Positions 1-49,483 of a DNA stretch of 49,483 bases are shown in pieces. The notes under the pieces are model-generated. The model did no database searches, was not told the origin of the DNA, and worked only from the letters and a program-made list of their open reading frames with translations. This stretch comes from Planctomycetota bacterium (GTDB lineage: Bacteria > Planctomycetota > PUPC01 > JABMSA01): assembly GCA_013202185.1 (NCBI GenBank), contig JABMSA010000270.1, positions 1-49,483 of the forward strand, read 5' to 3'. How positions within the stretch are numbered: the stretch's first letter is position 1; each line of letters starts with the position of its first letter. The position numbers and the translations under genes are program-made.

Positions 1-762
1 AACGTATGGTGCGCGGCCGGCAAGGGCACGTTCGGCACCGATGAGATTGTGGGCAGGATAGAAGCGACGGGGCTTGCGGGCGTGGTATCGCATCGCAGGC
101 TGATTGTGCCTCAGCTCGGCGCGCCCGGCGTTGCGGCGCACGATGTCAAGAAGCGAAGCGGCTTTCGCGTGGTCTATGGACCGGTGCGGGCCGCCGACCT
201 CCGCGCTTTCCTCGAGGCCGGAATGCGGGCCACGCCGGAGATGCGGCGGGTGCGTTTTGGCCTATGGGACAGGTTCGCAGTCATTCCGGTGGAATTGGTA
301 CAGGGATTTCGATATGCGATTGTGCTTGCGGTTTGCCTGTTCTTTCTCGGCGGGCTCAGCCGCAGCGGATACGACTGGGCGCTCGCGGCGTCGGACGGCC
401 TGCGGGCGGGGCTGCTGGTGCTTGTGTCATACATCGGAGGCGCCGCTCTTGCGCCGATGTTGCTTCCGTGGCTGCCCGGAAGGGCTTTCTCGGCGAAGGG
501 CGCGGCGGTCGGATTGCCGCTGGCGGCGTGCGTGGCTGCTCTTGCAGTGGTGCCGCTGGAGTCGCTCGGGGGGAAGATGGAGTTGGCCGGTTGGTTCCTG
601 CTGATGCCTGCCATCGCGGCGTTTTTCGCGATGAATTTCACGGGCGCGTCGACCTATGCCTCTCGCTCGGGAGTTGAAAAGGAGATGCGTTTCGCGGTTC
701 CGGCGCAGCTTGCAGTGGGCCTGATCGGCCTGGGATTGTGGCTTGCGGGCAGATTCGTTTGA
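1..762 (+). CDS. hgcA: Mercury methylation corrinoid protein HgcA (5' end truncated by window edge)
   Basis: Frame 1 is open from nt 1. Nt 1-39 translate to NVWCAAGKGTFGT, the diagnostic HgcA cap-helix motif N(V/I)WCA(A/G)GK. The rest (track ORF 49..762) is a hydrophobic multi-pass C-terminal domain, as in HgcA. An hgcB-like ferredoxin follows 54 nt downstream. Confidence 0.9.
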   Translation, partial: NVWCAAGKGTFGTDEIVGRIEATGLAGVVSHRRLIVPQLGAPGVAAHDVKKRSGFRVVYGPVRAADLRAFLEAGMRATPEMRRVRFGLWDRFAVIPVELVQGFRYAIVLAVCLFFLGGLSRSGYDWALAASDGLRAGLLVLVSYIGGAALAPMLLPWLPGRAFSAKGAAVGLPLAACVAALAVVPLESLGGKMELAGWFLLMPAIAAFFAMNFTGASTYASRSGVEKEMRFAVPAQLAVGLIGLGLWLAGRFV

Positions 763-816
763 GGCGCTTACTCCAGGTGGCCGCCGCGAATGCGCGCCCG
801 ATGACAAGAAAGGTCA

Positions 817-1110
817 ATGGCTATGGCTAAGTACCTTCCAAATGTCGTAACGCTGCAGCTCGACGCCGATGCGTGCGTTGGCTGCGAAATGTGCATCGTC
901 GTTTGTCCTCATTCCGTCTTCGCCGTCGAGGGGGGCAAGGCGCGCGTGATCGACCGAGACGCCTGCATGGAATGCGGAGCCTGCGCCGGAAACTGCCCGG
1001 TGGGCGCCATACGCGTGGACGCCGGCGTCGGATGCGCCATGGCGGTTGTTTCACGTTTTTTCGGCGCCAAGAATAATTGCTGCAGCGAAGAATCGGATTG
1101 CTGCGGATGA
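817..1110 (+). CDS. hgcB: Mercury methylation ferredoxin HgcB, 2x[4Fe-4S]
   Basis: 97 aa. Two CX2CX2CX3CP motifs (CVGCEMCIVVCP, CMECGACAGNCP) plus a Cys-rich tail (NNCCSEESDCCG). ATG at 817 is preceded by GAAAGG. It sits directly after hgcA. Confidence 0.85.
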   Translation: MAMAKYLPNVVTLQLDADACVGCEMCIVVCPHSVFAVEGGKARVIDRDACMECGACAGNCPVGAIRVDAGVGCAMAVVSRFFGAKNNCCSEESDCCG

Positions 1111-1167
1111 CCTTCGTGTCGTGTACTCGCACCTGCCAGTTGAATTGCCCCAAACCGGCATTCCCTC

Positions 1168-1195
1168 TTGATTCAGCCGCCAACACGCCTATACT
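1168..1195 (+). promoter_or_regulatory. Candidate sigma70-type promoter for the M16 peptidase gene
   Basis: TTGATT (1168-1173), 16-nt spacer, TATACT (1190-1195), about 70 nt upstream of the GTG at 1267. Motif match only. Confidence 0.3.
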
Positions 1196-1266
1196 TATGC
1201 TGCTATGCGGCACGACTCGTGCCCAGTATTCGTCCGCTTTTTCCATGACACGAAGGAAATCATCCA

Positions 1267-3834
1267 GTGACGCAACCAGTGGTTGAAACAATCCTCGACA
1301 ACGGCCTGAAGGTGCTCACCTGCGAAGATCACGATGTGCCGGTGGTGTCGTTTTGGGTGTGGTATCGCGTGGGATCGCGCAACGAACGCCCCGGTATCAC
1401 GGGCGCCTCGCATCTTGTCGAGCACATGCTTTTCAAGTCGGGCAGGGGCGACACCAACAACGACATTTTCAGGAAGGTTGCGCGGGTGGGCGGCATCAAC
1501 AACGCGTTCACGTCGCGCGATTTCACCGCGTATTTCGAGACACTGCCGTCGCGACATCTCGACCTGGCGCTGCGCATCGAGCGCAAGAGGCTGGAGTACC
1601 CGATCAGCAAGGCCGATTTCGAGTCCGAGCGAACGGTGGTGCTGTCGGAGAAAGACGGCTCCGAGAACCACCCGCATACGCTGCTCCGCAAGGCGCTCGA
1701 TGCGAAAGCTTTTCGCAAGCATCCTTACGGGCGGCCGATCATCGGCACGCGGAAGGACCTGACAACCCTAACGAGCGCCGACCTGCGCAAGTATTTCAGG
1801 CGGCATTACAGGCCCAACTGCACGGTGATCGTGGCCGTGGGCGATTTCGACACGGCAAAGCTGCTGCGAAGGCTCGAGAAGCAGTGGGGTAATCTGCGGG
1901 GCGGCGCCCGGCCGGGCAAGGTGGTCGCCGAGCCCGGACAGCGAAAGGAGCGGCGTGTGACTGTGAGGCGGCGCGGCGGCGCGGCTTACATCGAGGTGCT
2001 GTGCAAGGGGCCGGGCGGCGACAGCCCCGACGCTTTTCCCCTGCTCGTGGCCGATGCACTCCTGGGCGGATCGAAGTCTTACATCGGCGACAACGCCACC
2101 GGCTACCGTACGTCGAGGCTCTACAAGGCGCTCGTCACTACCGGCCTTGCATCGAGCGCTCACTCGTCGTTCCATCCGTCAATCGATTCTTTTGGCGTGT
2201 CTGTTGGTGCAACTGCAATCGACGCGGGGCGGCAGGCGAAGCTCGAGCGCACCGTGCTGCGTGAGCTGGAGCGCCTGGCAGGCAAGCGCCCGGCTGATGA
2301 GGAAGTGCAAACGGCCGTCACGCAGCTCCTCGCGTCGCACGCGTACGCAAGCGAAAGCGTAACTCACAGGGCGATGATGCTCGGCTACGCGGAGATTGTC
2401 CACACTCACAAGCTCCTCGACGACTACGCCGACAATATCCGCGCCGTGACCGGGGCCGACGTGCAGCGGGCGGCGGAACGCTACCTGTTGCCGAGCAACC
2501 GGACGATCGGCTGGTTCATCCCCACCGAGCCGTCGTACGCGCCGGAGGCGCCGGTGGAGGCGGGCCCGGAGGTTTTCGCCGTCACCGGATTCAAGGCCGC
2601 GGCGAGGGTTGTTACCGAGAACGGTGCAGCCGTCCTCGCGGCGCGGAACTCCGCGTCGCACAGCGTTATCGTTTACGGCTCGATGCCGGGCGGCCCGGTG
2701 TATGACACGGAGCGCAAGGCGGGGCTTGCCGGCCTCACGGCCACCGCCACGATGCGCGGCACAAAGAAGAGATCGTACGAGGAGATTTTCGGCCTGGTGG
2801 ATTCCGTGGGCGCGTCTCTCTCCGTTTCGGCGAGCCTGCACAACGTGAGCTTTCACTTGAAGTGCCTGGCAGACCACTGGCCGGCGCTCCTCGAGCTTAT
2901 GCTCGAGGTGCTGCGGCAGCCGAGCTTCCCGCCCGAGCACGTGGAGCTGATCCGGAATCAGTATCTCACCTATCTCAGCCAGGTGGCAGACTCGCCGCAG
3001 CACGTGGCGGGCCGCGAACTCAATCATTTGATCTATCCGCCGGGTCACCCTTACCATCACTATCCCAACGGGTATTCGCAAAGTGTCGGGGGCCTCACGT
3101 GCGACGACCTGCGGAGGTTCCACTCGAGGCATTATTCACCCAACGGCTCAATCTTCTGCGTGGTGGGCGACGTGGAGGCGGACGCGGCAGCCCGCAATAC
3201 GGCGCGCCTCATCGAAAAGTGGCGCAAGAAACGCAAAACACCAATGCTCGATCTCACAGCCCAGCGACGCTCCGCCCCGCAGAAAAAAGTAGTGATAATG
3301 AAGGAGAAGCCGCAGGCCGAGATCGCGCTCGGCTTCAAGGCGCCGGCGAGAACTCACCCCGATTTCACATCGCTGCAGCACCTGACGCACATCATAGGCG
3401 GCCTCGGGCTGATGGGCCGCCTTGGACGCAACATCCGCGAAGAACAGGGAATGGCCTACTACGTTTATGCTTCCTATTCGCCGTCGATGGGCGAATGCCC
3501 GTGGTCGATCCACGCCGGCGTGAATCCGAAGAACATCGACAGAACCATCGAGAGCATCCTCGACGAGCTGCACAAAATCCGCAGCCGGAAGGTAACGGCC
3601 GGCGAGCTGAACGACAGCAAGGGCTTCCTCACCGGCATACTTCCTCTGAAGCTCGAGACGAACGAGGGCCGCGCCGCAGCGATGCACGCCATCGAGTATT
3701 ACGGCCTGGGCGACGATTACCTCGACCGATACGAGCAGATCATAAGGTCGGTGACGGCCGGCGATATTCTCGAGGCGGCGAAGAGCCACATTGATATCGA
3801 CGGCTATTCGGCGGTCGTGGTACGGCCGGAGTGA
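1267..3834 (+). CDS. Tandem M16 (pitrilysin/insulinase) family zinc peptidase, two M16 halves fused
   Basis: 855 aa. The HXXEH inverted zinc motif (HLVEHMLF) lies near the N-terminus. The second half repeats the M16 fold without an obvious HXXEH. GTG start is preceded by AAGGAA. Confidence 0.85.
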   Translation: MTQPVVETILDNGLKVLTCEDHDVPVVSFWVWYRVGSRNERPGITGASHLVEHMLFKSGRGDTNNDIFRKVARVGGINNAFTSRDFTAYFETLPSRHLDLALRIERKRLEYPISKADFESERTVVLSEKDGSENHPHTLLRKALDAKAFRKHPYGRPIIGTRKDLTTLTSADLRKYFRRHYRPNCTVIVAVGDFDTAKLLRRLEKQWGNLRGGARPGKVVAEPGQRKERRVTVRRRGGAAYIEVLCKGPGGDSPDAFPLLVADALLGGSKSYIGDNATGYRTSRLYKALVTTGLASSAHSSFHPSIDSFGVSVGATAIDAGRQAKLERTVLRELERLAGKRPADEEVQTAVTQLLASHAYASESVTHRAMMLGYAEIVHTHKLLDDYADNIRAVTGADVQRAAERYLLPSNRTIGWFIPTEPSYAPEAPVEAGPEVFAVTGFKAAARVVTENGAAVLAARNSASHSVIVYGSMPGGPVYDTERKAGLAGLTATATMRGTKKRSYEEIFGLVDSVGASLSVSASLHNVSFHLKCLADHWPALLELMLEVLRQPSFPPEHVELIRNQYLTYLSQVADSPQHVAGRELNHLIYPPGHPYHHYPNGYSQSVGGLTCDDLRRFHSRHYSPNGSIFCVVGDVEADAAARNTARLIEKWRKKRKTPMLDLTAQRRSAPQKKVVIMKEKPQAEIALGFKAPARTHPDFTSLQHLTHIIGGLGLMGRLGRNIREEQGMAYYVYASYSPSMGECPWSIHAGVNPKNIDRTIESILDELHKIRSRKVTAGELNDSKGFLTGILPLKLETNEGRAAAMHAIEYYGLGDDYLDRYEQIIRSVTAGDILEAAKSHIDIDGYSAVVVRPE

Positions 3835-3856
3835 CGGAAGACGCGTGCAGGCAAAT

Positions 3857-3876
3857 GCAGCGCCGCCGGCCGCTGC
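3857..3876. terminator. Weak GC hairpin between convergent genes (possible terminator)
   Basis: GCAGCG (3857-3862) pairs with CGCTGC (3871-3876) around an 8-nt loop. On the + strand it is followed by GCCGTTCTTATT. It lies between the M16 stop (3834) and the FDH stop (3884). Confidence 0.25.
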
Positions 3877-3883
3877 GCCGTTC

Positions 3884-6580
3884 TTATTCGGCCTTGCTTA
3901 TCCGGGCGGCGCAGATTTTGTATTCCGGGATTTTCGACACGGGATCGAGCGCGTCGTTTGTGAGCCGATTGGCGGCCGCCTCGACGAAATGGAAGGGAAT
4001 GTAAAGGAGGCCCTGGCTGACGGTATCGGTGACTGTGGCGTGGGTGTCGATTGTTCCTCGCCTGGTTTCGACACGCACCTTGTCGCCTGTCCTCACGTCG
4101 ATCCTCTCGGCGTCGGCCGGATTCACCTCGACCTCACCGCGGGGCGCGATTCCGTCGAGCACGGTGCACCTGCGGGTCATGCTGCCCGAGTGAAAATGCT
4201 CGAGCATGCGCCCGGTGCTCAGGCACATTGGGTATTCGCTGTCGGGCTCCTCGGCCGACGGTTTGTATTGCAGCGGCGTGAGCAGCCCCTTGCCGCGCAC
4301 GAACTTGTCGACGTGGAGGATCGGCGTGCCGGGGTGGTCTTCGGTGGGGCACGGCCAGCGGAGGCCGTTTGGCTCGAGCCGCTCGTAGGTCATTCCGTGA
4401 TACGACGGTGTGAGGCGCTTGATTTCATCGAAGAGCGCCGCAGGCGTGCGCGGAAACGTTTCGTGTCCGAGCCGCGCGGCGATATCGGCGATGATTTCGT
4501 AGTCCTGCCGGGTGCCCTTGGGCGGGGTGAGCGCCGCCCGGCCTACCTGCACCCGCCGCTCGGTGTTCGTGTATGTGCCGGTCTTTTCGGCAAATGCAGC
4601 CGCCGGCAGAACGACGTCGGCCATTTGGGCGGTTTCGGTCAGGAAGATGTCTTGCACTATCAGGAGGTCGAGTTTTTTTAGTTGCTTTTCGACGTGGTTG
4701 AGGTTGGCGTCGGACATCATGGGGTTTTCGCCCATGACGTATAGTGCCTTGATGTCGTCGCCGCAGGCCTCGATCATCGTGGTTACGGTGTGGCCGATTT
4801 CGGTGTGCATCTGATCGGCGTCGATGCCCCAGTGCTCGGCGAATTTGTTCCGGATGGTTTCGTCGGTTACCTTCTGGTATCCGCTGAAGACGTTGGGCAG
4901 TGCGCCCATGTCGCAGGCTCCCTGGACGTTTGACTGCCCGCGCAGCGGATTAACGCCCCCGCCTTCCACGCCGAGGTTGCCCGTGATCATCGCCAGGTTG
5001 GCGCAGGCCTTCACGTTGTCGGTGCCGTGTGTGTGCTGGGTGATGCCCATGCTGAAATATAATGCGCCGACGCCGCCCGTGGCGTAAAGCTTTGCGATGC
5101 TGTGGAGATCGTCTTTCGAAATGCCGCTCAGCTCTTCCACCTTTTCGGGCGTGAAGAACTCGAGGCTCGCGCGGTACTCGCCCCAGCCTTCGCAGCGTTC
5201 GTCGATGTAGGCTTGGTTGTGCCAGCCTTCGTTTATGATGATTCGCTGCACGCCCATCAGCCACGCAACGTCGGATCCGTTCCTCTGCCGCAGGTGGAGG
5301 TGGGCTATCTTGGCGAGGTCGGTTTTGCGGGGGTCGACTACGATGAGCCTGACGCCGTGCTGTTTGACCGCGTGCTTTATCATTCCGCCGAAGACCGGAT
5401 GGCACCAGGTGGTGTTGCTGCCGGTTACGAGTATGACGTCGGACTTTTGCGCTTCCTGCATGCTGTTGGTCATGGCGCCTGAGCCGAGCGTTGTGGCGAG
5501 GCCGGCGACCGTTGAGCTGTGGCACAGGCGTGCGCAGTGGTCCACATTGTTCGTGCCGATCACGGCCCGTGCGAAGCGCATCATAGCGAAGTTTTCTTCG
5601 TTTGTGGTCTTGGCCGAGCTGAAGCATCCGACGGCTCCGGGGCCGTGCTCTTGCTTTACCTGCTGCAGGCGGGCCGCCGCGAACTCGAGAGCTTCATCCC
5701 AGGTTGCTTCTTCGAGCTTGCCGTTTTTGCGGATCATCGGCGTGGTGAGGCGGTCGGGCCGGTTGAGGTAGTCCAGGCCGAAGCGCCCTTTCACGCAAAG
5801 CATTCCTTTGTTTGGAAGGTTGTCGCAGTTTTCCTCGACGGCCGTGGCCCAGAGGTACTCGTTGTCTCTTACGGCGATCTCCATCACGCAGCCGACTCCG
5901 CAGTATGGGCAAATCACCCTCTTTTTTTCGACCTCCCAGTTGCGTGCTTTGCCTTTGGATGTCTTGAAGGTGAGCGCCCCAACGGGGCAAACCTGCACGC
6001 ATTCGCCGCATTGCACGCAGGATGAATCGCCCATCGGCTTGTTGTTGTCGCACACGATGCGCACGTCGTCGCCCCGCCATCCGAAATCGAGCACCTCGTG
6101 CATTACGTTGTTGTTGCACGAGGCAACGCAGCGTCCGCAGAGAATACACTTGTCGAGATCGCGAACGATTCCTTCGGCGGAGAGGTCGGGCTGGAGGTCG
6201 GTGGTTTCCATGAGGAACTTGGGTTTCTCGATGCCGAGCTTGTAGGCCATGTCCTGCAATTCGCAATCGCCGTTAGATTCGCAGGCGAGGCAGTTGTGCT
6301 TGCCGCCCGCGAGCAGCAGCTCGACGACCGTCCGGCGGGTGTTCATCACGGCGGGTGTATCGGTTCTGATGACCATGGCGTGCTGCACTTCGAGCACGCA
6401 CGCTGCCTTGAGGCCGCGAATTCCTTCGGCTTCGACTACGCATGCCCGGCATCGGCCGGCGCGGCCGGTGCGCGCGTGGTAGCAGAGCGTTGGGATGTAA
6501 ATGCCGTTGGCGCGGGCGACGTCGAGAACGGTTTGCCCGGGCTGGGCATCGTAGTCCGTTCCATCGATATTGATCTTCAC
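3884..6580 (-). CDS. fdhA: Formate dehydrogenase catalytic subunit (molybdopterin, NuoG-like N-terminus), Cys-type
   Basis: - N-terminal 2Fe-2S region (CYHARTGRAGRCRAC).
- HX3CX2CX5C motif (HNCLACESNGDC).
- Two 4Fe-4S motifs (CILCGRCVASC, CVQCGECVQVCP).
- Molybdopterin 4Fe-4S motif (ICPYCGVGC).
- Active-site DHCARLCHSS has Cys where Sec-type enzymes have U.
- The track ORF runs to 6658 (GTG). The GTG at 6580 (VKINIDG) follows AGGAAAGG and avoids overlap with the upstream gene, so I prefer it. Confidence 0.85.
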   Translation of the reverse strand: MKINIDGTDYDAQPGQTVLDVARANGIYIPTLCYHARTGRAGRCRACVVEAEGIRGLKAACVLEVQHAMVIRTDTPAVMNTRRTVVELLLAGGKHNCLACESNGDCELQDMAYKLGIEKPKFLMETTDLQPDLSAEGIVRDLDKCILCGRCVASCNNNVMHEVLDFGWRGDDVRIVCDNNKPMGDSSCVQCGECVQVCPVGALTFKTSKGKARNWEVEKKRVICPYCGVGCVMEIAVRDNEYLWATAVEENCDNLPNKGMLCVKGRFGLDYLNRPDRLTTPMIRKNGKLEEATWDEALEFAAARLQQVKQEHGPGAVGCFSSAKTTNEENFAMMRFARAVIGTNNVDHCARLCHSSTVAGLATTLGSGAMTNSMQEAQKSDVILVTGSNTTWCHPVFGGMIKHAVKQHGVRLIVVDPRKTDLAKIAHLHLRQRNGSDVAWLMGVQRIIINEGWHNQAYIDERCEGWGEYRASLEFFTPEKVEELSGISKDDLHSIAKLYATGGVGALYFSMGITQHTHGTDNVKACANLAMITGNLGVEGGGVNPLRGQSNVQGACDMGALPNVFSGYQKVTDETIRNKFAEHWGIDADQMHTEIGHTVTTMIEACGDDIKALYVMGENPMMSDANLNHVEKQLKKLDLLIVQDIFLTETAQMADVVLPAAAFAEKTGTYTNTERRVQVGRAALTPPKGTRQDYEIIADIAARLGHETFPRTPAALFDEIKRLTPSYHGMTYERLEPNGLRWPCPTEDHPGTPILHVDKFVRGKGLLTPLQYKPSAEEPDSEYPMCLSTGRMLEHFHSGSMTRRCTVLDGIAPRGEVEVNPADAERIDVRTGDKVRVETRRGTIDTHATVTDTVSQGLLYIPFHFVEAAANRLTNDALDPVSKIPEYKICAARISKAE

Positions 6581-6603
6581 ATCAGGGCCTTTCCTGCGTA
6601 GAC

Positions 6604-8418
6604 TTATCGGGCGCCGGCGCACTCGGCGGCCGCCCGGATAATCGCGCCGGTATTGCACTTTTCAATGCACGTTCCGCATTGGATGCAGTCTTCCTGGCGG
6701 ATGGTATGCGGTTCCTTTTTCTCGCCTTCTATGCACTCGGCGGGGCAGGCCTTTGCGCATGCAGTGCAGCCGATGCATTTTTCGGCGACGATGCGATAGA
6801 TCATCTTGCCGCCGTATGCGAGGTCGTCGTATTCTTTGCGGTACCATCTGAGCGTCGAGAGTATGGGGTTTGGTGCGGTTTTGCCGAGCCCGCAGAGCGA
6901 GCCGTCCTTCACGCACTGCCCGAGCGTTTGGAGTTCGTCGATGTCTTCCGGGCCGCCGGCGCCGGCGAGGAGCTTGTCGAGCAGTTGGAGCAGGCGCTTT
7001 GTGCCGAGCCGGCAGAGCGTGCACTTGCCGCAGGATTCATCGCAGGTGAATTGGAGGTAGAATCGGGCGATGCCGATCATCGAGGTGTCTTCGTCCATGA
7101 CGATCATGCCGCCTGAGCCCATCATCGATCCGAGCTCGATGAGGTTGTCGTAGTCGATTGGCGTATCGAACTTTTCGGATGGAATGCAGCCTCCGGAGGG
7201 GCCGCCGGTCTGCACGGCTTTCACGGGCTTGCCGCTGCGTGAGCCGCCGCCGAGATCATGGATTATCTCGTTGAGCGTGGTGCCCATCGGCACTTCGACC
7301 AGCCCAACGTTCTTGACGTTTCCGGCCAGTGCAAAGACCTTCGTGCCGGGGCTGTTTTCTGTGCCGATGGATCGGAACCAGTCGCTACCCTTTTCGAGGA
7401 TCGGGACAATATTCGCAAAGGTTTCGACGTTGTTGACGACCGTGGGCTTGCCCCAGAGCCCGGCCTGTGCCGGGAATGGCGGCTTGACGGTTGGCTGGCC
7501 TCTTGATCCTTCGATGGAGCGCAGCAGGGCGGTTTCTTCGCCGCACACAAACGCACCTGCTCCAAACTTCATCTTGAGATCGAATGAGAAATCGCTGCCG
7601 AGAATGTTGGCGCCCAGCAGGCCGTGTTGGCGGGCGCGCTCGACGGCGACGCGCAGGTGGTGGATGGCCAGCGGGTATTCTGCCCGCACATAAATGAAGC
7701 CCTTGTTCGCGCCGACGGCGTAACCGGCTATGGCCATTGCCTCGATCACGGAGTATGGATCGCCTTCGAGGATGGATCGATCCATGAACGCGCCGGGGTC
7801 GCCTTCGTCGGCGTTGCACACTATGTATTTTGGCGAGCCCTCGGCTTTGCGTGCGGCCGCCCACTTGATGCCGGTAGGAAATCCTCCGCCTCCGCGCCCG
7901 CGCAGGCCCGAGGCCTTGACGGTTTCGATTATGTCTTCGGGGGGCTTGTCGAAGATCGCCGACGCGAGTTGCCGGTATCCGCCGGTTCTGATGTATTCGT
8001 CGATCTGTTCGGGATCGATCCGGCCGCAGTTGCGGAGGGCTATTCGCTCTTGCTTTGCGTATATGCCCATGCCGAGCGTGTATGGATGGGGAATCTTGGC
8101 GTTGGTGGCTACGGCCTCGATGATCTCGCGTGCGCGCCCGGGGTCTACGTCGCCGATTGTGACGCGCGGATGGCCGGGCTCTTCCACCTCGACGAGCGGC
8201 TCGGCGTGGCACAGCCCTACGCAGCCGGTCTTGACGATGCTCACGTTGTCCAGCCCGTGCTGCTGGGCTGCGTCGATGAGCGCCCGATATACTTCTTCGG
8301 CGCCGGACGCCCGCCCGCAGGTTGACATTCCGATGAGGATTTTCGTTGGCGCCGGCTCGCCGCCGCGCAGGTTGCCTGCATAAGCTTCAAGGTCCTGTCG
8401 CGAGGTGAATTTGATCAT
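6604..8418 (-). CDS. NuoF/HydB-like NAD(P)H-binding flavoprotein subunit with extra Fe-S domains
   Basis: - GRGGGGFPTGIKW FMN/NADH site.
- SCGKCTLCR 4Fe-4S motif.
- N-terminal thioredoxin-like 2Fe-2S region.
- C-terminal CIGCTACAKACP and CIQCGTCIEKCN.
- The track ORF starts at TTG 8478. The ATG at 8418 has a GGAG 8 nt upstream and is preferred. Confidence 0.85.
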   Translation of the reverse strand: MIKFTSRQDLEAYAGNLRGGEPAPTKILIGMSTCGRASGAEEVYRALIDAAQQHGLDNVSIVKTGCVGLCHAEPLVEVEEPGHPRVTIGDVDPGRAREIIEAVATNAKIPHPYTLGMGIYAKQERIALRNCGRIDPEQIDEYIRTGGYRQLASAIFDKPPEDIIETVKASGLRGRGGGGFPTGIKWAAARKAEGSPKYIVCNADEGDPGAFMDRSILEGDPYSVIEAMAIAGYAVGANKGFIYVRAEYPLAIHHLRVAVERARQHGLLGANILGSDFSFDLKMKFGAGAFVCGEETALLRSIEGSRGQPTVKPPFPAQAGLWGKPTVVNNVETFANIVPILEKGSDWFRSIGTENSPGTKVFALAGNVKNVGLVEVPMGTTLNEIIHDLGGGSRSGKPVKAVQTGGPSGGCIPSEKFDTPIDYDNLIELGSMMGSGGMIVMDEDTSMIGIARFYLQFTCDESCGKCTLCRLGTKRLLQLLDKLLAGAGGPEDIDELQTLGQCVKDGSLCGLGKTAPNPILSTLRWYRKEYDDLAYGGKMIYRIVAEKCIGCTACAKACPAECIEGEKKEPHTIRQEDCIQCGTCIEKCNTGAIIRAAAECAGAR

Positions 8419-8461
8419 CGAAAGGTCTCCGGCGCTTCCGTTGTGGAAGTCCGAAAAATGG

Positions 8462-8962
8462 TCAGTTGTATTCAGCAATGATTTCGGCGGCTTGCTCGGG
8501 TGTGACCCTGCCGTATGTTTTGCCGTCGACTATCACGACCGGTGCGAGGCTGCACGCGCCCACGCAGCGAAGCGTTCCGAGGGAAAAGTTTTTGTCGGGC
8601 GTCACTTCTCCCATCTTTATGCCGAGGGTATCTTCGAACTGTTCTATTATCTTCTCGGCCCCTCGAACAAAGCAGGCCGTGCCCAGGCAGCAGTTGATCT
8701 GATGTTTGCCTCGCGGCTCGGCGGTGAAGTAATGATAGAATGATATTACGCCAAACACGCGGCCGAGCGGGAGCCTCAGTTTTTCGGCCACGAATTCCTG
8801 GACGTCCTCCGGCAGGTAGCCGAAGATTTCCTGTGCTTCGTGGAGCACCTCGATGAGCGCGGCTTGGCGTTCGTCGGGCTCGTGACCGAGCCCGAGGCCG
8901 TCGATGAATTCGGCGAGCCTTGCAAACTGTGCGGTTTCGGGTTCCGCTGTCTGCGGGTTCAT
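8462..8962 (-). CDS. NuoE/HydC-like [2Fe-2S] subunit
   Basis: CCLGTACFVRG ... LRCVGACSLAPVV matches the NuoE-type 2Fe-2S pattern. The track ORF starts at GTG 8992. The ATG at 8962 (MNPQTAEPE) has AGGA upstream. Either start is possible. Confidence 0.8.
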   Translation of the reverse strand: MNPQTAEPETAQFARLAEFIDGLGLGHEPDERQAALIEVLHEAQEIFGYLPEDVQEFVAEKLRLPLGRVFGVISFYHYFTAEPRGKHQINCCLGTACFVRGAEKIIEQFEDTLGIKMGEVTPDKNFSLGTLRCVGACSLAPVVIVDGKTYGRVTPEQAAEIIAEYN

Positions 8963-9033
8963 AGCTGAGTTGTCCTTTGTTATCGGGCGCACAATGCGCG
9001 AGCGCGAAGAGCTGTTGCGCCGCAGAAGTTCAT

Positions 9034-9063
9034 ATTATAGTGCCTGCAAGGGCAAAGAATCAA
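9034..9063 (-). promoter_or_regulatory. Candidate sigma70 promoter for the nuoE-like / nuoF-like / fdhA operon
   Basis: On the minus strand: TTGATT (9063-9058), 18-nt spacer, TATAAT (9039-9034), in an AT-richer island. An 8-bp inverted repeat GGCAAAGA/TCTTTGCC (9051-9058 / 9070-9077) overlaps the -35. Confidence 0.4.
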
Positions 9064-9148
9064 GTGTACTCTTTGCCGGCAGTGTGTGCAGGCGTCATGG
9101 CCACGGGCTTCAGCCCCTGGCGCCCGATTCTTCGCTTGCGCCGGCGGC

Positions 9149-9550
9149 TCAGGCTTCCTCTCCCTTCAGCAGAGCCGCCACCCTGTTGCACAAGGTTACG
9201 AGGTCGACGGGTTTCTCGAGGAAAGCGGAAATGGGCAGCCAATTGTCGTCGATGTCTCGCGCACCGAATCCGAGGGGGAATTTCTCGTTGACGGCCGTGA
9301 GCATGAGGATGGGCGTGCTTCCGAGTTCGTCGGTGTTTTGCCGGATGGCGCGGGCTAGTTCGAACCCGGCGGCGCTGTTATCGGGGAACACCACGTCGAG
9401 TATTAGCAGGTCGGGCCTGGCTTCCGCCATCTTCTGGATGGCGCCCTTGGCCTCGAGGCAGATGTCAACTTCGTGCCCGGCGCTTGTGAGCGCCGTGGCT
9501 ACAGCCGTTGCGAAATCTTCATCGTCATCTACTATCATCAAGTGGGCCAT
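9149..9550 (-). CDS. Stand-alone response regulator receiver (CheY-like)
   Basis: 133 aa. IVDDDED acidic pocket and LLILDV phospho-acceptor context. No output domain. Overlaps the upstream kinase gene by 26 nt. Confidence 0.85.
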   Translation of the reverse strand: MAHLMIVDDDEDFATAVATALTSAGHEVDICLEAKGAIQKMAEARPDLLILDVVFPDNSAAGFELARAIRQNTDELGSTPILMLTAVNEKFPLGFGARDIDDNWLPISAFLEKPVDLVTLCNRVAALLKGEEA

Positions 9551-11069
9551 TGAACATCTCCTTTACGTCAGTTTCTGTGCACGATGCGGGCTGGCCGGAT
9601 TGGAATTGCAGTATGAATCTTGTCCCCGCGCCGTGCCGGGTTTCGACGCGGACGCGCACCGCGTTGGCCTGAGCAACGTGCCGCACAATGGCCAGGCCGA
9701 GCCCGGTTGACTCCCTGTTGTGAGACACGGCCTCGCCGGCGCGGTAGTGTTCGTCGAAAACCTTGGGCAGTTGATCGGCGGGTATGCCGATTCCGTCGTC
9801 TTCGATTGTGACCTTCGGGCCTTCTCCGGGCTTCGAGAGGCATTCGACGCGCACTTGCCCGCCTGCGTGCGAGTACAGCACGGCATTCGAGAGCAGGTTT
9901 GCAAATAGCATCGTGGCGTGATCGGGCACGATCATTGTGTGAGCCGGCTCGAGGCGCTCTTCGATGGAGACTTCGCGCATGCGCGCGAGTTCGCGGAGCT
10001 GATCGATGCACTCTCTGAGGGTTGCCGAGAGGTCGAGGTTGGCGGGTGAGAGTTGCGATCTCTCGATGTCGGACTTGAGGTTGGACAACTGGAGCATTTC
10101 CTTTATCTCGTCCGACAGGCGCGTGCAGCGGCGGGTGATGCGTTCGAGCACAACAAGGGCCTTGGGCGGCATCTCCCCGCAATGGCCCTGCGTCAGGAGT
10201 TGGGCGTTGGCGTGGATGGCGGCGAAAGGGGCCTTCAGTTCGTGCGTTGTCCGGAGCATGTGGCTTGTTTTGTCTTTCTGAGTTCGGATCATGCGGCGAT
10301 TCGCTTCGGCCAGTTTGCGGTCGCGCTCGCGGACCATCGCCGAGAGCCGTGATACGAGAACCCATGCGCCCGTCCAGATGGCCACCGCCGAGCCGACGTT
10401 GAAGATGACTGCCGCGGGGTTGTTTTCTATGCCGACGCGGACGGCAGAGCTGGCGTAGATGCCTCTTTGCGAGATCAGCCCGGTTTCTTCCGCCGCAACG
10501 CAGCCGATGTAAAGGAGCGACGCAAGAACGGTTACTGCGGCGCTCTGCGGCAACGAGAAGAACATGCACGCCAAGACAATGTGAAAGAGATAAACGAACG
10601 GCACATAGGTCTCGAGGCTGCCCATGAAATGGACGACCACGGTGAGGACGGCCAGGTCGAGAATGATCTGCGCCCAGAGGTTGACCATGGCCCCGCGTGG
10701 CGTGGGGCGTCCTCGGGCGAGCAGACGTGCGTGCCTTATGAAGGCGACGTTCATCAGCGTGAGGACCGCCGCCGTCACGAACGGCCAGGCGGCGTGCGAA
10801 TACAGCCCGAGCAGCCGGCCTGTTTGCGGGGCGAGGCCAAGCAGCCCGAATGCAACCAGAATGGCGATGGCGATCCAGCGCAGCCGGCAAAACCAAAGCT
10901 CGTTCTCAACAATCAGCGGACCCGGCAGCGAGCCTGCATTTCTTTTCTGCTCTGAATCGGGCAGAAGCGGGCCGCTTGCCGAGGGCCCCAATTCGTATAT
11001 CCGGACCTGACTATCCGTTGGCTGAGGCATTCGGAGCTTGCCCTCGCACGTTGGCGGCTTGCAGATCAC
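9525..11069 (-). CDS. Membrane sensor histidine kinase
   Basis: About six N-terminal hydrophobic helices. H-box HELKAPFAAIHANAQLL. HATPase boxes LLSNAVLYS, DDGIGIP, GLGLAIVRH. Start uncertain (GTG 11069 or ATG 11030). Confidence 0.85.
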   Translation of the reverse strand: MICKPPTCEGKLRMPQPTDSQVRIYELGPSASGPLLPDSEQKRNAGSLPGPLIVENELWFCRLRWIAIAILVAFGLLGLAPQTGRLLGLYSHAAWPFVTAAVLTLMNVAFIRHARLLARGRPTPRGAMVNLWAQIILDLAVLTVVVHFMGSLETYVPFVYLFHIVLACMFFSLPQSAAVTVLASLLYIGCVAAEETGLISQRGIYASSAVRVGIENNPAAVIFNVGSAVAIWTGAWVLVSRLSAMVRERDRKLAEANRRMIRTQKDKTSHMLRTTHELKAPFAAIHANAQLLTQGHCGEMPPKALVVLERITRRCTRLSDEIKEMLQLSNLKSDIERSQLSPANLDLSATLRECIDQLRELARMREVSIEERLEPAHTMIVPDHATMLFANLLSNAVLYSHAGGQVRVECLSKPGEGPKVTIEDDGIGIPADQLPKVFDEHYRAGEAVSHNRESTGLGLAIVRHVAQANAVRVRVETRHGAGTRFILQFQSGQPASCTETDVKEMFNGPLDDSR

Positions 11070-11123
11070 TTCCGTTGCGGGTCGGAATGCAGAACGAAGC
11101 GACGTCTCCGACGTCCTGGTGCG

Positions 11124-12251
11124 TCAGAATTTGTCGTAGAATATGTCATCCGGGGCGATGCCTTTTTCTTTCAGGACGCGTGTTGCGGCTTCGATCATCG
11201 GAGGCGGGCCGCAGAGGAACGCCTGGCGCCGCACGCCCTCCTCGAGATACTTGTCCGCCGACAGATGAATGAAGCCGGTCTCGCCGTCCCACGTTTCGCC
11301 CGGCGGCAGAGGATCAGACAACGCGTACACGACGTGGAAGTTTGGATGCTTCCTGGAAAGCTGGTTGAGTTCGTCGAGGTAGAAGACGTCCTTTGTTGTG
11401 CGGCATCCGAAGAACAGCCAACAGGAGCGATCCGGCCACTGATCGTAGATCGAATAGATAATGTTCTTCATCGGCGCCATGCCGCATCCGCCGCCAACGC
11501 AGATGATCTCGACGGACGGGTCTTCGTTGAGCCGGAACTCCCCGTAGGGACCGGTGAAGATCGCTTCGTCGCCTTCTTCGAGGTTGTGCAAGTAGGTGGA
11601 GCCGATGCCGTTGGGCACGAGGCGGACGTTCAGCTCCACGGAATTCTTCTCGTACGTCGGTGAGCTGATGGAGTAAGCCCGGAAGACCGGCCCGTCGGAC
11701 GAGGGCGCCTGAATCTGGACGTATTGCCCCGGGCGATGAGATATTTCGGCAGGCTCGATGAGCGAGAAGCTGATTTCTTTTATGTCGTAGGTAAGTGAGC
11801 GCGTGCCGGCGACCGTCGATGTGAAAAGCTTCACGTTCAGCAGTTCTTCGGGCACTCGGATGAGGATGTTTTCGCGGACCTTCACCTGGCAGGCCAGGCG
11901 CACTCCAGCGCGAACTTCCTTGCGGCCGAGGTGGGGTGTTTCGGTCGGGAGCACCGGCCCGCCGCCCTCGAGGACGGTTATCTTGCAATGGCCGCACGAG
12001 CCTTGCCCGCCGCAGGCGGCGGGGATGAATACCTTGTTCTCGTAGAGGGCCGAAAGCAGCGTCTGCCCGCCATCCACCTCGAGCACCTTTTCCTGAGCGT
12101 TGATGTCGATCTCGCAGATTCCATAGTTGATGAGCAGTTTTTCCGCCACGATCAACACGATCGAAAGGCCCACGAGGATCCCCCCGAATGTGATTATGGA
12201 GTCGCGGATGGCCGCCGAGTTCTCCGTGAAAAAAGCTGCTATCGAATCCAC
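11124..12251 (-). CDS. nqrF: Na+-translocating NADH:quinone oxidoreductase subunit F
   Basis: N-terminal TM helix. 2Fe-2S ferredoxin motif CGGQGSCGHC. FAD motif RAYSISS. NAD motif GGCGMAPM. GTG start. Confidence 0.9.
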   Translation of the reverse strand: MDSIAAFFTENSAAIRDSIITFGGILVGLSIVLIVAEKLLINYGICEIDINAQEKVLEVDGGQTLLSALYENKVFIPAACGGQGSCGHCKITVLEGGGPVLPTETPHLGRKEVRAGVRLACQVKVRENILIRVPEELLNVKLFTSTVAGTRSLTYDIKEISFSLIEPAEISHRPGQYVQIQAPSSDGPVFRAYSISSPTYEKNSVELNVRLVPNGIGSTYLHNLEEGDEAIFTGPYGEFRLNEDPSVEIICVGGGCGMAPMKNIIYSIYDQWPDRSCWLFFGCRTTKDVFYLDELNQLSRKHPNFHVVYALSDPLPPGETWDGETGFIHLSADKYLEEGVRRQAFLCGPPPMIEAATRVLKEKGIAPDDIFYDKF

Positions 12252-12263
12252 TCTCGTGCCTCT

Positions 12264-12863
12264 CTACTGAATCGACACCATACCGGCGAAGCCCATGAAA
12301 GCCATTGCCATGACTCCGGTTATTATCATAATGATCGCCACGCCCTGAAACGGCTTGGGGATGTGGCTGTAACCCATTTTCTGCCTGAGGCCGGCCATGA
12401 GCGTGATGGCCAGCGCCCACCCTACGCCCCCCCCGAAGCCGAAGCCCACCGATTGGGCGAGCGAGTAGCGGCGGATGATCATGAACAGCGATGCCCCGAG
12501 GATCGCACAGTTGACCGTGATCAGCGGCAGGAAGATGCCGAGCGCGTGGTAGAGCGCAGGGCTGAAGCGTTCCACGAACATCTCCACAAACTGCACGAAT
12601 GCCGCGATGACCGCAATGAAGATGATGAACTGAAGGTAGGTGAGGTCGGTTTTCAGAAGCGGGGCGTTCTCGACGAGCACTCCGTAGTAGATGCCATAGT
12701 TGATGGCGGTCGTGCATGTCATCACGAATATCACCGCCGCCCCCAGGCCCAGGGCCGTCTCGATCTTGGCCGAGCATGCGAGGAACGAGCACATCCCCAG
12801 GAAGCTCGCGAGCAGGATGTTATTGGTGAAGATGGCTGCAACAATGATGATCAGGGTTGTCAT
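12264..12863 (-). CDS. nqrE: NQR subunit E
   Basis: 199 aa polytopic NqrE/RnfA-family protein (IFTNNILLASFLGMCSFLA). ATGA overlap with nqrD. Ends in TAG. Confidence 0.9.
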   Translation of the reverse strand: MTTLIIIVAAIFTNNILLASFLGMCSFLACSAKIETALGLGAAVIFVMTCTTAINYGIYYGVLVENAPLLKTDLTYLQFIIFIAVIAAFVQFVEMFVERFSPALYHALGIFLPLITVNCAILGASLFMIIRRYSLAQSVGFGFGGGVGWALAITLMAGLRQKMGYSHIPKPFQGVAIIMIITGVMAMAFMGFAGMVSIQ

Positions 12864-13525
12864 TTGGTTTCCTCCTCCTGCCGCGGCTTAATGTAATTGG
12901 CCAGGGCGATCAGGAAACCCAAGGCAAGAAACGCCCCGGGCGCCAGGATCATCATCTGGTTGGGGATGTACCAGTTGTCGGACAACACCACGATATCGAG
13001 CAGCTTGCCCGATCCGATCAACTCTCGGAAGAATCCGATGATGACAAGCACTGCGGCGTAGCCAAGGCCGTTGGCCACGCCATCGACCACTGCCATCATC
13101 GGGGGGTTCCGAAGGGCATAGGCCTCGGCCCGGCCCATAACGATGCAGTTGGTGATGATCAACCCCACGTAAGGCCCCAGGCTTTTCGACATTTCAAAAT
13201 AAAAAGCCTTGAGGAACAGGTCGAAAACGATAACGAACGTTGCAATGATCGCCACCTCCGCGATCATCCGGATACGCCGCGGGGTGGCGTTGCGCAAGAG
13301 CGAGACGAGCAGGTTGGACATCGCGCACACGAAAATGAGCGCCACGCCCATGACGATCGAGTTCTCGAGCTTGTTCGTAACGGCAAGAGCCGAGCACACC
13401 CCCAGGATTTGAATGGAGATGGGGTTGTTGCCCCATACGCCTTCTCTGAGGATTTCCTTGCACTTGCCGCCGCACAGCCCCTGGCCGCAGGCGCCGCCGA
13501 TTGCCGGAGGTGCACTATTGGACAT
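12860..13525 (-). CDS. nqrD: NQR subunit D
   Basis: 221 aa polytopic NqrD/RnfE-family protein (NPISIQILGVCSALAVT). Position matches the nqr gene order. Confidence 0.9.
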   Translation of the reverse strand: MSNSAPPAIGGACGQGLCGGKCKEILREGVWGNNPISIQILGVCSALAVTNKLENSIVMGVALIFVCAMSNLLVSLLRNATPRRIRMIAEVAIIATFVIVFDLFLKAFYFEMSKSLGPYVGLIITNCIVMGRAEAYALRNPPMMAVVDGVANGLGYAAVLVIIGFFRELIGSGKLLDIVVLSDNWYIPNQMMILAPGAFLALGFLIALANYIKPRQEEETK

Positions 13526-14120
13526 CGTGGCCTAGCTCCTTTACTATTGTGCCTATGACTTCGTTGAGCATTGCCTGAACCTTATCGCAGGTCATAGTGG
13601 CCCCGCTTATGGCATCAACGCCGTTGGGGGCCGCGTTTCCGTCGCGGACGATCAGAATCCCGGGCTTGCCGTCTTTGCCCCGCAGCGATTTGCCCCTAAA
13701 CTGGTCTCTGAACCACTGCGCCCCGATCTCGCCGCCCAGGCCGGGGGTCTCTTCCTGCTCGTAGAACGTCACCCCCAGGATGGTCTTCTTATCCGACTCG
13801 AGCGCCAGGAAGCCCTTGACCTGCCCCCAGAGGCCCGGCCCGGCGAACGGAACCGCCACGGCTCCGTCGGCGGTCTCGTACACGTTGAGCGTGCCGTATT
13901 GCTTCTCGCTGACCTTTTCCTCGTATATCTGTGTAAGCTCTTTTGAGCCGGCTTTCTCGACACCAGGGACCTCGAGCACCTCGAGGATGTTGCGCATCCT
14001 TTCGGCGGCCTTGTTGGCTTCAATGTGCGGCCTTGTGAAGGCGTTGGCGCTCGTTAGCAGCAGAGCGCACACCACAGCCAGCACGGCCGAGTAGAATATT
14101 GTATAGATACTACCCTTCAT
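13515..14120 (-). CDS. nqrC: NQR subunit C (covalent FMN)
   Basis: One N-terminal TM helix (MKGSIYTIFYSAVLAVV) and the flavinylation motif DAISGATMT. The track ORF extends to 14198, but the ATG at 14120 fits the nqrB stop at 14110. Confidence 0.85.
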   Translation of the reverse strand: MKGSIYTIFYSAVLAVVCALLLTSANAFTRPHIEANKAAERMRNILEVLEVPGVEKAGSKELTQIYEEKVSEKQYGTLNVYETADGAVAVPFAGPGLWGQVKGFLALESDKKTILGVTFYEQEETPGLGGEIGAQWFRDQFRGKSLRGKDGKPGILIVRDGNAAPNGVDAISGATMTCDKVQAMLNEVIGTIVKELGHDVQ

Positions 14121-15189
14121 GTTGCAGCCTCCTGAGTCTGAGCCGCACCGCCACGTCATCGAGCACCGGCGCCGCGATGTTGCCGAGCAGAATGGCAAAC
14201 ATCATTCCTTCGACGTACCCGGTGAGGTTGCGTATCAGCAGTGTCGCCGCTCCGATGATTACGGCATACGCCCATTTCCCGCCGTTGGTGATGGGGCTGG
14301 TTACCGGGTCTGTTGCCATGAAAAACGCCCCAAACAGCAGGCCGCCGGCCAGCAGGTGCCATCCTACCGGGGCGAAGTCGTCCGGCCTTGCGTAATGAAG
14401 CACAAGCCCCAGCACGGTAAACGACCCGATGATGCCTGCAACCGTACGCCAGTTTGCCACGCGCGTGAGCACCAGGAATACTCCGCCGACGATGATCGCG
14501 ATGGCGGCTGTCTCTCCGGCGCTGCCGGTTACATTGCCCCAAAACAAATCGGCAATGGGAGCAACAACACCTTGCTTTGCCTCTGCCAGAGGTGTGGCAC
14601 GGGTCATGGCTTCCACCCCAACATACTCCGTGAGCCGGCCCAGCGGGCCACTGCCGGGCACTATGTATGTAGCCGACATCACCCCGGGATATCCAAGCAC
14701 AAGAAAACAGCGGCCGACGAGCGCCGGATTGAACGGATTGCGCCCTGTGCCGCCGAATATTTCCTTGCCCACCAGCACGCCGAAAGCAACGCCCACGGCT
14801 ACTATCCACAGAGGCAGGCCCGGCGGCAGGATCAGCGGAAAAATCAGGCCCGTCACAAGAAAGCCTTCGTTTATCTCTTCCTTGCGAACAACGGCGAAGA
14901 GCATCTCGACTGCGCCGCCGGCAGCGTATGACACGACGATCATCGCCAGCATCCGCAGGCCGAAAAAGTAAAACGCCGCCACCACGCACGGAGCCAGCCC
15001 GATGATGACCATACTCATAAAACGCTTCAGGTCCAGCGGATCACGAATATGCGGGGCGTTTTGGGTGCGTGCCGACGGGGCATAGAAAAAGTTCTCGGTT
15101 GCGTCGAACACAGGCTTCATGGGCCGCAGCTTGCCGCCATCTTCAAAGATGGGGCGAACGCGATCCAGTATTCCCAGGAGAAGTCTCAA
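14110..15189 (-). CDS. nqrB: NQR subunit B
   Basis: The N-terminus resembles Vibrio NqrB as I recall it (IFEDGGK ... FFYAP ... IRDPLDLKR). Polytopic. FFMATDPVTSP motif. TTG start overlaps the nqrA stop (TTGA). Confidence 0.88.
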   Translation of the reverse strand: MRLLLGILDRVRPIFEDGGKLRPMKPVFDATENFFYAPSARTQNAPHIRDPLDLKRFMSMVIIGLAPCVVAAFYFFGLRMLAMIVVSYAAGGAVEMLFAVVRKEEINEGFLVTGLIFPLILPPGLPLWIVAVGVAFGVLVGKEIFGGTGRNPFNPALVGRCFLVLGYPGVMSATYIVPGSGPLGRLTEYVGVEAMTRATPLAEAKQGVVAPIADLFWGNVTGSAGETAAIAIIVGGVFLVLTRVANWRTVAGIIGSFTVLGLVLHYARPDDFAPVGWHLLAGGLLFGAFFMATDPVTSPITNGGKWAYAVIIGAATLLIRNLTGYVEGMMFAILLGNIAAPVLDDVAVRLRLRRLQHEG

Positions 15190-16565
15190 GCTTCCACCTC
15201 CTCAGAATGAAGTTCTTCTTGAATCAGTTGCTTGCCATCGATGAACTCTCTGCGGAGGTCGATCTTGGACGGGCACACGAAGGAGCACAGGCCGCACTCC
15301 ACGCACAAATCGATGCGCGTCAGCTCGGCCTGCTCGAGCTCGTCCTGGTACAGCAGTTTGTGGATAAGGTGAGGCATTATTCCCGCGGGGCATACTTCTT
15401 CGCAGAAGTTGCACGACACGCACGGCCGGCGCTCGCCCTTGAGTGCCGTTGTGAGGCGCTCGGCGGCCGGCGCCCGCAAGGTACTGAGGAAGCACCTGCT
15501 GTAAGAGCGCCGGTCCGAACCGGGCCGCACAAACCCCAGGAATTCGCGCTCGGTGTGCTCGGGCAGCACGGTCAGGCCGGTGCATTCGGCGTCGAGACCC
15601 AGTTGATCCTCGAGGACGGTGTCGCCCGTCAGGCCGCCGCCGTTGAGCACGCGTATGCTTTCCGACGACGTGCGCGGGTCGATGATGGCCCGGATCGGGT
15701 AGCCCGGCATCGCCTTGAGGTGCTTGGGCTCGTCTACGGCCGGGCCGCCCAGCGATATGAGCCTCACCGTGCACGGATGCGACATCGTGAGTGCCCGATC
15801 CATCGCCAGTATGCCCTCCGAATTGATCGCCCAGACGGGGCTGTTCGCATCGTACTTCAGACCCAGGCCTCGGGCGAGAAGGGCAAAGTTGTCGAACGGG
15901 TACCGCAGCGGCACATAGGTGATATTGACCCAAGCGTGTCCGCGCAATGTGTCGCGCACCCTCGAGGCGAGGTCGGAGTCGACCTCCGGAAGGATGAGGT
16001 GGATCGGCTGGTATTCGAGGAGTGCCTGCAGGTGTTCGAGGCCCCTGGTGAAGTTTACCAGGCGCTTGCGTACCTGCACGTCGCCGCGCGCCAAAAACGG
16101 CTCGAGGCGGATGGTCGATGCTATTACCGCGCTCGGCGTGTCGAAGGGGTCGGGCAGAGCGTTGGTGTGGGCATCGTGGAGAAACTGCCACGCACCCAGT
16201 GCGAGCAGCTTGTAGCGCTTCATGCCCGACGAGCCGAGATCCTTTGGCACATGCGGCAGGTCGTCGTCGGGGTGATACGTCTCCTCGGGGAGCTTGGCGA
16301 CGTCTTCGAGAACTATGTGGCCCTCGACGGCATCGAGCCGCACGGTGCCCGCACGCGGCGCAAGCAACGGCACGAAATAATTCTCCGGATCTTTCGCGAT
16401 GGCATGCCCGGGGCCACACCGCTCCCCGTCTTTTACGCAAATCTCGGAGAAGTTGAAGCGGCGGCTCCGCAGGGGCAGGTACAGCGTATCGGGCTCGGGG
16501 AGCGCTTCGACTGCTCCGGCCGGCCGGCCCGCCACCCGAATGTTGTAGCCACCTCTCGGTTTCAT
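15186..16565 (-). CDS. nqrA: NQR subunit A, atypical: retains RnfC-like 2x[4Fe-4S] Cys motifs
   Basis: 459 aa soluble protein at the head of nqrBCDEF. C-terminus has CVSCNFCEEVCP and CVECGLCSFVCP. Confidence 0.85.
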   Translation of the reverse strand: MKPRGGYNIRVAGRPAGAVEALPEPDTLYLPLRSRRFNFSEICVKDGERCGPGHAIAKDPENYFVPLLAPRAGTVRLDAVEGHIVLEDVAKLPEETYHPDDDLPHVPKDLGSSGMKRYKLLALGAWQFLHDAHTNALPDPFDTPSAVIASTIRLEPFLARGDVQVRKRLVNFTRGLEHLQALLEYQPIHLILPEVDSDLASRVRDTLRGHAWVNITYVPLRYPFDNFALLARGLGLKYDANSPVWAINSEGILAMDRALTMSHPCTVRLISLGGPAVDEPKHLKAMPGYPIRAIIDPRTSSESIRVLNGGGLTGDTVLEDQLGLDAECTGLTVLPEHTEREFLGFVRPGSDRRSYSRCFLSTLRAPAAERLTTALKGERRPCVSCNFCEEVCPAGIMPHLIHKLLYQDELEQAELTRIDLCVECGLCSFVCPSKIDLRREFIDGKQLIQEELHSEEVEA

Positions 16566-16577
16566 ACGGTCAGCCTT

Positions 16578-17480
16578 TCATAATCCCAATTGCCGATCGT
16601 ATCGATCGAGAACAGGTTGGAGGTCTTGCGTGAAGAATCGCCTGAGTGCCTTGCACAACACGGGCCAGTCGCTCAGGCTGTCGAGTGTCGAATTGCAGAG
16701 GCTGCGAACGTGCTCGCGTGCGGCGTCGAGGCCCGCCTGCGACGCTTGCGGCAGCGTAAACTTGCGGCGCAGGACGTCGGTGCCGAGCGTTTTACCGGCT
16801 GCTTCCTCGCGGCCGGCCACATCGAGAACATCATCGGCGATCTGATACGCCGTTCCGATGCGATATCCCGCCTCTTCGAGTGACGCCGACAGCCCGGCAT
16901 CGTCTCCGCCGCATACGTGCGCCACAAAAGCGAACAGCGGGCCGGTTTTGCAGCGTGCCAGGCGCAGGCAGGTGGCCTCGTCGAGCTCCTGCCCGCGAAA
17001 TTTCAGCTCCTGATCGGCCTCTGCGGTGCATACTTCTCTGACCTTGGCGAGAAAAAGCCCCACGTGGCGCCCGCCTTCTGCTTCCAGCAGCAGTGTCATT
17101 GCGTCGCACAGCAGCACGTCGCCCACCAGCACGGCCGTCGAGGGTGTGGTGGCTCGCCACAGTGTGGCTTTTGCCCTTCGGATCAGGCTGTTGTCGATTA
17201 CATCATCGTGGCAGAGGCTGGCCGTGTGAAGCATTTCGGTTGCGGCGCAGGCGCGCTCGAGCGTGGCGGGGGGCACCAGCGAAGGCTTGGCGTAGGCAAG
17301 CCTGGCCGCGAGGCGGGTGCGCAACATCTTGCCCGGCATGAGCTGCTCAAGGTTGCAGCCCGCGCCCAGCAACGGCTCGAGCTCCTGGAGCTGATCTCTT
17401 ATCAGGGCACGCACACGAGGTAGAAGATCCAGTGCGCCGGTCGTCGCCAATGCTTCCGCCACGTATCGAAACTCCAACAT
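16578..17480 (-). CDS. trans-Polyprenyl diphosphate synthase (quinone side-chain type)
   Basis: First DDXXD motif LCHDDVIDN and second motif YQIADDVLD. 300 aa. Immediately upstream of nqrA. Confidence 0.85.
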   Translation of the reverse strand: MLEFRYVAEALATTGALDLLPRVRALIRDQLQELEPLLGAGCNLEQLMPGKMLRTRLAARLAYAKPSLVPPATLERACAATEMLHTASLCHDDVIDNSLIRRAKATLWRATTPSTAVLVGDVLLCDAMTLLLEAEGGRHVGLFLAKVREVCTAEADQELKFRGQELDEATCLRLARCKTGPLFAFVAHVCGGDDAGLSASLEEAGYRIGTAYQIADDVLDVAGREEAAGKTLGTDVLRRKFTLPQASQAGLDAAREHVRSLCNSTLDSLSDWPVLCKALRRFFTQDLQPVLDRYDRQLGL

Positions 17481-17582
17481 GCTCGTCCGAAAATCGTCTT
17501 TCGGCGGCGTTTGTCACGCTTGCGCCGTTTTTCGGACGTCGCGGGCTATCCACGAGGGCCGCCACTCTTGGCGAGTGGCATA

Positions 17583-17611
17583 ATCATACCAGAAAACACA
17601 GCGTATTTCAA
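17583..17611 (-). promoter_or_regulatory. Candidate sigma70 promoter for the polyprenyl synthase / nqr operon
   Basis: On the minus strand: TTGAAA (17611-17606), 17-nt spacer, TATGAT (17588-17583), inside an AT-rich island in the 225-nt gap after hemL. Confidence 0.35.
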
Positions 17612-17705
17612 TATACAAAAGTCGTCAAGATAGATCGGGAAAGTGATGATTGCCTTTTGAATGATAGTCGGGCATCCAGCGCCCGGCCACGGCAAGTGTT
17701 GCCGC

Positions 17706-18999
<1,294 letters not shown>

Positions 19000-19007
<8 letters not shown>

Positions 19008-19644
19008 CTGCCTCACCTTTTGCTTCCTGTTGATCGCTTTGCGTTGTTGCATTCCCTGCCGATTGCCGATGCACGGCGCTGATCTCTTCGATGATCCTGC
19101 GTGATGCCCGCGACACGGCGGGCGCGGCGTCTGGCCGCGCGGGCGTTTGCTCGAGCAGATCGCGCATGTATTCAACATGCACGCGGGCCTTCGCCATTGC
19201 CTTGTCGTGGGCGCGCGTCAGCTCCACGTAGGCGGAGGCCAATTCGCCCCCTGCTGCCGCCGCCTGCCCTGTAGGCTCTGCAAACTCGCCACGCGCCATT
19301 TTCTGAAACAGCGGCGCATAATGCCGCGAAATGCCCTTTGCCCGGCGCGAGGTCACCACCAGCGAGCCGGCCACCACTGCGGCCATCAATGCGAAAGCTC
19401 CCGACACGCCCCACATCACGGCGGGCCGGGCCAATTGGCGGGTGTTTGAGTATGGCACGTGCGCACGCATCCGGATGCTTTCTATGTTGTGTCGGGCGGC
19501 CCTGTAACTGTAGGCGGCCAGGGCAATGGCCGACGCCGCGGCAAAGGCAGTGAGTGCGGCGGCCAGGCCGAGCTGGAGCTTGCGGTCGATGAAATACCGC
19601 CGGCGTGCTTGCCGCGGCCTTACTTGTCGTGGCAGGTCAGGCAC
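19000..19644 (-). CDS. Small membrane protein, 2 TM helices plus a HAMP-like linker, no output domain
   Basis: RRRYFIDRKLQLGL then TM1, TM2 (VMWGVSGAFALMAAVVAGSLVV), then ISRHYAPLFQKMARGEFAEP ... GELASAYVEL. Overlaps hemL by 8 nt. GTG start. Confidence 0.55.
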
Positions 19645-20387
19645 AGTGCGCTTCCTCTATTGCTCATTACCAGGTAATTGTCCATATTCGAATACAAGCT
19701 ATGGCACGTTTCGCAGCCAAGGTTGCCGTCGAAAAGCCTGATGGCCGGCGGCAGCCGGCTTTTCGGGTGGTAGTCCCGTCGCGGGCCGGCCCCAACGGGA
19801 TAAGGCACCCCTATCGGATGGTTCGACCCACCCTGGCCGCCGATCCCGAAATCGTCGTGGCACGACATGCACGCCATCGAACGCTCGTCGAGCCCCATGA
19901 CCGTGGTCCCGGTCGCGGGCTCGGCCTTGTCGTGTGCGGCGGCGAAACCAAGAGCGTGCTGATCGCGCTTCGCAACTTCGTGCGCCTGAGCGTGGCACTG
20001 GCTGCAAAGCTCTATGCCGGCCGTTCCCCTGCGCAGGAAGCTCGGCAGCGGCTCACCTTTCGCAGGTTGGTGGGCGCGGTGACACGTGAGGCACGTCATC
20101 CTGCCGGATTCGTCCAACGGGAAAATTTCGGGCAGCTTCGCTTTCACTATCATGCCTACCGGATGCGATGTGCCGGGCTGAACCCTGTGGCATTGTTGGC
20201 ACTGCCCTGCAATGACCGACGCCTCCCTCAGCGACGCGGGCCCGCCGGGGGTGACATCGGCAGTCGTGTGGCACAATTCGCACCGTCCGGCGAAATCGTG
20301 CTCGTTGTTTGTGAGCACATCGACCGCCGCCACGAGCGCTCCTGCCCCCAGAATTGCATATCCTGCTGTGCGGGCCCATCCTGTCAC
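19620..20387 (-). CDS. Heptaheme c-type cytochrome with N-terminal membrane anchor or signal
   Basis: 7 CXXCH motifs (CELCH, CQQCH, CLTCH, CSQCH, CMSCH, CETCH, CLTCH). The C-terminal half has the same HP(I/V)G ... CXXCH ... NRGSALCXXCH module as the downstream cytochromes. Confidence 0.85.
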   Translation of the reverse strand: MTGWARTAGYAILGAGALVAAVDVLTNNEHDFAGRCELCHTTADVTPGGPASLREASVIAGQCQQCHRVQPGTSHPVGMIVKAKLPEIFPLDESGRMTCLTCHRAHQPAKGEPLPSFLRRGTAGIELCSQCHAQAHEVAKRDQHALGFAAAHDKAEPATGTTVMGLDERSMACMSCHDDFGIGGQGGSNHPIGVPYPVGAGPRRDYHPKSRLPPAIRLFDGNLGCETCHSLYSNMDNYLVMSNRGSALCLTCHDK

Positions 20388-20956
20388 GAACCGTTTTCCT
20401 GCTGCTTTTCCGTGGCGAGTGCGTTTTGGAGCGACGACAGGTTGCGGGCGAGGTCGTCGGGCGACGGCTGCCGGGCTTCGGCCACTTCGGCCAGCAGCAT
20501 TGCACGGTTTTGGATTTCCGCCAGGCGGCCGTCGAGTTGTGCCCGGGCCGTTTCAAGCTCCTCCGCGAGGTCCTTGAGCTGATCCCCGGTCCTGGTAGCC
20601 ACGACAAAATCATAATCGCCTGCGGCCATGCGGCGGAGGTCGGCCGAGAGCCTGTACACCGGCCCGGCAATCTTGTGCGTGGCACGAATCGCAACAAAAG
20701 CACATCCCGCGCCCAGCAGCACGGCACAGATCACCGCCGCCGGAACAATGACGTAAACCAGCCGCGACGAGGCGGTATCCACGGCGGTTCCTATCTCGCC
20801 GTAGCTTTTCGGGATGTCGACGTTGACCGTGAGCAGTACCGCCGCGGCAAACGCCACGAACACCAGCGCGGCAATGATCATACACCGCACGGCAAAGCCG
20901 AGAAGATAAGCCGACCTCACAGGCGGAATGCCTGGCTTGCTCGAGGGTTCATTCAT
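20384..20956 (-). CDS. Small membrane protein, 2 TM helices plus HAMP domain, no output domain
   Basis: Two hydrophobic helices, then HKIAGPVYRLSADLRRMAAGDYDFVVATRTGDQLKDLAEELE (HAMP-like), then a coiled-coil tail. ATGA overlap with the heptaheme gene. Confidence 0.7.
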   Translation of the reverse strand: MNEPSSKPGIPPVRSAYLLGFAVRCMIIAALVFVAFAAAVLLTVNVDIPKSYGEIGTAVDTASSRLVYVIVPAAVICAVLLGAGCAFVAIRATHKIAGPVYRLSADLRRMAAGDYDFVVATRTGDQLKDLAEELETARAQLDGRLAEIQNRAMLLAEVAEARQPSPDDLARNLSSLQNALATEKQQENGS

Positions 20957-21086
20957 CGGCTTCGTCCTCGCGGCCGGGCATGGCCTTTTGTGCGCGCCGA
21001 AAACGCGAACGAAGGCCGATGCCGTAGATGGAGATCATTGTGCCTATCAGTATGTAGGCCGACATTACGTATGCCCATTGGTTCAT
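20949..21086 (-). CDS. ccmD: Heme exporter protein D
   Basis: 45-aa single-TM peptide MNQWAYVMSAYILIGTMISIYGI... ATGA overlap with the ccmC stop. Position fits ccmABCD order. It is hidden inside a longer track ORF. Confidence 0.7.
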   Translation of the reverse strand: MNQWAYVMSAYILIGTMISIYGIGLRSRFRRAQKAMPGREDEADE

Positions 21087-21748
21087 TGTATTGCCCTCCG
21101 CAACTGCTCGAGGCGGAATCGCGCACGAAGGAACGCAAAGTATAACACGGTGAACGCCCCTATGCAGAACAGAAGCGCGTGCAGCATTTTCGGCTCGAGG
21201 CCGGCGCTTTTCGGATGCATACCCGCGCCGAGCTTCACCGAAACATACGTGAGCGGCACGGAGACGAAGCCGATCGTGGCGTACACCGCGCCGAACCGGG
21301 CCGAGCGCTCGCCCGACGGCGTGCTCATGCGCAGGATGACGTACGACGCGTATACCAGCCACAAGATGAAGGTGGTCGTGAGGCGGGGGTCCCACGCCCA
21401 CCACAGATTCCACGCCGCCTTGCCCCAGATCGAGCCGCTTATGAGCGCCATAGTGCAGAAAAGAATGCCGATCTCCGCCGATGCCGTGGCTATGCTGTCC
21501 CACCACATACTACGCTTCACCAGCACGGCAATGCTTGCGACGAACGTAACGAAGAACGCGAGAAAAGCGACCCACGCGCTCGGCACGTGGAAGTACATTA
21601 TCCGTTGAAACTCCATTGGCTCGCCGGAGGCCGAGATTGCGGAAGGGGCGTACTTCAGACCAGCCAGCAGCGCCAGGTGCATGGCAACGCCCGCCAGCCA
21701 GATTTCCGGGCCGAAACACCGCCGTGGCACTATATCATCTTTCATCAT
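21083..21748 (-). CDS. ccmC: Heme exporter / heme-handling protein CcmC
   Basis: W-rich motif WGKAAWNLWWAWDPRLT. Polytopic, 221 aa. Confidence 0.9.
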   Translation of the reverse strand: MMKDDIVPRRCFGPEIWLAGVAMHLALLAGLKYAPSAISASGEPMEFQRIMYFHVPSAWVAFLAFFVTFVASIAVLVKRSMWWDSIATASAEIGILFCTMALISGSIWGKAAWNLWWAWDPRLTTTFILWLVYASYVILRMSTPSGERSARFGAVYATIGFVSVPLTYVSVKLGAGMHPKSAGLEPKMLHALLFCIGAFTVLYFAFLRARFRLEQLRRAIQ

Positions 21749-21784
21749 AATCCTCAGGTTGTGCGATCGCGGAGGGCTGATGGT

Positions 21785-22477
21785 TCATTCCACGACCACG
21801 TGCTCAAATGTCATGATACCCGCGGTTGTAAGGATCACGTCGAAGAGCAACATGCCGACTATGCCGCCGGCGATTTCGGCGACCGGGGCGCTGCCGGTGG
21901 TTGCGCTGTTGATGATCTTTGCGGTGGTTTGCATTCCAAAAACAACAAGCGGCAGAATGATCGGCAGCACGAGCACCGGCAGCAGCGTCTGGCGCATGCG
22001 CGTGCCGATTGTCATCGCCGAAAAAACCGTGCCCACGGCCGTCACGCCAACCACGCCCAGCAGCATCACGATCCACACAAGCCACAACATCGAGAATATC
22101 GGCAGGTTGAACAGCACCACAAACAGCACCAATGCCACGGTGCTCACCGCCCCGACCGACGCGATGCTGCCGAGCATCTTGCCGGCGAATATCACGCTGC
22201 GGTCGTGCGGGCACAGCAGCAACCCTCGCAGGCAGCCGTTGATTTCCTCCACGCTGAACGAGCGTGCAAGGCCGATCATCGACGCAAACGTAAACGTAAC
22301 CCAGAGCGCACCGGGCGCGAACACTGTTGCTTCCTGGCCCAGGTCGGAGAATCCGAAATGAAACAGGACGATCGTCAGCAGCGAGAACACCGCCATCGAG
22401 GCAAGCGCCTCGCGCGTTCGAAGCTCGTGGCGGACGTCCTTGGCCGCCAGGCACAGTACGGCGGAGAGCCACCTCAT
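21785..22477 (-). CDS. ccmB: Heme exporter membrane subunit CcmB
   Basis: 230-aa polytopic protein from the ATG at 22477 (MRWLSAVLCLAAKDVRHELRTREAL). ATGA overlap with the ccmA stop. The track ORF 21785..23329 is a 5'-extended frame. Confidence 0.85.
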   Translation of the reverse strand: MRWLSAVLCLAAKDVRHELRTREALASMAVFSLLTIVLFHFGFSDLGQEATVFAPGALWVTFTFASMIGLARSFSVEEINGCLRGLLLCPHDRSVIFAGKMLGSIASVGAVSTVALVLFVVLFNLPIFSMLWLVWIVMLLGVVGVTAVGTVFSAMTIGTRMRQTLLPVLVLPIILPLVVFGMQTTAKIINSATTGSAPVAEIAGGIVGMLLFDVILTTAGIMTFEHVVVE

Positions 22478-23238
22478 GCCTGCACCTCCGATACCGCCGT
22501 CGCGTACTCCTGCCGGAAGTCGTCGTGGCGGATGTCGTCGCCGGCCGCGCGGTAGCACAGTTTTCCGCGCGCCAGGATCGCCACGTCGTCGGCCACGTCG
22601 AGGCCCGTCGACAGTTGATGCGTGGTCACGAGCATGCTGCAGCCGCGCGAGCGGAGGTCTTTTATGTATTGCGTGAGTATCTGGGCGCCGTGCGGATCGA
22701 GCCCGCTGTATGGCTCGTCGAGGAGGATCACCTGCGGATCGTGCAGCAGGCAACGTGCCAGGGCAACGCGCTGCATCATCCCGCGCGACATCGTGCCGAC
22801 CGGACTGTGGGCCCGCTCGAGCATCCCCACGTGCTTCAGGAGGCTGTCGATGTGCTCGGCCGACGCCGGTGCGCCGTGCATCTTCGCGAAGAAGCGGAGG
22901 TTCTCGGCGGCCGACATCGAGTCGTAGAGGAAAGACTCGTGGCTGAGCACGCCCACTTGCCGGCGCACCTCGCCGGGCTGGTGGCGAATGTCGTGCCCGC
23001 AGATGAGGGCGGTGCCGCTCGTGGGCACGGCAAGGGTGCTCAACACCTTGATGAGGGTGGTTTTGCCGGCGCCGTTTGGCCCGAACAGCACAAGGCAGCG
23101 CCCGGGGGCCACGGTCAGCGTTACGTTGGTGAGTGCTGCGTGGCGTCCGAACTTTTTCGACAGGCCGCGCACGTCTATGGCGGGTTGGTTTGCGTTGATG
23201 CCTGGTGCCGTGGTGCCGTCGGGCTGGTCCTGATTCAT
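22474..23238 (-). CDS. ccmA: Heme exporter ABC ATPase CcmA
   Basis: Walker A GPNGAGKTT. Signature-like SRGMMQRVALA. Walker B ILLDEP. The ATG at 23238 makes an ATGA overlap with the upstream gene. Confidence 0.9.
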   Translation of the reverse strand: MNQDQPDGTTAPGINANQPAIDVRGLSKKFGRHAALTNVTLTVAPGRCLVLFGPNGAGKTTLIKVLSTLAVPTSGTALICGHDIRHQPGEVRRQVGVLSHESFLYDSMSAAENLRFFAKMHGAPASAEHIDSLLKHVGMLERAHSPVGTMSRGMMQRVALARCLLHDPQVILLDEPYSGLDPHGAQILTQYIKDLRSRGCSMLVTTHQLSTGLDVADDVAILARGKLCYRAAGDDIRHDDFRQEYATAVSEVQA

Positions 23239-24557
23239 TCTCGCACCTTGGTTTTGCCGGTCGCCATTCTGATGAGAAACACGGCCGCGAAAAAGCCGGC
23301 GATCCACAGGGCCGGCCACTTGAATACATTGGGAGGAGGCACCGGCACGGTGAGTTTGAGCGTGAGTGCGCTGCCGGCTTTTCGCTCGCCTTCGCTGAAG
23401 GAGTAATACGACCGTTTGCCCATATTCATGCGCTTCTGCTTCGCGAAGTCATTGCTTTCCGCCCGGGTGCCGGCGAAGTCCGGAAACATGAACGTGATGC
23501 TGGATGTGTCGTAGCCCAGCACCCGAACGAAATCGAACGACGGCTTGTCGAAGAGCAGATCGTGCCGCAGAACAAACTGCTTCTGTCCCGGCTCGAATGT
23601 GCCGTTGTACACGGCCCAACCGTCGACAACGGCCGAGTTGGTCTCTTCAAAATCGCCGCTGAGGATCACATTTGTGACGCCGTCAGGAACAGACACGCGG
23701 AAAATGGGCAGCTCGTCGTCGTTGCTGACAATGGTTCTTGTGCCCGTGTTTTCAGCGCGCAGCATCTCGGTCATGCGCAAGATGCCTTCGCCCAGTTCTA
23801 CCGTGATGTGATGAAGGCTCACGACTATCGCAGAGGTGTCGTCTGTCGTGTCGTAAACGCTCAGCGTGATCTTGGCCTTGATGCGCTCGGTGGTGAGGAT
23901 GGCCCGGCCGGAAGAGTGCTCCTGGCCGGCGTGGCTTACCCGCAGCTCAAACGCCGATACTTTTCGAATGGGAAGATCGGTGATCTGGAAGCTGCCTTCC
24001 TCGTCGGATTTCACGGTCATTATCTTGACCGGATCGATCGCACCGGCGTATGCGAATACGCCGACGTCTGCGTTGGGGACGGGCCGCTTGTCGTCGCTGA
24101 TATTGATCACTTTACCCGTTATCTCGCCTTTTGCCTGCTCGCCTCCGGCGTGAGCGGCAATTGCAAGATGCTGCAGCACGTGAACTCCGTACTTTTCGGC
24201 AAAGTGTGCAATTATCATGTTATCCGGAGTGCCAATCTTGAGGAACCTTGCGATGATGCCGCCATACATGTGGCGGTGCCGTTCGCTGCATTTCTGCAGC
24301 ACGGTTCCTTCGCAGTAGGCTGGGCATGTCATCTGCGAAGCGACCCGGGCCACGTCCGGATCGTCGAGCAGGTCGGCGTGGGGGTCTGCCGCCGCCGCGT
24401 GAGGGTCCATGCCGCCGTGGGGGTTTGCCGCAGTGTGGTCGTCATCGCACACGTCGGCGGTGGCTTCCGGCTGGGCGGGTTCAGCGGCCCCGGCGGGCTC
24501 GCCGGCAAGGCAGATAGTCGCCCCGAGCAGGCAGGCCATTGCCGCCACGGTTGTCAT
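23235..24557 (-). CDS. Secreted or membrane-tethered CcmH-like domain fused to beta-sandwich (carboxypeptidase-regulatory-like) domains, with a C-terminal TM anchor
   Basis: - 440 aa from the ATG at 24557, with a signal peptide (MTTVAAMACLLGATICLAG).
- His/Asp-rich stretch.
- MTCPAYCEGTVLQKC ... IARFLKIGTPDNMIIAHFAEKYGVHVL resembles the CcmH core LRCPXC ... GKSDDEI ... YG, but with CX3C spacing.
- GKVINISDDKRPVPNADV ... DEEGSFQITDLP is CarboxypepD_reg-like.
- C-terminal helix WPALWIAGFFAAVFLI. Confidence 0.6.
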   Translation of the reverse strand: MTTVAAMACLLGATICLAGEPAGAAEPAQPEATADVCDDDHTAANPHGGMDPHAAAADPHADLLDDPDVARVASQMTCPAYCEGTVLQKCSERHRHMYGGIIARFLKIGTPDNMIIAHFAEKYGVHVLQHLAIAAHAGGEQAKGEITGKVINISDDKRPVPNADVGVFAYAGAIDPVKIMTVKSDEEGSFQITDLPIRKVSAFELRVSHAGQEHSSGRAILTTERIKAKITLSVYDTTDDTSAIVVSLHHITVELGEGILRMTEMLRAENTGTRTIVSNDDELPIFRVSVPDGVTNVILSGDFEETNSAVVDGWAVYNGTFEPGQKQFVLRHDLLFDKPSFDFVRVLGYDTSSITFMFPDFAGTRAESNDFAKQKRMNMGKRSYYSFSEGERKAGSALTLKLTVPVPPPNVFKWPALWIAGFFAAVFLIRMATGKTKVRE

Positions 24558-24570
24558 GAGGTCGGCGAGT

Positions 24571-26631
24571 TCAAACTTCAACTGGATGCTCCTTGATATT
24601 CGTGCCGCAATGCGGGCAGAACCTTGCACCGGCGTGGTCGATGTTTTCTCCGCAGCTCGGGCAGAATGACGCCGGCCGCGCGGCGGGCGGCGCCAGATCG
24701 GCATCCTTGATTCGGGCGGCGGCCCGTCGGGGGATCGCCGCCGCGAGCGCACCGAGCACGAGCATTGCGCCGCCGATCCACAGCCACATTATCAATGGGT
24801 TCAATAGCAGCTTGAACGAGGCGGTGTTTCCATCGTATGCGCTGAGAATGGCGTAGAGGTCCTGCCTCAGCCCCGGCCTCACGCCTACTTCTGAGTGCGG
24901 CTTGCTGTCTTTCCTGAAAAACACCATGCTCGGCGATAACTTGCCGTAGTCTTGCTTGCCGTCGGTGTAACTGAGGTTGGCGACAGTTTCATGGTAAATG
25001 TCGGGCGGTTGGGTGTGGTCGAGGCCGTTGAAGGTTACTTCGTATCGGCCGATCTTCGCGGATTCGCCGGGGCTGAGGGTTGTTTCTTCCGATAGAACGT
25101 ATCCGGAGCCGGCTATTCCGAGGAACATCGCGACGACTCCGAGATGGACGACATAGGCGCCCATTCGTCGTAGCGAGGGAAGGCGTTGGTTCTTGTATGT
25201 TTGCCATACGATGCCGGCCAGCACCACGGCGCCTGCAACTGCCGCGACCCCGATAATGAGGGGAGGGGCGTATTTGAAGAATATCCCGAACTCGGGGTGA
25301 ACGGTTGTGGTGCGGAATGTGAAGTGAACAATGGCCGCGCCGACCAAGCCTGCGAGGCCTGCGGATGCCACCAGTAAGAGCGCGGCCGCTCCCTTGAGGC
25401 GCTGCTCGAGGAGCATGCCCATGCCCATCACGCCCAACAACGTCACGGCAAATGGGAAAGACGTCAGGTTGAAGGTCAGTACGTTCCATGTCTTCTTCTC
25501 GCTCCAGAGCCTGGAAAACACCGGCAGCATCGTGCCCCAGAACACAACGGCCGTGGCGGTGAGCAGCACTATGACGCACCCCACAAACATCGCCTCTCGC
25601 GAGAAAAACGATTGCAGGCGGTTTTTGCTTTGCAGAAGCTGGGCCCGCGCTGCAATGGCCTTGACGGTGAGCACAGCCGTGACCACGATGAGGCCGAGGA
25701 AGAAGTAGAGTAGAGGTGATTTGCCGAACGCGTGCACCGACTCAATGATGCCGCTGCGCGTGAGCAACGTGCCAAACACGCACAGCGCGAAAGTGAGTGC
25801 GACGAGGATGAAGCTGGTGGTTTTGAGCATGCCCCGGCGGCGTGTGAGCACAAGCGAGTGGATGGCCGCCGTGCCGGTGAGCCACGGCAGGAGCGATGCG
25901 TTTTCGACGGGATCCCACGCCCAGAACCCGCCCCAGCCCAGCTCGATGTAGGCCCACTCGGCGCCGAGTACTATTCCGATTGTGAGCGTTCCCCACGCAA
26001 AGAGCGTCCACATCCGTATCGAGCGGAAGAGGGCTGCATCGAGGCGCTTTGCCCACAGCCCGCCAAGAAAGATTGCAAAGGGCACCGCAAAGCCCACGTA
26101 GCCGAAATAGAGCGTCGGCGGATGGAAGAGCATCTCGACGGTTCGCAACTGCGGGTTCAGCCCCTTCCCTTCGGCAGGCGTCAGGCCGTATTGAGCGAAG
26201 GGGTCGGTAACGTAAACCACCAGCGAGATGAAGAAGCACGTGATGAACATCATCAGCACCGCTGCGGGCAGGGTGGCCTGGGGCGAGGTGCGACGCAGCC
26301 GCCATACCGCGAAAGACGAGAATGCCGCGAGAAGGAACGTCCACAGCAGCAATGAGCCGCTTTGCCCGCCCCAAAGAGCTGCGATTACGTAGACGGTCGG
26401 CAGGGAGCTGTCGATGTGTTCCCTGACGTATATGACGCGGTAGTTGTGCGTGAGCAGTGCGATGAGGAGTGCCGCAGCCGCCACCGTGCACGCCGCAAAC
26501 GTAAGGTGCACCATGGATGTGGCAAGGTGGCTGTGGGTGCGGCGCAGCAGCGCCCGAAGCCCGGCGAATACGCCTGCGGCGGAGGCCACGAATGCCAGGG
26601 CGAGCGCAAATTGACCAAGATCTGCCATCAT
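24571..26631 (-). CDS. ccmF: Cytochrome c heme lyase CcmF with C-terminal zinc-ribbon tail
   Basis: 686 aa polytopic. W-rich motif GWGGFWAWDPVENASLLPWL. Tail FCPSCGENIDHAGARFCPHCG. Confidence 0.9.
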   Translation of the reverse strand: MMADLGQFALALAFVASAAGVFAGLRALLRRTHSHLATSMVHLTFAACTVAAAALLIALLTHNYRVIYVREHIDSSLPTVYVIAALWGGQSGSLLLWTFLLAAFSSFAVWRLRRTSPQATLPAAVLMMFITCFFISLVVYVTDPFAQYGLTPAEGKGLNPQLRTVEMLFHPPTLYFGYVGFAVPFAIFLGGLWAKRLDAALFRSIRMWTLFAWGTLTIGIVLGAEWAYIELGWGGFWAWDPVENASLLPWLTGTAAIHSLVLTRRRGMLKTTSFILVALTFALCVFGTLLTRSGIIESVHAFGKSPLLYFFLGLIVVTAVLTVKAIAARAQLLQSKNRLQSFFSREAMFVGCVIVLLTATAVVFWGTMLPVFSRLWSEKKTWNVLTFNLTSFPFAVTLLGVMGMGMLLEQRLKGAAALLLVASAGLAGLVGAAIVHFTFRTTTVHPEFGIFFKYAPPLIIGVAAVAGAVVLAGIVWQTYKNQRLPSLRRMGAYVVHLGVVAMFLGIAGSGYVLSEETTLSPGESAKIGRYEVTFNGLDHTQPPDIYHETVANLSYTDGKQDYGKLSPSMVFFRKDSKPHSEVGVRPGLRQDLYAILSAYDGNTASFKLLLNPLIMWLWIGGAMLVLGALAAAIPRRAAARIKDADLAPPAARPASFCPSCGENIDHAGARFCPHCGTNIKEHPVEV

Positions 26632-26688
26632 TCAGTTCCGCTTTCTGTTGTTGTTCTGCTTGCGTGTGTCTTCAATCGCCGTCGAGTA

Positions 26689-27111
26689 TTATTCTGATCC
26701 GTACTCGCCTCTTTTGCTCTCGTATTTCGACGGGCACTTGAACATCAATTGACTGGCGACCAGCACCTTTCGCTCGGGGTGGTATTTTCCCTGCACCACG
26801 AGATCGCTGCCGGGCTCGAAGTTGGCGGGCAGGATTCCCTTGTAATAAACCGGCAGGGACGCTTCGTCGTCTTTCAGAACGAATTCGGTGTCGAGGGTCG
26901 TTTTGTCATGCTCGACGGACCCGGGCTCGATGATTCCTCGTACGCGTACGGCTCCGCCGTTGTAGGTATCGAGTTTTTTCTGGAACTGGCTCACGGAGTC
27001 GAAGAAGTCGAGGCTCATCAGCATGGTTGCACCGTACAGGAGCGCGGCAACACACATGGTCATGACAATTCCACCGACGATGAATTTCTTGCTGCCGCCG
27101 GGATTGCTCAT
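26689..27111 (-). CDS. ccmE: Heme chaperone CcmE, Cys-type (CXXXY) variant
   Basis: 140 aa from the ATG at 27111 (ATGA overlap with the upstream cytochrome gene). N-terminal TM anchor and OB-fold-like body. FKCPSKYES sits where classical CcmE has HXXXY. Confidence 0.85.
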   Translation of the reverse strand: MSNPGGSKKFIVGGIVMTMCVAALLYGATMLMSLDFFDSVSQFQKKLDTYNGGAVRVRGIIEPGSVEHDKTTLDTEFVLKDDEASLPVYYKGILPANFEPGSDLVVQGKYHPERKVLVASQLMFKCPSKYESKRGEYGSE

Positions 27112-29183
27112 TTGTTGTCTCCTTGAGTGCCGGAGATTCGTGATCCGATCTGCTGCTCGGCTGCGTCGAGGAGGTTGTCGGCCTCCTTCAAGAGGAGCTC
27201 GGCCATCGCGGGGTTGTGTACTCCCCAACTGCCGTCTTGCTCGATTGCCCGGAGCTTTGCCCGCGCCGCCCGCATGGCCGGTGCAGCCTGAGCGTGGGGT
27301 GCGTTGCCCTGGGCCTTCTCGAGGTCCGCGAGAATCTTTAGGCTGCTTTTGTGCAGCTTGCGTGTTGTGCCTTGCCAGAGGCTGATCATTGCTTTGCCGG
27401 TGCCCTTGTCGTGGCATTCGTCGCAAGCGGCGGCTACGGCCCTTGGTGGCTGGTTAGCTTCGATTTCGGTGTGGCAGGCCTCGCATGGCACGCCGTCGGA
27501 CATCGCGGCGGCCTTGTTCACGCGCGTGGGCAGGGCGCCGCCTTTGCCGGCGAGCATGTTGTTCTGCAACTGGTGGCAGCCCGAGCAGTCGTCGGCGCCA
27601 TCGTGGTGGCAGCTCGAGCAGTCGGCCTTCTTGACGGTCAGCTTGCCGTGCTCCGGCTCGTTACTGTGGCAGGTTTTGCACTCGATGTTTTCCTTGCCGA
27701 GGTGACGTTCGTGGGGGAACTGAACGTCTTCGTAACTGACGGTGGTGTTGCGCCTGAGGCCTATGTGGCAGCTCTTGATGCACGAAGTTATTATGTCGGA
27801 TTTGGCGCTGATCGGGCGGTATGCGACCATCAGCGGCTTGGTGTCTCCGGGAAGTGAAGCGGCGGCCTCACGGAGGCTCCTTTGGGCGGCGTCGATTATA
27901 TCGAGGGCATATATCATGTTATGCGCAGGCCCGCTTTTCTCAAGCATGTTCAGGTCTGATCGTGCGTTCGCGATTGTTTTTTCGATCTTTGCCTTGTTCT
28001 CGATTGCGATGCCCGACGCTCTTGCGAGGGCGTTTTCGACGCCGGCGAGGAGGCTGTTGGCTGTCTTGAGGCCGTCTTCGGATACGGCCAGCCACTTTTC
28101 GAGCATTACGCCGTAGCCCTTTCCGTGGCAGTCGACGCACGCCTGCTTCATTTCGGGGAGCACCACTTTGGCGCCATCGTGCGAGGCGAGCGTCTTGTGG
28201 TGGCATCCTTCACAACTGACCTTTGCCAGGAACATTGTGTCGGGGGATTCGGGCACGAGCGAGGCGCCTTTTCCTGCGAAGAGGTCGCGCTGTTGCTTGT
28301 GGCACTGCCCGCAGGTGGCGTCGAGGCTTTCGGTGATCTCGACGAGGCCGTGCCGAATCTCTGCATGACACTCGAAACATTCCACCTTGTGCTCGGTGAC
28401 GTGGGTGTGATGGATGGTTTCTTTGTCGTACTTGTGCCTGTCTTTTTCCATGTGGCAATCGTAACATCGGGTTTCAGGGACCTCGCCTGTGCCGCGTGTG
28501 ACATGGATGTGGCACTTCTCGCACTCCACACCCTGGCTGATGTACTTGGCGTGATCGAGTGTGAAACCCTTGTGCGTTACGGTTTGGCTGGGTGCGCCGT
28601 GGCAGTTGCCGCATCCGCCGAGCGGGTGGCCTTCGGGCGTGTTGAGGAAATGGCAGGTGAAGCATACGCTTTCGGTCACGGAGATATGATCACCCTGAAC
28701 GAGCTGCGAATGGCAGGTGGTGCAGCGCAGCTCGATGCCTCTCCGCTCGCCCCCGAGGTGGTCCTCGTGGTCGAAGACTATCCCGCGCTTGTATGTTGCC
28801 TTGCCGCTGAGAAGGCGCGTTTCGTGGCATCCGGATTGCAGGCACGCCTTGTCTTCGACTTCCGCCCGTGGCCTGCGGTCGTAAGTGCCCACGACGTATC
28901 GGATGGTGGTTGCCATTGCGTGCGTCTTCTGCTTCATCAGAACGAGCGGGTTCTTCGAGAAGTGGCACGTGGGGCAGGCTACGTCGGCGTGGCTTGACGT
29001 TTTCCAGTTCGCGACGTAGGGCTTCATGTAGTGGCAGGAATTGCAGAACCACGGCTGCGAGGAGAAGTAGAACCCCGCGCCCGAGACGATCGCTCCCACG
29101 ACGACGGCCACTGCCGCCAGCCGCATCAACAAGCGCCGGTGCTCCTTGAGAAGCTTGAGAATGTCAGTCAGCAGACTTTTCAA
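27108..29183 (-). CDS. Membrane-anchored multiheme cytochrome (16 CXXCH + 2 variant motifs) with NapC/NirT/NrfH-like N-terminus
   Basis: One N-terminal TM helix followed by CNSCHYM ... W ... SSHADVACPTCH (NapC/NirT-like). 16 CXXCH plus CLQSGCH (CX4CH) and CIKSCH (CX3CH). A helical, heme-free insert of about 110 aa lies mid-protein. TTG start at 29183 is preceded by AGAAGG. Confidence 0.85.
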   Translation of the reverse strand: MKSLLTDILKLLKEHRRLLMRLAAVAVVVGAIVSGAGFYFSSQPWFCNSCHYMKPYVANWKTSSHADVACPTCHFSKNPLVLMKQKTHAMATTIRYVVGTYDRRPRAEVEDKACLQSGCHETRLLSGKATYKRGIVFDHEDHLGGERRGIELRCTTCHSQLVQGDHISVTESVCFTCHFLNTPEGHPLGGCGNCHGAPSQTVTHKGFTLDHAKYISQGVECEKCHIHVTRGTGEVPETRCYDCHMEKDRHKYDKETIHHTHVTEHKVECFECHAEIRHGLVEITESLDATCGQCHKQQRDLFAGKGASLVPESPDTMFLAKVSCEGCHHKTLASHDGAKVVLPEMKQACVDCHGKGYGVMLEKWLAVSEDGLKTANSLLAGVENALARASGIAIENKAKIEKTIANARSDLNMLEKSGPAHNMIYALDIIDAAQRSLREAAASLPGDTKPLMVAYRPISAKSDIITSCIKSCHIGLRRNTTVSYEDVQFPHERHLGKENIECKTCHSNEPEHGKLTVKKADCSSCHHDGADDCSGCHQLQNNMLAGKGGALPTRVNKAAAMSDGVPCEACHTEIEANQPPRAVAAACDECHDKGTGKAMISLWQGTTRKLHKSSLKILADLEKAQGNAPHAQAAPAMRAARAKLRAIEQDGSWGVHNPAMAELLLKEADNLLDAAEQQIGSRISGTQGDNK

Positions 29184-29194
29184 TGGTGCACCTT

Positions 29195-29623
29195 CTAAAT
29201 CATCGGCGGCCCGGACCGGCCGGTCTGAGCTTCCGGGCCGGCGAGTTGATCGTCCTCCCGACGGCGCGCGGCCAGCAGGCTCACGGCCGCCGCAACGGCC
29301 TGGTTGTCGAATGGCTTTGGAAAGAACAATGCATCATGGAAGAGGTCTTGCGTGCCTTTGCTGCGCCACAACTGCGAAGCGTACAGCGAGAGGAAGATCA
29401 CAGGCAGCCCCGGCATTGCACGCTTGATCCTGCTGATGAAATCCATCTCTTCGTCTTCGGGTGTCTTGACATCTGCTATCACCACGTCGATTTCCGGCTG
29501 CCGTGCAAGCTGCTCGGCTCGCCGGCCCGGCCGGCAGGTTTGAGTATGGTGGTCTTGAGCCAGAAACATGTTTACCGCGTATGAAATGTGGGGATCGGGA
29601 CTGATGATCAGAACGTTAGCCAC
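29195..29623 (-). CDS. Stand-alone receiver-domain protein
   Basis: VANVLIISPDP ... EIDVVIADVKTPEDEEMDF ... LPVIFLS ... FPKPF is a receiver fold with no output domain. GTG at 29623 is preceded by GGAG and overlaps the kinase stop by 8 nt. The track ORF extends to 29695. TAG stop. Confidence 0.7.
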   Translation of the reverse strand: MANVLIISPDPHISYAVNMFLAQDHHTQTCRPGRRAEQLARQPEIDVVIADVKTPEDEEMDFISRIKRAMPGLPVIFLSLYASQLWRSKGTQDLFHDALFFPKPFDNQAVAAAVSLLAARRREDDQLAGPEAQTGRSGPPMI

Positions 29624-31076
29624 GCGGGCTTGCTCCTTCGGCGTTGTAGTCGCCGGCCCTATTGCCTGCCCTTTCCCCCTTTCCGAGGTATACATGGAAC
29701 CGCGAGCCTTCGTCCTTGCGGCTGTCGACGCTGATGCGGCCGCCGAACTTTCGCACGATGGCGTCGGTGACGCTCAACCCGAGGCCGGTGCCCTGGCCTG
29801 CCTCCTTGGTGGTGAAGAACGGCTCGAAAATGTGCTGCATCTCCTTTGTGTTCATCCCGATGCCGGTGTCGGCGAATGTTACGCGTATCTCATTATCGAC
29901 GTCGGCGGTGGTGATGGTAAGGGATCCGCCGTCGGGCATGGCATCGAAGGCGTTGGAGATGATGTTGACGAAGACCTGCATGAGTTGGTCGCCGCTGGCG
30001 CGGATGGTGGGCAGTCCGTCACTTAAGGCCGTTTCTATCTCGACGCGTTGGGATCGCTTGTCGTAGCGCGCCATTTTCACAGCCAGGGCGATCATCTCGT
30101 TGGCATCGAGTATTTCCTCGTCGGAGTCCATCGGGCGGGCGAAGTTCACCATGTCGCGCACTATCCGGCTGATGCGGTCGATGTGAGAGTACACCAGCGA
30201 GAGGCTTTCCTGAAGTGATGTATCGTCGGTTTTGCGCATGAGGTACTGGACGAGCGAAGAGATGGATGCGAGGGGATTGCCGATCTCGTGGGCCACGCCC
30301 GCGGCCATCTGCCCGATGACGGCCATTTTCTCCTGGTGCATGATCTGCTTCTGCAATTCGGCGGCTTCGTTTGAGTGCCGCTCGAGGAAATACATCGTGT
30401 TGTTGAAGCTCTCGCCGATGGCGGTGAGCATGTCGGGCCGGGCGTTCACATATATGCTGCAGCCCAGGCAGCTTGGGCGGCCATCGCTGTCGGGCTCGGT
30501 TTGCAGGCAATCTTTCCTGGCTATTTGCCAGCACCTCAGATCATACGAGCCGTAGCCCGGGCAGACTTCCCGCGTGCAGCCCTTTTCTTCCCAGCAGGGC
30601 AGGAGGTTGGGGTTCTCGTACCTGATATCGAAATTGCCTTCGGCTTCCGCGCGACGAATCAGGTCGACGATCTGGTCGGTGCAGCAAGCCAGTTCTTCTT
30701 CGTGCCGGCGCAGTTCTCTGGCGGCGCGCTCGCCCATGGCTGCCTGGCGGCGTAGCCGCATGCACCTATTGGCACACCAGAATATCGCGTTGGCTGCGGC
30801 CAGGCCCATAGCAATGGCATACAGCGGCCACGGTGTCTTGATTACTTGCAGAACATCAGCGGCCATCCACGCAGCGACGAGCAGCACTGGGGCAGCTATC
30901 CATGGCAGGCGGGCCGGCCAGGCCGGCCGCCCCACGGCATCGCCGCTCGAGCCGGTTGCAGCTACGGCTTCGGAATTGTTCTTTTGCGCTGCCTTAGCGT
31001 GTGTGCTATGACGTTTCATAGCAGTTGGCTCGCCGATGTTGTTTCTGTGCCTGCTCGTGCAAGGATGGCGCCTCAA
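29616..31076 (-). CDS. Sensor histidine kinase with Cys-rich (CW...C...CP...CW) sensor module
   Basis: Two TM helices and a coiled coil, then CWEEKGCTREVCPGYGSYDLRCWQIARKDCLQTEPDSDGRPSCLGCSIY. H-box AAGVAHEIGNPLASI. HATPase boxes NIISNAFDA, DTGIGM, GTGLGLSV. Start is TTG 31076 or ATG 31019. Confidence 0.85.
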   Translation of the reverse strand: MRRHPCTSRHRNNIGEPTAMKRHSTHAKAAQKNNSEAVAATGSSGDAVGRPAWPARLPWIAAPVLLVAAWMAADVLQVIKTPWPLYAIAMGLAAANAIFWCANRCMRLRRQAAMGERAARELRRHEEELACCTDQIVDLIRRAEAEGNFDIRYENPNLLPCWEEKGCTREVCPGYGSYDLRCWQIARKDCLQTEPDSDGRPSCLGCSIYVNARPDMLTAIGESFNNTMYFLERHSNEAAELQKQIMHQEKMAVIGQMAAGVAHEIGNPLASISSLVQYLMRKTDDTSLQESLSLVYSHIDRISRIVRDMVNFARPMDSDEEILDANEMIALAVKMARYDKRSQRVEIETALSDGLPTIRASGDQLMQVFVNIISNAFDAMPDGGSLTITTADVDNEIRVTFADTGIGMNTKEMQHIFEPFFTTKEAGQGTGLGLSVTDAIVRKFGGRISVDSRKDEGSRFHVYLGKGERAGNRAGDYNAEGASPRG

Positions 31077-32749
31077 TCATCGTCGTAATTTTCCGGATCA
31101 TGATCTTCATCATGGCAGGTGAGGTAACATTCGCCCGTTCGCGGGCCCAAGTCACTGAACTCCATCAGTTCGTCTTTCTCCGACGGAAACACAATGGCCC
31201 TGTCGAAGTTTATCAGATGCGTGTGGTTGGTCGTGTCGCCCTGCGTGTAGCTTACTCCATGCGGGTCGTGGCAAGCCGAACAGGGAGCCCTTTCTTCGAC
31301 AATGTGCTTCGTGTGTTCTTCGAAGCTTTCATTATTGAGGATGCTGTCGCGGCTGTGGCAGCCGTAGCACAGAGCGTAGGCTGCGGCGCTTTCGGTGGTG
31401 TAGTCGGCGGTGCTGTAGTTTCGCACGAGGATCGGCTCGAAGGCCGAGCCGTGCGGCCCGCGAGCGGCCGATGCGTCGCCGGCGTGGCAGTCGGTGCAGG
31501 TGATGACGCTGTTTTCCGTCAACGGCGGGATGAGGCTGGGAACGTCGTCATCGACCCCGGATTCAATCAAGGGATGAAAGGAGGGGTTCGACGGATCAAA
31601 TTCGAGGCGAGTGTTCGTTTGCACGATCTGCCTGCTTATCGTTGATGGCGGCCGATTGGGGTTGTCGGCGTGGCACTTGAAACAGATCTCATATTCATTT
31701 GTTGCAACAGCCACGACGGCTCCGGCGGCGTCGACGCCCGAGACCGCCTCGAGGCTTCCCGGCAAATTCGCGCCCTGCCCCTCGCGCACGGCGTGGGGGT
31801 TGTGGCAGTCGTGGCATTCCACGTGCATGGGCGCCGACAGCGGATTCTCATTGGGATCGTGAATGCCGCGATAAAGATTAAACCCGTGGGCGCTGGGTTT
31901 GCGCGCGGCGGCGGCGATGTCCTTTTCCGCCACGCTGCCGTCGTGGCAGGCCAGGCAGTTTCTCTCCTCGTCATTGTGAATGAGCAGCCTGGCATGGCTG
32001 CCCGCGTGGTGGGGGGCGTGGCAGTTTTCGCAGCCGTTGTCGGCCACGTTGGTCCATTGAGTGTGCCAGGGCCCCGGGCCGGAGCTGCTGGTGGCCGTAG
32101 ACGTGGCGTGAACGGAATTGGGCCAGCCGCCGACTTGATGACACGACACACACAAGGCCGAGCCGCGGTTGTCCATCACGAGGAATCCCGGCACGGTGTC
32201 GATGTGCGGGTCATGACACGTGATGCACTGCATCTGGCCATTCTTGTCGAGCTTGATCGCGCCGGACTTCAACGCCTGGGGGTGCTTTATCTGCGGGTCA
32301 CTTGCCGCCAGTGCCGCGTCATAATTGAACGACACCGGATGGTCATCGGAGAGGTCCGTGCCAAGCTCGAGATTGCCCTGAAGCATCTCGCCGATGGTTG
32401 CCGGCAGGGTCGTCCCTCCCGGGCCCATAGCCCCGGGGGCCAGGGTGCCGTCGTGGCAGCTCAGGCACAGCTTCGTTGAGCCGGTAGGCTGGCCGACGTG
32501 CGCCTGCAGGGTTGTGCTTTCGTACACCTTATACACACGCTTCGACAGATCGGGGTCCCACAGTGGCCGCATTCCGCCCATCCTGCCATGCGAAACGTGA
32601 CAGTACGTGCAGGCTCCTCTGGGGCTTCCTTCTACGCCGTCGAGAGGAAACTTGTGGACCGTTGCCGATTGCGCGCCTCGTGCATATCCGCTGCCCCACA
32701 GGCAGCAGAGCATCACCAGGCACGTAACCGGCTGCCGCAAGCAGGCCAT
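31073..32749 (-). CDS. Secreted multiheme cytochrome c (11 CXXCH + 1 CX3CH)
   Basis: Signal-like N-terminus. CTYCH, CLSCH, CITCH, CVSCH, CENCH, CLACH, CHDCH, CFKCH, CTDCH, CYGCH, CSACH plus CYLTCH. The first four hemes repeat the tetraheme module of the genes at 37661-39131. Confidence 0.85.
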   Translation of the reverse strand: MACLRQPVTCLVMLCCLWGSGYARGAQSATVHKFPLDGVEGSPRGACTYCHVSHGRMGGMRPLWDPDLSKRVYKVYESTTLQAHVGQPTGSTKLCLSCHDGTLAPGAMGPGGTTLPATIGEMLQGNLELGTDLSDDHPVSFNYDAALAASDPQIKHPQALKSGAIKLDKNGQMQCITCHDPHIDTVPGFLVMDNRGSALCVSCHQVGGWPNSVHATSTATSSSGPGPWHTQWTNVADNGCENCHAPHHAGSHARLLIHNDEERNCLACHDGSVAEKDIAAAARKPSAHGFNLYRGIHDPNENPLSAPMHVECHDCHNPHAVREGQGANLPGSLEAVSGVDAAGAVVAVATNEYEICFKCHADNPNRPPSTISRQIVQTNTRLEFDPSNPSFHPLIESGVDDDVPSLIPPLTENSVITCTDCHAGDASAARGPHGSAFEPILVRNYSTADYTTESAAAYALCYGCHSRDSILNNESFEEHTKHIVEERAPCSACHDPHGVSYTQGDTTNHTHLINFDRAIVFPSEKDELMEFSDLGPRTGECYLTCHDEDHDPENYDDD

Positions 32750-33817
32750 TTACTGGTCCCCCGGTCGAAGCTGAAAAACCTGTACTCGGCGATTGTAGGA
32801 ATCGCTTACGAACATCCTGTCGGCCGAGTCGATGAATATGGCGCCGGGCAGGCAGAACTGCCCCGCTTCCCATCCCTCCTCGCCAAATGCCATCAGCAAG
32901 CGGCCCGAGCTGTCGAAAGCCTGGATGTTCTCAAAGCGCGCGTCGACCACCCAGATGTGCTCGGCGCCGTCCACGGCCACGGCTTTGGGCAACGAAAAAT
33001 TCCCGGGCCGATTGCCTTCCTCGCCGAACGATCGAATGTGCTCGCCGGCCAGGTCGAATATCTGAACACGAAAATTGAAACTATCGCATACGTATATTCT
33101 ACCATTTGCCACGGATAATCCGGTGGGGTAATTGAACTGTCCGGGGTGCCCGCCGGGCCCGCCAAACTCGAGCTTCACCCGGCCGCGCAGGTCGAAAGCC
33201 AGCACCCGGTGCCCGGAAGTGTCGGCCACGTACAGCAGCGAGTTGCTCTGGCTGAAGGCTATACCCGTTGGCCGGAGCATTCGCTCGGAGCTGAAACGCG
33301 AAAGAAGCTTGCCTTCCTGGTCCAGCACGGCGATGGAAGAGGCGGGCGGATCAGTCACGTAAAGACGGCCCTGCGTGTCCATAGCGATGCCGATGGGGGT
33401 CTGAGTGACCTCGTTCAGGGGCATCTGTGTATAGCGCCGGTCATCGAGCCCAAAGCGGTGGATGCACCTCCCGGCCGAGTCCACCACAAGCAGCTCCCGC
33501 GACGCCGTGAGCAGCAGGCCCTGGGGCGTAACAAGTGCGCCCGGCTGCCTGGCTCCGAACATCGTAGAGATCAGTTTCTGCCAGAAGGACTTGCCCGGGC
33601 GCAGGTCGTCGGCAGTGACGAACTGGCCGAGGCAAACGACCCGCGGCTCGAGGGGAGGCGCCGGCCACGTCGGCGAGTTCTGATTCGCCCTGAGGATCTC
33701 TCCGGGCGGAGTTGCGCAGCCCAGCGCGGCGCAGCACAGCAGCAGCGCCGCTGCGGCCTTGCAGGCCCTTCGTTTCGGAGCCGCCGAAAAGGAGTTGCCA
33801 TTGGTTTCATGCACCAC
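32750..33817 (-). CDS. NHL-repeat beta-propeller protein (probable lipoprotein or secreted)
   Basis: Repeated units of the type GQFNYPTGLSV..GRIYVCDSFNFRVQIFD and GNFSLPKAVAVD...IWVVD...NIQAFD. N-terminal LLLCCAALGCATP. The track ORF starts at TTG 33844. GTG 33817 follows GAGGAA and is preferred. Confidence 0.85.
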   Translation of the reverse strand: MVHETNGNSFSAAPKRRACKAAAALLLCCAALGCATPPGEILRANQNSPTWPAPPLEPRVVCLGQFVTADDLRPGKSFWQKLISTMFGARQPGALVTPQGLLLTASRELLVVDSAGRCIHRFGLDDRRYTQMPLNEVTQTPIGIAMDTQGRLYVTDPPASSIAVLDQEGKLLSRFSSERMLRPTGIAFSQSNSLLYVADTSGHRVLAFDLRGRVKLEFGGPGGHPGQFNYPTGLSVANGRIYVCDSFNFRVQIFDLAGEHIRSFGEEGNRPGNFSLPKAVAVDGAEHIWVVDARFENIQAFDSSGRLLMAFGEEGWEAGQFCLPGAIFIDSADRMFVSDSYNRRVQVFQLRPGDQ

Positions 33818-33827
33818 GGGCTTTTCC

Positions 33828-35822
33828 TCAGAACCGCCGCTCAAGACCGACAGTAAGTGACGTTCGCTGGACCTTTCCGCTGGAGTAGTTGCCTCTTGAG
33901 TGCTCCACGTTTGCAGCGAATCTGAAGGTGCGGAACGCCCACGTCAGCCCGGCGCGGCCAACGATCGAGCTTGTGGGGCCGGCGTCCGAGCTTTCCTCCT
34001 TGCGGTACCCGGCGGCATAGGTGAGGTTCAGGGTCTTGGTAACGGTCTGCTTGATGGTTGCCCTCATGTTGTACACCCGCGTTTCGCGCCGGTTGGGGGG
34101 GAAGTATTCGTAGTCGGAATAATCGGCGGAAAGGTTGAGACGCACGCCCCTGCGGCGGCCGGCGTAGTAGGCGGCGGTGTAGCGCGTTGAGCGATAGGGA
34201 GACGTTGCCAGATCGGAATCGCGCCTCTCTGCGGAGAGGGTGAGCCGGCCCAGGCGCTGCTTGGCGCCTATGGTGGTTGTGCGTTCGTCGCTCTCCACCA
34301 CACCGGGCAAGCTGGGCGTGATGGTCACGTCTCGCCTGGTATGGCGAATATACGGTGTGAGCCCGAACGAGAAGGCGTGGCGGATATAGCAGGTGTATGT
34401 GTTTGTCGCTTGGCGCTGGTTGCCGGGGCTTGTGTATTGATAACTGACCCGCACTTCATCGCCTTCGTTGATCCCGCTGCCGAAGGGGGCAATGCGGAGG
34501 GTTGTCCTCCCTGCGATTTCTATCACGATGTAGTCCGTGATCTCGTCGTGAGGGCTGCCGCTCGGATCCGTGACGGAAATGGTGTTTTGAATGATATTCT
34601 GTTCGACCAGGAACGTTTCCTGCAACGAGCTGAGATGGTGGCTTTCGTCCACAACGAACAAAGTACTCGCGGTTCCTTTGTCATCCCTGATGTCGTAGTC
34701 GGCCGAGCACCCGAGAAACAGGGTGCCCAGGCTGTTGAGCTTTTGATAGTTGACGGATAACGCCCCCCCGCGGCGGCCGGTTGTGCGGCCGGTGCTGTAT
34801 CGGTCTTGTGATGTGCGGATGCGGCCGGTGGTCTTGAGGCTTCGGTACAATTTGTGCGTGAAACCCACCCGGGCATTCCAGAGCTGCTGGGCGAGTTGAT
34901 CTCGCTGCCTGTCTTTGTAGCTGAAGTCGTATGTCGTCGAGAGATTGTCGGTGTGCTGCAGTTTGAGCTGCGTTCCCAAGTCGAGGTCGCTGAGCGACGT
35001 GTTACCCCGCCTGTCGCTGTAGCGCAGGCTGCTTGTCAGGCGGCCACGCCGCTCGTCGTCCAGAGAAACATTGTGACGGATCTGTATCTCGTCTTTTGCC
35101 GAGGAATCTTCAAGAAGGTTTGCCCGCGTTTCGGAGTGAATGTATCCCAGCGACACTCTTCCTGCCCGGCCGAGGCTGGTGGCGACGTCATATGCGAGGC
35201 TCGAACGTTCCGCAGTAGAACTCTCGGCCCCTTCGGTTGCGGCTTGCTCAACAACCTGCTCACGATCGAAGGTCAGCCTCATGGGCGTGCGCCTGTCGGC
35301 CTTCCTGAGGGTGAAACCGTGGCGGGTACGGCTCACATGCAAGCTCGAGGTGAAACGCCTCGGCACGACCTGGTCGCTTCGGCTGGCATGCAACCGCAGC
35401 GGAAAACGCTTCTCCTTGAGAATGTCGGCGGTCAGGTCGTACTCCATGAGGCTGCCCCTGCTGCTGCCGGAGGTGTCGCCTTCCTTGTATTTTTCCTGCG
35501 AGGCGCCGATCCGGCAATCGGCTGCCAACTCCACGAAGTTGGGATGGAGAATGGCGCCGGTCGTCTTCAGATCGAGGAACTCACTGACAACCGTAGAGGC
35601 GGCCTCGAGCTCATTGCCTGCGCTCTGGCTCTTCTCTCTGGCGGTTTGATACGTCGCGCCGATGCTTCCTGATGGCTTTTTCACTTTCAACAACTGAAGC
35701 CTCGACTTGCTGTCTGGCTTCCCCCTACAAGACGCGGCCAGCGCCGCCGTCAGCAGCAGCGCGGCACAAGTTCCAAGAACACGCCACTTTTCCCTATGAT
35801 GCACGCTTGCCCCTTTCCGCAA
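33828..35822 (-). CDS. Predicted large outer-membrane beta-barrel protein
   Basis: 664 aa. Signal peptide ending LAASC. Long run of short alternating hydrophobic/polar segments rich in Y/R/T/S/G. C-terminal ...SLTVGLERRF (terminal aromatic residue typical of OMPs). No heme motif. Start TTG 35822 or GTG 35804. Confidence 0.6.
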   Translation of the reverse strand: MRKGASVHHREKWRVLGTCAALLLTAALAASCRGKPDSKSRLQLLKVKKPSGSIGATYQTAREKSQSAGNELEAASTVVSEFLDLKTTGAILHPNFVELAADCRIGASQEKYKEGDTSGSSRGSLMEYDLTADILKEKRFPLRLHASRSDQVVPRRFTSSLHVSRTRHGFTLRKADRRTPMRLTFDREQVVEQAATEGAESSTAERSSLAYDVATSLGRAGRVSLGYIHSETRANLLEDSSAKDEIQIRHNVSLDDERRGRLTSSLRYSDRRGNTSLSDLDLGTQLKLQHTDNLSTTYDFSYKDRQRDQLAQQLWNARVGFTHKLYRSLKTTGRIRTSQDRYSTGRTTGRRGGALSVNYQKLNSLGTLFLGCSADYDIRDDKGTASTLFVVDESHHLSSLQETFLVEQNIIQNTISVTDPSGSPHDEITDYIVIEIAGRTTLRIAPFGSGINEGDEVRVSYQYTSPGNQRQATNTYTCYIRHAFSFGLTPYIRHTRRDVTITPSLPGVVESDERTTTIGAKQRLGRLTLSAERRDSDLATSPYRSTRYTAAYYAGRRRGVRLNLSADYSDYEYFPPNRRETRVYNMRATIKQTVTKTLNLTYAAGYRKEESSDAGPTSSIVGRAGLTWAFRTFRFAANVEHSRGNYSSGKVQRTSLTVGLERRF

Positions 35823-35844
35823 TGTTCAATCCCGGCGGCACAGA

Positions 35845-36447
35845 TCAACTTTTCAACAGGAGCCGGTTTTCTGAGCCGTGCGGGTCGTGGCAACGTGTGC
35901 AATCCTCCTTACTTGCGTGAGCATCGTTGCTTTCGATGAATGTGGGCGCCGTGAGGTCGTGGCAGGTGGCGCAGAGCTTTTCGGGGGGCTTTTTCAGCAG
36001 GGCCTTGTTTTCTGATTTGTGCGCCGAATGGCACTGCAGGCATGCCCACGCCGCCACCGGGCCGTGCCAGAATGTCGATTGCTCGTTGAAGCCCGTGTGG
36101 CACTTCGAGCACATTGCCTTCACGCGTGGCGTCGCGCTTGATCTGACCTCGATCATGTCATGACAGCCGTCGCACTTGCCCTTCTTGTAGGGCTCGTGGG
36201 TGTAGACCACCCTAGCGGGCTTCGGGCTGTCACCCACCGACTCGAGCCCGCCGTTCTGCTCATCGGGGATCGTGGTGGGCACTTCCGGCTCGGGCACCCC
36301 GTCGAAGAAGAAGCTGAGGGTTTGGTACCTTTGTTCGGGCGTGCAGTGGGCGCACACAATAACGGCGGCGGCGCACAGCATAGCAGCAATCCACGGCCGC
36401 GCGGTCGCCGGGCTTTTCGCGCATTGCTTGCCGGGTGTGCCGTTCAT
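35845..36447 (-). CDS. Pentaheme c-type cytochrome (c7/c3-like)
   Basis: CDGCH, CSKCH, CLQCH, CATCH, CTRCH. Hydrophobic N-terminus. ATGA overlap with the upstream NHL gene. Confidence 0.85.
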   Translation of the reverse strand: MNGTPGKQCAKSPATARPWIAAMLCAAAVIVCAHCTPEQRYQTLSFFFDGVPEPEVPTTIPDEQNGGLESVGDSPKPARVVYTHEPYKKGKCDGCHDMIEVRSSATPRVKAMCSKCHTGFNEQSTFWHGPVAAWACLQCHSAHKSENKALLKKPPEKLCATCHDLTAPTFIESNDAHASKEDCTRCHDPHGSENRLLLKS

Positions 36448-37556
36448 TGTTCGGTCGGCTGTGCAACCACCTTGGACGTTCCGAAGGCAAAAACGCTCAC
36501 TTTGTTCTTGCCATACTGGCTTGTGACCAGTATCAAGTACTGCGCGTCGAAGCTTGGCGCAATGTATTCCCGGAATAATTCGAGATTGTCGTAGTCTACT
36601 ATTACCTGTGCGGGCAGGAGGAGGCCCCCGTTTCCGTCTTCGTCGCCGGCGCCGCCGAAGTGCATCAGTGCCCGGCCCTCCTTGTTGAAGAGCTTTACGA
36701 TGCGCATTTTGTTGTCGACGACGTACACGATGCCCTCGCGGTCCACCGCTATGCCCTTTGGCAGCGCGAAGCGGCCGGGGGTGTCTCCGGCCTTGCCGAA
36801 TTGCAGGAGCGGCGTGCCGGTGACATCAATCTTCTGGACGCGGAAGTTAAGCATATCGCTGACGAGAATATGCCCGTCGCTGTCGAGTGCGAAGTTCGAC
36901 GGATAGTTGTATTCGCCCGGCTCTACGCCCCTGGCGCCCAGGGTGCGTTTCAGCTTGCGGGTCTTCTTGTCATATACTTTAATGTTGTGCTCCTTGATAT
37001 TGAGCACGAATACCTCTTCTCCGTACACGAGCACGTCGGCGGGCCGGAAGTCTTTTGTCTCGCCGTACGCGGTGACGTATGTGCCATCAGGACGATACAC
37101 GAGCACCTGGTTACGAACGGTATCGGCCACGTACAGCAGGCCGTCCTCGGCGAAGAAGATATTGATAGGCATCTTCAGCTTGCCCGGGCCCGTATTGCCT
37201 AGGGTCTTGCGGCGCTTGTTGCGCATGTCCATCACTACAATGCATGAGTCGCCACTGTCGGCAACGTATACCTTGCCGTCGCGAATGGCCACACCATAGG
37301 GCTTGACGATTGTTTTTCTGGCGGTCGGACGTTCCCCGACAATGAAGCGCTCGAGCCAGCCGGCCTCAGGCGCGGTGTCTTCGGAGCGTTTGAGGTTGCA
37401 CAGGAACTGTATGCGCGGTTCCTCCGGCGCGGGTGGGAAGAAAACGGGGTCCTTCGTGGCGACGGCCTGGATGTCGTCTCTCACGGGGCTTGCACAGCCG
37501 GCAACCGCCAGGCAGATGATCAGTATGGATATCGCTGCGGAAAAGGTTCTGGCCAT
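36444..37556 (-). CDS. NHL-repeat beta-propeller lipoprotein
   Basis: The ATG at 37556 gives MARTFSAAISILIICLAVAGCASP (lipobox VAGC). Repeats of the type KPYGVAIRDGKVYVADSGD, GEYNYPSNFALDSDGHILVSDMLNFRVQKID, GRFALPKGIAVDREGIVYVVD. The track ORF is 5'-extended to 37763. Confidence 0.85.
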   Translation of the reverse strand: MARTFSAAISILIICLAVAGCASPVRDDIQAVATKDPVFFPPAPEEPRIQFLCNLKRSEDTAPEAGWLERFIVGERPTARKTIVKPYGVAIRDGKVYVADSGDSCIVVMDMRNKRRKTLGNTGPGKLKMPINIFFAEDGLLYVADTVRNQVLVYRPDGTYVTAYGETKDFRPADVLVYGEEVFVLNIKEHNIKVYDKKTRKLKRTLGARGVEPGEYNYPSNFALDSDGHILVSDMLNFRVQKIDVTGTPLLQFGKAGDTPGRFALPKGIAVDREGIVYVVDNKMRIVKLFNKEGRALMHFGGAGDEDGNGGLLLPAQVIVDYDNLELFREYIAPSFDAQYLILVTSQYGKNKVSVFAFGTSKVVAQPTEQ

Positions 37557-37603
37557 GGTAGGGTTCTTCTTTGCTGGGAATCGACCACCGGCACCACAAG
37601 CTT

Positions 37604-37639
37604 CCCCGTTCCGAAGCTGATTGGAACTCCGGAACGGGG
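37604..37639 (-). repeat. Perfect 10-bp inverted repeat (intercistronic stem-loop)
   Basis: CCCCGTTCCG (37604-37613) and CGGAACGGGG (37630-37639) with a 16-nt loop. It lies in the 104-nt gap between the tetraheme gene and the NHL lipoprotein gene. No U-tract follows on the transcribed strand. Confidence 0.5.
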
Positions 37640-37660
37640 GAGGCGGGATTTGACGAGTGA

Positions 37661-38284
37661 TTACTTCTGAGAGGTATGACAGGCAACGCACAGAGCGCTG
37701 CCAGTGTTGGGTGCGCGCAGGAGGCTGTCCGCGTCGGTGTGCGGTGTGTGGCAGGTTGAGCACTCGATCCTGTGCTCTGTGACCATGGTGCCGGTGCCGG
37801 TGCCGTCATCCACCTCATGAGAGAACAGAGGCAGGTATGGCGAGGTTGCGGGCGGGTCCACCAAAATACCCTCCATACGGCCGCCCCGAACAGGCACCGT
37901 GCCGGCGCGACGGCTGCTGTCGCCATAGTCCACGCCGACCGGGTGGTCCTTGGTGAGGTCCGTGCCGAGCGCATGATCTGCCAGCGTCTCGCCGGGCGTG
38001 TCTGATTGAGAAATGGCAGTGACGCCGTCGTGGCAGCTCATGCACAGAAGTGACCCATGACCCAGAGAGGCGTCTGCACGCACGGCGATTGCGACTCCAT
38101 CCTGCTGAGCCCACAGATAGTCATCCTCTGTCGATCCGTGAGGAATGTGACAAGGCTTGCACACCTCCCCGTTGGCGATATCGTAATCTGCTGACATGTT
38201 GTGAGGGCCATCAGCCACGCCTCCGAAAGACGCCATCGAGACCGCACCAACAAACATCATTGCCAAAATCACTATTCTAGACAT
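37661..38284 (-). CDS. Tetraheme c-type cytochrome (paralog 2)
   Basis: 207 aa with a signal peptide. CKPCH, CMSCH, CSTCH, CVACH. Has the DHPVGVDY motif. Same length and motif order as the gene at 38508-39131. Confidence 0.85.
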   Translation of the reverse strand: MSRIVILAMMFVGAVSMASFGGVADGPHNMSADYDIANGEVCKPCHIPHGSTEDDYLWAQQDGVAIAVRADASLGHGSLLCMSCHDGVTAISQSDTPGETLADHALGTDLTKDHPVGVDYGDSSRRAGTVPVRGGRMEGILVDPPATSPYLPLFSHEVDDGTGTGTMVTEHRIECSTCHTPHTDADSLLRAPNTGSALCVACHTSQK

Positions 38285-38507
38285 TATTCATGACTCCTTT
38301 GCTAAGGTCCGAAAAAAAACAGAAACGCAAAGTCCAAACAGCTCTTACTTCTTCAGTGTTGCCGCAGCACCACCTCCTTTCATTCTTTTTTCTGTCGAGG
38401 TCAATATGTGGGCTTCTGCCTTGTCTCATCCCTGAACCGTAGCATCTGCCTTTCGTTTACTGTTTTCGCCGCATTCCCTGCGCGACGTCTGAAATCATGG
38501 CAATTAC

Positions 38508-39131
38508 TCACCAGGTCGCATGACACGCAATGCACATTGCACTGCCGTCATTTACAAAGCGAAGCAAATAGTCTTTGCTGGTGTTGTGCACCGCGTGGCA
38601 AGTGGCGCATTCCACTTGAACTTTCCCGGTTGTGGCGTTCTCGTAAAGCGGCAGATATTTGCCGCTGCCGGCGTCGATGCCCTCCTGATCCTCGTAGATT
38701 ATCGTTTTCTCCGCGTACCGCGAGCTGTCGGGATATTCGATGCCTACCGGATGATCGTCGGTCAATTTCATTCCGACGGACGACCGGCCTGTGAGTATCC
38801 AGCCGCCCGAGTTGTCGCCGCCAGTGTAGTTGTCGCGGACGGTTTGCCCGTCGTGGCAACCCAGGCACATCAGCGATTCATCTCCGAGGGTGGCGCCCTC
38901 CCACGTTGTGAAGGCGGTTCCGGGCTGGTAGGCGTGATTCCACAAGTAGCCTACAGTGTCGTCGCCGTCGTGCGGGGTGTGGCACGGCAGGCACAGCTCC
39001 GCGTTCGAGTTCGACCCTCTGAGATCGTGCTTGCTGTTTTTCATGTTCGCCAGCGATTCACCTGTCCACGGCGGCCCGATGACCAAAGCCGATACAAGTG
39101 CTATTCCTATGATGCGTTTCACGGCTCTCAT
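38508..39131 (-). CDS. Tetraheme c-type cytochrome (paralog 1)
   Basis: 207 aa from the ATG at 39131 (MRAVKRIIGIALVSALVIGPP signal peptide). CLPCH, CLGCH, CATCH, CIACH. Has the DHPVGIEY motif. The track ORF is 5'-extended to 39215. Confidence 0.85.
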   Translation of the reverse strand: MRAVKRIIGIALVSALVIGPPWTGESLANMKNSKHDLRGSNSNAELCLPCHTPHDGDDTVGYLWNHAYQPGTAFTTWEGATLGDESLMCLGCHDGQTVRDNYTGGDNSGGWILTGRSSVGMKLTDDHPVGIEYPDSSRYAEKTIIYEDQEGIDAGSGKYLPLYENATTGKVQVECATCHAVHNTSKDYLLRFVNDGSAMCIACHATW

Positions 39132-39265
39132 AACTGCATACCCTGTGACCCTTTCTTTTCGTTTCCTTTTGGTGTGAACGCATCCTTGCGAACATTCATT
39201 TGTGAGGTTATCCATCTGAAAACCGGCTGAGAGGCCAACGTGCGCCCTCTCGCCCGTTTTTCAAT

Positions 39266-40699
39266 TCACGGTGCTTTCTCAGCCTCCTCTTCTTCCGGAG
39301 CCCCCTTTCCTCTTGGCGGCGAGACCGCCCGCGCCGAGTAGTTCACCGCCTCCAGACGATCGTATCGTTTCGGGAGGTGGCAGCCGGAATCACAGTTTCC
39401 GCCGTTCTTTGTCCCGCTGAAGCCGATGGGCATGTCCCACTCTCCGAAGCGTGCGGTTGCCCTGACCAACTTGGGTGCATCCGTAGCGTGCGACGCGTGG
39501 CACGCGTGACACGCCCTTCCCTTGCGTTTCTTGTTTACATGCAGGAAGTGCAGGTTGCGGCTGCCATTGCGGAAATTGGTGGCCGTTTCGGTCTTGGCCT
39601 CGAGGACGAGCGCGTTGTTGTGGCAGCCGAAACACAGGGCGTATTCTTCCAGCTTGAAAGGCTTATAAAAATCGGGGGAGTAGCGCTTCGAGAGAAGCTG
39701 CGGTTTGTGCGGCCCGTGCACGTCGTGGCAGCCGGTGCAGGTGCCTTCCTGCACGGGAGCGTGCTTGAACTTGGGTCGCACTACCGTTCTTCGGATGTCG
39801 GGGATCGTGCGCCCGTCGAACATCTTGGATCCAGTGTGGCAGCCCAGGCACTGCTCCACCTGCGGCTTGCGCCCGAGCCCCACTACGTCGGAGACGTGTG
39901 GCTGGTGGCACTGCTCGCAGCCGTGATCTCTGAGGGCCGCCGCGTGCGAGTTGACCTTGTCGTCGCCAACCATTTTCTTGTCTTCGTGGCACTTGTAGCA
40001 CAAGTCGGGCCGGGCGGCCACGAGGAGCTTGGGTGCGTCGGAGCCGTGCCCCTTGTGACATGTCAGGCACCCTTGCTCAACCGGCTTGTGAACGCTCTTG
40101 TAAGTTTTGGAGTCATCGATTATCTCATCGTGGCACAGCGTGCACGTCTCGCGCTCGGTGCCTTTCAGCAACTTTGCGTGGTCGGAGTCATGCGCTTCGT
40201 GGCAGGCCGTACACAGCTTGAGCCCCACCGGCGCGTGAACGTGCTTTTTTCCGCCGGCGGTTGGCACGTCGTCGTGGCACGTTATGCAAAGCTCGCCGGG
40301 CTCTTCATTGAGCAGCAGCATTTCGTTGTTGGCACTATGAGGATTGTGGCAAGCGGCGCATTCGCCTGCCTCCGCCGGGAAGTGCTTCACCTTTTGGCTT
40401 ACCACGCCGATGTGGCAACCCGAGCAGAGCTTCTCGGACTCTCGCGCCAAGCCAAACTTGTGCCTGGCTTCGTTGCTCACGGTGTGGCAACTGCTGCACA
40501 TGTCGGCTGCGACCGGTCCGTGGACAAACTTGTTCTTCTTGAGGGCGTCGTGGCAGCCGGCTTCCGAGCAGCTTCTGCCCTTGAGGCTGGCAGGCGGCTT
40601 GGGTTTGGCGGCCTCGCCGGCCGGGGCCGGGCTGGCGTGAAGCACAGCCAGGATCAAGCCGCTTACCGCTGTGAGTGTGTGGGTTGTTCTCAACGTCAT
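39266..40699 (-). CDS. Secreted multiheme cytochrome c (13 CXXCH + CX4CH + CX3CH), c7/c3-repeat type
   Basis: Signal peptide. CSSCH, CSGCH, CAACH, CITCH, CTACH, CTLCH, CLTCH, CYKCH, CEQCH, CLGCH, CTGCH, CFGCH, CHACH plus CSEAGCH and CDSGCH. Repeated K..H.PV...C..CH units. ATG at 40699; the track begins at TTG 40702. Confidence 0.85.
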   Translation of the reverse strand: MTLRTTHTLTAVSGLILAVLHASPAPAGEAAKPKPPASLKGRSCSEAGCHDALKKNKFVHGPVAADMCSSCHTVSNEARHKFGLARESEKLCSGCHIGVVSQKVKHFPAEAGECAACHNPHSANNEMLLLNEEPGELCITCHDDVPTAGGKKHVHAPVGLKLCTACHEAHDSDHAKLLKGTERETCTLCHDEIIDDSKTYKSVHKPVEQGCLTCHKGHGSDAPKLLVAARPDLCYKCHEDKKMVGDDKVNSHAAALRDHGCEQCHQPHVSDVVGLGRKPQVEQCLGCHTGSKMFDGRTIPDIRRTVVRPKFKHAPVQEGTCTGCHDVHGPHKPQLLSKRYSPDFYKPFKLEEYALCFGCHNNALVLEAKTETATNFRNGSRNLHFLHVNKKRKGRACHACHASHATDAPKLVRATARFGEWDMPIGFSGTKNGGNCDSGCHLPKRYDRLEAVNYSARAVSPPRGKGAPEEEEAEKAP

Positions 40700-40729
40700 C
40701 AAAACCGATGTCCTGCGTTGCCTGGGTCG

Positions 40730-41275
40730 TTACAGTTCTTCGAGGAGATCGGCGTCGACCTCCATCGCAGCGCCCTGACCGATGAAGTCTACCTGGATCA
40801 CAAACCGCGCCTTGCCGCACGTGCGAACGACTATGCCCTCGACGCCCGCAAACGGCCCCGCGCTGATGCGGCACCGCTTGCCCCGAGCCACCTGGGGGTA
40901 AGGATCCAGCAGGGCATCGGCCTGGAGGGCTCGCTCAATCGCCGTGAGTTCCCTCACGAACCCTGCCTGGTCGGGTATGTCGAGCACTTGGGCGATCCGG
41001 TTGGTGGTCATCGCGGCGTAGCGGTCGCCGCCGCTGCCGCACATGAATATGTAAGAAGGAAAGAGCGGAAGAAGAACATGACGTTTTCTCCCGCCCGACA
41101 CCTTCACGCGCTCGATCATGGGCAAGAAGTACCCGATCCCGAGCCGGTGCAAGTCCCAAGCCAGAGCCTTTTCTGCACGCGCCTTTGTGTGAGCTACCCA
41201 CCACTGACCGTCCAACTGAGCGAGCCGCTCAACGGACGCGGACAAAACCGGCGGATTCTCGGATAACTTAAGCAT
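40730..41275 (-). CDS. NusG paralog (RfaH/UpxY/LoaP-like operon-specific antiterminator)
   Basis: 181 aa from the ATG at 41275. NGN-like WWVAHTKARAEKALAWDLHRLGIGYFLPM ... LFPSYIFM. KOW-like GKRCRISAGPFAGVEGIVV. It is the first gene of the cytochrome block. Confidence 0.8.
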   Translation of the reverse strand: MLKLSENPPVLSASVERLAQLDGQWWVAHTKARAEKALAWDLHRLGIGYFLPMIERVKVSGGRKRHVLLPLFPSYIFMCGSGGDRYAAMTTNRIAQVLDIPDQAGFVRELTAIERALQADALLDPYPQVARGKRCRISAGPFAGVEGIVVRTCGKARFVIQVDFIGQGAAMEVDADLLEEL

Positions 41276-41468
41276 CGGAAAGGATCGCCCGGGCACACTC
41301 CGTCCCTGTCGGTGCACCGAAATCAGACAGTTGCGGTAGACCTACAGGGGTGGCATGCACCCATAATCTCTCAGTTGTTAGACGTTCGCGGCTTCTCTGA
41401 CGGATGCTCTCTCGCTTCCGATTCTCACGAGGCCCGAGTTGTAGGTGCCATCGCAAGAGGAGAATTTC

Positions 41469-41492
41469 GCCAGCCATCTTCTTGGCTGGCGG
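41469..41492 (-). promoter_or_regulatory. Perfect 9-bp stem / 6-nt loop hairpin in the operon leader (possible attenuator or processing site)
   Basis: CGCCAGCCA-tcttct-TGGCTGGCG. On the transcribed (minus) strand it is followed by AAATTCTCCTCTT. It lies between the sigma54-like promoter and the NusG-paralog start. Confidence 0.45.
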
Positions 41493-41519
41493 CCGACACA
41501 CCCGTCGTGTTACTAACCA

Positions 41520-41535
41520 AGCAATTTACGTACCA
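41520..41535 (-). promoter_or_regulatory. Candidate sigma54 (-24/-12) promoter for the NusG-paralog / cytochrome operon
   Basis: The minus strand reads TGGTACGTAAATTGCT. The consensus is TGGCAC-N5-TTGCW. There is one mismatch and the GG-N10-GC spacing is correct. It lies about 245 nt upstream of the ATG at 41275. A sigma54-dependent activator gene is divergent. Confidence 0.45.
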
Positions 41536-41586
41536 CGCAGCCGAAAAAGGGGCAAAATGCCTCATTGCGAGAGCGTAACACGTGGC

Positions 41587-41608
41587 TGCACCGTGATTTA
41601 CAAGTGCA
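41587..41608. promoter_or_regulatory. Inverted repeat TGCACC-N11-GTGCA (possible enhancer-binding-protein site)
   Basis: TGCACC (41587-41592) and GTGCA (41604-41608), about 55-85 bp upstream of the -24 element. The half-sites resemble NtrC-type TGCACC/GGTGCA, but the spacing differs from the classical site. Confidence 0.2.
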
Positions 41609-41758
41609 AGTAGAGCCTCCACCCGCATGCTGCATTCGCCGGCAGATTTCCCATTGCTGGTATTCCGGGAGCCGGTTGCGTCCCAACAGTGAGAAACTCG
41701 CTAATCGCCATCGAAAAGCCACCGGCGAAATATTCTTAGAAAAATCCGGATCTTTTTC

Positions 41759-41787
41759 TTGACTTTTAGAATTCTATGAGGTATAAT
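41759..41787 (+). promoter_or_regulatory. Near-consensus sigma70 promoter facing the kinase remnant and sigma54 activator gene
   Basis: TTGACT (41759-41764), exactly 17 nt, TATAAT (41782-41787), inside a conspicuously AT-rich stretch (about 41720-41810) of an otherwise GC-rich window. Confidence 0.5.
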
Positions 41788-41843
41788 ACTTAGAGAGTTC
41801 TCACAGATGAGATTGCCGTGACGTCGAGGCCGACGCCTCCTAA

Positions 41844-42218
41844 TTGCTCCGCCGTCGAGGTGCGTTGGACATGACCACTTGCAGCAACCGACATGGCTCG
41901 CGACCATGCCAACCAACGACCCCAAATGAGGGGGCGTTGATGAAGCGGCGCGGGCGCCCGGCCGATACGCAAGAGCAATCTTGCCGCGCGTTCGAACCCT
42001 TTTACAGCGCGAAAATCCCAAGGGAAGGCACGGGGCTGGGCCTTACGCTGTTGCGGAGGCCGGTCGAGCAGCAGGGAGGGCGCATCACTCTGAACAGCGC
42101 TCCGGGTGAAGGAACAGTTGCTACGGTGTCGTTCGAGGTCGTTGGGCAAGGGGCCAAGGCCGACGAAGCCTCCATCGGCAGCAGCGAACCACCTGCGGAT
42201 CGGAGGGCCGATGCCTAA
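41844..42218 (+). pseudogene. Histidine kinase remnant (only the C-terminal HATPase G-box region)
   Basis: From about nt 41960 the ORF reads AFEPFYSAKIPREGTGLGLTLLRRPVEQQGGRITLNSAPGEGTVATVSFEV, the last roughly 55 residues of a HATPase_c domain. No H-box or N-box is found in any upstream frame. It overlaps the regulator start by 8 nt, like an intact kinase-regulator pair. Confidence 0.5.
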
Positions 42219-43575
42219 GACAATACTCGTTGTCGACGACGAGCGAACCGTTCGCGAAACCCTGGCCAGCGTCCTCGAAGACACGGGCTTCAAGGTATCC
42301 GTTGCGGCCGACGGCCTCTAGGCCGTGCAACTGCTGGCCGATGGGCAGTTCCACGTGGCCCTGGTCGACATCCGCATGCCCGGCCTCGACGGCCTGCAGG
42401 TGCTCACCAGATCCCGCGAGATATCTCCCAACACACAGGTGATCATCATCACGGCATTTGGCACGGTCGACAGCGCCGTGGAGGCCATCAAGCTGGGTGC
42501 CAGCGACTACGTTGTCAAGCCGTTCGTTTTCGACGACATCATTATAAAGATCAACCGCCTGCTCGACATGCAACGCCTCACCGCAGAGAACACCTTCTTG
42601 CGCACCGCCCTGGGCGAGCAGTACCGCTTCGACGGAATCATCGGCGAGAGCAAGCAGCTTCAGGCCCTTCTGGCGACCGTCGAGAAGCTTGCGCGAACGC
42701 GCACCACCGCCCTGATCATCGGCGACAGCGGCACCGGCAAGGAGCTGATCGCGCGCGCCATTCACTACGGCGGAATCACCAAGGCCGGAGAATTCGTTGC
42801 CATCAACTGCGCCTCGATGCCCGAGAACCTGGTGGAAAGCGAACTCTTCGGACACCGGCGCGGAGCTTTCACCGGGGCCGACGCCAACAAGCCCGGGCTC
42901 TTCGAGATCGCCGACCGAGGCACAGTGTTCCTCGACGAAGTGAGCAACATGCCCCTCCCAATGCAGGCAAAGCTGCTGCGGGCAATAGAGGAAAAGCAAA
43001 TAATGCCGCTGGGCGCCACGGAGCCCGTCAGCGTCGAAGCGCGAATACTGTGCGCAACAAATGCCGACCTGAAAACCGAAACCGACGCCGGGCGCTTTCG
43101 CGAAGACCTGTACTACCGCCTCAGCGTAGTCGAGATGCGCATTCCGCCACTGCGCGAGCGCCGCGAAGACATCCCGGCGCTCATCGACCATTTCGTGGCA
43201 CAATACGCCGGCGAACTCAAGAGCGCCTGCCGCGGAGCTACAGACAACGCCCTGCGAGCAATGATGGCATACTCGTGGCCGGGCAACGTCCGCGAGCTCA
43301 AGAACGTAATCGAGCGGGCGATGATCTTCGCAGACAACCGGGAGATCGACGTCGGCGACCTCGCCTTTGTGTCCGAGACCACCGAAGGAGCCCCGCAGGC
43401 GGACAGCGACCTGAGGTCCGCCGTACGAGCTTACGAAAGGCAGCACATCCTGCAGGCGCTCACCGGCAACAACTTCGACAAGGCCGCCACGGCCCGGGCG
43501 CTCAATGTGGGCGTCAGCAGCCTTTACAGAAAAATGGACGAATTCGGCATCGGCAAACGGCCTCCGAAACAATAG
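42211..43575 (+). pseudogene. Sigma54-dependent response regulator (NtrC family: receiver + AAA+ + Fis HTH) interrupted by an in-frame TAG at 42319-42321
   Basis: - ATG at 42211 is preceded by GGAGGG.
- MPKTILVVDDERTVRETLASVLEDTGFKVSVAADGL-TAG-AVQLLADGQFHVALVDIRMPGLDG is one continuous receiver domain in a single frame.
- AAA+ motifs GDSGTGKE and GAFTGA are present, with a C-terminal HTH.
- The downstream open part is 42325..43575. Confidence 0.8.
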
Positions 43576-43592
43576 AAGATAGAGGTCCTCAA

Positions 43593-44405
43593 ATGGCTGA
43601 AACACTGTTGAGCTTGGCAAACTGGCTGTTGCCCCTCGTGTACCTGGTGCTGCTGATCGACTACGGCGCCACGTTTTTCCTTCGCACGAAAACCCACGCC
43701 CGCAACGCCGGCGTAACGGCAGCGGTGGTTTTTCATGCCCTGGTGCTCGTGATGCGATCCATTCATCTGGGGCGCCCGCCGCTCGACGGCGGCTATGAGA
43801 TTCTATCGATCCTGGCCTTCTCGACGGCCGCCGTTTACTGCATGCTCGAGGCCGCCGTGCGCGACCGCCGCGCCGGGTTGTTCATTTTCATCCTTGTCTT
43901 CCTGTTTCAGTATACGTCCACGGTATTCATGGCCGGCGGCGTTGCCGAGCAGGTCGGCAAGTCCAGTTGGGCGCGCTTGCACATCGTTCCCGCCATCGTC
44001 GCCTACACGGCCTTTGCCGTGGGTGCAATTTACGGCCTGCTGCATCTGCTGGCGCATCGCAACCTCAAGCGCCACAGCGTTGGCGTTCTCTTCGACCGCC
44101 TGCCGCCGTTCGATCTGCTCGGCAGGATGACCTGGTACGCGGTGGTCGTCGGATTCATTTTCATGACCATCAGCATTGCCACCGGGCCGATCCTTGCCAA
44201 GCACATGAAAGCCGAAGGTGCACCGGCGATATGGGACCCCCGGCTGGCCGCCAAGATAATAGTAGGATCCATCGCGTGGTTGATCTACGGAGTGGCGATA
44301 CTCGGCAGGCTCGTCGGCAAGTGGTCGGCCCCGAAGGTGTCCGTCGTGGGCCTCACCGGCTTCGTGGTCACCGTGATCCTGATAATAGCAACTACCGTGC
44401 TTTGA
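43593..44405 (+). CDS. Cytochrome c assembly family (CcsA/HemX-like) membrane protein
   Basis: 270 aa polytopic from the ATG at 43593 (AGAGG upstream). Directly upstream of hemA, as hemX is in other bacteria. Degenerate W-rich region (PAIWDPRLAAK). The track ORF is 5'-extended to 43050. Confidence 0.7.
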   Translation: MAETLLSLANWLLPLVYLVLLIDYGATFFLRTKTHARNAGVTAAVVFHALVLVMRSIHLGRPPLDGGYEILSILAFSTAAVYCMLEAAVRDRRAGLFIFILVFLFQYTSTVFMAGGVAEQVGKSSWARLHIVPAIVAYTAFAVGAIYGLLHLLAHRNLKRHSVGVLFDRLPPFDLLGRMTWYAVVVGFIFMTISIATGPILAKHMKAEGAPAIWDPRLAAKIIVGSIAWLIYGVAILGRLVGKWSAPKVSVVGLTGFVVTVILIIATTVL

Positions 44406-44638
44406 CATAACCGCAGCCGCCGACCTAGCACAGTGGCACAATGCCGGTTGGCGTTCGGCCTTGAGCCGCCTGAACGGGAGTCGAGATTATCGACTGTCTT
44501 TCACTTCAGTCCCGCAGGGGACCACAGACGGCCAGCCTCGGGCGCGAGCCCGTGGAAAGCCGTGCCGAAAACCCAAGAGCCCCCGCGGGGGCGGCAGATT
44601 ACATCGGATCGACGCCGAACGATTGAATAGTTGAGAGC

Positions 44639-46030
44639 GTGATGAAGATAACAGTTGTCGGCATAAGCCATCGCACCGCCACGGTGGAGGTCCGCGAGCA
44701 GTTTGCCCTGCCGGGCGGGCTCGCCGGCGAGCTGCTGCGCGCCGTCAAGGCCGAGGGTGTGTTCGGCGAGGCGCTCCTGCTCGACACCTGCAACCGTACC
44801 GAGATGTACCTCGTCGCGCCCGAGCTGGAGGATTGCGCGACCCGGATGGCGGCCCACCTGGCCCGGCTCAAGCACATTTCCCCGCTTCCCGATGCCTCGC
44901 TGCTTTATCGTCGCGACGGAACTGCGGCCGTCGAGCATCTCTTTCGCGTGTCGGCCTCGCTCGACTCACAAATACTGGGCGAAGACCAGATACTCGGCCA
45001 GATAAAAAACGCATACAGCCTCGCCGTAGAAGAAAAATCGACAGGCTTCGTGCTCAACCGCCTCATGCACCGCGCGATTCGCGTGGGCAAGAGGGTACGC
45101 ACAGAAACGCAACTCGGCCGCGGCGCGGCCGGCATCCCGCACGCGGCAGTCGAGCTTGCTATCCAGATATTCGCCACGCTCGCCGGCAAAACCGTTATGC
45201 TCGTGGGAGCAGGCGAAACCGCCGAACTCGCCGCACGCAACCTCATAGCCTGCGGAGTGAGCAATATCATAGTGGCCAACCGCACCCTCGAACGAGCACA
45301 AAGGATGGCCGCCCAACTGGCACAGGGAGCCGCCGGCGTAACATGCCCCACGGCGGACGACGAAAGCACGGCGGGCAACGACACAACATGCCCTGCGCGT
45401 CCTTCAGACGACGCCCTGCCGATAACACGGGCAATCGGCCTCGACGACATACCCAACGTCATCAGAAGCGTGGACCTCGTGATATGCTCCACCGGCTCGC
45501 CCGAGGCCGTGCTCACATACGACAACGTAGGCGAGGTGCTCCGCACCAACAGGCGCCCGCTGTTCATCGTCGACATAGCCGTCCCGCGCGACGTCGACCC
45601 CCGCCTCAACGACCTCAGCAACGTCTTCCTGTACAACATCGACGATCTCAAGAGCATCGTCGCGGCAAACCTCGAGCGCCGCCGGCACGAGATGCCGCGC
45701 GCCGAGGCAATAGTAAGCCACGAAGTGGAATTGTTCTCCAATTGGCTCGACTCCCTGCAGGTTGCGCCGATCGTGAAACTGCTCCAGGAACATTTCGACC
45801 AACTGCGACGCGCCGAGATCAAGAGATACGGCAAGCAGTTTTCCGAAGCCGACAACGAGCAGCTCGAGGTGTTTACGCGATCACTGTGCAAGAAGCTCCT
45901 CCACGAGCCGCTAACCTTCCTGCGACAGGTATCACGAGACAATTCCATAGGCGACAGCGAAACCACAGTAGAAATCGTCCGGCGGATGTTCGGCATCAGC
46001 CAGCCGGACGAACCAGCGGAGAACACCTGA
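44639..46030 (+). CDS. hemA: Glutamyl-tRNA reductase
   Basis: MKITVVGISHRTATVEVRE ... LLDTCNRTEMY (catalytic Cys), NADPH-binding GAGETAEL, and a dimerization helix. GTG 44639 or ATG 44642. Confidence 0.92.
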   Translation: MMKITVVGISHRTATVEVREQFALPGGLAGELLRAVKAEGVFGEALLLDTCNRTEMYLVAPELEDCATRMAAHLARLKHISPLPDASLLYRRDGTAAVEHLFRVSASLDSQILGEDQILGQIKNAYSLAVEEKSTGFVLNRLMHRAIRVGKRVRTETQLGRGAAGIPHAAVELAIQIFATLAGKTVMLVGAGETAELAARNLIACGVSNIIVANRTLERAQRMAAQLAQGAAGVTCPTADDESTAGNDTTCPARPSDDALPITRAIGLDDIPNVIRSVDLVICSTGSPEAVLTYDNVGEVLRTNRRPLFIVDIAVPRDVDPRLNDLSNVFLYNIDDLKSIVAANLERRRHEMPRAEAIVSHEVELFSNWLDSLQVAPIVKLLQEHFDQLRRAEIKRYGKQFSEADNEQLEVFTRSLCKKLLHEPLTFLRQVSRDNSIGDSETTVEIVRRMFGISQPDEPAENT

Positions 46031-47232
46031 TGATCGGTATCTCAAAACTATACTGCGGCACCGTGGAGCCGTCGGACGTGCTTCGGTACGGCTCAGACAG
46101 CAAGAAGCTGCCCAGCCACCTGCTGCAGTTTTCGGCCGACAAGAAGCCCGTGGTAGTATGGAACTGCACACGCCGCTGCAACCTGCGCTGCGTGCACTGC
46201 TACGCGCATTCCGCCGACCAGGAATACAGCGGGCAGATGACCACCGAGCAAGGATTTGCCCTGCTCGAGGACCTCGCCGAGTTCGGCGCGCCGGTGATCC
46301 TCTTTTCCGGCGGCGAGCCATTGATGCGCCGCGACCTCTTCGACCTGGCCGCGCGGGCCACCGGCCTCGGAATGCGGGCGGTGATCTCAACCAACGGCAC
46401 GCTCATCGACGAGGCAAAGGCCGCCCGCCTCAAGGAGATCGGCCTCAGCTACGTGGGCGTTTCGCTCGATGGCCTGCGCGACGTAAACGACAAGTTCAGG
46501 GGCGTCGAGGGCGCCTTCGACAAGGCCCTGCGGGGCATACGCAACTGCCTCAAGGCCGGCATTAAGGTCGGCCTGCGATTCACCATCAACAAGCGCAACG
46601 TCGACGAAGTCGACGGCATATTCTCGATACTGCGCGACGAAAACATTCCGCGCGTCTGCTTCTATCACCTCGTATACGCCGGGCGAGGCACCGAGCTGAT
46701 GAATGAGGACCTCGACCACCAGGGCACCCGCCGCATAGTAGACCTCATCATCGACCACACGGCGCAACTCCACGCCGACGGCCTGCCCAAGGAAGTGCTA
46801 ACCGTAGACAACCACGCCGACGGCCCCTACCTTTACCAGCGAATGGTCCGCGAAAACAGCCCGCGCGCCGCCGACGTGGCCAGGCTGCTGCGCATGAACC
46901 GAGGCAACTCGAGCGGCAACGGCATCGGGTGCGTTTCGTGGGACGGCGCCGTGCATGCCGACCAGTTTTGGCGACACGTTTCGTTTGGCAACGTTACCGA
47001 GCGCAAGTTTTCCGAGATATGGACCGATCTGTCGGACCCGCTGATGGCGAAGCTCAAGGACAAGCGCCCGCACGTGAAGGGCCGCTGTGCAACGTGCAAG
47101 TTTCTCGACGTGTGCGGAGGCAACTTCCGCGTGAGAGCCGAAACGGCCACCGGCGACCTCTGGCAGCCCGACCCCGCCTGCTACCTCACCGACGAAGAAA
47201 CATCGGTCGGCCTCCCGGAGGACGATGCATGA
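46030..47232 (+). CDS. NirJ/AhbC/AhbD-type radical SAM enzyme (siroheme-dependent heme pathway)
   Basis: The ATG at 46030 overlaps the hemA stop (TGATG). CX3CX2C motif CNLRCVHCY. GGEPL motif. C-terminal SPASM-like CATCKFLDVCGG ... DPACY. The track ORF 44833..47232 is a 5'-extended frame. Confidence 0.8.
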   Translation: MIGISKLYCGTVEPSDVLRYGSDSKKLPSHLLQFSADKKPVVVWNCTRRCNLRCVHCYAHSADQEYSGQMTTEQGFALLEDLAEFGAPVILFSGGEPLMRRDLFDLAARATGLGMRAVISTNGTLIDEAKAARLKEIGLSYVGVSLDGLRDVNDKFRGVEGAFDKALRGIRNCLKAGIKVGLRFTINKRNVDEVDGIFSILRDENIPRVCFYHLVYAGRGTELMNEDLDHQGTRRIVDLIIDHTAQLHADGLPKEVLTVDNHADGPYLYQRMVRENSPRAADVARLLRMNRGNSSGNGIGCVSWDGAVHADQFWRHVSFGNVTERKFSEIWTDLSDPLMAKLKDKRPHVKGRCATCKFLDVCGGNFRVRAETATGDLWQPDPACYLTDEETSVGLPEDDA

Positions 47233-49280
47233 GCCATCCGGGTTCACACGGCGCCGATGGCCGCCCCTTGCCGCGCCTGATCGCGTGGGAAGTAACACGC
47301 TCGTGCATGCTCGCCTGCAAGCACTGCCGGGCCGCCGCCCAAACCACACCCTACGAAGGCGAGCTTTCCACCGAAGAATGCTACAGTCTTCTCGACAACA
47401 TCGCGTCGTTCGCCAGGCCCATCATCATCCTCACCGGCGGCGAGCCGATGCTCAGGCCCGATATTTACGACGTCGCCGCATACGCACACGGGCTCGATCT
47501 GCCGGTGGTGATGGCGCCCTGCGGAGTGCTGATCGACGACGACACGGCGGCGAAGATCGTGAAGTCGGGCATCCGCCGCATTTCGATCTCACTCGACGGC
47601 GCAACGGCCGAATCTCACGACGCATTCCGCGCGGTGCCCGGCGCCTTCGAGGCGTCTGTTCGAGGGATCGAAGCCGCCAGGCGCGCGGGGCTCGATTTTC
47701 AGATCAACACCACCGTCACCCGCCACAACCTCGCCGAGCTGGAGGCAATTCGAGACCTCGCCGTGAGCCTCGGCGCCAGGGTATTCAACCCGTTTCTGCT
47801 GGTACCGACAGGGCGCGGAGCGGCCCTCGCAGACCAGGAGATAACGCCGGAAGAATACGAAAACACCCTCCGGTGGCTTGCCGGCCGGCAGCAACATTCC
47901 GACATCATGATCCGCGTAACGTGCGCGCCGCACTACCAGCGCATCCTCCGCGAAGAGGGCTACAAGCCCGGGCCGCACGGCGGCGCGGGGTGCATGGGCG
48001 GCAAGTCTTTCGCGTTCATCTCGCATCGCGGCAAGGTACAGATATGCGGGTTCCTCGACGTCGAATGCGGCGACGTATGCAGCACCGGCTTCGACTTCAA
48101 AACAATATGGGAGACGTCGGAAGTCTTCCGCAACGTGCGCGACACAAACTCCTACCACGGCCGCTGCGGCTATTGCGAATATCGCAAGGTCTGCGGGGGG
48201 TGCCGGGCAAGGGCATACGCCCTCAGCGGCGACTACCTCAACGAAGAACCCTTCTGCGTGTATCAGCCCAGACGCACACCCGCAAAAGACAACGGTGCCG
48301 CCAAGCTCGATGACGTCGACAAGAGGATCCTCTCCGTCATCCAGACCGGGCTGCCCGTCGCCGAAGAGCCTTTTCACGCCCTATCGCGGCAACTGGGCCT
48401 CGCACCCGACGACGTCATCAGCCGAACGGCCCGCCTCTGCACCGATGGCCCCATACGCCGCCTCGGGCCCGTGTTCGACTCGCACAGCCTGGGATACTCC
48501 TCGACGCTCGTTGCGGCGCGCGTGCCGGAAGACCGGCTCCGGGAGGTGGCCGAGCTTGTGAGCCGCCTCGATGGCGTAACGCACAACTATCGCCGCCGGC
48601 ACCGGTACAACCTCTGGTTCACTCTCACCGCGCCCACGTCCGAAGCGATCGACACGATCCTCGAAAGCCTCCGCCGCCAAACGGGCATCGACGATTTCTA
48701 CAGCCTTCCGGCGCTGGCCGTCTACAAGATCAAGGTAGACTTTCAGCTCGTCCCCAAGCAGCAGTCGCAGCCCGTTGCCGACAAATCTTCCAAGCCTGCG
48801 TCCAAGCTGAGCGACGACGAGAAGAAGCTCGTCCGCCTCCTCCAGGACGGCCTGCCCGTGATCGCGCAGCCGTTTGACGAACCGGCGCGCGTCCTGGGCT
48901 GCACGCAGCAGCGGGTGGTCGAGCAGATCGCCCAATGGCTTGATGCCGGAGTCATCCGGCGGTTCGGCGCCGTCGTGAACCATCGGCAGCTTGGTTTCGT
49001 GGCCAACGGCATGTGCGTGTTCAACGTCTCGCCGGATTGCATCGACGCCATCGGCGAGCGCCTGGCCGGCTATGCGGAGGTGTCGCACTGCTATCATCGG
49101 TCGTCGGCGCCCGGGTGGAACTACAACCTCTTCGCAATGATTCACGGGCAATCGAAGGAGGAGGTGTTGGCGCTTGCCGCGCGAATCTCCGGCGAGCTGG
49201 AGCTGACCGATTACGAGGTGCTCTTCTCCTCCGACGAGTACAAGAAAGTCTCGATGCGGTATTTTGTGGAAACGACATAA
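47229..49280 (+). CDS. Fusion protein: NirJ/Ahb-type radical SAM + AhbA-like + AhbB-like siroheme decarboxylase domains
   Basis: - 683 aa from the ATG at 47229 (ATGA overlap with the upstream gene).
- Radical SAM motif CMLACKHCR.
- SPASM-like CGYCEYRKVCGGCRARAY ... EPFCVY.
- Two AsnC/Lrp-like decarboxylase modules follow: (...VTHNYRRRHRYNLWFTL...) and (...VSHCYHRSSAPGWNYNLFAMIHG...). Confidence 0.8.
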   Translation: MSHPGSHGADGRPLPRLIAWEVTRSCMLACKHCRAAAQTTPYEGELSTEECYSLLDNIASFARPIIILTGGEPMLRPDIYDVAAYAHGLDLPVVMAPCGVLIDDDTAAKIVKSGIRRISISLDGATAESHDAFRAVPGAFEASVRGIEAARRAGLDFQINTTVTRHNLAELEAIRDLAVSLGARVFNPFLLVPTGRGAALADQEITPEEYENTLRWLAGRQQHSDIMIRVTCAPHYQRILREEGYKPGPHGGAGCMGGKSFAFISHRGKVQICGFLDVECGDVCSTGFDFKTIWETSEVFRNVRDTNSYHGRCGYCEYRKVCGGCRARAYALSGDYLNEEPFCVYQPRRTPAKDNGAAKLDDVDKRILSVIQTGLPVAEEPFHALSRQLGLAPDDVISRTARLCTDGPIRRLGPVFDSHSLGYSSTLVAARVPEDRLREVAELVSRLDGVTHNYRRRHRYNLWFTLTAPTSEAIDTILESLRRQTGIDDFYSLPALAVYKIKVDFQLVPKQQSQPVADKSSKPASKLSDDEKKLVRLLQDGLPVIAQPFDEPARVLGCTQQRVVEQIAQWLDAGVIRRFGAVVNHRQLGFVANGMCVFNVSPDCIDAIGERLAGYAEVSHCYHRSSAPGWNYNLFAMIHGQSKEEVLALAARISGELELTDYEVLFSSDEYKKVSMRYFVETT

Positions 49281-49426
49281 CCAGCCCCTCCCGGGGACCA
49301 CACGCGGGCGCTCCCCTGCAAGCGGCTTCCCCGACCGCTCAACACATTCTTCCACAAAATGCCCGCATAATTCCCATCGTATTCCCTGGAAATTTTCAGG
49401 CGAATCGGTTATACTATGAAATTGAG

Positions 49427-49483
49427 ATGAAGATAGCAGTTTCAGGTAAGGGAGGCGTGGGCAAGACAACCATAAGCTCGCTG
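49427..49483 (+). CDS. P-loop ATPase of the MinD/ParA/CooC type (first 19 codons only)
   Basis: MKIAVSGKGGVGKTTISSL is a deviant Walker A motif (KGGVGKTT). The gene runs off the window. Confidence 0.55.
   Translation, partial: MKIAVSGKGGVGKTTISSL

Follow-up and report, generated by a model that had tools for sequence, protein, structure and literature searches.

The window analysed here is a stretch of 49,483 nucleotides from a Planctomycetota genome, and all positions refer to it. Twelve genes on its minus strand form a block (27108-41275), and every one of them was found where a sequence-only reading of this DNA had placed it. Four-base overlaps join NHL1 to cyt5, cyt12 to the kinase gene and cyt18 to ccmE, no base separates NHL2 from cyt12, and the widest intergenic gap (223 bases) lies between the two tetraheme genes. 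The gene content of the block as first delimited held, but its end at 27108 did not, as the co-directional, translationally coupled array runs past this position into ccmE, ccmF and further ccm genes; the ccmE ATG at 27111 overlaps the stop codon of cyt18. In the related loci L001, L025 and L060 the cluster is likewise flanked by CcmF and CcmE; in L035 a CcmE match only was detected, at the contig end. The neighbourhood also contains Nqr, NuoEFG-like, ccm and heme synthesis genes.

Table 1. Features of the cytochrome operon and its surroundings, in the direction of its transcription.
Feature	Position	Strand	Evidence
Divergent regulatory pair in decay: histidine-kinase remnant and sigma-54 (NtrC-type) response regulator	41967-43575	+	Comparison with L083; translations
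Sigma-54-type promoter candidate TGGTACGTAAATTGCT	41520-41535	-	Match to TGGYAC-N5-TTGCW
Conserved 30-nt leader block GGTGCACCGACAGGGACGGAGTGTGCCCGG, candidate recruitment or regulatory site	41289-41318	-	Just upstream of NusG ATG
NusG paralog, NGN + KOW, 181 aa, first gene of the operon	40730-41275	-	Pfam NusG 7.5e-11 and KOW (PF02357, PF00467)
cyt15, 15-heme-site periplasmic cytochrome, MtrA-like	39266-40702	-	13 CXXCH + 1 CX3CH + 1 CX4CH; Sec signal
Tetraheme A, OmcE-family, 207 aa, probable major filament subunit	38508-39131	-	PDB 7TFS 3.1e-19, 9YUQ 5.5e-13
Tetraheme B, OmcE-family, 207 aa, possible minor subunit	37661-38284	-	PDB 9YUQ 7.8e-10, 7TFS 2.6e-9
Conserved 15-bp stem-loop without U tract	37604-37639	-	Between omcE_B and downstream assembly genes; z-score -2.7
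NHL lipoprotein 1, six-blade beta-propeller	36444-37556	-	Pfam NHL 1.4e-17; lipobox VAGC
cyt5, pentaheme	35845-36447	-	5 CXXCH; Paired_CXXCH 1.1e-21
Giant outer-membrane beta-barrel, 664 aa, predicted about 28-30 strands	33828-35822	-	AlphaFold2 model and Foldseek
NHL lipoprotein 2, beta-propeller	32750-33844	-	Pfam NHL 7.9e-28; lipobox ALGC
cyt12, dodecaheme	31073-32749	-	11 CXXCH + 1 CX3CH; OmcE module aa 7-205, then 8-heme extension
Membrane histidine kinase	29616-31076	-	HisKA + HATPase_c; cytoplasmic Cys-rich motif PCW..C..CP..CW..C..C..C
Stand-alone receiver	29195-29695	-	Response_reg 6.3e-9; real start probably GTG at about 29623
cyt18, 18-heme-site, membrane-anchored	27108-29183	-	16 CXXCH + 1 CX3CH + 1 CX4CH; N-terminal NapC/NirT/NrfH module
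ccmE and ccmF	24571-27111	-	Translationally coupled to the cytochrome operon; Pfam CcmE 6.3e-24, CcmF_C 8.4e-37

An exact recount gave 53 CXXCH and 5 CX3-4CH motifs for the block, the same numbers as claimed before. For the background we used all six-frame open reading frames of at least 100 aa across the window, which amount to 51,475 residues and contain 62 CXXCH motifs. As 53 of these lie in six reading frames of the block (7 others are found in one other cytochrome at 19620-20387), the motif density is not due to chance.

Sequence comparison identifies tetrahemes A and B as homologs of OmcE filament subunits with solved structures (7TFS and 9YUQ). The match of tetraheme A to 7TFS spans aa 36-233 of the long open reading frame and that of tetraheme B to 9YUQ aa 2-204; B is a divergent paralog with 35% identity to A. 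In an alignment of 28 OmcE-family homologs H35, H127, H182 and all eight Cys were invariant and H54 nearly invariant, and the four CXXCH motifs and four distal His of tetraheme A are all located at such columns. Both window proteins keep the eight Cys and the conserved His, and the tandem pair is kept in the close relatives L082-L084. The stem-loop behind the pair has a counterpart of the same size at the same position in L083 (z -3.3), where several base changes preserve the pairing. At about 30% sequence identity, tetrahemes A and B may polymerise into filaments. A different reading would be a non-filamentous porin-cytochrome conduit of the Mtr/Pcc type, with the MtrA-like cytochrome inside the barrel, in which neither the dodecaheme nor the OmcE homologs ever polymerise but act as monomers at the cell surface or in the periplasm. 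We consider this unlikely, given that both solved tetraheme homologs are filaments and that the tetrahemes retain the N-terminal His and every heme ligand.

The other cytochromes bear on the same question. In favour of the non-filamentous conduit, cyt15 resembles MtrA (PDB 6r2q_A, 2.3e-13); with the MtrA/DmsE-family decaheme model TIGR03508 it scored 121 bits, below the cutoff of 192. Against it, an MtrC-like decaheme is absent from the block: the MtrC/OmcA family model of surface decahemes was reached by no block protein, and faint matches to domains II/IV were all that was seen. PDB searches with the five cytochromes of the block other than cyt5 returned no match to OmcS. The pentaheme cyt5 was found in 22 of 36 full-length related loci. 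Practically the whole OmcE-family profile (positions 6-204 of 206) aligned to cyt12 (E 2.7e-41), and the same protein matched 9YUQ (1.1e-15) and 7TFS (1.8e-14) in the PDB. Long cyt12 homologs occur in 31 of the 36 loci, and 47 of 48 such homologs contain the OmcE match; the dodecaheme is a candidate for the filament base or anchor. The N-terminus of cyt18 forms a transmembrane helix, and its Cytochrom_NNT domain (PF03264, aa 20-106) scored 36.4 bits, above the cutoff of 24.1, with a further match to NrfH (PDB 2j7a_C, 3.2e-8). Cyt18, which is paired with cyt15 homologs in L005, L020 and L060, is the probable interface to the quinol pool. An assignment as NrfH equivalog was rejected (42 bits versus 134).

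No family match for the 664-aa protein was found in Pfam or NCBIfam. The AlphaFold2 model, built on a 60-sequence alignment, was all beta with a pLDDT of 90.7 and a pTM of 0.75, and Foldseek matched it with large outer-membrane barrels only, including MtrB, LptD and pilus ushers. On the basis of this model the protein can confidently be described as a giant beta-barrel of the outer-membrane type, as had been proposed. Its best match by TM-score was MtrB (6r2q_B), at 0.43-0.44 and 11% identity, which could be taken for the Mtr/Pcc-type conduit, but this value is similar to that for other big barrels and no better than generic barrel similarity. The barrel family comprises 1,958 representative clusters. 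A small, highly conserved beta domain is inserted at about aa 397-455, with D430 invariant and Y431 and G448 nearly invariant. Between the barrel family and the 752-aa protein of the Geobacter sulfurreducens omcE cluster an HMM search gave no match and hhalign a probability of 1.5%; the two barrels are thus putative equivalents, by gene position and predicted class of fold.

The NHL1 protein is homologous to the NHL protein of the G. sulfurreducens omcE cluster (8.8e-45). Its gene comes after omcE in most related loci and is fused to an octaheme gene in L018, L070 and L085. In these loci the NHL2 gene is almost always located directly upstream of the dodecaheme gene. Mtr/Pcc systems have neither a pair of dedicated propeller lipoproteins nor a fusion with an OmcE module, a further point against the non-filamentous conduit. 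In its favour, comparable porin-cytochrome clusters of Verrucomicrobiota and Acidobacteriota that include OmcE-like cytochromes have been interpreted as Mtr-like conduits (PMC5615132).

Upstream of the operon the sigma-54 motif TGGYAC-N5-TTGCW has its only match in the whole window, both strands counted, where 0.1 would be expected. The candidate aligns with TGGCACAGCAATTGC in the leaders of L082 and L083, and a divergent sigma-54 activator gene is located upstream of it. The 30-nt leader block is identical in 27 of 30 bases to L082/L083, whereas the rest of the leader is poorly conserved. In L083 it is non-coding, a stop codon preceding the ATG; in the window the NusG ATG is at 41275 and a longer GTG reading frame extends to 41317. 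For this block we detected no stable RNA fold (z +1.24), no Rfam match and no similarity to ops.

By its profile scores the NusG paralog resembles UpxY and RfaH and differs from the housekeeping NusG, with 82.9 bits for UpxY (cutoff 100), 57.6 for RfaH (144.5), 34.2 for LoaP (125) and only 19.2 for nusG TIGR00922 (135.7), and it thus stays below the NCBIfam cutoff of every named subfamily. It is 66% identical to the first gene of the L083 operon and present in L082-L084, and was found in none of 79 other related loci. The Cys-rich motif of the kinase is kept in the L083 orthologue and absent from cluster-linked kinases of other phyla, in several of which a kinase gene also comes after the dodecaheme gene. 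The receiver is 56% identical to the 137-aa receiver of L083.

The divergent regulators are damaged. Of the kinase, only aa 185-240 of the 264-aa L083 protein align, and the sigma-54 response regulator, 74% identical to that of L083 over aa 1-450, has an in-frame TAG at 42319-42321. Because of this kinase remnant and premature stop the operon may be poorly activated in this genome, or the assembly may contain errors. A stronger version, in which the activator pair is lost and the locus is decaying or silent and no longer properly expressed, would fit the about 55 alignable residues of the kinase, the stop codon and a -24 element that reads TGGTAC rather than TGGCAC. We regard it as very improbable: none of the twelve structural genes is disrupted and no heme motif has been lost, a lone stop codon may reflect strain variation or an error in a metagenome-assembled genome, and a restart at GTG 42325 would yield an activator that misses part of the receiver domain.

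A genome search for co-occurrence of barrel, NHL proteins and tetrahemes showed strong co-conservation. Of 36 full-length loci, which come from more than 12 phyla, 27 contain OmcE, NHL1, the barrel, NHL2 and the long dodecaheme together, and a neighbour look-up seeded from a distant barrel homolog returned the same neighbours. In one relative the twelve genes and the divergent regulators are found in identical order, with protein identities of 52-66%. We concluded that the operon in this Planctomycetota genome is real and widely conserved and that it most probably encodes an OmcE-type extracellular cytochrome "nanowire" system. Around the core lies a lineage-specific shell whose order is kept in a relative: sigma-54 promoter, UpxY/RfaH-like NusG paralog, kinase-receiver pair, NapC/NrfH-type 18-heme cytochrome and ccmE coupling.

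The most probable reading is that the block constitutes a single operon, which encodes an extracellular multiheme cytochrome system of the OmcE type together with a complete electron-input chain of its own. All parts of the envelope-spanning electron path proposed earlier are present. Cyt18 would exchange electrons with the quinone pool, the MtrA-like cyt15 would carry them across the periplasm, and the outer membrane would be passed via the barrel. The extracellular part would consist of tetrahemes A and B, most likely polymerised into a filament like those of Geobacter and Desulfuromonas. The dodecaheme, which carries an OmcE module at its N-terminus and an 8-heme tail behind it, could connect the first subunit of the filament with the heme chain in the barrel or the periplasm. 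The NHL lipoproteins may act as periplasmic chaperones or scaffolds with one OmcE-fold client each, OmcE for NHL1 and the dodecaheme for NHL2. A physical association of the components is suggested by the OmcE module in the dodecaheme and by the natural NHL-octaheme fusions. Transcription would start at the sigma-54 promoter, and the NusG paralog may keep RNA polymerase processive over about 14 kb, past the conserved hairpin behind the subunit genes and into the ccm genes.

The same hardware could also run inwards, with Fe(II), reduced humics, a syntrophic partner or a cathode as electron source and the quinone pool as destination. NapC/NrfH-type and Mtr-type modules are reversible in principle, as the MtoAB and PioAB systems illustrate, and homologous clusters were found in the sulfur-oxidising Thiodiazotropha, in Woeseiaceae and in Betaproteobacteria. 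Inward flow nevertheless appears improbable to us, since the characterised OmcE systems come from metal-reducing organisms; sequence itself sets no direction of electron flow, and the Nqr, NuoEFG-like, ccm and heme synthesis neighbours are uninformative on it.

Among known systems the OmcE-type reading has its closest counterpart in the minimal omcE nanowire cluster, in which the OmcE gene is accompanied by those for two beta-propeller lipoproteins, a large beta-barrel and at least two multiheme cytochromes, with Desulfuromonadia as reference (G. sulfurreducens GSU0615-0619 region, D. soudanensis WTL; Petersen et al. bioRxiv 10.1101/2025.10.22.684050). The block holds every one of these components contiguously. 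The two share an OmcE-family tetraheme with the same heme ligands (3.4e-23 against the G. sulfurreducens locus), NHL beta-propeller lipoproteins (about 1e-45), a large barrel gene adjoining omcE, an MtrA-like multiheme (cyt15, homologous to the Geobacter 9-heme cytochrome, 7.4e-75) and linked cytochrome maturation genes, ResB/CcsB in Geobacter and Ccm in the block. As the tetrahemes are OmcE homologs and the combination matches this published cluster, the arrangement is not new and the earlier suggestion of a new conduit type found no support. The evidence favours the other suggestion, a machine that secretes and assembles cytochrome filaments, though such machinery has already been described. 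Of the features that had been named as distinctive, the pair of NHL propellers and the barrel without a partner are hallmarks of this known kind; the NusG paralog and the internal two-component pair are truly unusual, as lineage-specific additions.

The block differs from the omcE cluster in its two OmcE paralogs, in a barrel family without detectable sequence relation to the 752-aa protein, in the lack of a glycosylation gene set, in a dodecaheme with fused OmcE module that has no counterpart in the G. sulfurreducens locus, in having its own NapC-type cytochrome, kinase-receiver pair, NusG paralog and sigma-54 promoter, and in its host, as Planctomycetota lie outside the five phyla given for that cluster (10.1101/2025.10.22.684050). 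The comparable OmcS companion machinery (osc cluster, G. sulfurreducens; Shen et al. 2025, Cell Chem Biol), as far as it is summarised in PMC13194489, follows the same logic: downstream of the gene for a filament-forming cytochrome lie genes with proposed roles in folding, porin-like secretion and morphology, and large periplasmic multihemes belong to the set as well; its subunit is the hexaheme OmcS, whereas that of the block is OmcE-type. With MtrCAB and Geobacter Pcc/Ext the block has in common a periplasmic MtrA-like multiheme, a large outer-membrane barrel, an extracellular multiheme and a feeding NapC/CymA-like quinol dehydrogenase. Unlike these it lacks an MtrC/OmcA-type surface decaheme and contains two propeller lipoproteins and OmcE-family subunits, and its barrel, with a predicted 28-30 strands or so compared to 26 in the MtrCAB type, is not a sequence homolog.

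Like RfaH, UpxY and LoaP, the NusG paralog has NGN and KOW domains, with UpxY and RfaH as best profile matches, and like UpxY in Bacteroides capsule operons it is encoded at the 5' end of a long surface-structure operon. In contrast to these regulators its target would be a sigma-54-driven cytochrome operon, and the leader contains the conserved 30-nt block only, without a recognisable ops element. Compared with the papers cited here, the locus adds a Planctomycetota host, a barrel family that has no Pfam model and is unrelated to the Geobacter barrel as far as homology could be detected, a conserved dodecaheme that begins with a complete OmcE module (N-terminal 200 residues), and the lineage-specific shell; these extra parts bear on the anchoring of the wire and on its regulation.

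All 12 minus-strand open reading frames of the block were found, with the domain content that the sequence-only reading had described. In order, they encode a NusG paralog (NGN and KOW domains), a 15-site cytochrome (cyt15), two 207-aa tetrahemes (A and B), an NHL lipoprotein (NHL1), a pentaheme cytochrome (cyt5), a 664-aa protein without family match, a second NHL lipoprotein (NHL2), a 12-site cytochrome (the dodecaheme), a HisKA/HATPase kinase, a receiver and an 18-site cytochrome (cyt18) with an N-terminal NapC/NirT module. The motif total claimed for the block was also reproduced, with exactly 53 CXXCH and 5 CX3-4CH counted. Six-frame open reading frames of 100 aa or longer contain 62 CXXCH across the window, 53 of them in six genes of the block and 7 in one further cytochrome. 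Neighbouring genes either adjoin or share four bases, and the array continues unbroken into ccmE, the ATG of which (27111) overlaps the stop codon of cyt18, and then to ccmF, ccmB and ccmC. An NrfH/NapC-type anchor module was found in cyt18, lipoboxes were present in both NHL proteins, and cyt15 was similar to MtrA (2e-13). The contig belongs to a Planctomycetota metagenome-assembled genome, in which the 664-aa protein (NQT19311.1) and tetraheme A (NQT19315.1) are deposited as hypothetical proteins.

Positions of the features discussed, in window coordinates except for the fusions, which are placed on their own loci
Feature	Position	Strand
NuoG/F/E-like subunits and Nqr gene set	3884-8992, 12860-16565	-
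Heme island, parts	17706-19178, 21083-27111	-
Heme island, part	44639-49280	+
Small protein	19000-19644	
7-CXXCH cytochrome	19620-20387	-
Small protein	20384-20956	
505-aa protein	23235-24752	-
CcmF	24571-26631	-
Block of 12 genes	41275-27108	-
Operon kinase	29616-31076	-
NHL2	32750-33844	-
Barrel (664 aa)	33828-35822	-
NHL1	36444-37556	-
15-bp hairpin	37604-37639	
Tetraheme B (omcE_B)	37661-38284	-
Spacer between omcE paralogs	38285-38507	-
Tetraheme A (OmcE_A)	38508-39131	-
Sigma-54 motif (leader)	41520-41535	
Divergent kinase remnant	41967-42134	+
Sigma-54 activator	42211-43575	+
In-frame TAG of activator	42319-42321	+
NHL-octaheme fusion, L085	7118-9130	-
NHL-octaheme fusion, L018	10516-12594	+
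NHL-octaheme fusion, L070	10243-12516	+

The cytochrome operon lies within a heme island. Upstream we found the glutamyl-tRNA reductase gene hemA together with two radical-SAM proteins, one of which has NirD/L-like HTH domains in a relative; this set resembles the alternative heme (Ahb) pathway. The heme-related genes downstream are ccmE, ccmF, ccmB, ccmC and hemL. At its C-terminus CcmF is extended by a zinc ribbon (Pfam Zn_ribbon, aa 656-679), which is not usual for CcmF. Only a weak CarboxypepD_reg-like domain was detected in the 505-aa protein between ccmF and ccmB, a slot in which one might expect a protein of the CcmH/CcmI type. The 7-CXXCH cytochrome, which follows the ccm genes closely and shares their strand, is flanked by two small proteins, neither with a family match. 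Further downstream on this strand, judged from N-terminal sequences alone, an NAD-linked dehydrogenase, similar to a formate dehydrogenase or a hydrogenase, is represented by NuoG/F/E-like subunits, and a Na+-translocating NADH:quinone oxidoreductase by the Nqr set.

Both tetrahemes were homologous to the only two OmcE filaments solved, those of G. sulfurreducens (7TFS) and D. soudanensis (bundled OmcE, 9YUQ). The E-values were 3e-19 and 5e-13, respectively, for tetraheme A and 3e-9 and 8e-10 for tetraheme B. Among 28 aligned relatives, no variation was seen in the eight Cys that bind heme, in the His of the four motifs or at three of the four distal His positions, and the remaining distal His was nearly invariant; all conserved heme Cys and His are retained in both paralogs. 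The 223-nt spacer between the two genes contains an eight-U run preceded by stem-forming sequence, and its folding was only marginally better than that of shuffled sequences (z -1.3).

The OmcE alignment was then used as a profile to scan one genome per GTDB species, and at least 582 OmcE-family tetraheme loci were confirmed in these species-representative genomes. The best 79 of them came from Planctomycetota/Phycisphaerae, Verrucomicrobiota, Bacteroidota, Ignavibacteria/Chlorobiota, Calditrichota, Gemmatimonadota, Nitrospirota, Gamma- and Betaproteobacteria, Kiritimatiellota, Spirochaetota, Deferribacteres and Desulfobacteraceae. Components were counted over the 36 loci with near-full flanks. 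The tetraheme was present in 35, NHL2 in 33, the barrel in 32, and NHL1 and a long dodecaheme in 31 each; all five occurred together in 27 of the 36. The usual order was OmcE-NHL1-cyt5-barrel(-cyt15), plus NHL2-dodecaheme(-kinase). The same neighbour genes were recovered by a look-up that started from a barrel homolog only 23% identical. Thus the co-occurrence of barrel, NHL proteins and tetrahemes, on which the sequence-only reading depended, was borne out and the genes are co-conserved. In three close metagenomic relatives (L082-L084) the proteins are 52-66% identical to those of the window and gene order is identical throughout: divergent kinase and sigma-54 activator, NusG paralog, cyt15, two OmcE genes, NHL, cyt5, barrel, NHL, dodecaheme, kinase, receiver and NapC-type cytochrome. 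No NusG paralog was detected at E<=1e-3 in the best 79 of the at least 582 loci. The NusG paralog, the regulators and the NapC-type cytochrome form a lineage-specific shell around the core.

No Pfam or NCBIfam family was matched by the 664-aa protein. A word-index search found only 5 relatives, and the family, with 1,958 relatives, became visible only when HMMER was run in full over 1.84 billion representatives. A first model from a 5-sequence alignment reached a pLDDT of only 68.9 and was superseded by an AlphaFold2 model from 60 sequences (pLDDT 90.7, pTM 0.75), in which the long antiparallel strands number about 28-30 and a small beta domain is inserted at approx. residues 397-455. Within this insert lie the family-invariant D430 and the nearly invariant Y431 and G448. 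Foldseek against the PDB returned large outer-membrane barrels only (TonB-dependent receptors, MtrB, LptD, FimD/PapC ushers, SlpA). From the model and these matches we concluded that the barrel candidate is indeed a giant beta-barrel of the outer-membrane type. The best TM-score, 0.43-0.44 to MtrB, appears to reflect generic barrel similarity and not a specific relationship.

The dodecaheme is more than a generic multiheme protein. The OmcE-family profile covers its residues 7-205 end to end, N-terminal His included (E 2.7e-41), and the other approx. 350 residues hold eight further hemes in paired-CXXCH units. An arrangement of three tandem OmcE modules was rejected, as only the N-terminal third qualified and the rest gave short paired-CXXCH matches. 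An OmcE hit was present in 47 of 48 long dodecaheme homologs. Among the related loci the dodecaheme gene almost always follows NHL2 directly, and NHL1 comes after OmcE. Three Planctomycetales loci encode a single protein that joins a propeller of the NHL1 type to an octaheme domain, in the position where NHL1 and cyt5 of the window overlap by four bases. Such natural fusions argue for a direct contact between propeller and cytochrome.

Taken as a whole, the block probably encodes an OmcE-type extracellular cytochrome filament system. The 18-heme anchor cytochrome would exchange electrons with the quinone pool. These electrons would cross the periplasm via the MtrA-like cyt15 and possibly also cyt5, and pass the outer membrane inside the giant barrel. 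They would enter the OmcE-type polymer via the dodecaheme, whose OmcE module would be its first or last subunit, and the two propeller lipoproteins would hold OmcE-fold proteins in the periplasm and hand them to the barrel. What the data show are homologies, fold class, synteny, fusions and the promoter motif; topology, polymerisation, chaperoning, antitermination and the direction of electron flow are inferred. We also considered a respiratory enzyme of the periplasm, for example a reductase of nitrite or sulfite, and rejected it since none of the genes matched a catalytic subunit family. A more specific anchor and chaperone model of the filament system is tentative and, with all its parts combined, rather unlikely. 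In this model the dodecaheme would be the base of the nanowire, its N-terminal OmcE module co-polymerising as first subunit and its 8-heme tail threading the barrel of about 30 strands, so that the wire would be anchored and electrically plugged into the porin-cytochrome conduit. Each propeller would be a dedicated periplasmic chaperone with one OmcE-fold client, by analogy to chaperone-usher pili, and tetraheme B a minor (tip or terminator) subunit. Expression driven by sigma-54 and the NusG paralog would complete this combination.

In the lineage of the window a sigma-54 promoter would drive the machine, together with a NusG-type antiterminator that the operon itself encodes. The sole match to the sigma-54 consensus in the window (0.1 expected) lies in the leader and aligns with a perfect TGGCAC-N5-TTGC in relatives. 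The highest scores of the NusG paralog were those for UpxY, at 82.9 bits short of its cutoff of 100, and for RfaH; against housekeeping NusG it reached only 19 bits (cutoff 135.7). A 30-nt block just 5' of its ATG is conserved though non-coding; it folded no better than shuffled sequences, with no predicted structure, and Rfam gave no match in the leader and intergenic regions. Between the genes no canonical intrinsic terminator was found on the minus strand, and terminator-like hits were at chance level. A 15-bp hairpin without U tract separates omcE_B from NHL1; its position is conserved in a relative, where base changes preserve the pairing. Operons in which a major subunit is expressed more strongly than its assembly genes would typically show such a pattern, and it may provide a rationale for a processivity factor. 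The divergent NtrC-type sigma-54 activator contains an in-frame TAG where a relative has CAG (Gln), and of the kinase that precedes it in relatives only a C-terminal HATPase part is left, with about 55 residues that can be aligned; the cause is either decay of the regulators or an error in the assembly. At approx. aa 160-225 the operon kinase carries a cytoplasmic Cys-rich motif, PCWEEKGC..CPGYG..RCWQ..C..C..C, of no Pfam family, which may be a metal or redox sensor. We rejected it as a general trait of cluster-linked kinases, since it was kept only in the L083 orthologue and was absent from such kinases of other phyla.

Two papers describe the secretion, anchoring, electron charging, start and termination of cytochrome nanowires as unresolved (bioRxiv 10.1101/2025.10.22.684050; PMC12307469). 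Concrete candidates for anchoring, assembly and control are offered by the window operon and more than 500 related loci: the OmcE-module dodecaheme with its own propeller, the second OmcE paralog, the NHL-cytochrome fusions, and a large unannotated barrel family whose inserted domain is its most conserved part. OmcE clusters outside Desulfuromonadia would not surprise a specialist. The handles on the unresolved questions are the breadth of distribution, the barrel family, the dodecaheme and the sigma-54/NusG-paralog arrangement, the last of which would be a new regulatory context for such antiterminators.

According to Petersen et al. (bioRxiv 10.1101/2025.10.22.684050), the smallest omcE clusters always encode the OmcE subunit, a large beta-barrel protein and two each of multiheme cytochromes and beta-propeller lipoproteins; with barrel and propeller as markers, homologs of OmcE that form nanowires were identified in five phyla, and the omcE operons examined encoded no anchor, tip or stopper candidate. 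In the summary given in PMC13194489, analogous companion genes of OmcS are assigned roles in folding, secretion and morphology (Shen et al. 2025). OmcE-type clusters now extend well past the five phyla of Petersen et al., to Planctomycetota, Verrucomicrobiota, Bacteroidota, Ignavibacteria, Calditrichota, Gemmatimonadota, Kiritimatiellota and others, which is relevant when extracellular electron transfer is to be predicted from metagenomes; our search of the literature on OmcE with Planctomycetes found no description of such a cluster in that phylum. The system is real, well supported and of a known kind; the new conduit type that the sequence-only reading had offered as one possibility was not borne out, as the gene set is of the omcE kind. 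At the G. sulfurreducens omcE locus the 9-heme protein was matched by cyt15 (7e-75), the NHL protein by the NHL proteins of the window (about 1e-45) and OmcE by tetraheme A (3e-23), whereas the 752-aa protein was unmatched by the 60-sequence HMM of the window barrel at E<=10 and reached 1.5% probability in hhalign, and orthology of the two was dropped. Protein comparison revealed no counterpart of the dodecaheme at that locus. Because cyt15, the NHL proteins and OmcE match while the barrel does not, the window cluster would appear, from these protein comparisons, to be of the same kind as the omcE cluster, with a barrel that is either different from that of Geobacter or diverged beyond recognition.

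Follow-up and report, generated by a model that had tools for sequence, protein, structure and literature searches.

Known specialized NusG paralogs act on LPS, capsule, pili and conjugation, toxin or polyketide operons, and rfaH is normally not the first gene of the operon that it targets. To our knowledge, very little gene regulation has been defined experimentally in the Planctomycetota. The recruitment sites of RfaH are 12-nt ops elements (PMC7819879), while UpxY is recruited at pause sites in the leader, tens of nucleotides 5' of its own start codon (Saba et al. 2024, PMC11685472).

Here we analyze a stretch of Planctomycetota DNA of 49,483 nucleotides (the window) in which a NusG paralog heads an operon of multiheme cytochrome genes. 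A sequence-only reading of the window had suggested that such a link was undescribed, and this appears to be so: our search of the literature on NusG together with multiheme or c-type cytochromes found no paper on a NusG paralog tied to a cytochrome operon, and a search for NusG paralogs in Planctomycetes gave nothing relevant.

Results

The first gene of the operon encodes a 181-residue protein (NCBI record NQT19317.1, labeled "hypothetical protein"), whose start codon is fixed at 41275 by the N-terminus MLKLSENPP, kept across 27 homologues. Pfam scores its NusG NGN domain at 42.8 bits, above the cutoff, and its KOW domain at 19.4 bits, just below it. The AF2 model displays an NGN domain and a five-stranded KOW, and Foldseek returns NusG and RfaH as the best matches to that model, in agreement with the Pfam domains and with the NGN+KOW assignment made earlier. 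In the PDB, the family profile best matches the sequence of 8f5g, a complex of NusG with RNA. Among NCBIfam models, the protein scores highest against UpxY (83.2 bits; NF033644, cutoff 100), followed by RfaH (58 bits; TIGR01955, cutoff 144.5), LoaP (34.6 bits; cutoff 125) and housekeeping NusG (19.6 bits; TIGR00922, cutoff 135.7), reaching neither the UpxY nor the RfaH cutoff. By these scores it is a specialized NusG paralog, distinct from housekeeping NusG, as had been proposed. The KOW domain is modeled as a beta-KOW (pLDDT 56–77) with no sign of RfaH-like autoinhibition in the AF2 model, although fold switching cannot be judged from a prediction.

The paralog and the nine genes that follow it (Table 1) form a tight operon of 10 genes and 11.7 kb, with the same gene order in two further loci (L083 and L084). 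Five of the genes encode cytochromes. The predicted 664-residue lipoprotein is modeled as an all-beta fold of about 28 long strands (pLDDT 65), whose structural matches include LptD, MtrB (6r2q_B) and usher barrels at TM 0.3–0.37; a PDB sequence search with this protein returned nothing, and it has no detectable sequence similarity to MtrB. Judging from these models and motifs, the operon probably encodes a porin-cytochrome-type electron conduit. The terminator scan found no terminator-like sites between the operon genes on the coding strand; if antitermination is needed at all, it would therefore have to be against Rho or pausing, neither of which leaves a visible trace in sequence. Further along the same strand lie ccm and nqr-like genes, among them, by GC3 and Pfam, an nqrA-like gene (15–16.6 kb) and a gene for a 310-residue cytochrome (19.6–20.6 kb). 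Of the very long cytochrome, ccm and possibly nqr transcription unit proposed earlier, the tight operon covers 10 genes, and the ccm and nqr-like genes may belong to the same transcript. The barrel-NHL-cytochrome triad also occurs in L210 and L211, where the paralog, the leader box described below and the sigma-54 motif are all missing, from which we conclude that the control module was added to the triad.

Upstream of the paralog, the element TGGTACGTAAATTGCT places its GC dinucleotide ~246 nt from the ATG and displays a canonically spaced GG (−24) and GC (−12), with a single mismatch to TGGCAC-N5-TTGCW. This confirms the sigma-54-like motif reported at about 245 nt, and the accompanying estimate of one occurrence per 2.6e5 positions was arithmetically correct. 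The pattern TGGYAC-N5-TTGCW matches once in 49 kb on both strands, compared to 0.10 matches expected from shuffled sequence, and transcription is predicted to start near 41509. The same pattern is found upstream of the paralog in 7/7 cytochrome-linked loci versus 0/73 polysaccharide-type loci, and all seven lineages match the sigma-54 consensus exactly or with one mismatch. In six of the seven, a neighboring gene encodes a sigma-54 activator with a GAFTGA motif, while L087 shows only the kinase and a cut 344-residue ORF. Because the motif separates the two classes of loci and a divergent activator accompanies it in six lineages, this predicted sigma-54 promoter is well supported.

In the window itself, the activator is encoded divergently, as the sequence-only reading had stated, and is of the NtrC type with GAFTGA; however, its ATG (42211) lies 936 nt from that of the paralog, with the remnant of a histidine kinase between them (orthologues of this kinase have 259–303 residues), and its gene carries an in-frame TAG at 42319–42321. 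This copy of the regulator may be defective, and the sigma-54 promoter may here be silent or served by another activator. Two palindromes ~120–155 nt upstream of the −24 element stand out as conserved islands in the seven-lineage alignment, and we infer that they would bind the activator.

Table 1. Features of the paralog locus, with positions in the window.
Feature	Coordinates	Strand	Basis or remark
Two candidate activator-binding palindromes, TTCTCACTGTTGGGA (41681–41695) and TACCAGCAATGGGAA (41648–41662)	41648–41695	(-)	Seven-lineage alignment
Predicted sigma-54 type −24/−12 promoter element TGGTACGTAAATTGCT	41520–41535	(-)	Sole match in the window; conserved in lineages
Leader hairpin, perfect 9-bp stem, 6-nt loop, no U-tract	41468–41491	(-)	About +18 to +41
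Conserved leader box GGTGCACCGACAGGGACGGAGTGTGCCCGG, candidate ops/opsX-like loading site	41289–41318	(-)	Core 41293–41312
Specialized NusG paralog, 181 aa, NGN + KOW, first gene of operon	40730–41275	(-)	Pfam, NCBIfam, AF2, Foldseek
Nine tightly packed genes after the paralog	29616–40702	(-)	CXXCH counts, Pfam, models
Cytochrome	39266–40702	(-)	13 CXXCH
4-heme cytochrome	38508–39215	(-)	4 CXXCH
4-heme cytochrome	37661–38284	(-)	4 CXXCH
NHL propeller	36444–37763	(-)	
5-heme cytochrome	35845–36447	(-)	5 CXXCH
Predicted outer-membrane beta-barrel lipoprotein	33828–35822	(-)	Lipobox, C-terminal Phe, all-beta model
NHL propeller	32750–33844	(-)	
Cytochrome	31073–32749	(-)	11 CXXCH
Histidine kinase	29616–31076	(-)	
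Divergent sigma-70 type promoter TTGACT-N17-TATAAT of the kinase/regulator operon	41759–41787	(+)	Conserved in L081, L087, L088, L089
Divergent histidine kinase remnant	41967–42134	(+)	Only last ~56 codons align; comparison with orthologues
Sigma-54-dependent NtrC-type response regulator	42211–43575	(+)	Receiver, AAA+ with GAFTGA, HTH_8

The orthologous leaders, whose alignment had been proposed as a way to find an ops-like motif, share a conserved 27-nt box near the paralog start codon that the sequence-only reading had missed, with the consensus GTGCACCGACrGGGACrGAGTnyGCsC. The box is one continuous block of high information content, whose purine runs vary by G/A exchange alone. In the window it stops 13 nt short of the ATG; elsewhere it usually lies 33–105 nt before the paralog ATG or, in a distant branch, 61–158 nt after the paralog stop. 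Across 1.21 Mb there are 63 plus-strand matches versus 2 on the minus strand, one per locus except for a single locus with two, and among 120 further metagenome loci the box is co-oriented with the downstream ORF in 54 of the 61 testable cases. It also stands at the head of polysaccharide genes in 65 loci where no paralog is close by. Cytochrome and polysaccharide loci carry almost the same box, and a signal of this sequence therefore cannot by itself confer operon specificity. In placement it resembles ops and opsX. The E. coli ops sequence GGCGGTAGnnTG has no match in the leader, and its two one-mismatch matches elsewhere are below the chance expectation. Rfam contains no RNA family matching the leader, either at gathering thresholds over the whole window or in an E-value search of 41200–42300. 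Two structural candidates were rejected: a stem within the box (GGTGCAC/GTGCGCC), whose variable position 16 is uncompensated and whose folding is no better than that of shuffles, and a 5' hairpin arm as a defining part of the box, since this arm reaches only 1–4 bp in cytochrome-linked loci. Folding of the box is no more stable than that of shuffled sequence (z = +1.1), as would be expected if the signal lies in the sequence and not in an RNA structure.

The box could instead be the site of another regulator, an alternative-sigma promoter, or an RNA element governing translation or stability of the next gene. It opens with an 8-bp palindrome (GGTGCACC), contains GGAG, and is preceded in 36% of sequences, compared to 2% of shuffled flanks, by an arm that would complete a hairpin of at least 5 bp. 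We nevertheless consider such roles unlikely, given the strand specificity of the box, its co-orientation with downstream genes and its single conserved block in place of two boxes and a spacer, as well as the lack of excess folding stability and of compensation at position 16. In cytochrome loci the box lies ~190 nt downstream of the predicted sigma-54 start. The distance to the next start codon varies between about 20 and more than 200 nt, and in one branch the box follows the paralog gene and is therefore not bound to the paralog's translation start. Moreover, it co-occurs with the paralog family throughout the whole class.

This family, of roughly 182 residues, occurs at 473 loci among species genomes whose titles almost always name Planctomycetota, and its members are mostly from Phycisphaerae. 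Most of the 80 best loci with enough flank are polysaccharide loci, in which the paralog gene sits just 5' of that of the initiating glycosyltransferase; the typical order is Wza/Wzc/CpsB/Wzy-like genes, the paralog, and then a GT4 initiating transferase, a flippase and GT1 enzymes. No cytochromes were found among the best 80 of the 473 loci. Some MAGs hold two family members (L044/L053 and L060/L061). The paralog is tied to a cytochrome locus in seven lineages, comprising the window and six sets of metagenome contigs. The multiheme cytochrome (456–478 residues) is encoded directly 3' of the paralog in four of the seven, an order displayed by the window, L081, L082, L083–85 and L089, whereas the contigs of the remaining three end first, so that their loci are recognized only by the divergent kinase or regulator (L087 and L088, for example, stop just past the paralog). 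In neighbor-joining (NJ) trees the cytochrome-linked paralogs form one clade with the common residues F164, I165 and E180; bootstrap values are low (0.19–0.29, numpy NJ bootstrap), and monophyly is therefore suggested but not established. The link of the paralog to a cytochrome locus, as first proposed, is supported by its conservation in these lineages. The term "dedicated" was too strong, as this box is also found at the head of polysaccharide operons, whether or not they have a paralog of their own, and cross-talk is therefore likely.

The shared box raises the question of whether the paralog is a polysaccharide antiterminator that rearrangement moved beside the cytochromes, and that serves polysaccharide operons in trans with no cytochrome role. 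Since the box also heads operons that have no paralog, a trans-acting regulon is plausible, and the window paralog is 60–65% identical to polysaccharide-linked members. A paralog with no cytochrome role is nonetheless improbable in our view. The arrangement of sigma-54 promoter, leader, box and paralog is kept in seven lineages with only 63–81% protein identity, while the leader DNA around the kept elements is largely unalignable, and the cytochrome gene begins 6–40 nt after the paralog in the four lineages whose contigs reach beyond it. The cytochrome-linked paralogs carry clade-specific residues, and transcription of the paralog from the cytochrome operon's own predicted promoter would make its product present exactly when the operon is on.

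The leader also contains the 9-bp hairpin noted earlier at 41469–41492, which is real and perfect but was placed one base off. Its arms are CGCCAGCCA and TGGCUGGCG, its 3' flank is AAAUUCUCCUCUU with no U-run, and its free energy of −18.5 kcal/mol is lower than that of shuffles (z = −2.7). The closest relative, L081 (81% identical), has a hairpin of 11 bp and different sequence at the same place; the other five lineages have none at that leader position, and the terminator scan did not call the one in the window. We reject a terminator for the missing U-tract and the lack of conservation, and the proposal that the hairpin is a control element of the leader is not supported, since it recurs in that one relative alone. 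Despite the perfect, stable stem and its counterpart in L081, it is thus very improbable that this is an attenuator or terminator which the paralog must overcome, as it lies ~150 nt 5' of the box and paralog loading at the box could not act on a hairpin already transcribed.

Discussion

We favor, as a reasonably probable reading, that an elongation-control module was transplanted here and placed under sigma-54 control. In this model, a two-component system consisting of the divergent NtrC-type regulator and kinase would switch on the sigma-54 promoter, using the candidate sites upstream of it. The resulting leader of ~234 nt would end in the 27-nt box, the signature of a Planctomycetota-specific NusG paralog family, and the first gene of the operon would supply the paralog itself. 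By analogy with RfaH/ops and UpxY/opsX, RNA polymerase may pause at the box and exchange NusG for the paralog. The modified polymerase would then resist pausing and Rho- or hairpin-dependent termination over the 10-gene operon and possibly further. With the paralog encoded first in the operon that it would act on, induction would be self-reinforcing.

A broader proposal is more tentative, and should be read as one joint claim: that Phycisphaerae-type planctomycetes possess an RfaH/ops-like system of ~182-residue paralogs and a 27-nt tag on envelope-polysaccharide operons, that one lineage copied this module behind a sigma-54 promoter under two-component control to drive an 11.7-kb outer-membrane cytochrome conduit operon, and that respiration or electron transfer would thereby come under control at the level of elongation.

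A paralog acting on a conserved respiratory multiheme-cytochrome operon would add a new class of cargo, and would point to a need to shield long operons for secreted, cofactor-heavy proteins, too, from premature termination. If the model is correct, the capacity for respiratory or extracellular electron transfer would be set during transcription elongation, and the cytochrome operon might be coupled to the production of matrix polysaccharide, since the leader tag is shared. The combination of a sigma-54 promoter with an elongation factor would amount to two-layer control, in which initiation is gated by a sensor and elongation is secured by the product of the first gene. The box is a candidate recruitment signal for the whole uncharacterized Planctomycetota paralog family and may serve as a practical marker of polysaccharide operon heads in MAGs.

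Compared to known electron conduits (MtrCAB and PccFGH-type), the operon similarly encodes signal-peptide multiheme cytochromes alongside a large barrel predicted for the outer membrane, and MtrB is among the barrel's top structural matches, albeit with no detectable similarity in sequence. NHL propellers belong to the module here, in contrast to those conduits, none of which was found in our literature search to be reported with a NusG paralog.

Among regulators, the Bacteroides UpxY/opsX system is similar in several respects. UpxY is the top-scoring named family for the paralog, which likewise comes first in the operon on which it would act. The leader carries a conserved signal tens of nucleotides 5' of the start codon, often right after a hairpin, and the wider family resides in polysaccharide loci. 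The differences are that the paralog scores below the family cutoff (83 versus 100 bits), that the box is nearly invariant between loci rather than locus-specific, that the predicted promoter is sigma-54 dependent rather than invertible, and that the cargo is cytochromes and the phylum Planctomycetota. There is also no UpxZ-like second gene: the cytochrome start (40702) is 27 nt past the paralog stop (40730), and the other loci with sequence beyond the paralog likewise lack such a gene.

LoaP of Firmicutes, which serves polyketide and polysaccharide clusters, is likewise a specialized NusG paralog beside a long operon, acting through a leader element. However, its model gives the paralog only 34.6 of the required 125 bits, and LoaP recognizes an RNA hairpin, whereas what is conserved here is a sequence that folds no more stably than shuffles.

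The RfaH/ops (JUMPstart) system of Proteobacteria differs from the paralog in family score (58 versus 144.5 bits), in the absence of the E. coli ops sequence from the leader and in the predicted beta-KOW, which is not an alpha-hairpin. It is similar in that one short leader element marks several long envelope-polysaccharide operons, some of them with no adjacent factor gene, and G(−10)...T(−1)G(+1) spacings in the box, as read from sequence, are compatible with the consensus pause matched by ops. A leader tag carried by many operons would thus follow the logic of a regulon, as in RfaH/ops.

Results

The 49,483 bases of the window (61% G+C) form one complete MAG contig labeled "Planctomycetes bacterium" at NCBI (locus tags HQ592_), where the protein heading the cytochrome operon is annotated as hypothetical. 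Alignment with 27 homologues revealed a conserved N-terminus, MLKLSENPP, which places the start at the ATG at 41275 rather than at the GTG farther upstream that was taken for the mechanical ORF. Pfam detects a NusG NGN domain (42.8 bits) and, just under threshold, a KOW motif. Among NCBIfam models, UpxY ranks first (83.2 bits, cutoff 100), RfaH reaches 58 bits (cutoff 144.5), LoaP 34.6 bits, and housekeeping NusG 19.6 bits against a cutoff of 135.7. In the AF2 model (pLDDT 79), a long linker helix lies between an NGN domain and a five-stranded KOW, and structure comparison ranks the NusG and RfaH of elongation complexes highest. Thus, as a sequence-only reading had proposed from its NGN+KOW architecture, the protein is a specialized NusG paralog and not housekeeping NusG; it falls outside every named subfamily.

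Homologues of the paralog fall into 943 protein clusters, the named ones all from Planctomycetota or Phycisphaerae MAGs, and species-representative genomes contain 473 matching loci, with titles nearly all Planctomycetota. Cytochromes are absent from the best 80 of these 473 loci; most of the 80 with enough flank carry Wza-like, Wzc-like, CpsB, and Wzy-like genes 5′ of the paralog and a GT4 transferase, a flippase, and GT1 enzymes 3′ of it. The closest homologues (81, 70, 70, 66, 65, and 63% identity) all lie on metagenome contigs. Seven lineages are cytochrome-linked: the window and comparison loci L081, L082, L083/84/85, L087, L088, and L089. In L081, L082, L083/84/85, and L089 a 456–477-aa multiheme cytochrome lies directly 3′ of the paralog, followed, on the contigs that extend far enough (L083, L084), by small cytochromes, an NHL protein, a 200-aa cytochrome, and a 641-aa barrel, in the same order as in the window. 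The L087 and L088 contigs stop ∼300–670 nt past the paralog stop, cutting off the next gene; a divergent kinase or sigma-54 regulator is what places them among the seven. NJ trees recover the cytochrome-linked paralogs as a single clade within the polysaccharide-linked members, with bootstrap values of only 0.19–0.29; the cytochrome-linked paralogs have F164, I165, E180, and the 181-aa length in common.

Nine same-strand genes follow the paralog with intergenic gaps of −4 to 223 nt. They encode, in order, a cytochrome with 13 CXXCH, two 4-heme cytochromes, an NHL propeller, a 5-heme cytochrome, a 664-aa protein, a second NHL propeller, a cytochrome with 11 CXXCH, and a histidine kinase. No Pfam family matches the 664-aa protein, which carries a lipobox, ends in Phe, and has only five detectable homologues. 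Its model (pLDDT 65) is all-beta with ∼28 long strands and comes closest in structure comparison to large barrels of the outer membrane, namely LptD, the Mtr-complex protein MtrB, and ushers (TM 0.3–0.37). The operon product is most likely a porin-cytochrome-type conduit. Distant barrel homologues (23–24% identity) occur within barrel-NHL-cytochrome triads that have no paralog, leader box, or sigma-54 motif. Two such triads (700-aa barrel, NHL propeller, 566-aa cytochrome; L210:9130-14834 and L211:8937-15176, homologous to window positions 31073-35822) are accompanied by divergent cytochrome/NHL fusion genes.

The minus strand is coding without interruption for ∼37 kb. Beyond the tight block come a 741-aa NapC/NirT-type cytochrome (282-nt gap) and ccmF (476-nt gap), then a 505-aa ORF, a ccmB fusion, ccmC, a 310-aa cytochrome, hemL, and a polyprenyl synthase; the nqrA-F-like genes are followed by a kinase and by NuoF-like and formate-dehydrogenase-like genes. 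The gene content of the very long cytochrome, ccm, and possibly nqr unit envisaged earlier is therefore present and may or may not form a single transcript.

Features of the paralog locus, with positions in the window
Feature	Position	Strand or location	Basis or remark
Tight block, paralog + nine genes, 11.7 kb	41275 to 29616	(-)	gene spacing
Coding stretch past tight block	3884-29333	(-)	coding-strand analysis
Six nqrA-F-like genes	11124-16577	(-)	within the coding stretch above
NusG paralog ORF, 181 aa	40730-41275	(-)	ORF + homologue alignment
Box, GGTGCACCGAC[A/G][G/T]GGAC[G/A]G[A/G]GTG[C/T]GCCCGG	41289-41318	(-), just before paralog ATG	leader alignment
Leader hairpin, perfect 9-bp stem	41468-41491	(-)	-18.5 kcal/mol, z = -2.7
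Sigma-54 type element TGGTACGTAAATTGCT	41520-41535	(-)	sole TGGYAC-N5-TTGCW match in window
Palindrome-like islands	41681-41695 and 41648-41662	∼120-155 nt upstream of promoter	alignment of lineages
Sigma-70 type promoter TTGACT-N17-TATAAT, near-perfect	41759-41787	(+)	AT-rich patch, toward kinase/regulator genes
Divergent histidine kinase remnant, last ∼56 codons	41967-42134, within 41788-42215	(+)	orthologues 259-303 aa
Divergent sigma-54 response regulator	42211-43575	(+)	GAFTGA; in-frame TAG 42319-42321
ccsA-like gene, hemA, two radical-SAM genes, AhbA/B-like siroheme decarboxylase domains	43050-49280	(+)	downstream of regulator

The pattern TGGYAC-N5-TTGCW, expected 0.10 times in the window, occurs there once. 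It lies 136–267 nt upstream of the paralog ATG in 7/7 cytochrome-linked lineages, in surroundings that are only 56–64% identical and largely unalignable, versus 0/73 polysaccharide-type loci of the family (29 kb of upstream sequence searched). The predicted sigma-54 promoter ahead of the paralog, first suggested by the sequence-only reading, is well supported by this distribution.

A divergent sigma-54 response regulator is found in six of the seven lineages. A small histidine kinase gene separates promoter and regulator in four: L083-85, L087, L089, and the window, where it survives as a remnant; the L088 lineage lacks the adjacent kinase entirely. The divergent sigma-54-dependent activator described for the window is indeed encoded there and has GAFTGA, the motif contacting sigma-54, but its gene carries an in-frame TAG where 3/4 orthologues have CAG (Gln), and the neighboring kinase is truncated. 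The remainder of the regulator gene is intact, with 74% identity to the L083 regulator, and the TAG may reflect an assembly error, strain variation, or a recently acquired nonsense mutation. Because a related kinase (36% identity; 29616-31076, minus strand) closes the cytochrome operon, the two-component system may still be served in the window.

Two conserved palindrome-like islands upstream of the promoter, TTCYCAC-N4-TGGGA and ...TGGGAA, are candidate activator sites. Within the leader, the element GTCTAACAACTGAGAG (41368-41383, minus strand; TCTNA-N4/5-TGAGA in L081, L082, and L083) is similar to the TCYCA-N4-TGGGA palindromes farther upstream and may serve as a third site for the regulator or form a small hairpin. 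The divergent promoter, TTGACW-N17-TATAAT, is conserved in L081, L087, L088, and L089. Radical-SAM genes of the alternative heme pathway follow the regulator in the window, L083/84, and L088, and the window and L088 add ccsA-like and hemA genes. A gene set for alternative heme biosynthesis adjoins the cytochrome operon divergently, syntenic in L083 and L088.

The leader hairpin noted earlier exists as a perfect stem, but it has no U-tract and is not terminator-like in our terminator scan. In the 81%-identical relative, an 11-bp hairpin that differs in sequence occupies this place (z = −2.6), and the remaining five lineages show no hairpin there, so the window's hairpin was rejected as a conserved leader signal. 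It may stabilize the 5′ end or do nothing.

Aligning the leaders of the cytochrome-linked lineages, as had been suggested for finding an ops-like motif, yielded an invariant 27-nt block (the box), unique in the window even with three mismatches (0.00 expected) and also present in most polysaccharide-type loci. An HMM built from it gave 63 matches on the paralog strand and 2 on the opposite strand in 90 sequences (1.21 Mb), one per locus except for one locus with two, usually 33–105 nt upstream of the paralog ATG. In a distant branch (L029, L063, L071, L072, and L080) the box lies 61–158 nt past the paralog stop, before sugar genes, so its position follows the transcript rather than the start of paralog translation. 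The consensus of 55 distinct copies, gGTGCACCGACrGGGACrGAGTnyGCsC, holds 1.4–2.0 bits at many positions, and its purine runs vary by G/A exchange only. An arm upstream of the box often completes a hairpin, CGTCGG-TGCA-CCGACG, with a stem of at least 5 bp at 36% of copies versus 2% of shuffled flanks. In cytochrome-linked loci the stem is 1–4 bp only; the window's box folds no better than shuffles (z = +1.1), and neither it nor the window's leader matches Rfam. A tandem or degenerate second box occurs at L053:9925-10000, L065:1803-1873, and L088:∼5620-5645.

The exact box core, CCGACRGGGACRGAGTGYGC, was found at at least 120 loci in metagenome contigs; among the matches listed, 38 lie just upstream of a paralog, 9 just downstream, and 65 have no paralog nearby. 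Where the first downstream ORF of these 65 could be typed (clustered, with its representative scanned), it was a GT4 initiating transferase in 8, and elsewhere an ABC-2 (Wzm-type) permease, flippase, Wzz/GNVR protein, CpsB, acyltransferase, or sugar kinase. In 54 of the 61 listed loci with both flanks long enough, the core is followed within 300 nt by the start of a co-oriented ORF. The strand bias, the polysaccharide genes downstream, and this co-orientation identify the box as a strand-specific 5′-leader tag of envelope-polysaccharide operons, with or without an adjacent paralog.

At a few of the listed loci (L115, L117, L182, and L189) the exact core precedes genes not obviously related to polysaccharides, namely an IS200-like transposase, a 771-aa protein, a family without Pfam match, and a beta-lactamase-like protein; these matches may have arisen by chance or may mark additional kinds of cargo.

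Discussion

In the simplest history, a box-plus-paralog module derived from a polysaccharide locus came to head a consolidated cytochrome operon, with a sigma-54 promoter in front. UpxY joins RNA polymerase that has paused at opsX sites in the leader, via non-template and upstream DNA, helped by pause hairpins, with the upxY start codon +9 to +111 downstream (PMC11685472); RfaH is recruited at 12-nt ops elements matching the consensus pause (PMC7819879). In a mechanism modeled as a whole on these two systems, polymerase from the sigma-54 promoter would pause at the box, where the paralog would be loaded onto it instead of NusG, and the loaded polymerase would cross the long operon without premature termination. 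Induction would be self-reinforcing, because the paralog is the operon's first product. Other operons carry the same box, which would not by itself confer operon specificity, and a terminator scan of the operon found no obvious intrinsic terminators for antitermination to overcome. Counting against the mechanism in the window are the TAG in the regulator and the adjacent kinase cut to its last 56 codons.

The sequence-only reading was aware of no prior description of such an arrangement, and our literature search likewise found no report linking NusG to multiheme or c-type cytochromes, nor any linking NusG paralogs with porin-cytochrome clusters in Planctomycetes; a 2021 review of NusG names neither cytochromes nor any respiratory cargo. 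Processive-antitermination modules based on NusG paralogs are known already; new here are the cargo class, the candidate recruitment box, the phylum, and the sigma-54 front end. The box follows the same logic as RfaH/ops (JUMPstart), in which a leader tag marks operons with or without an adjacent factor gene.
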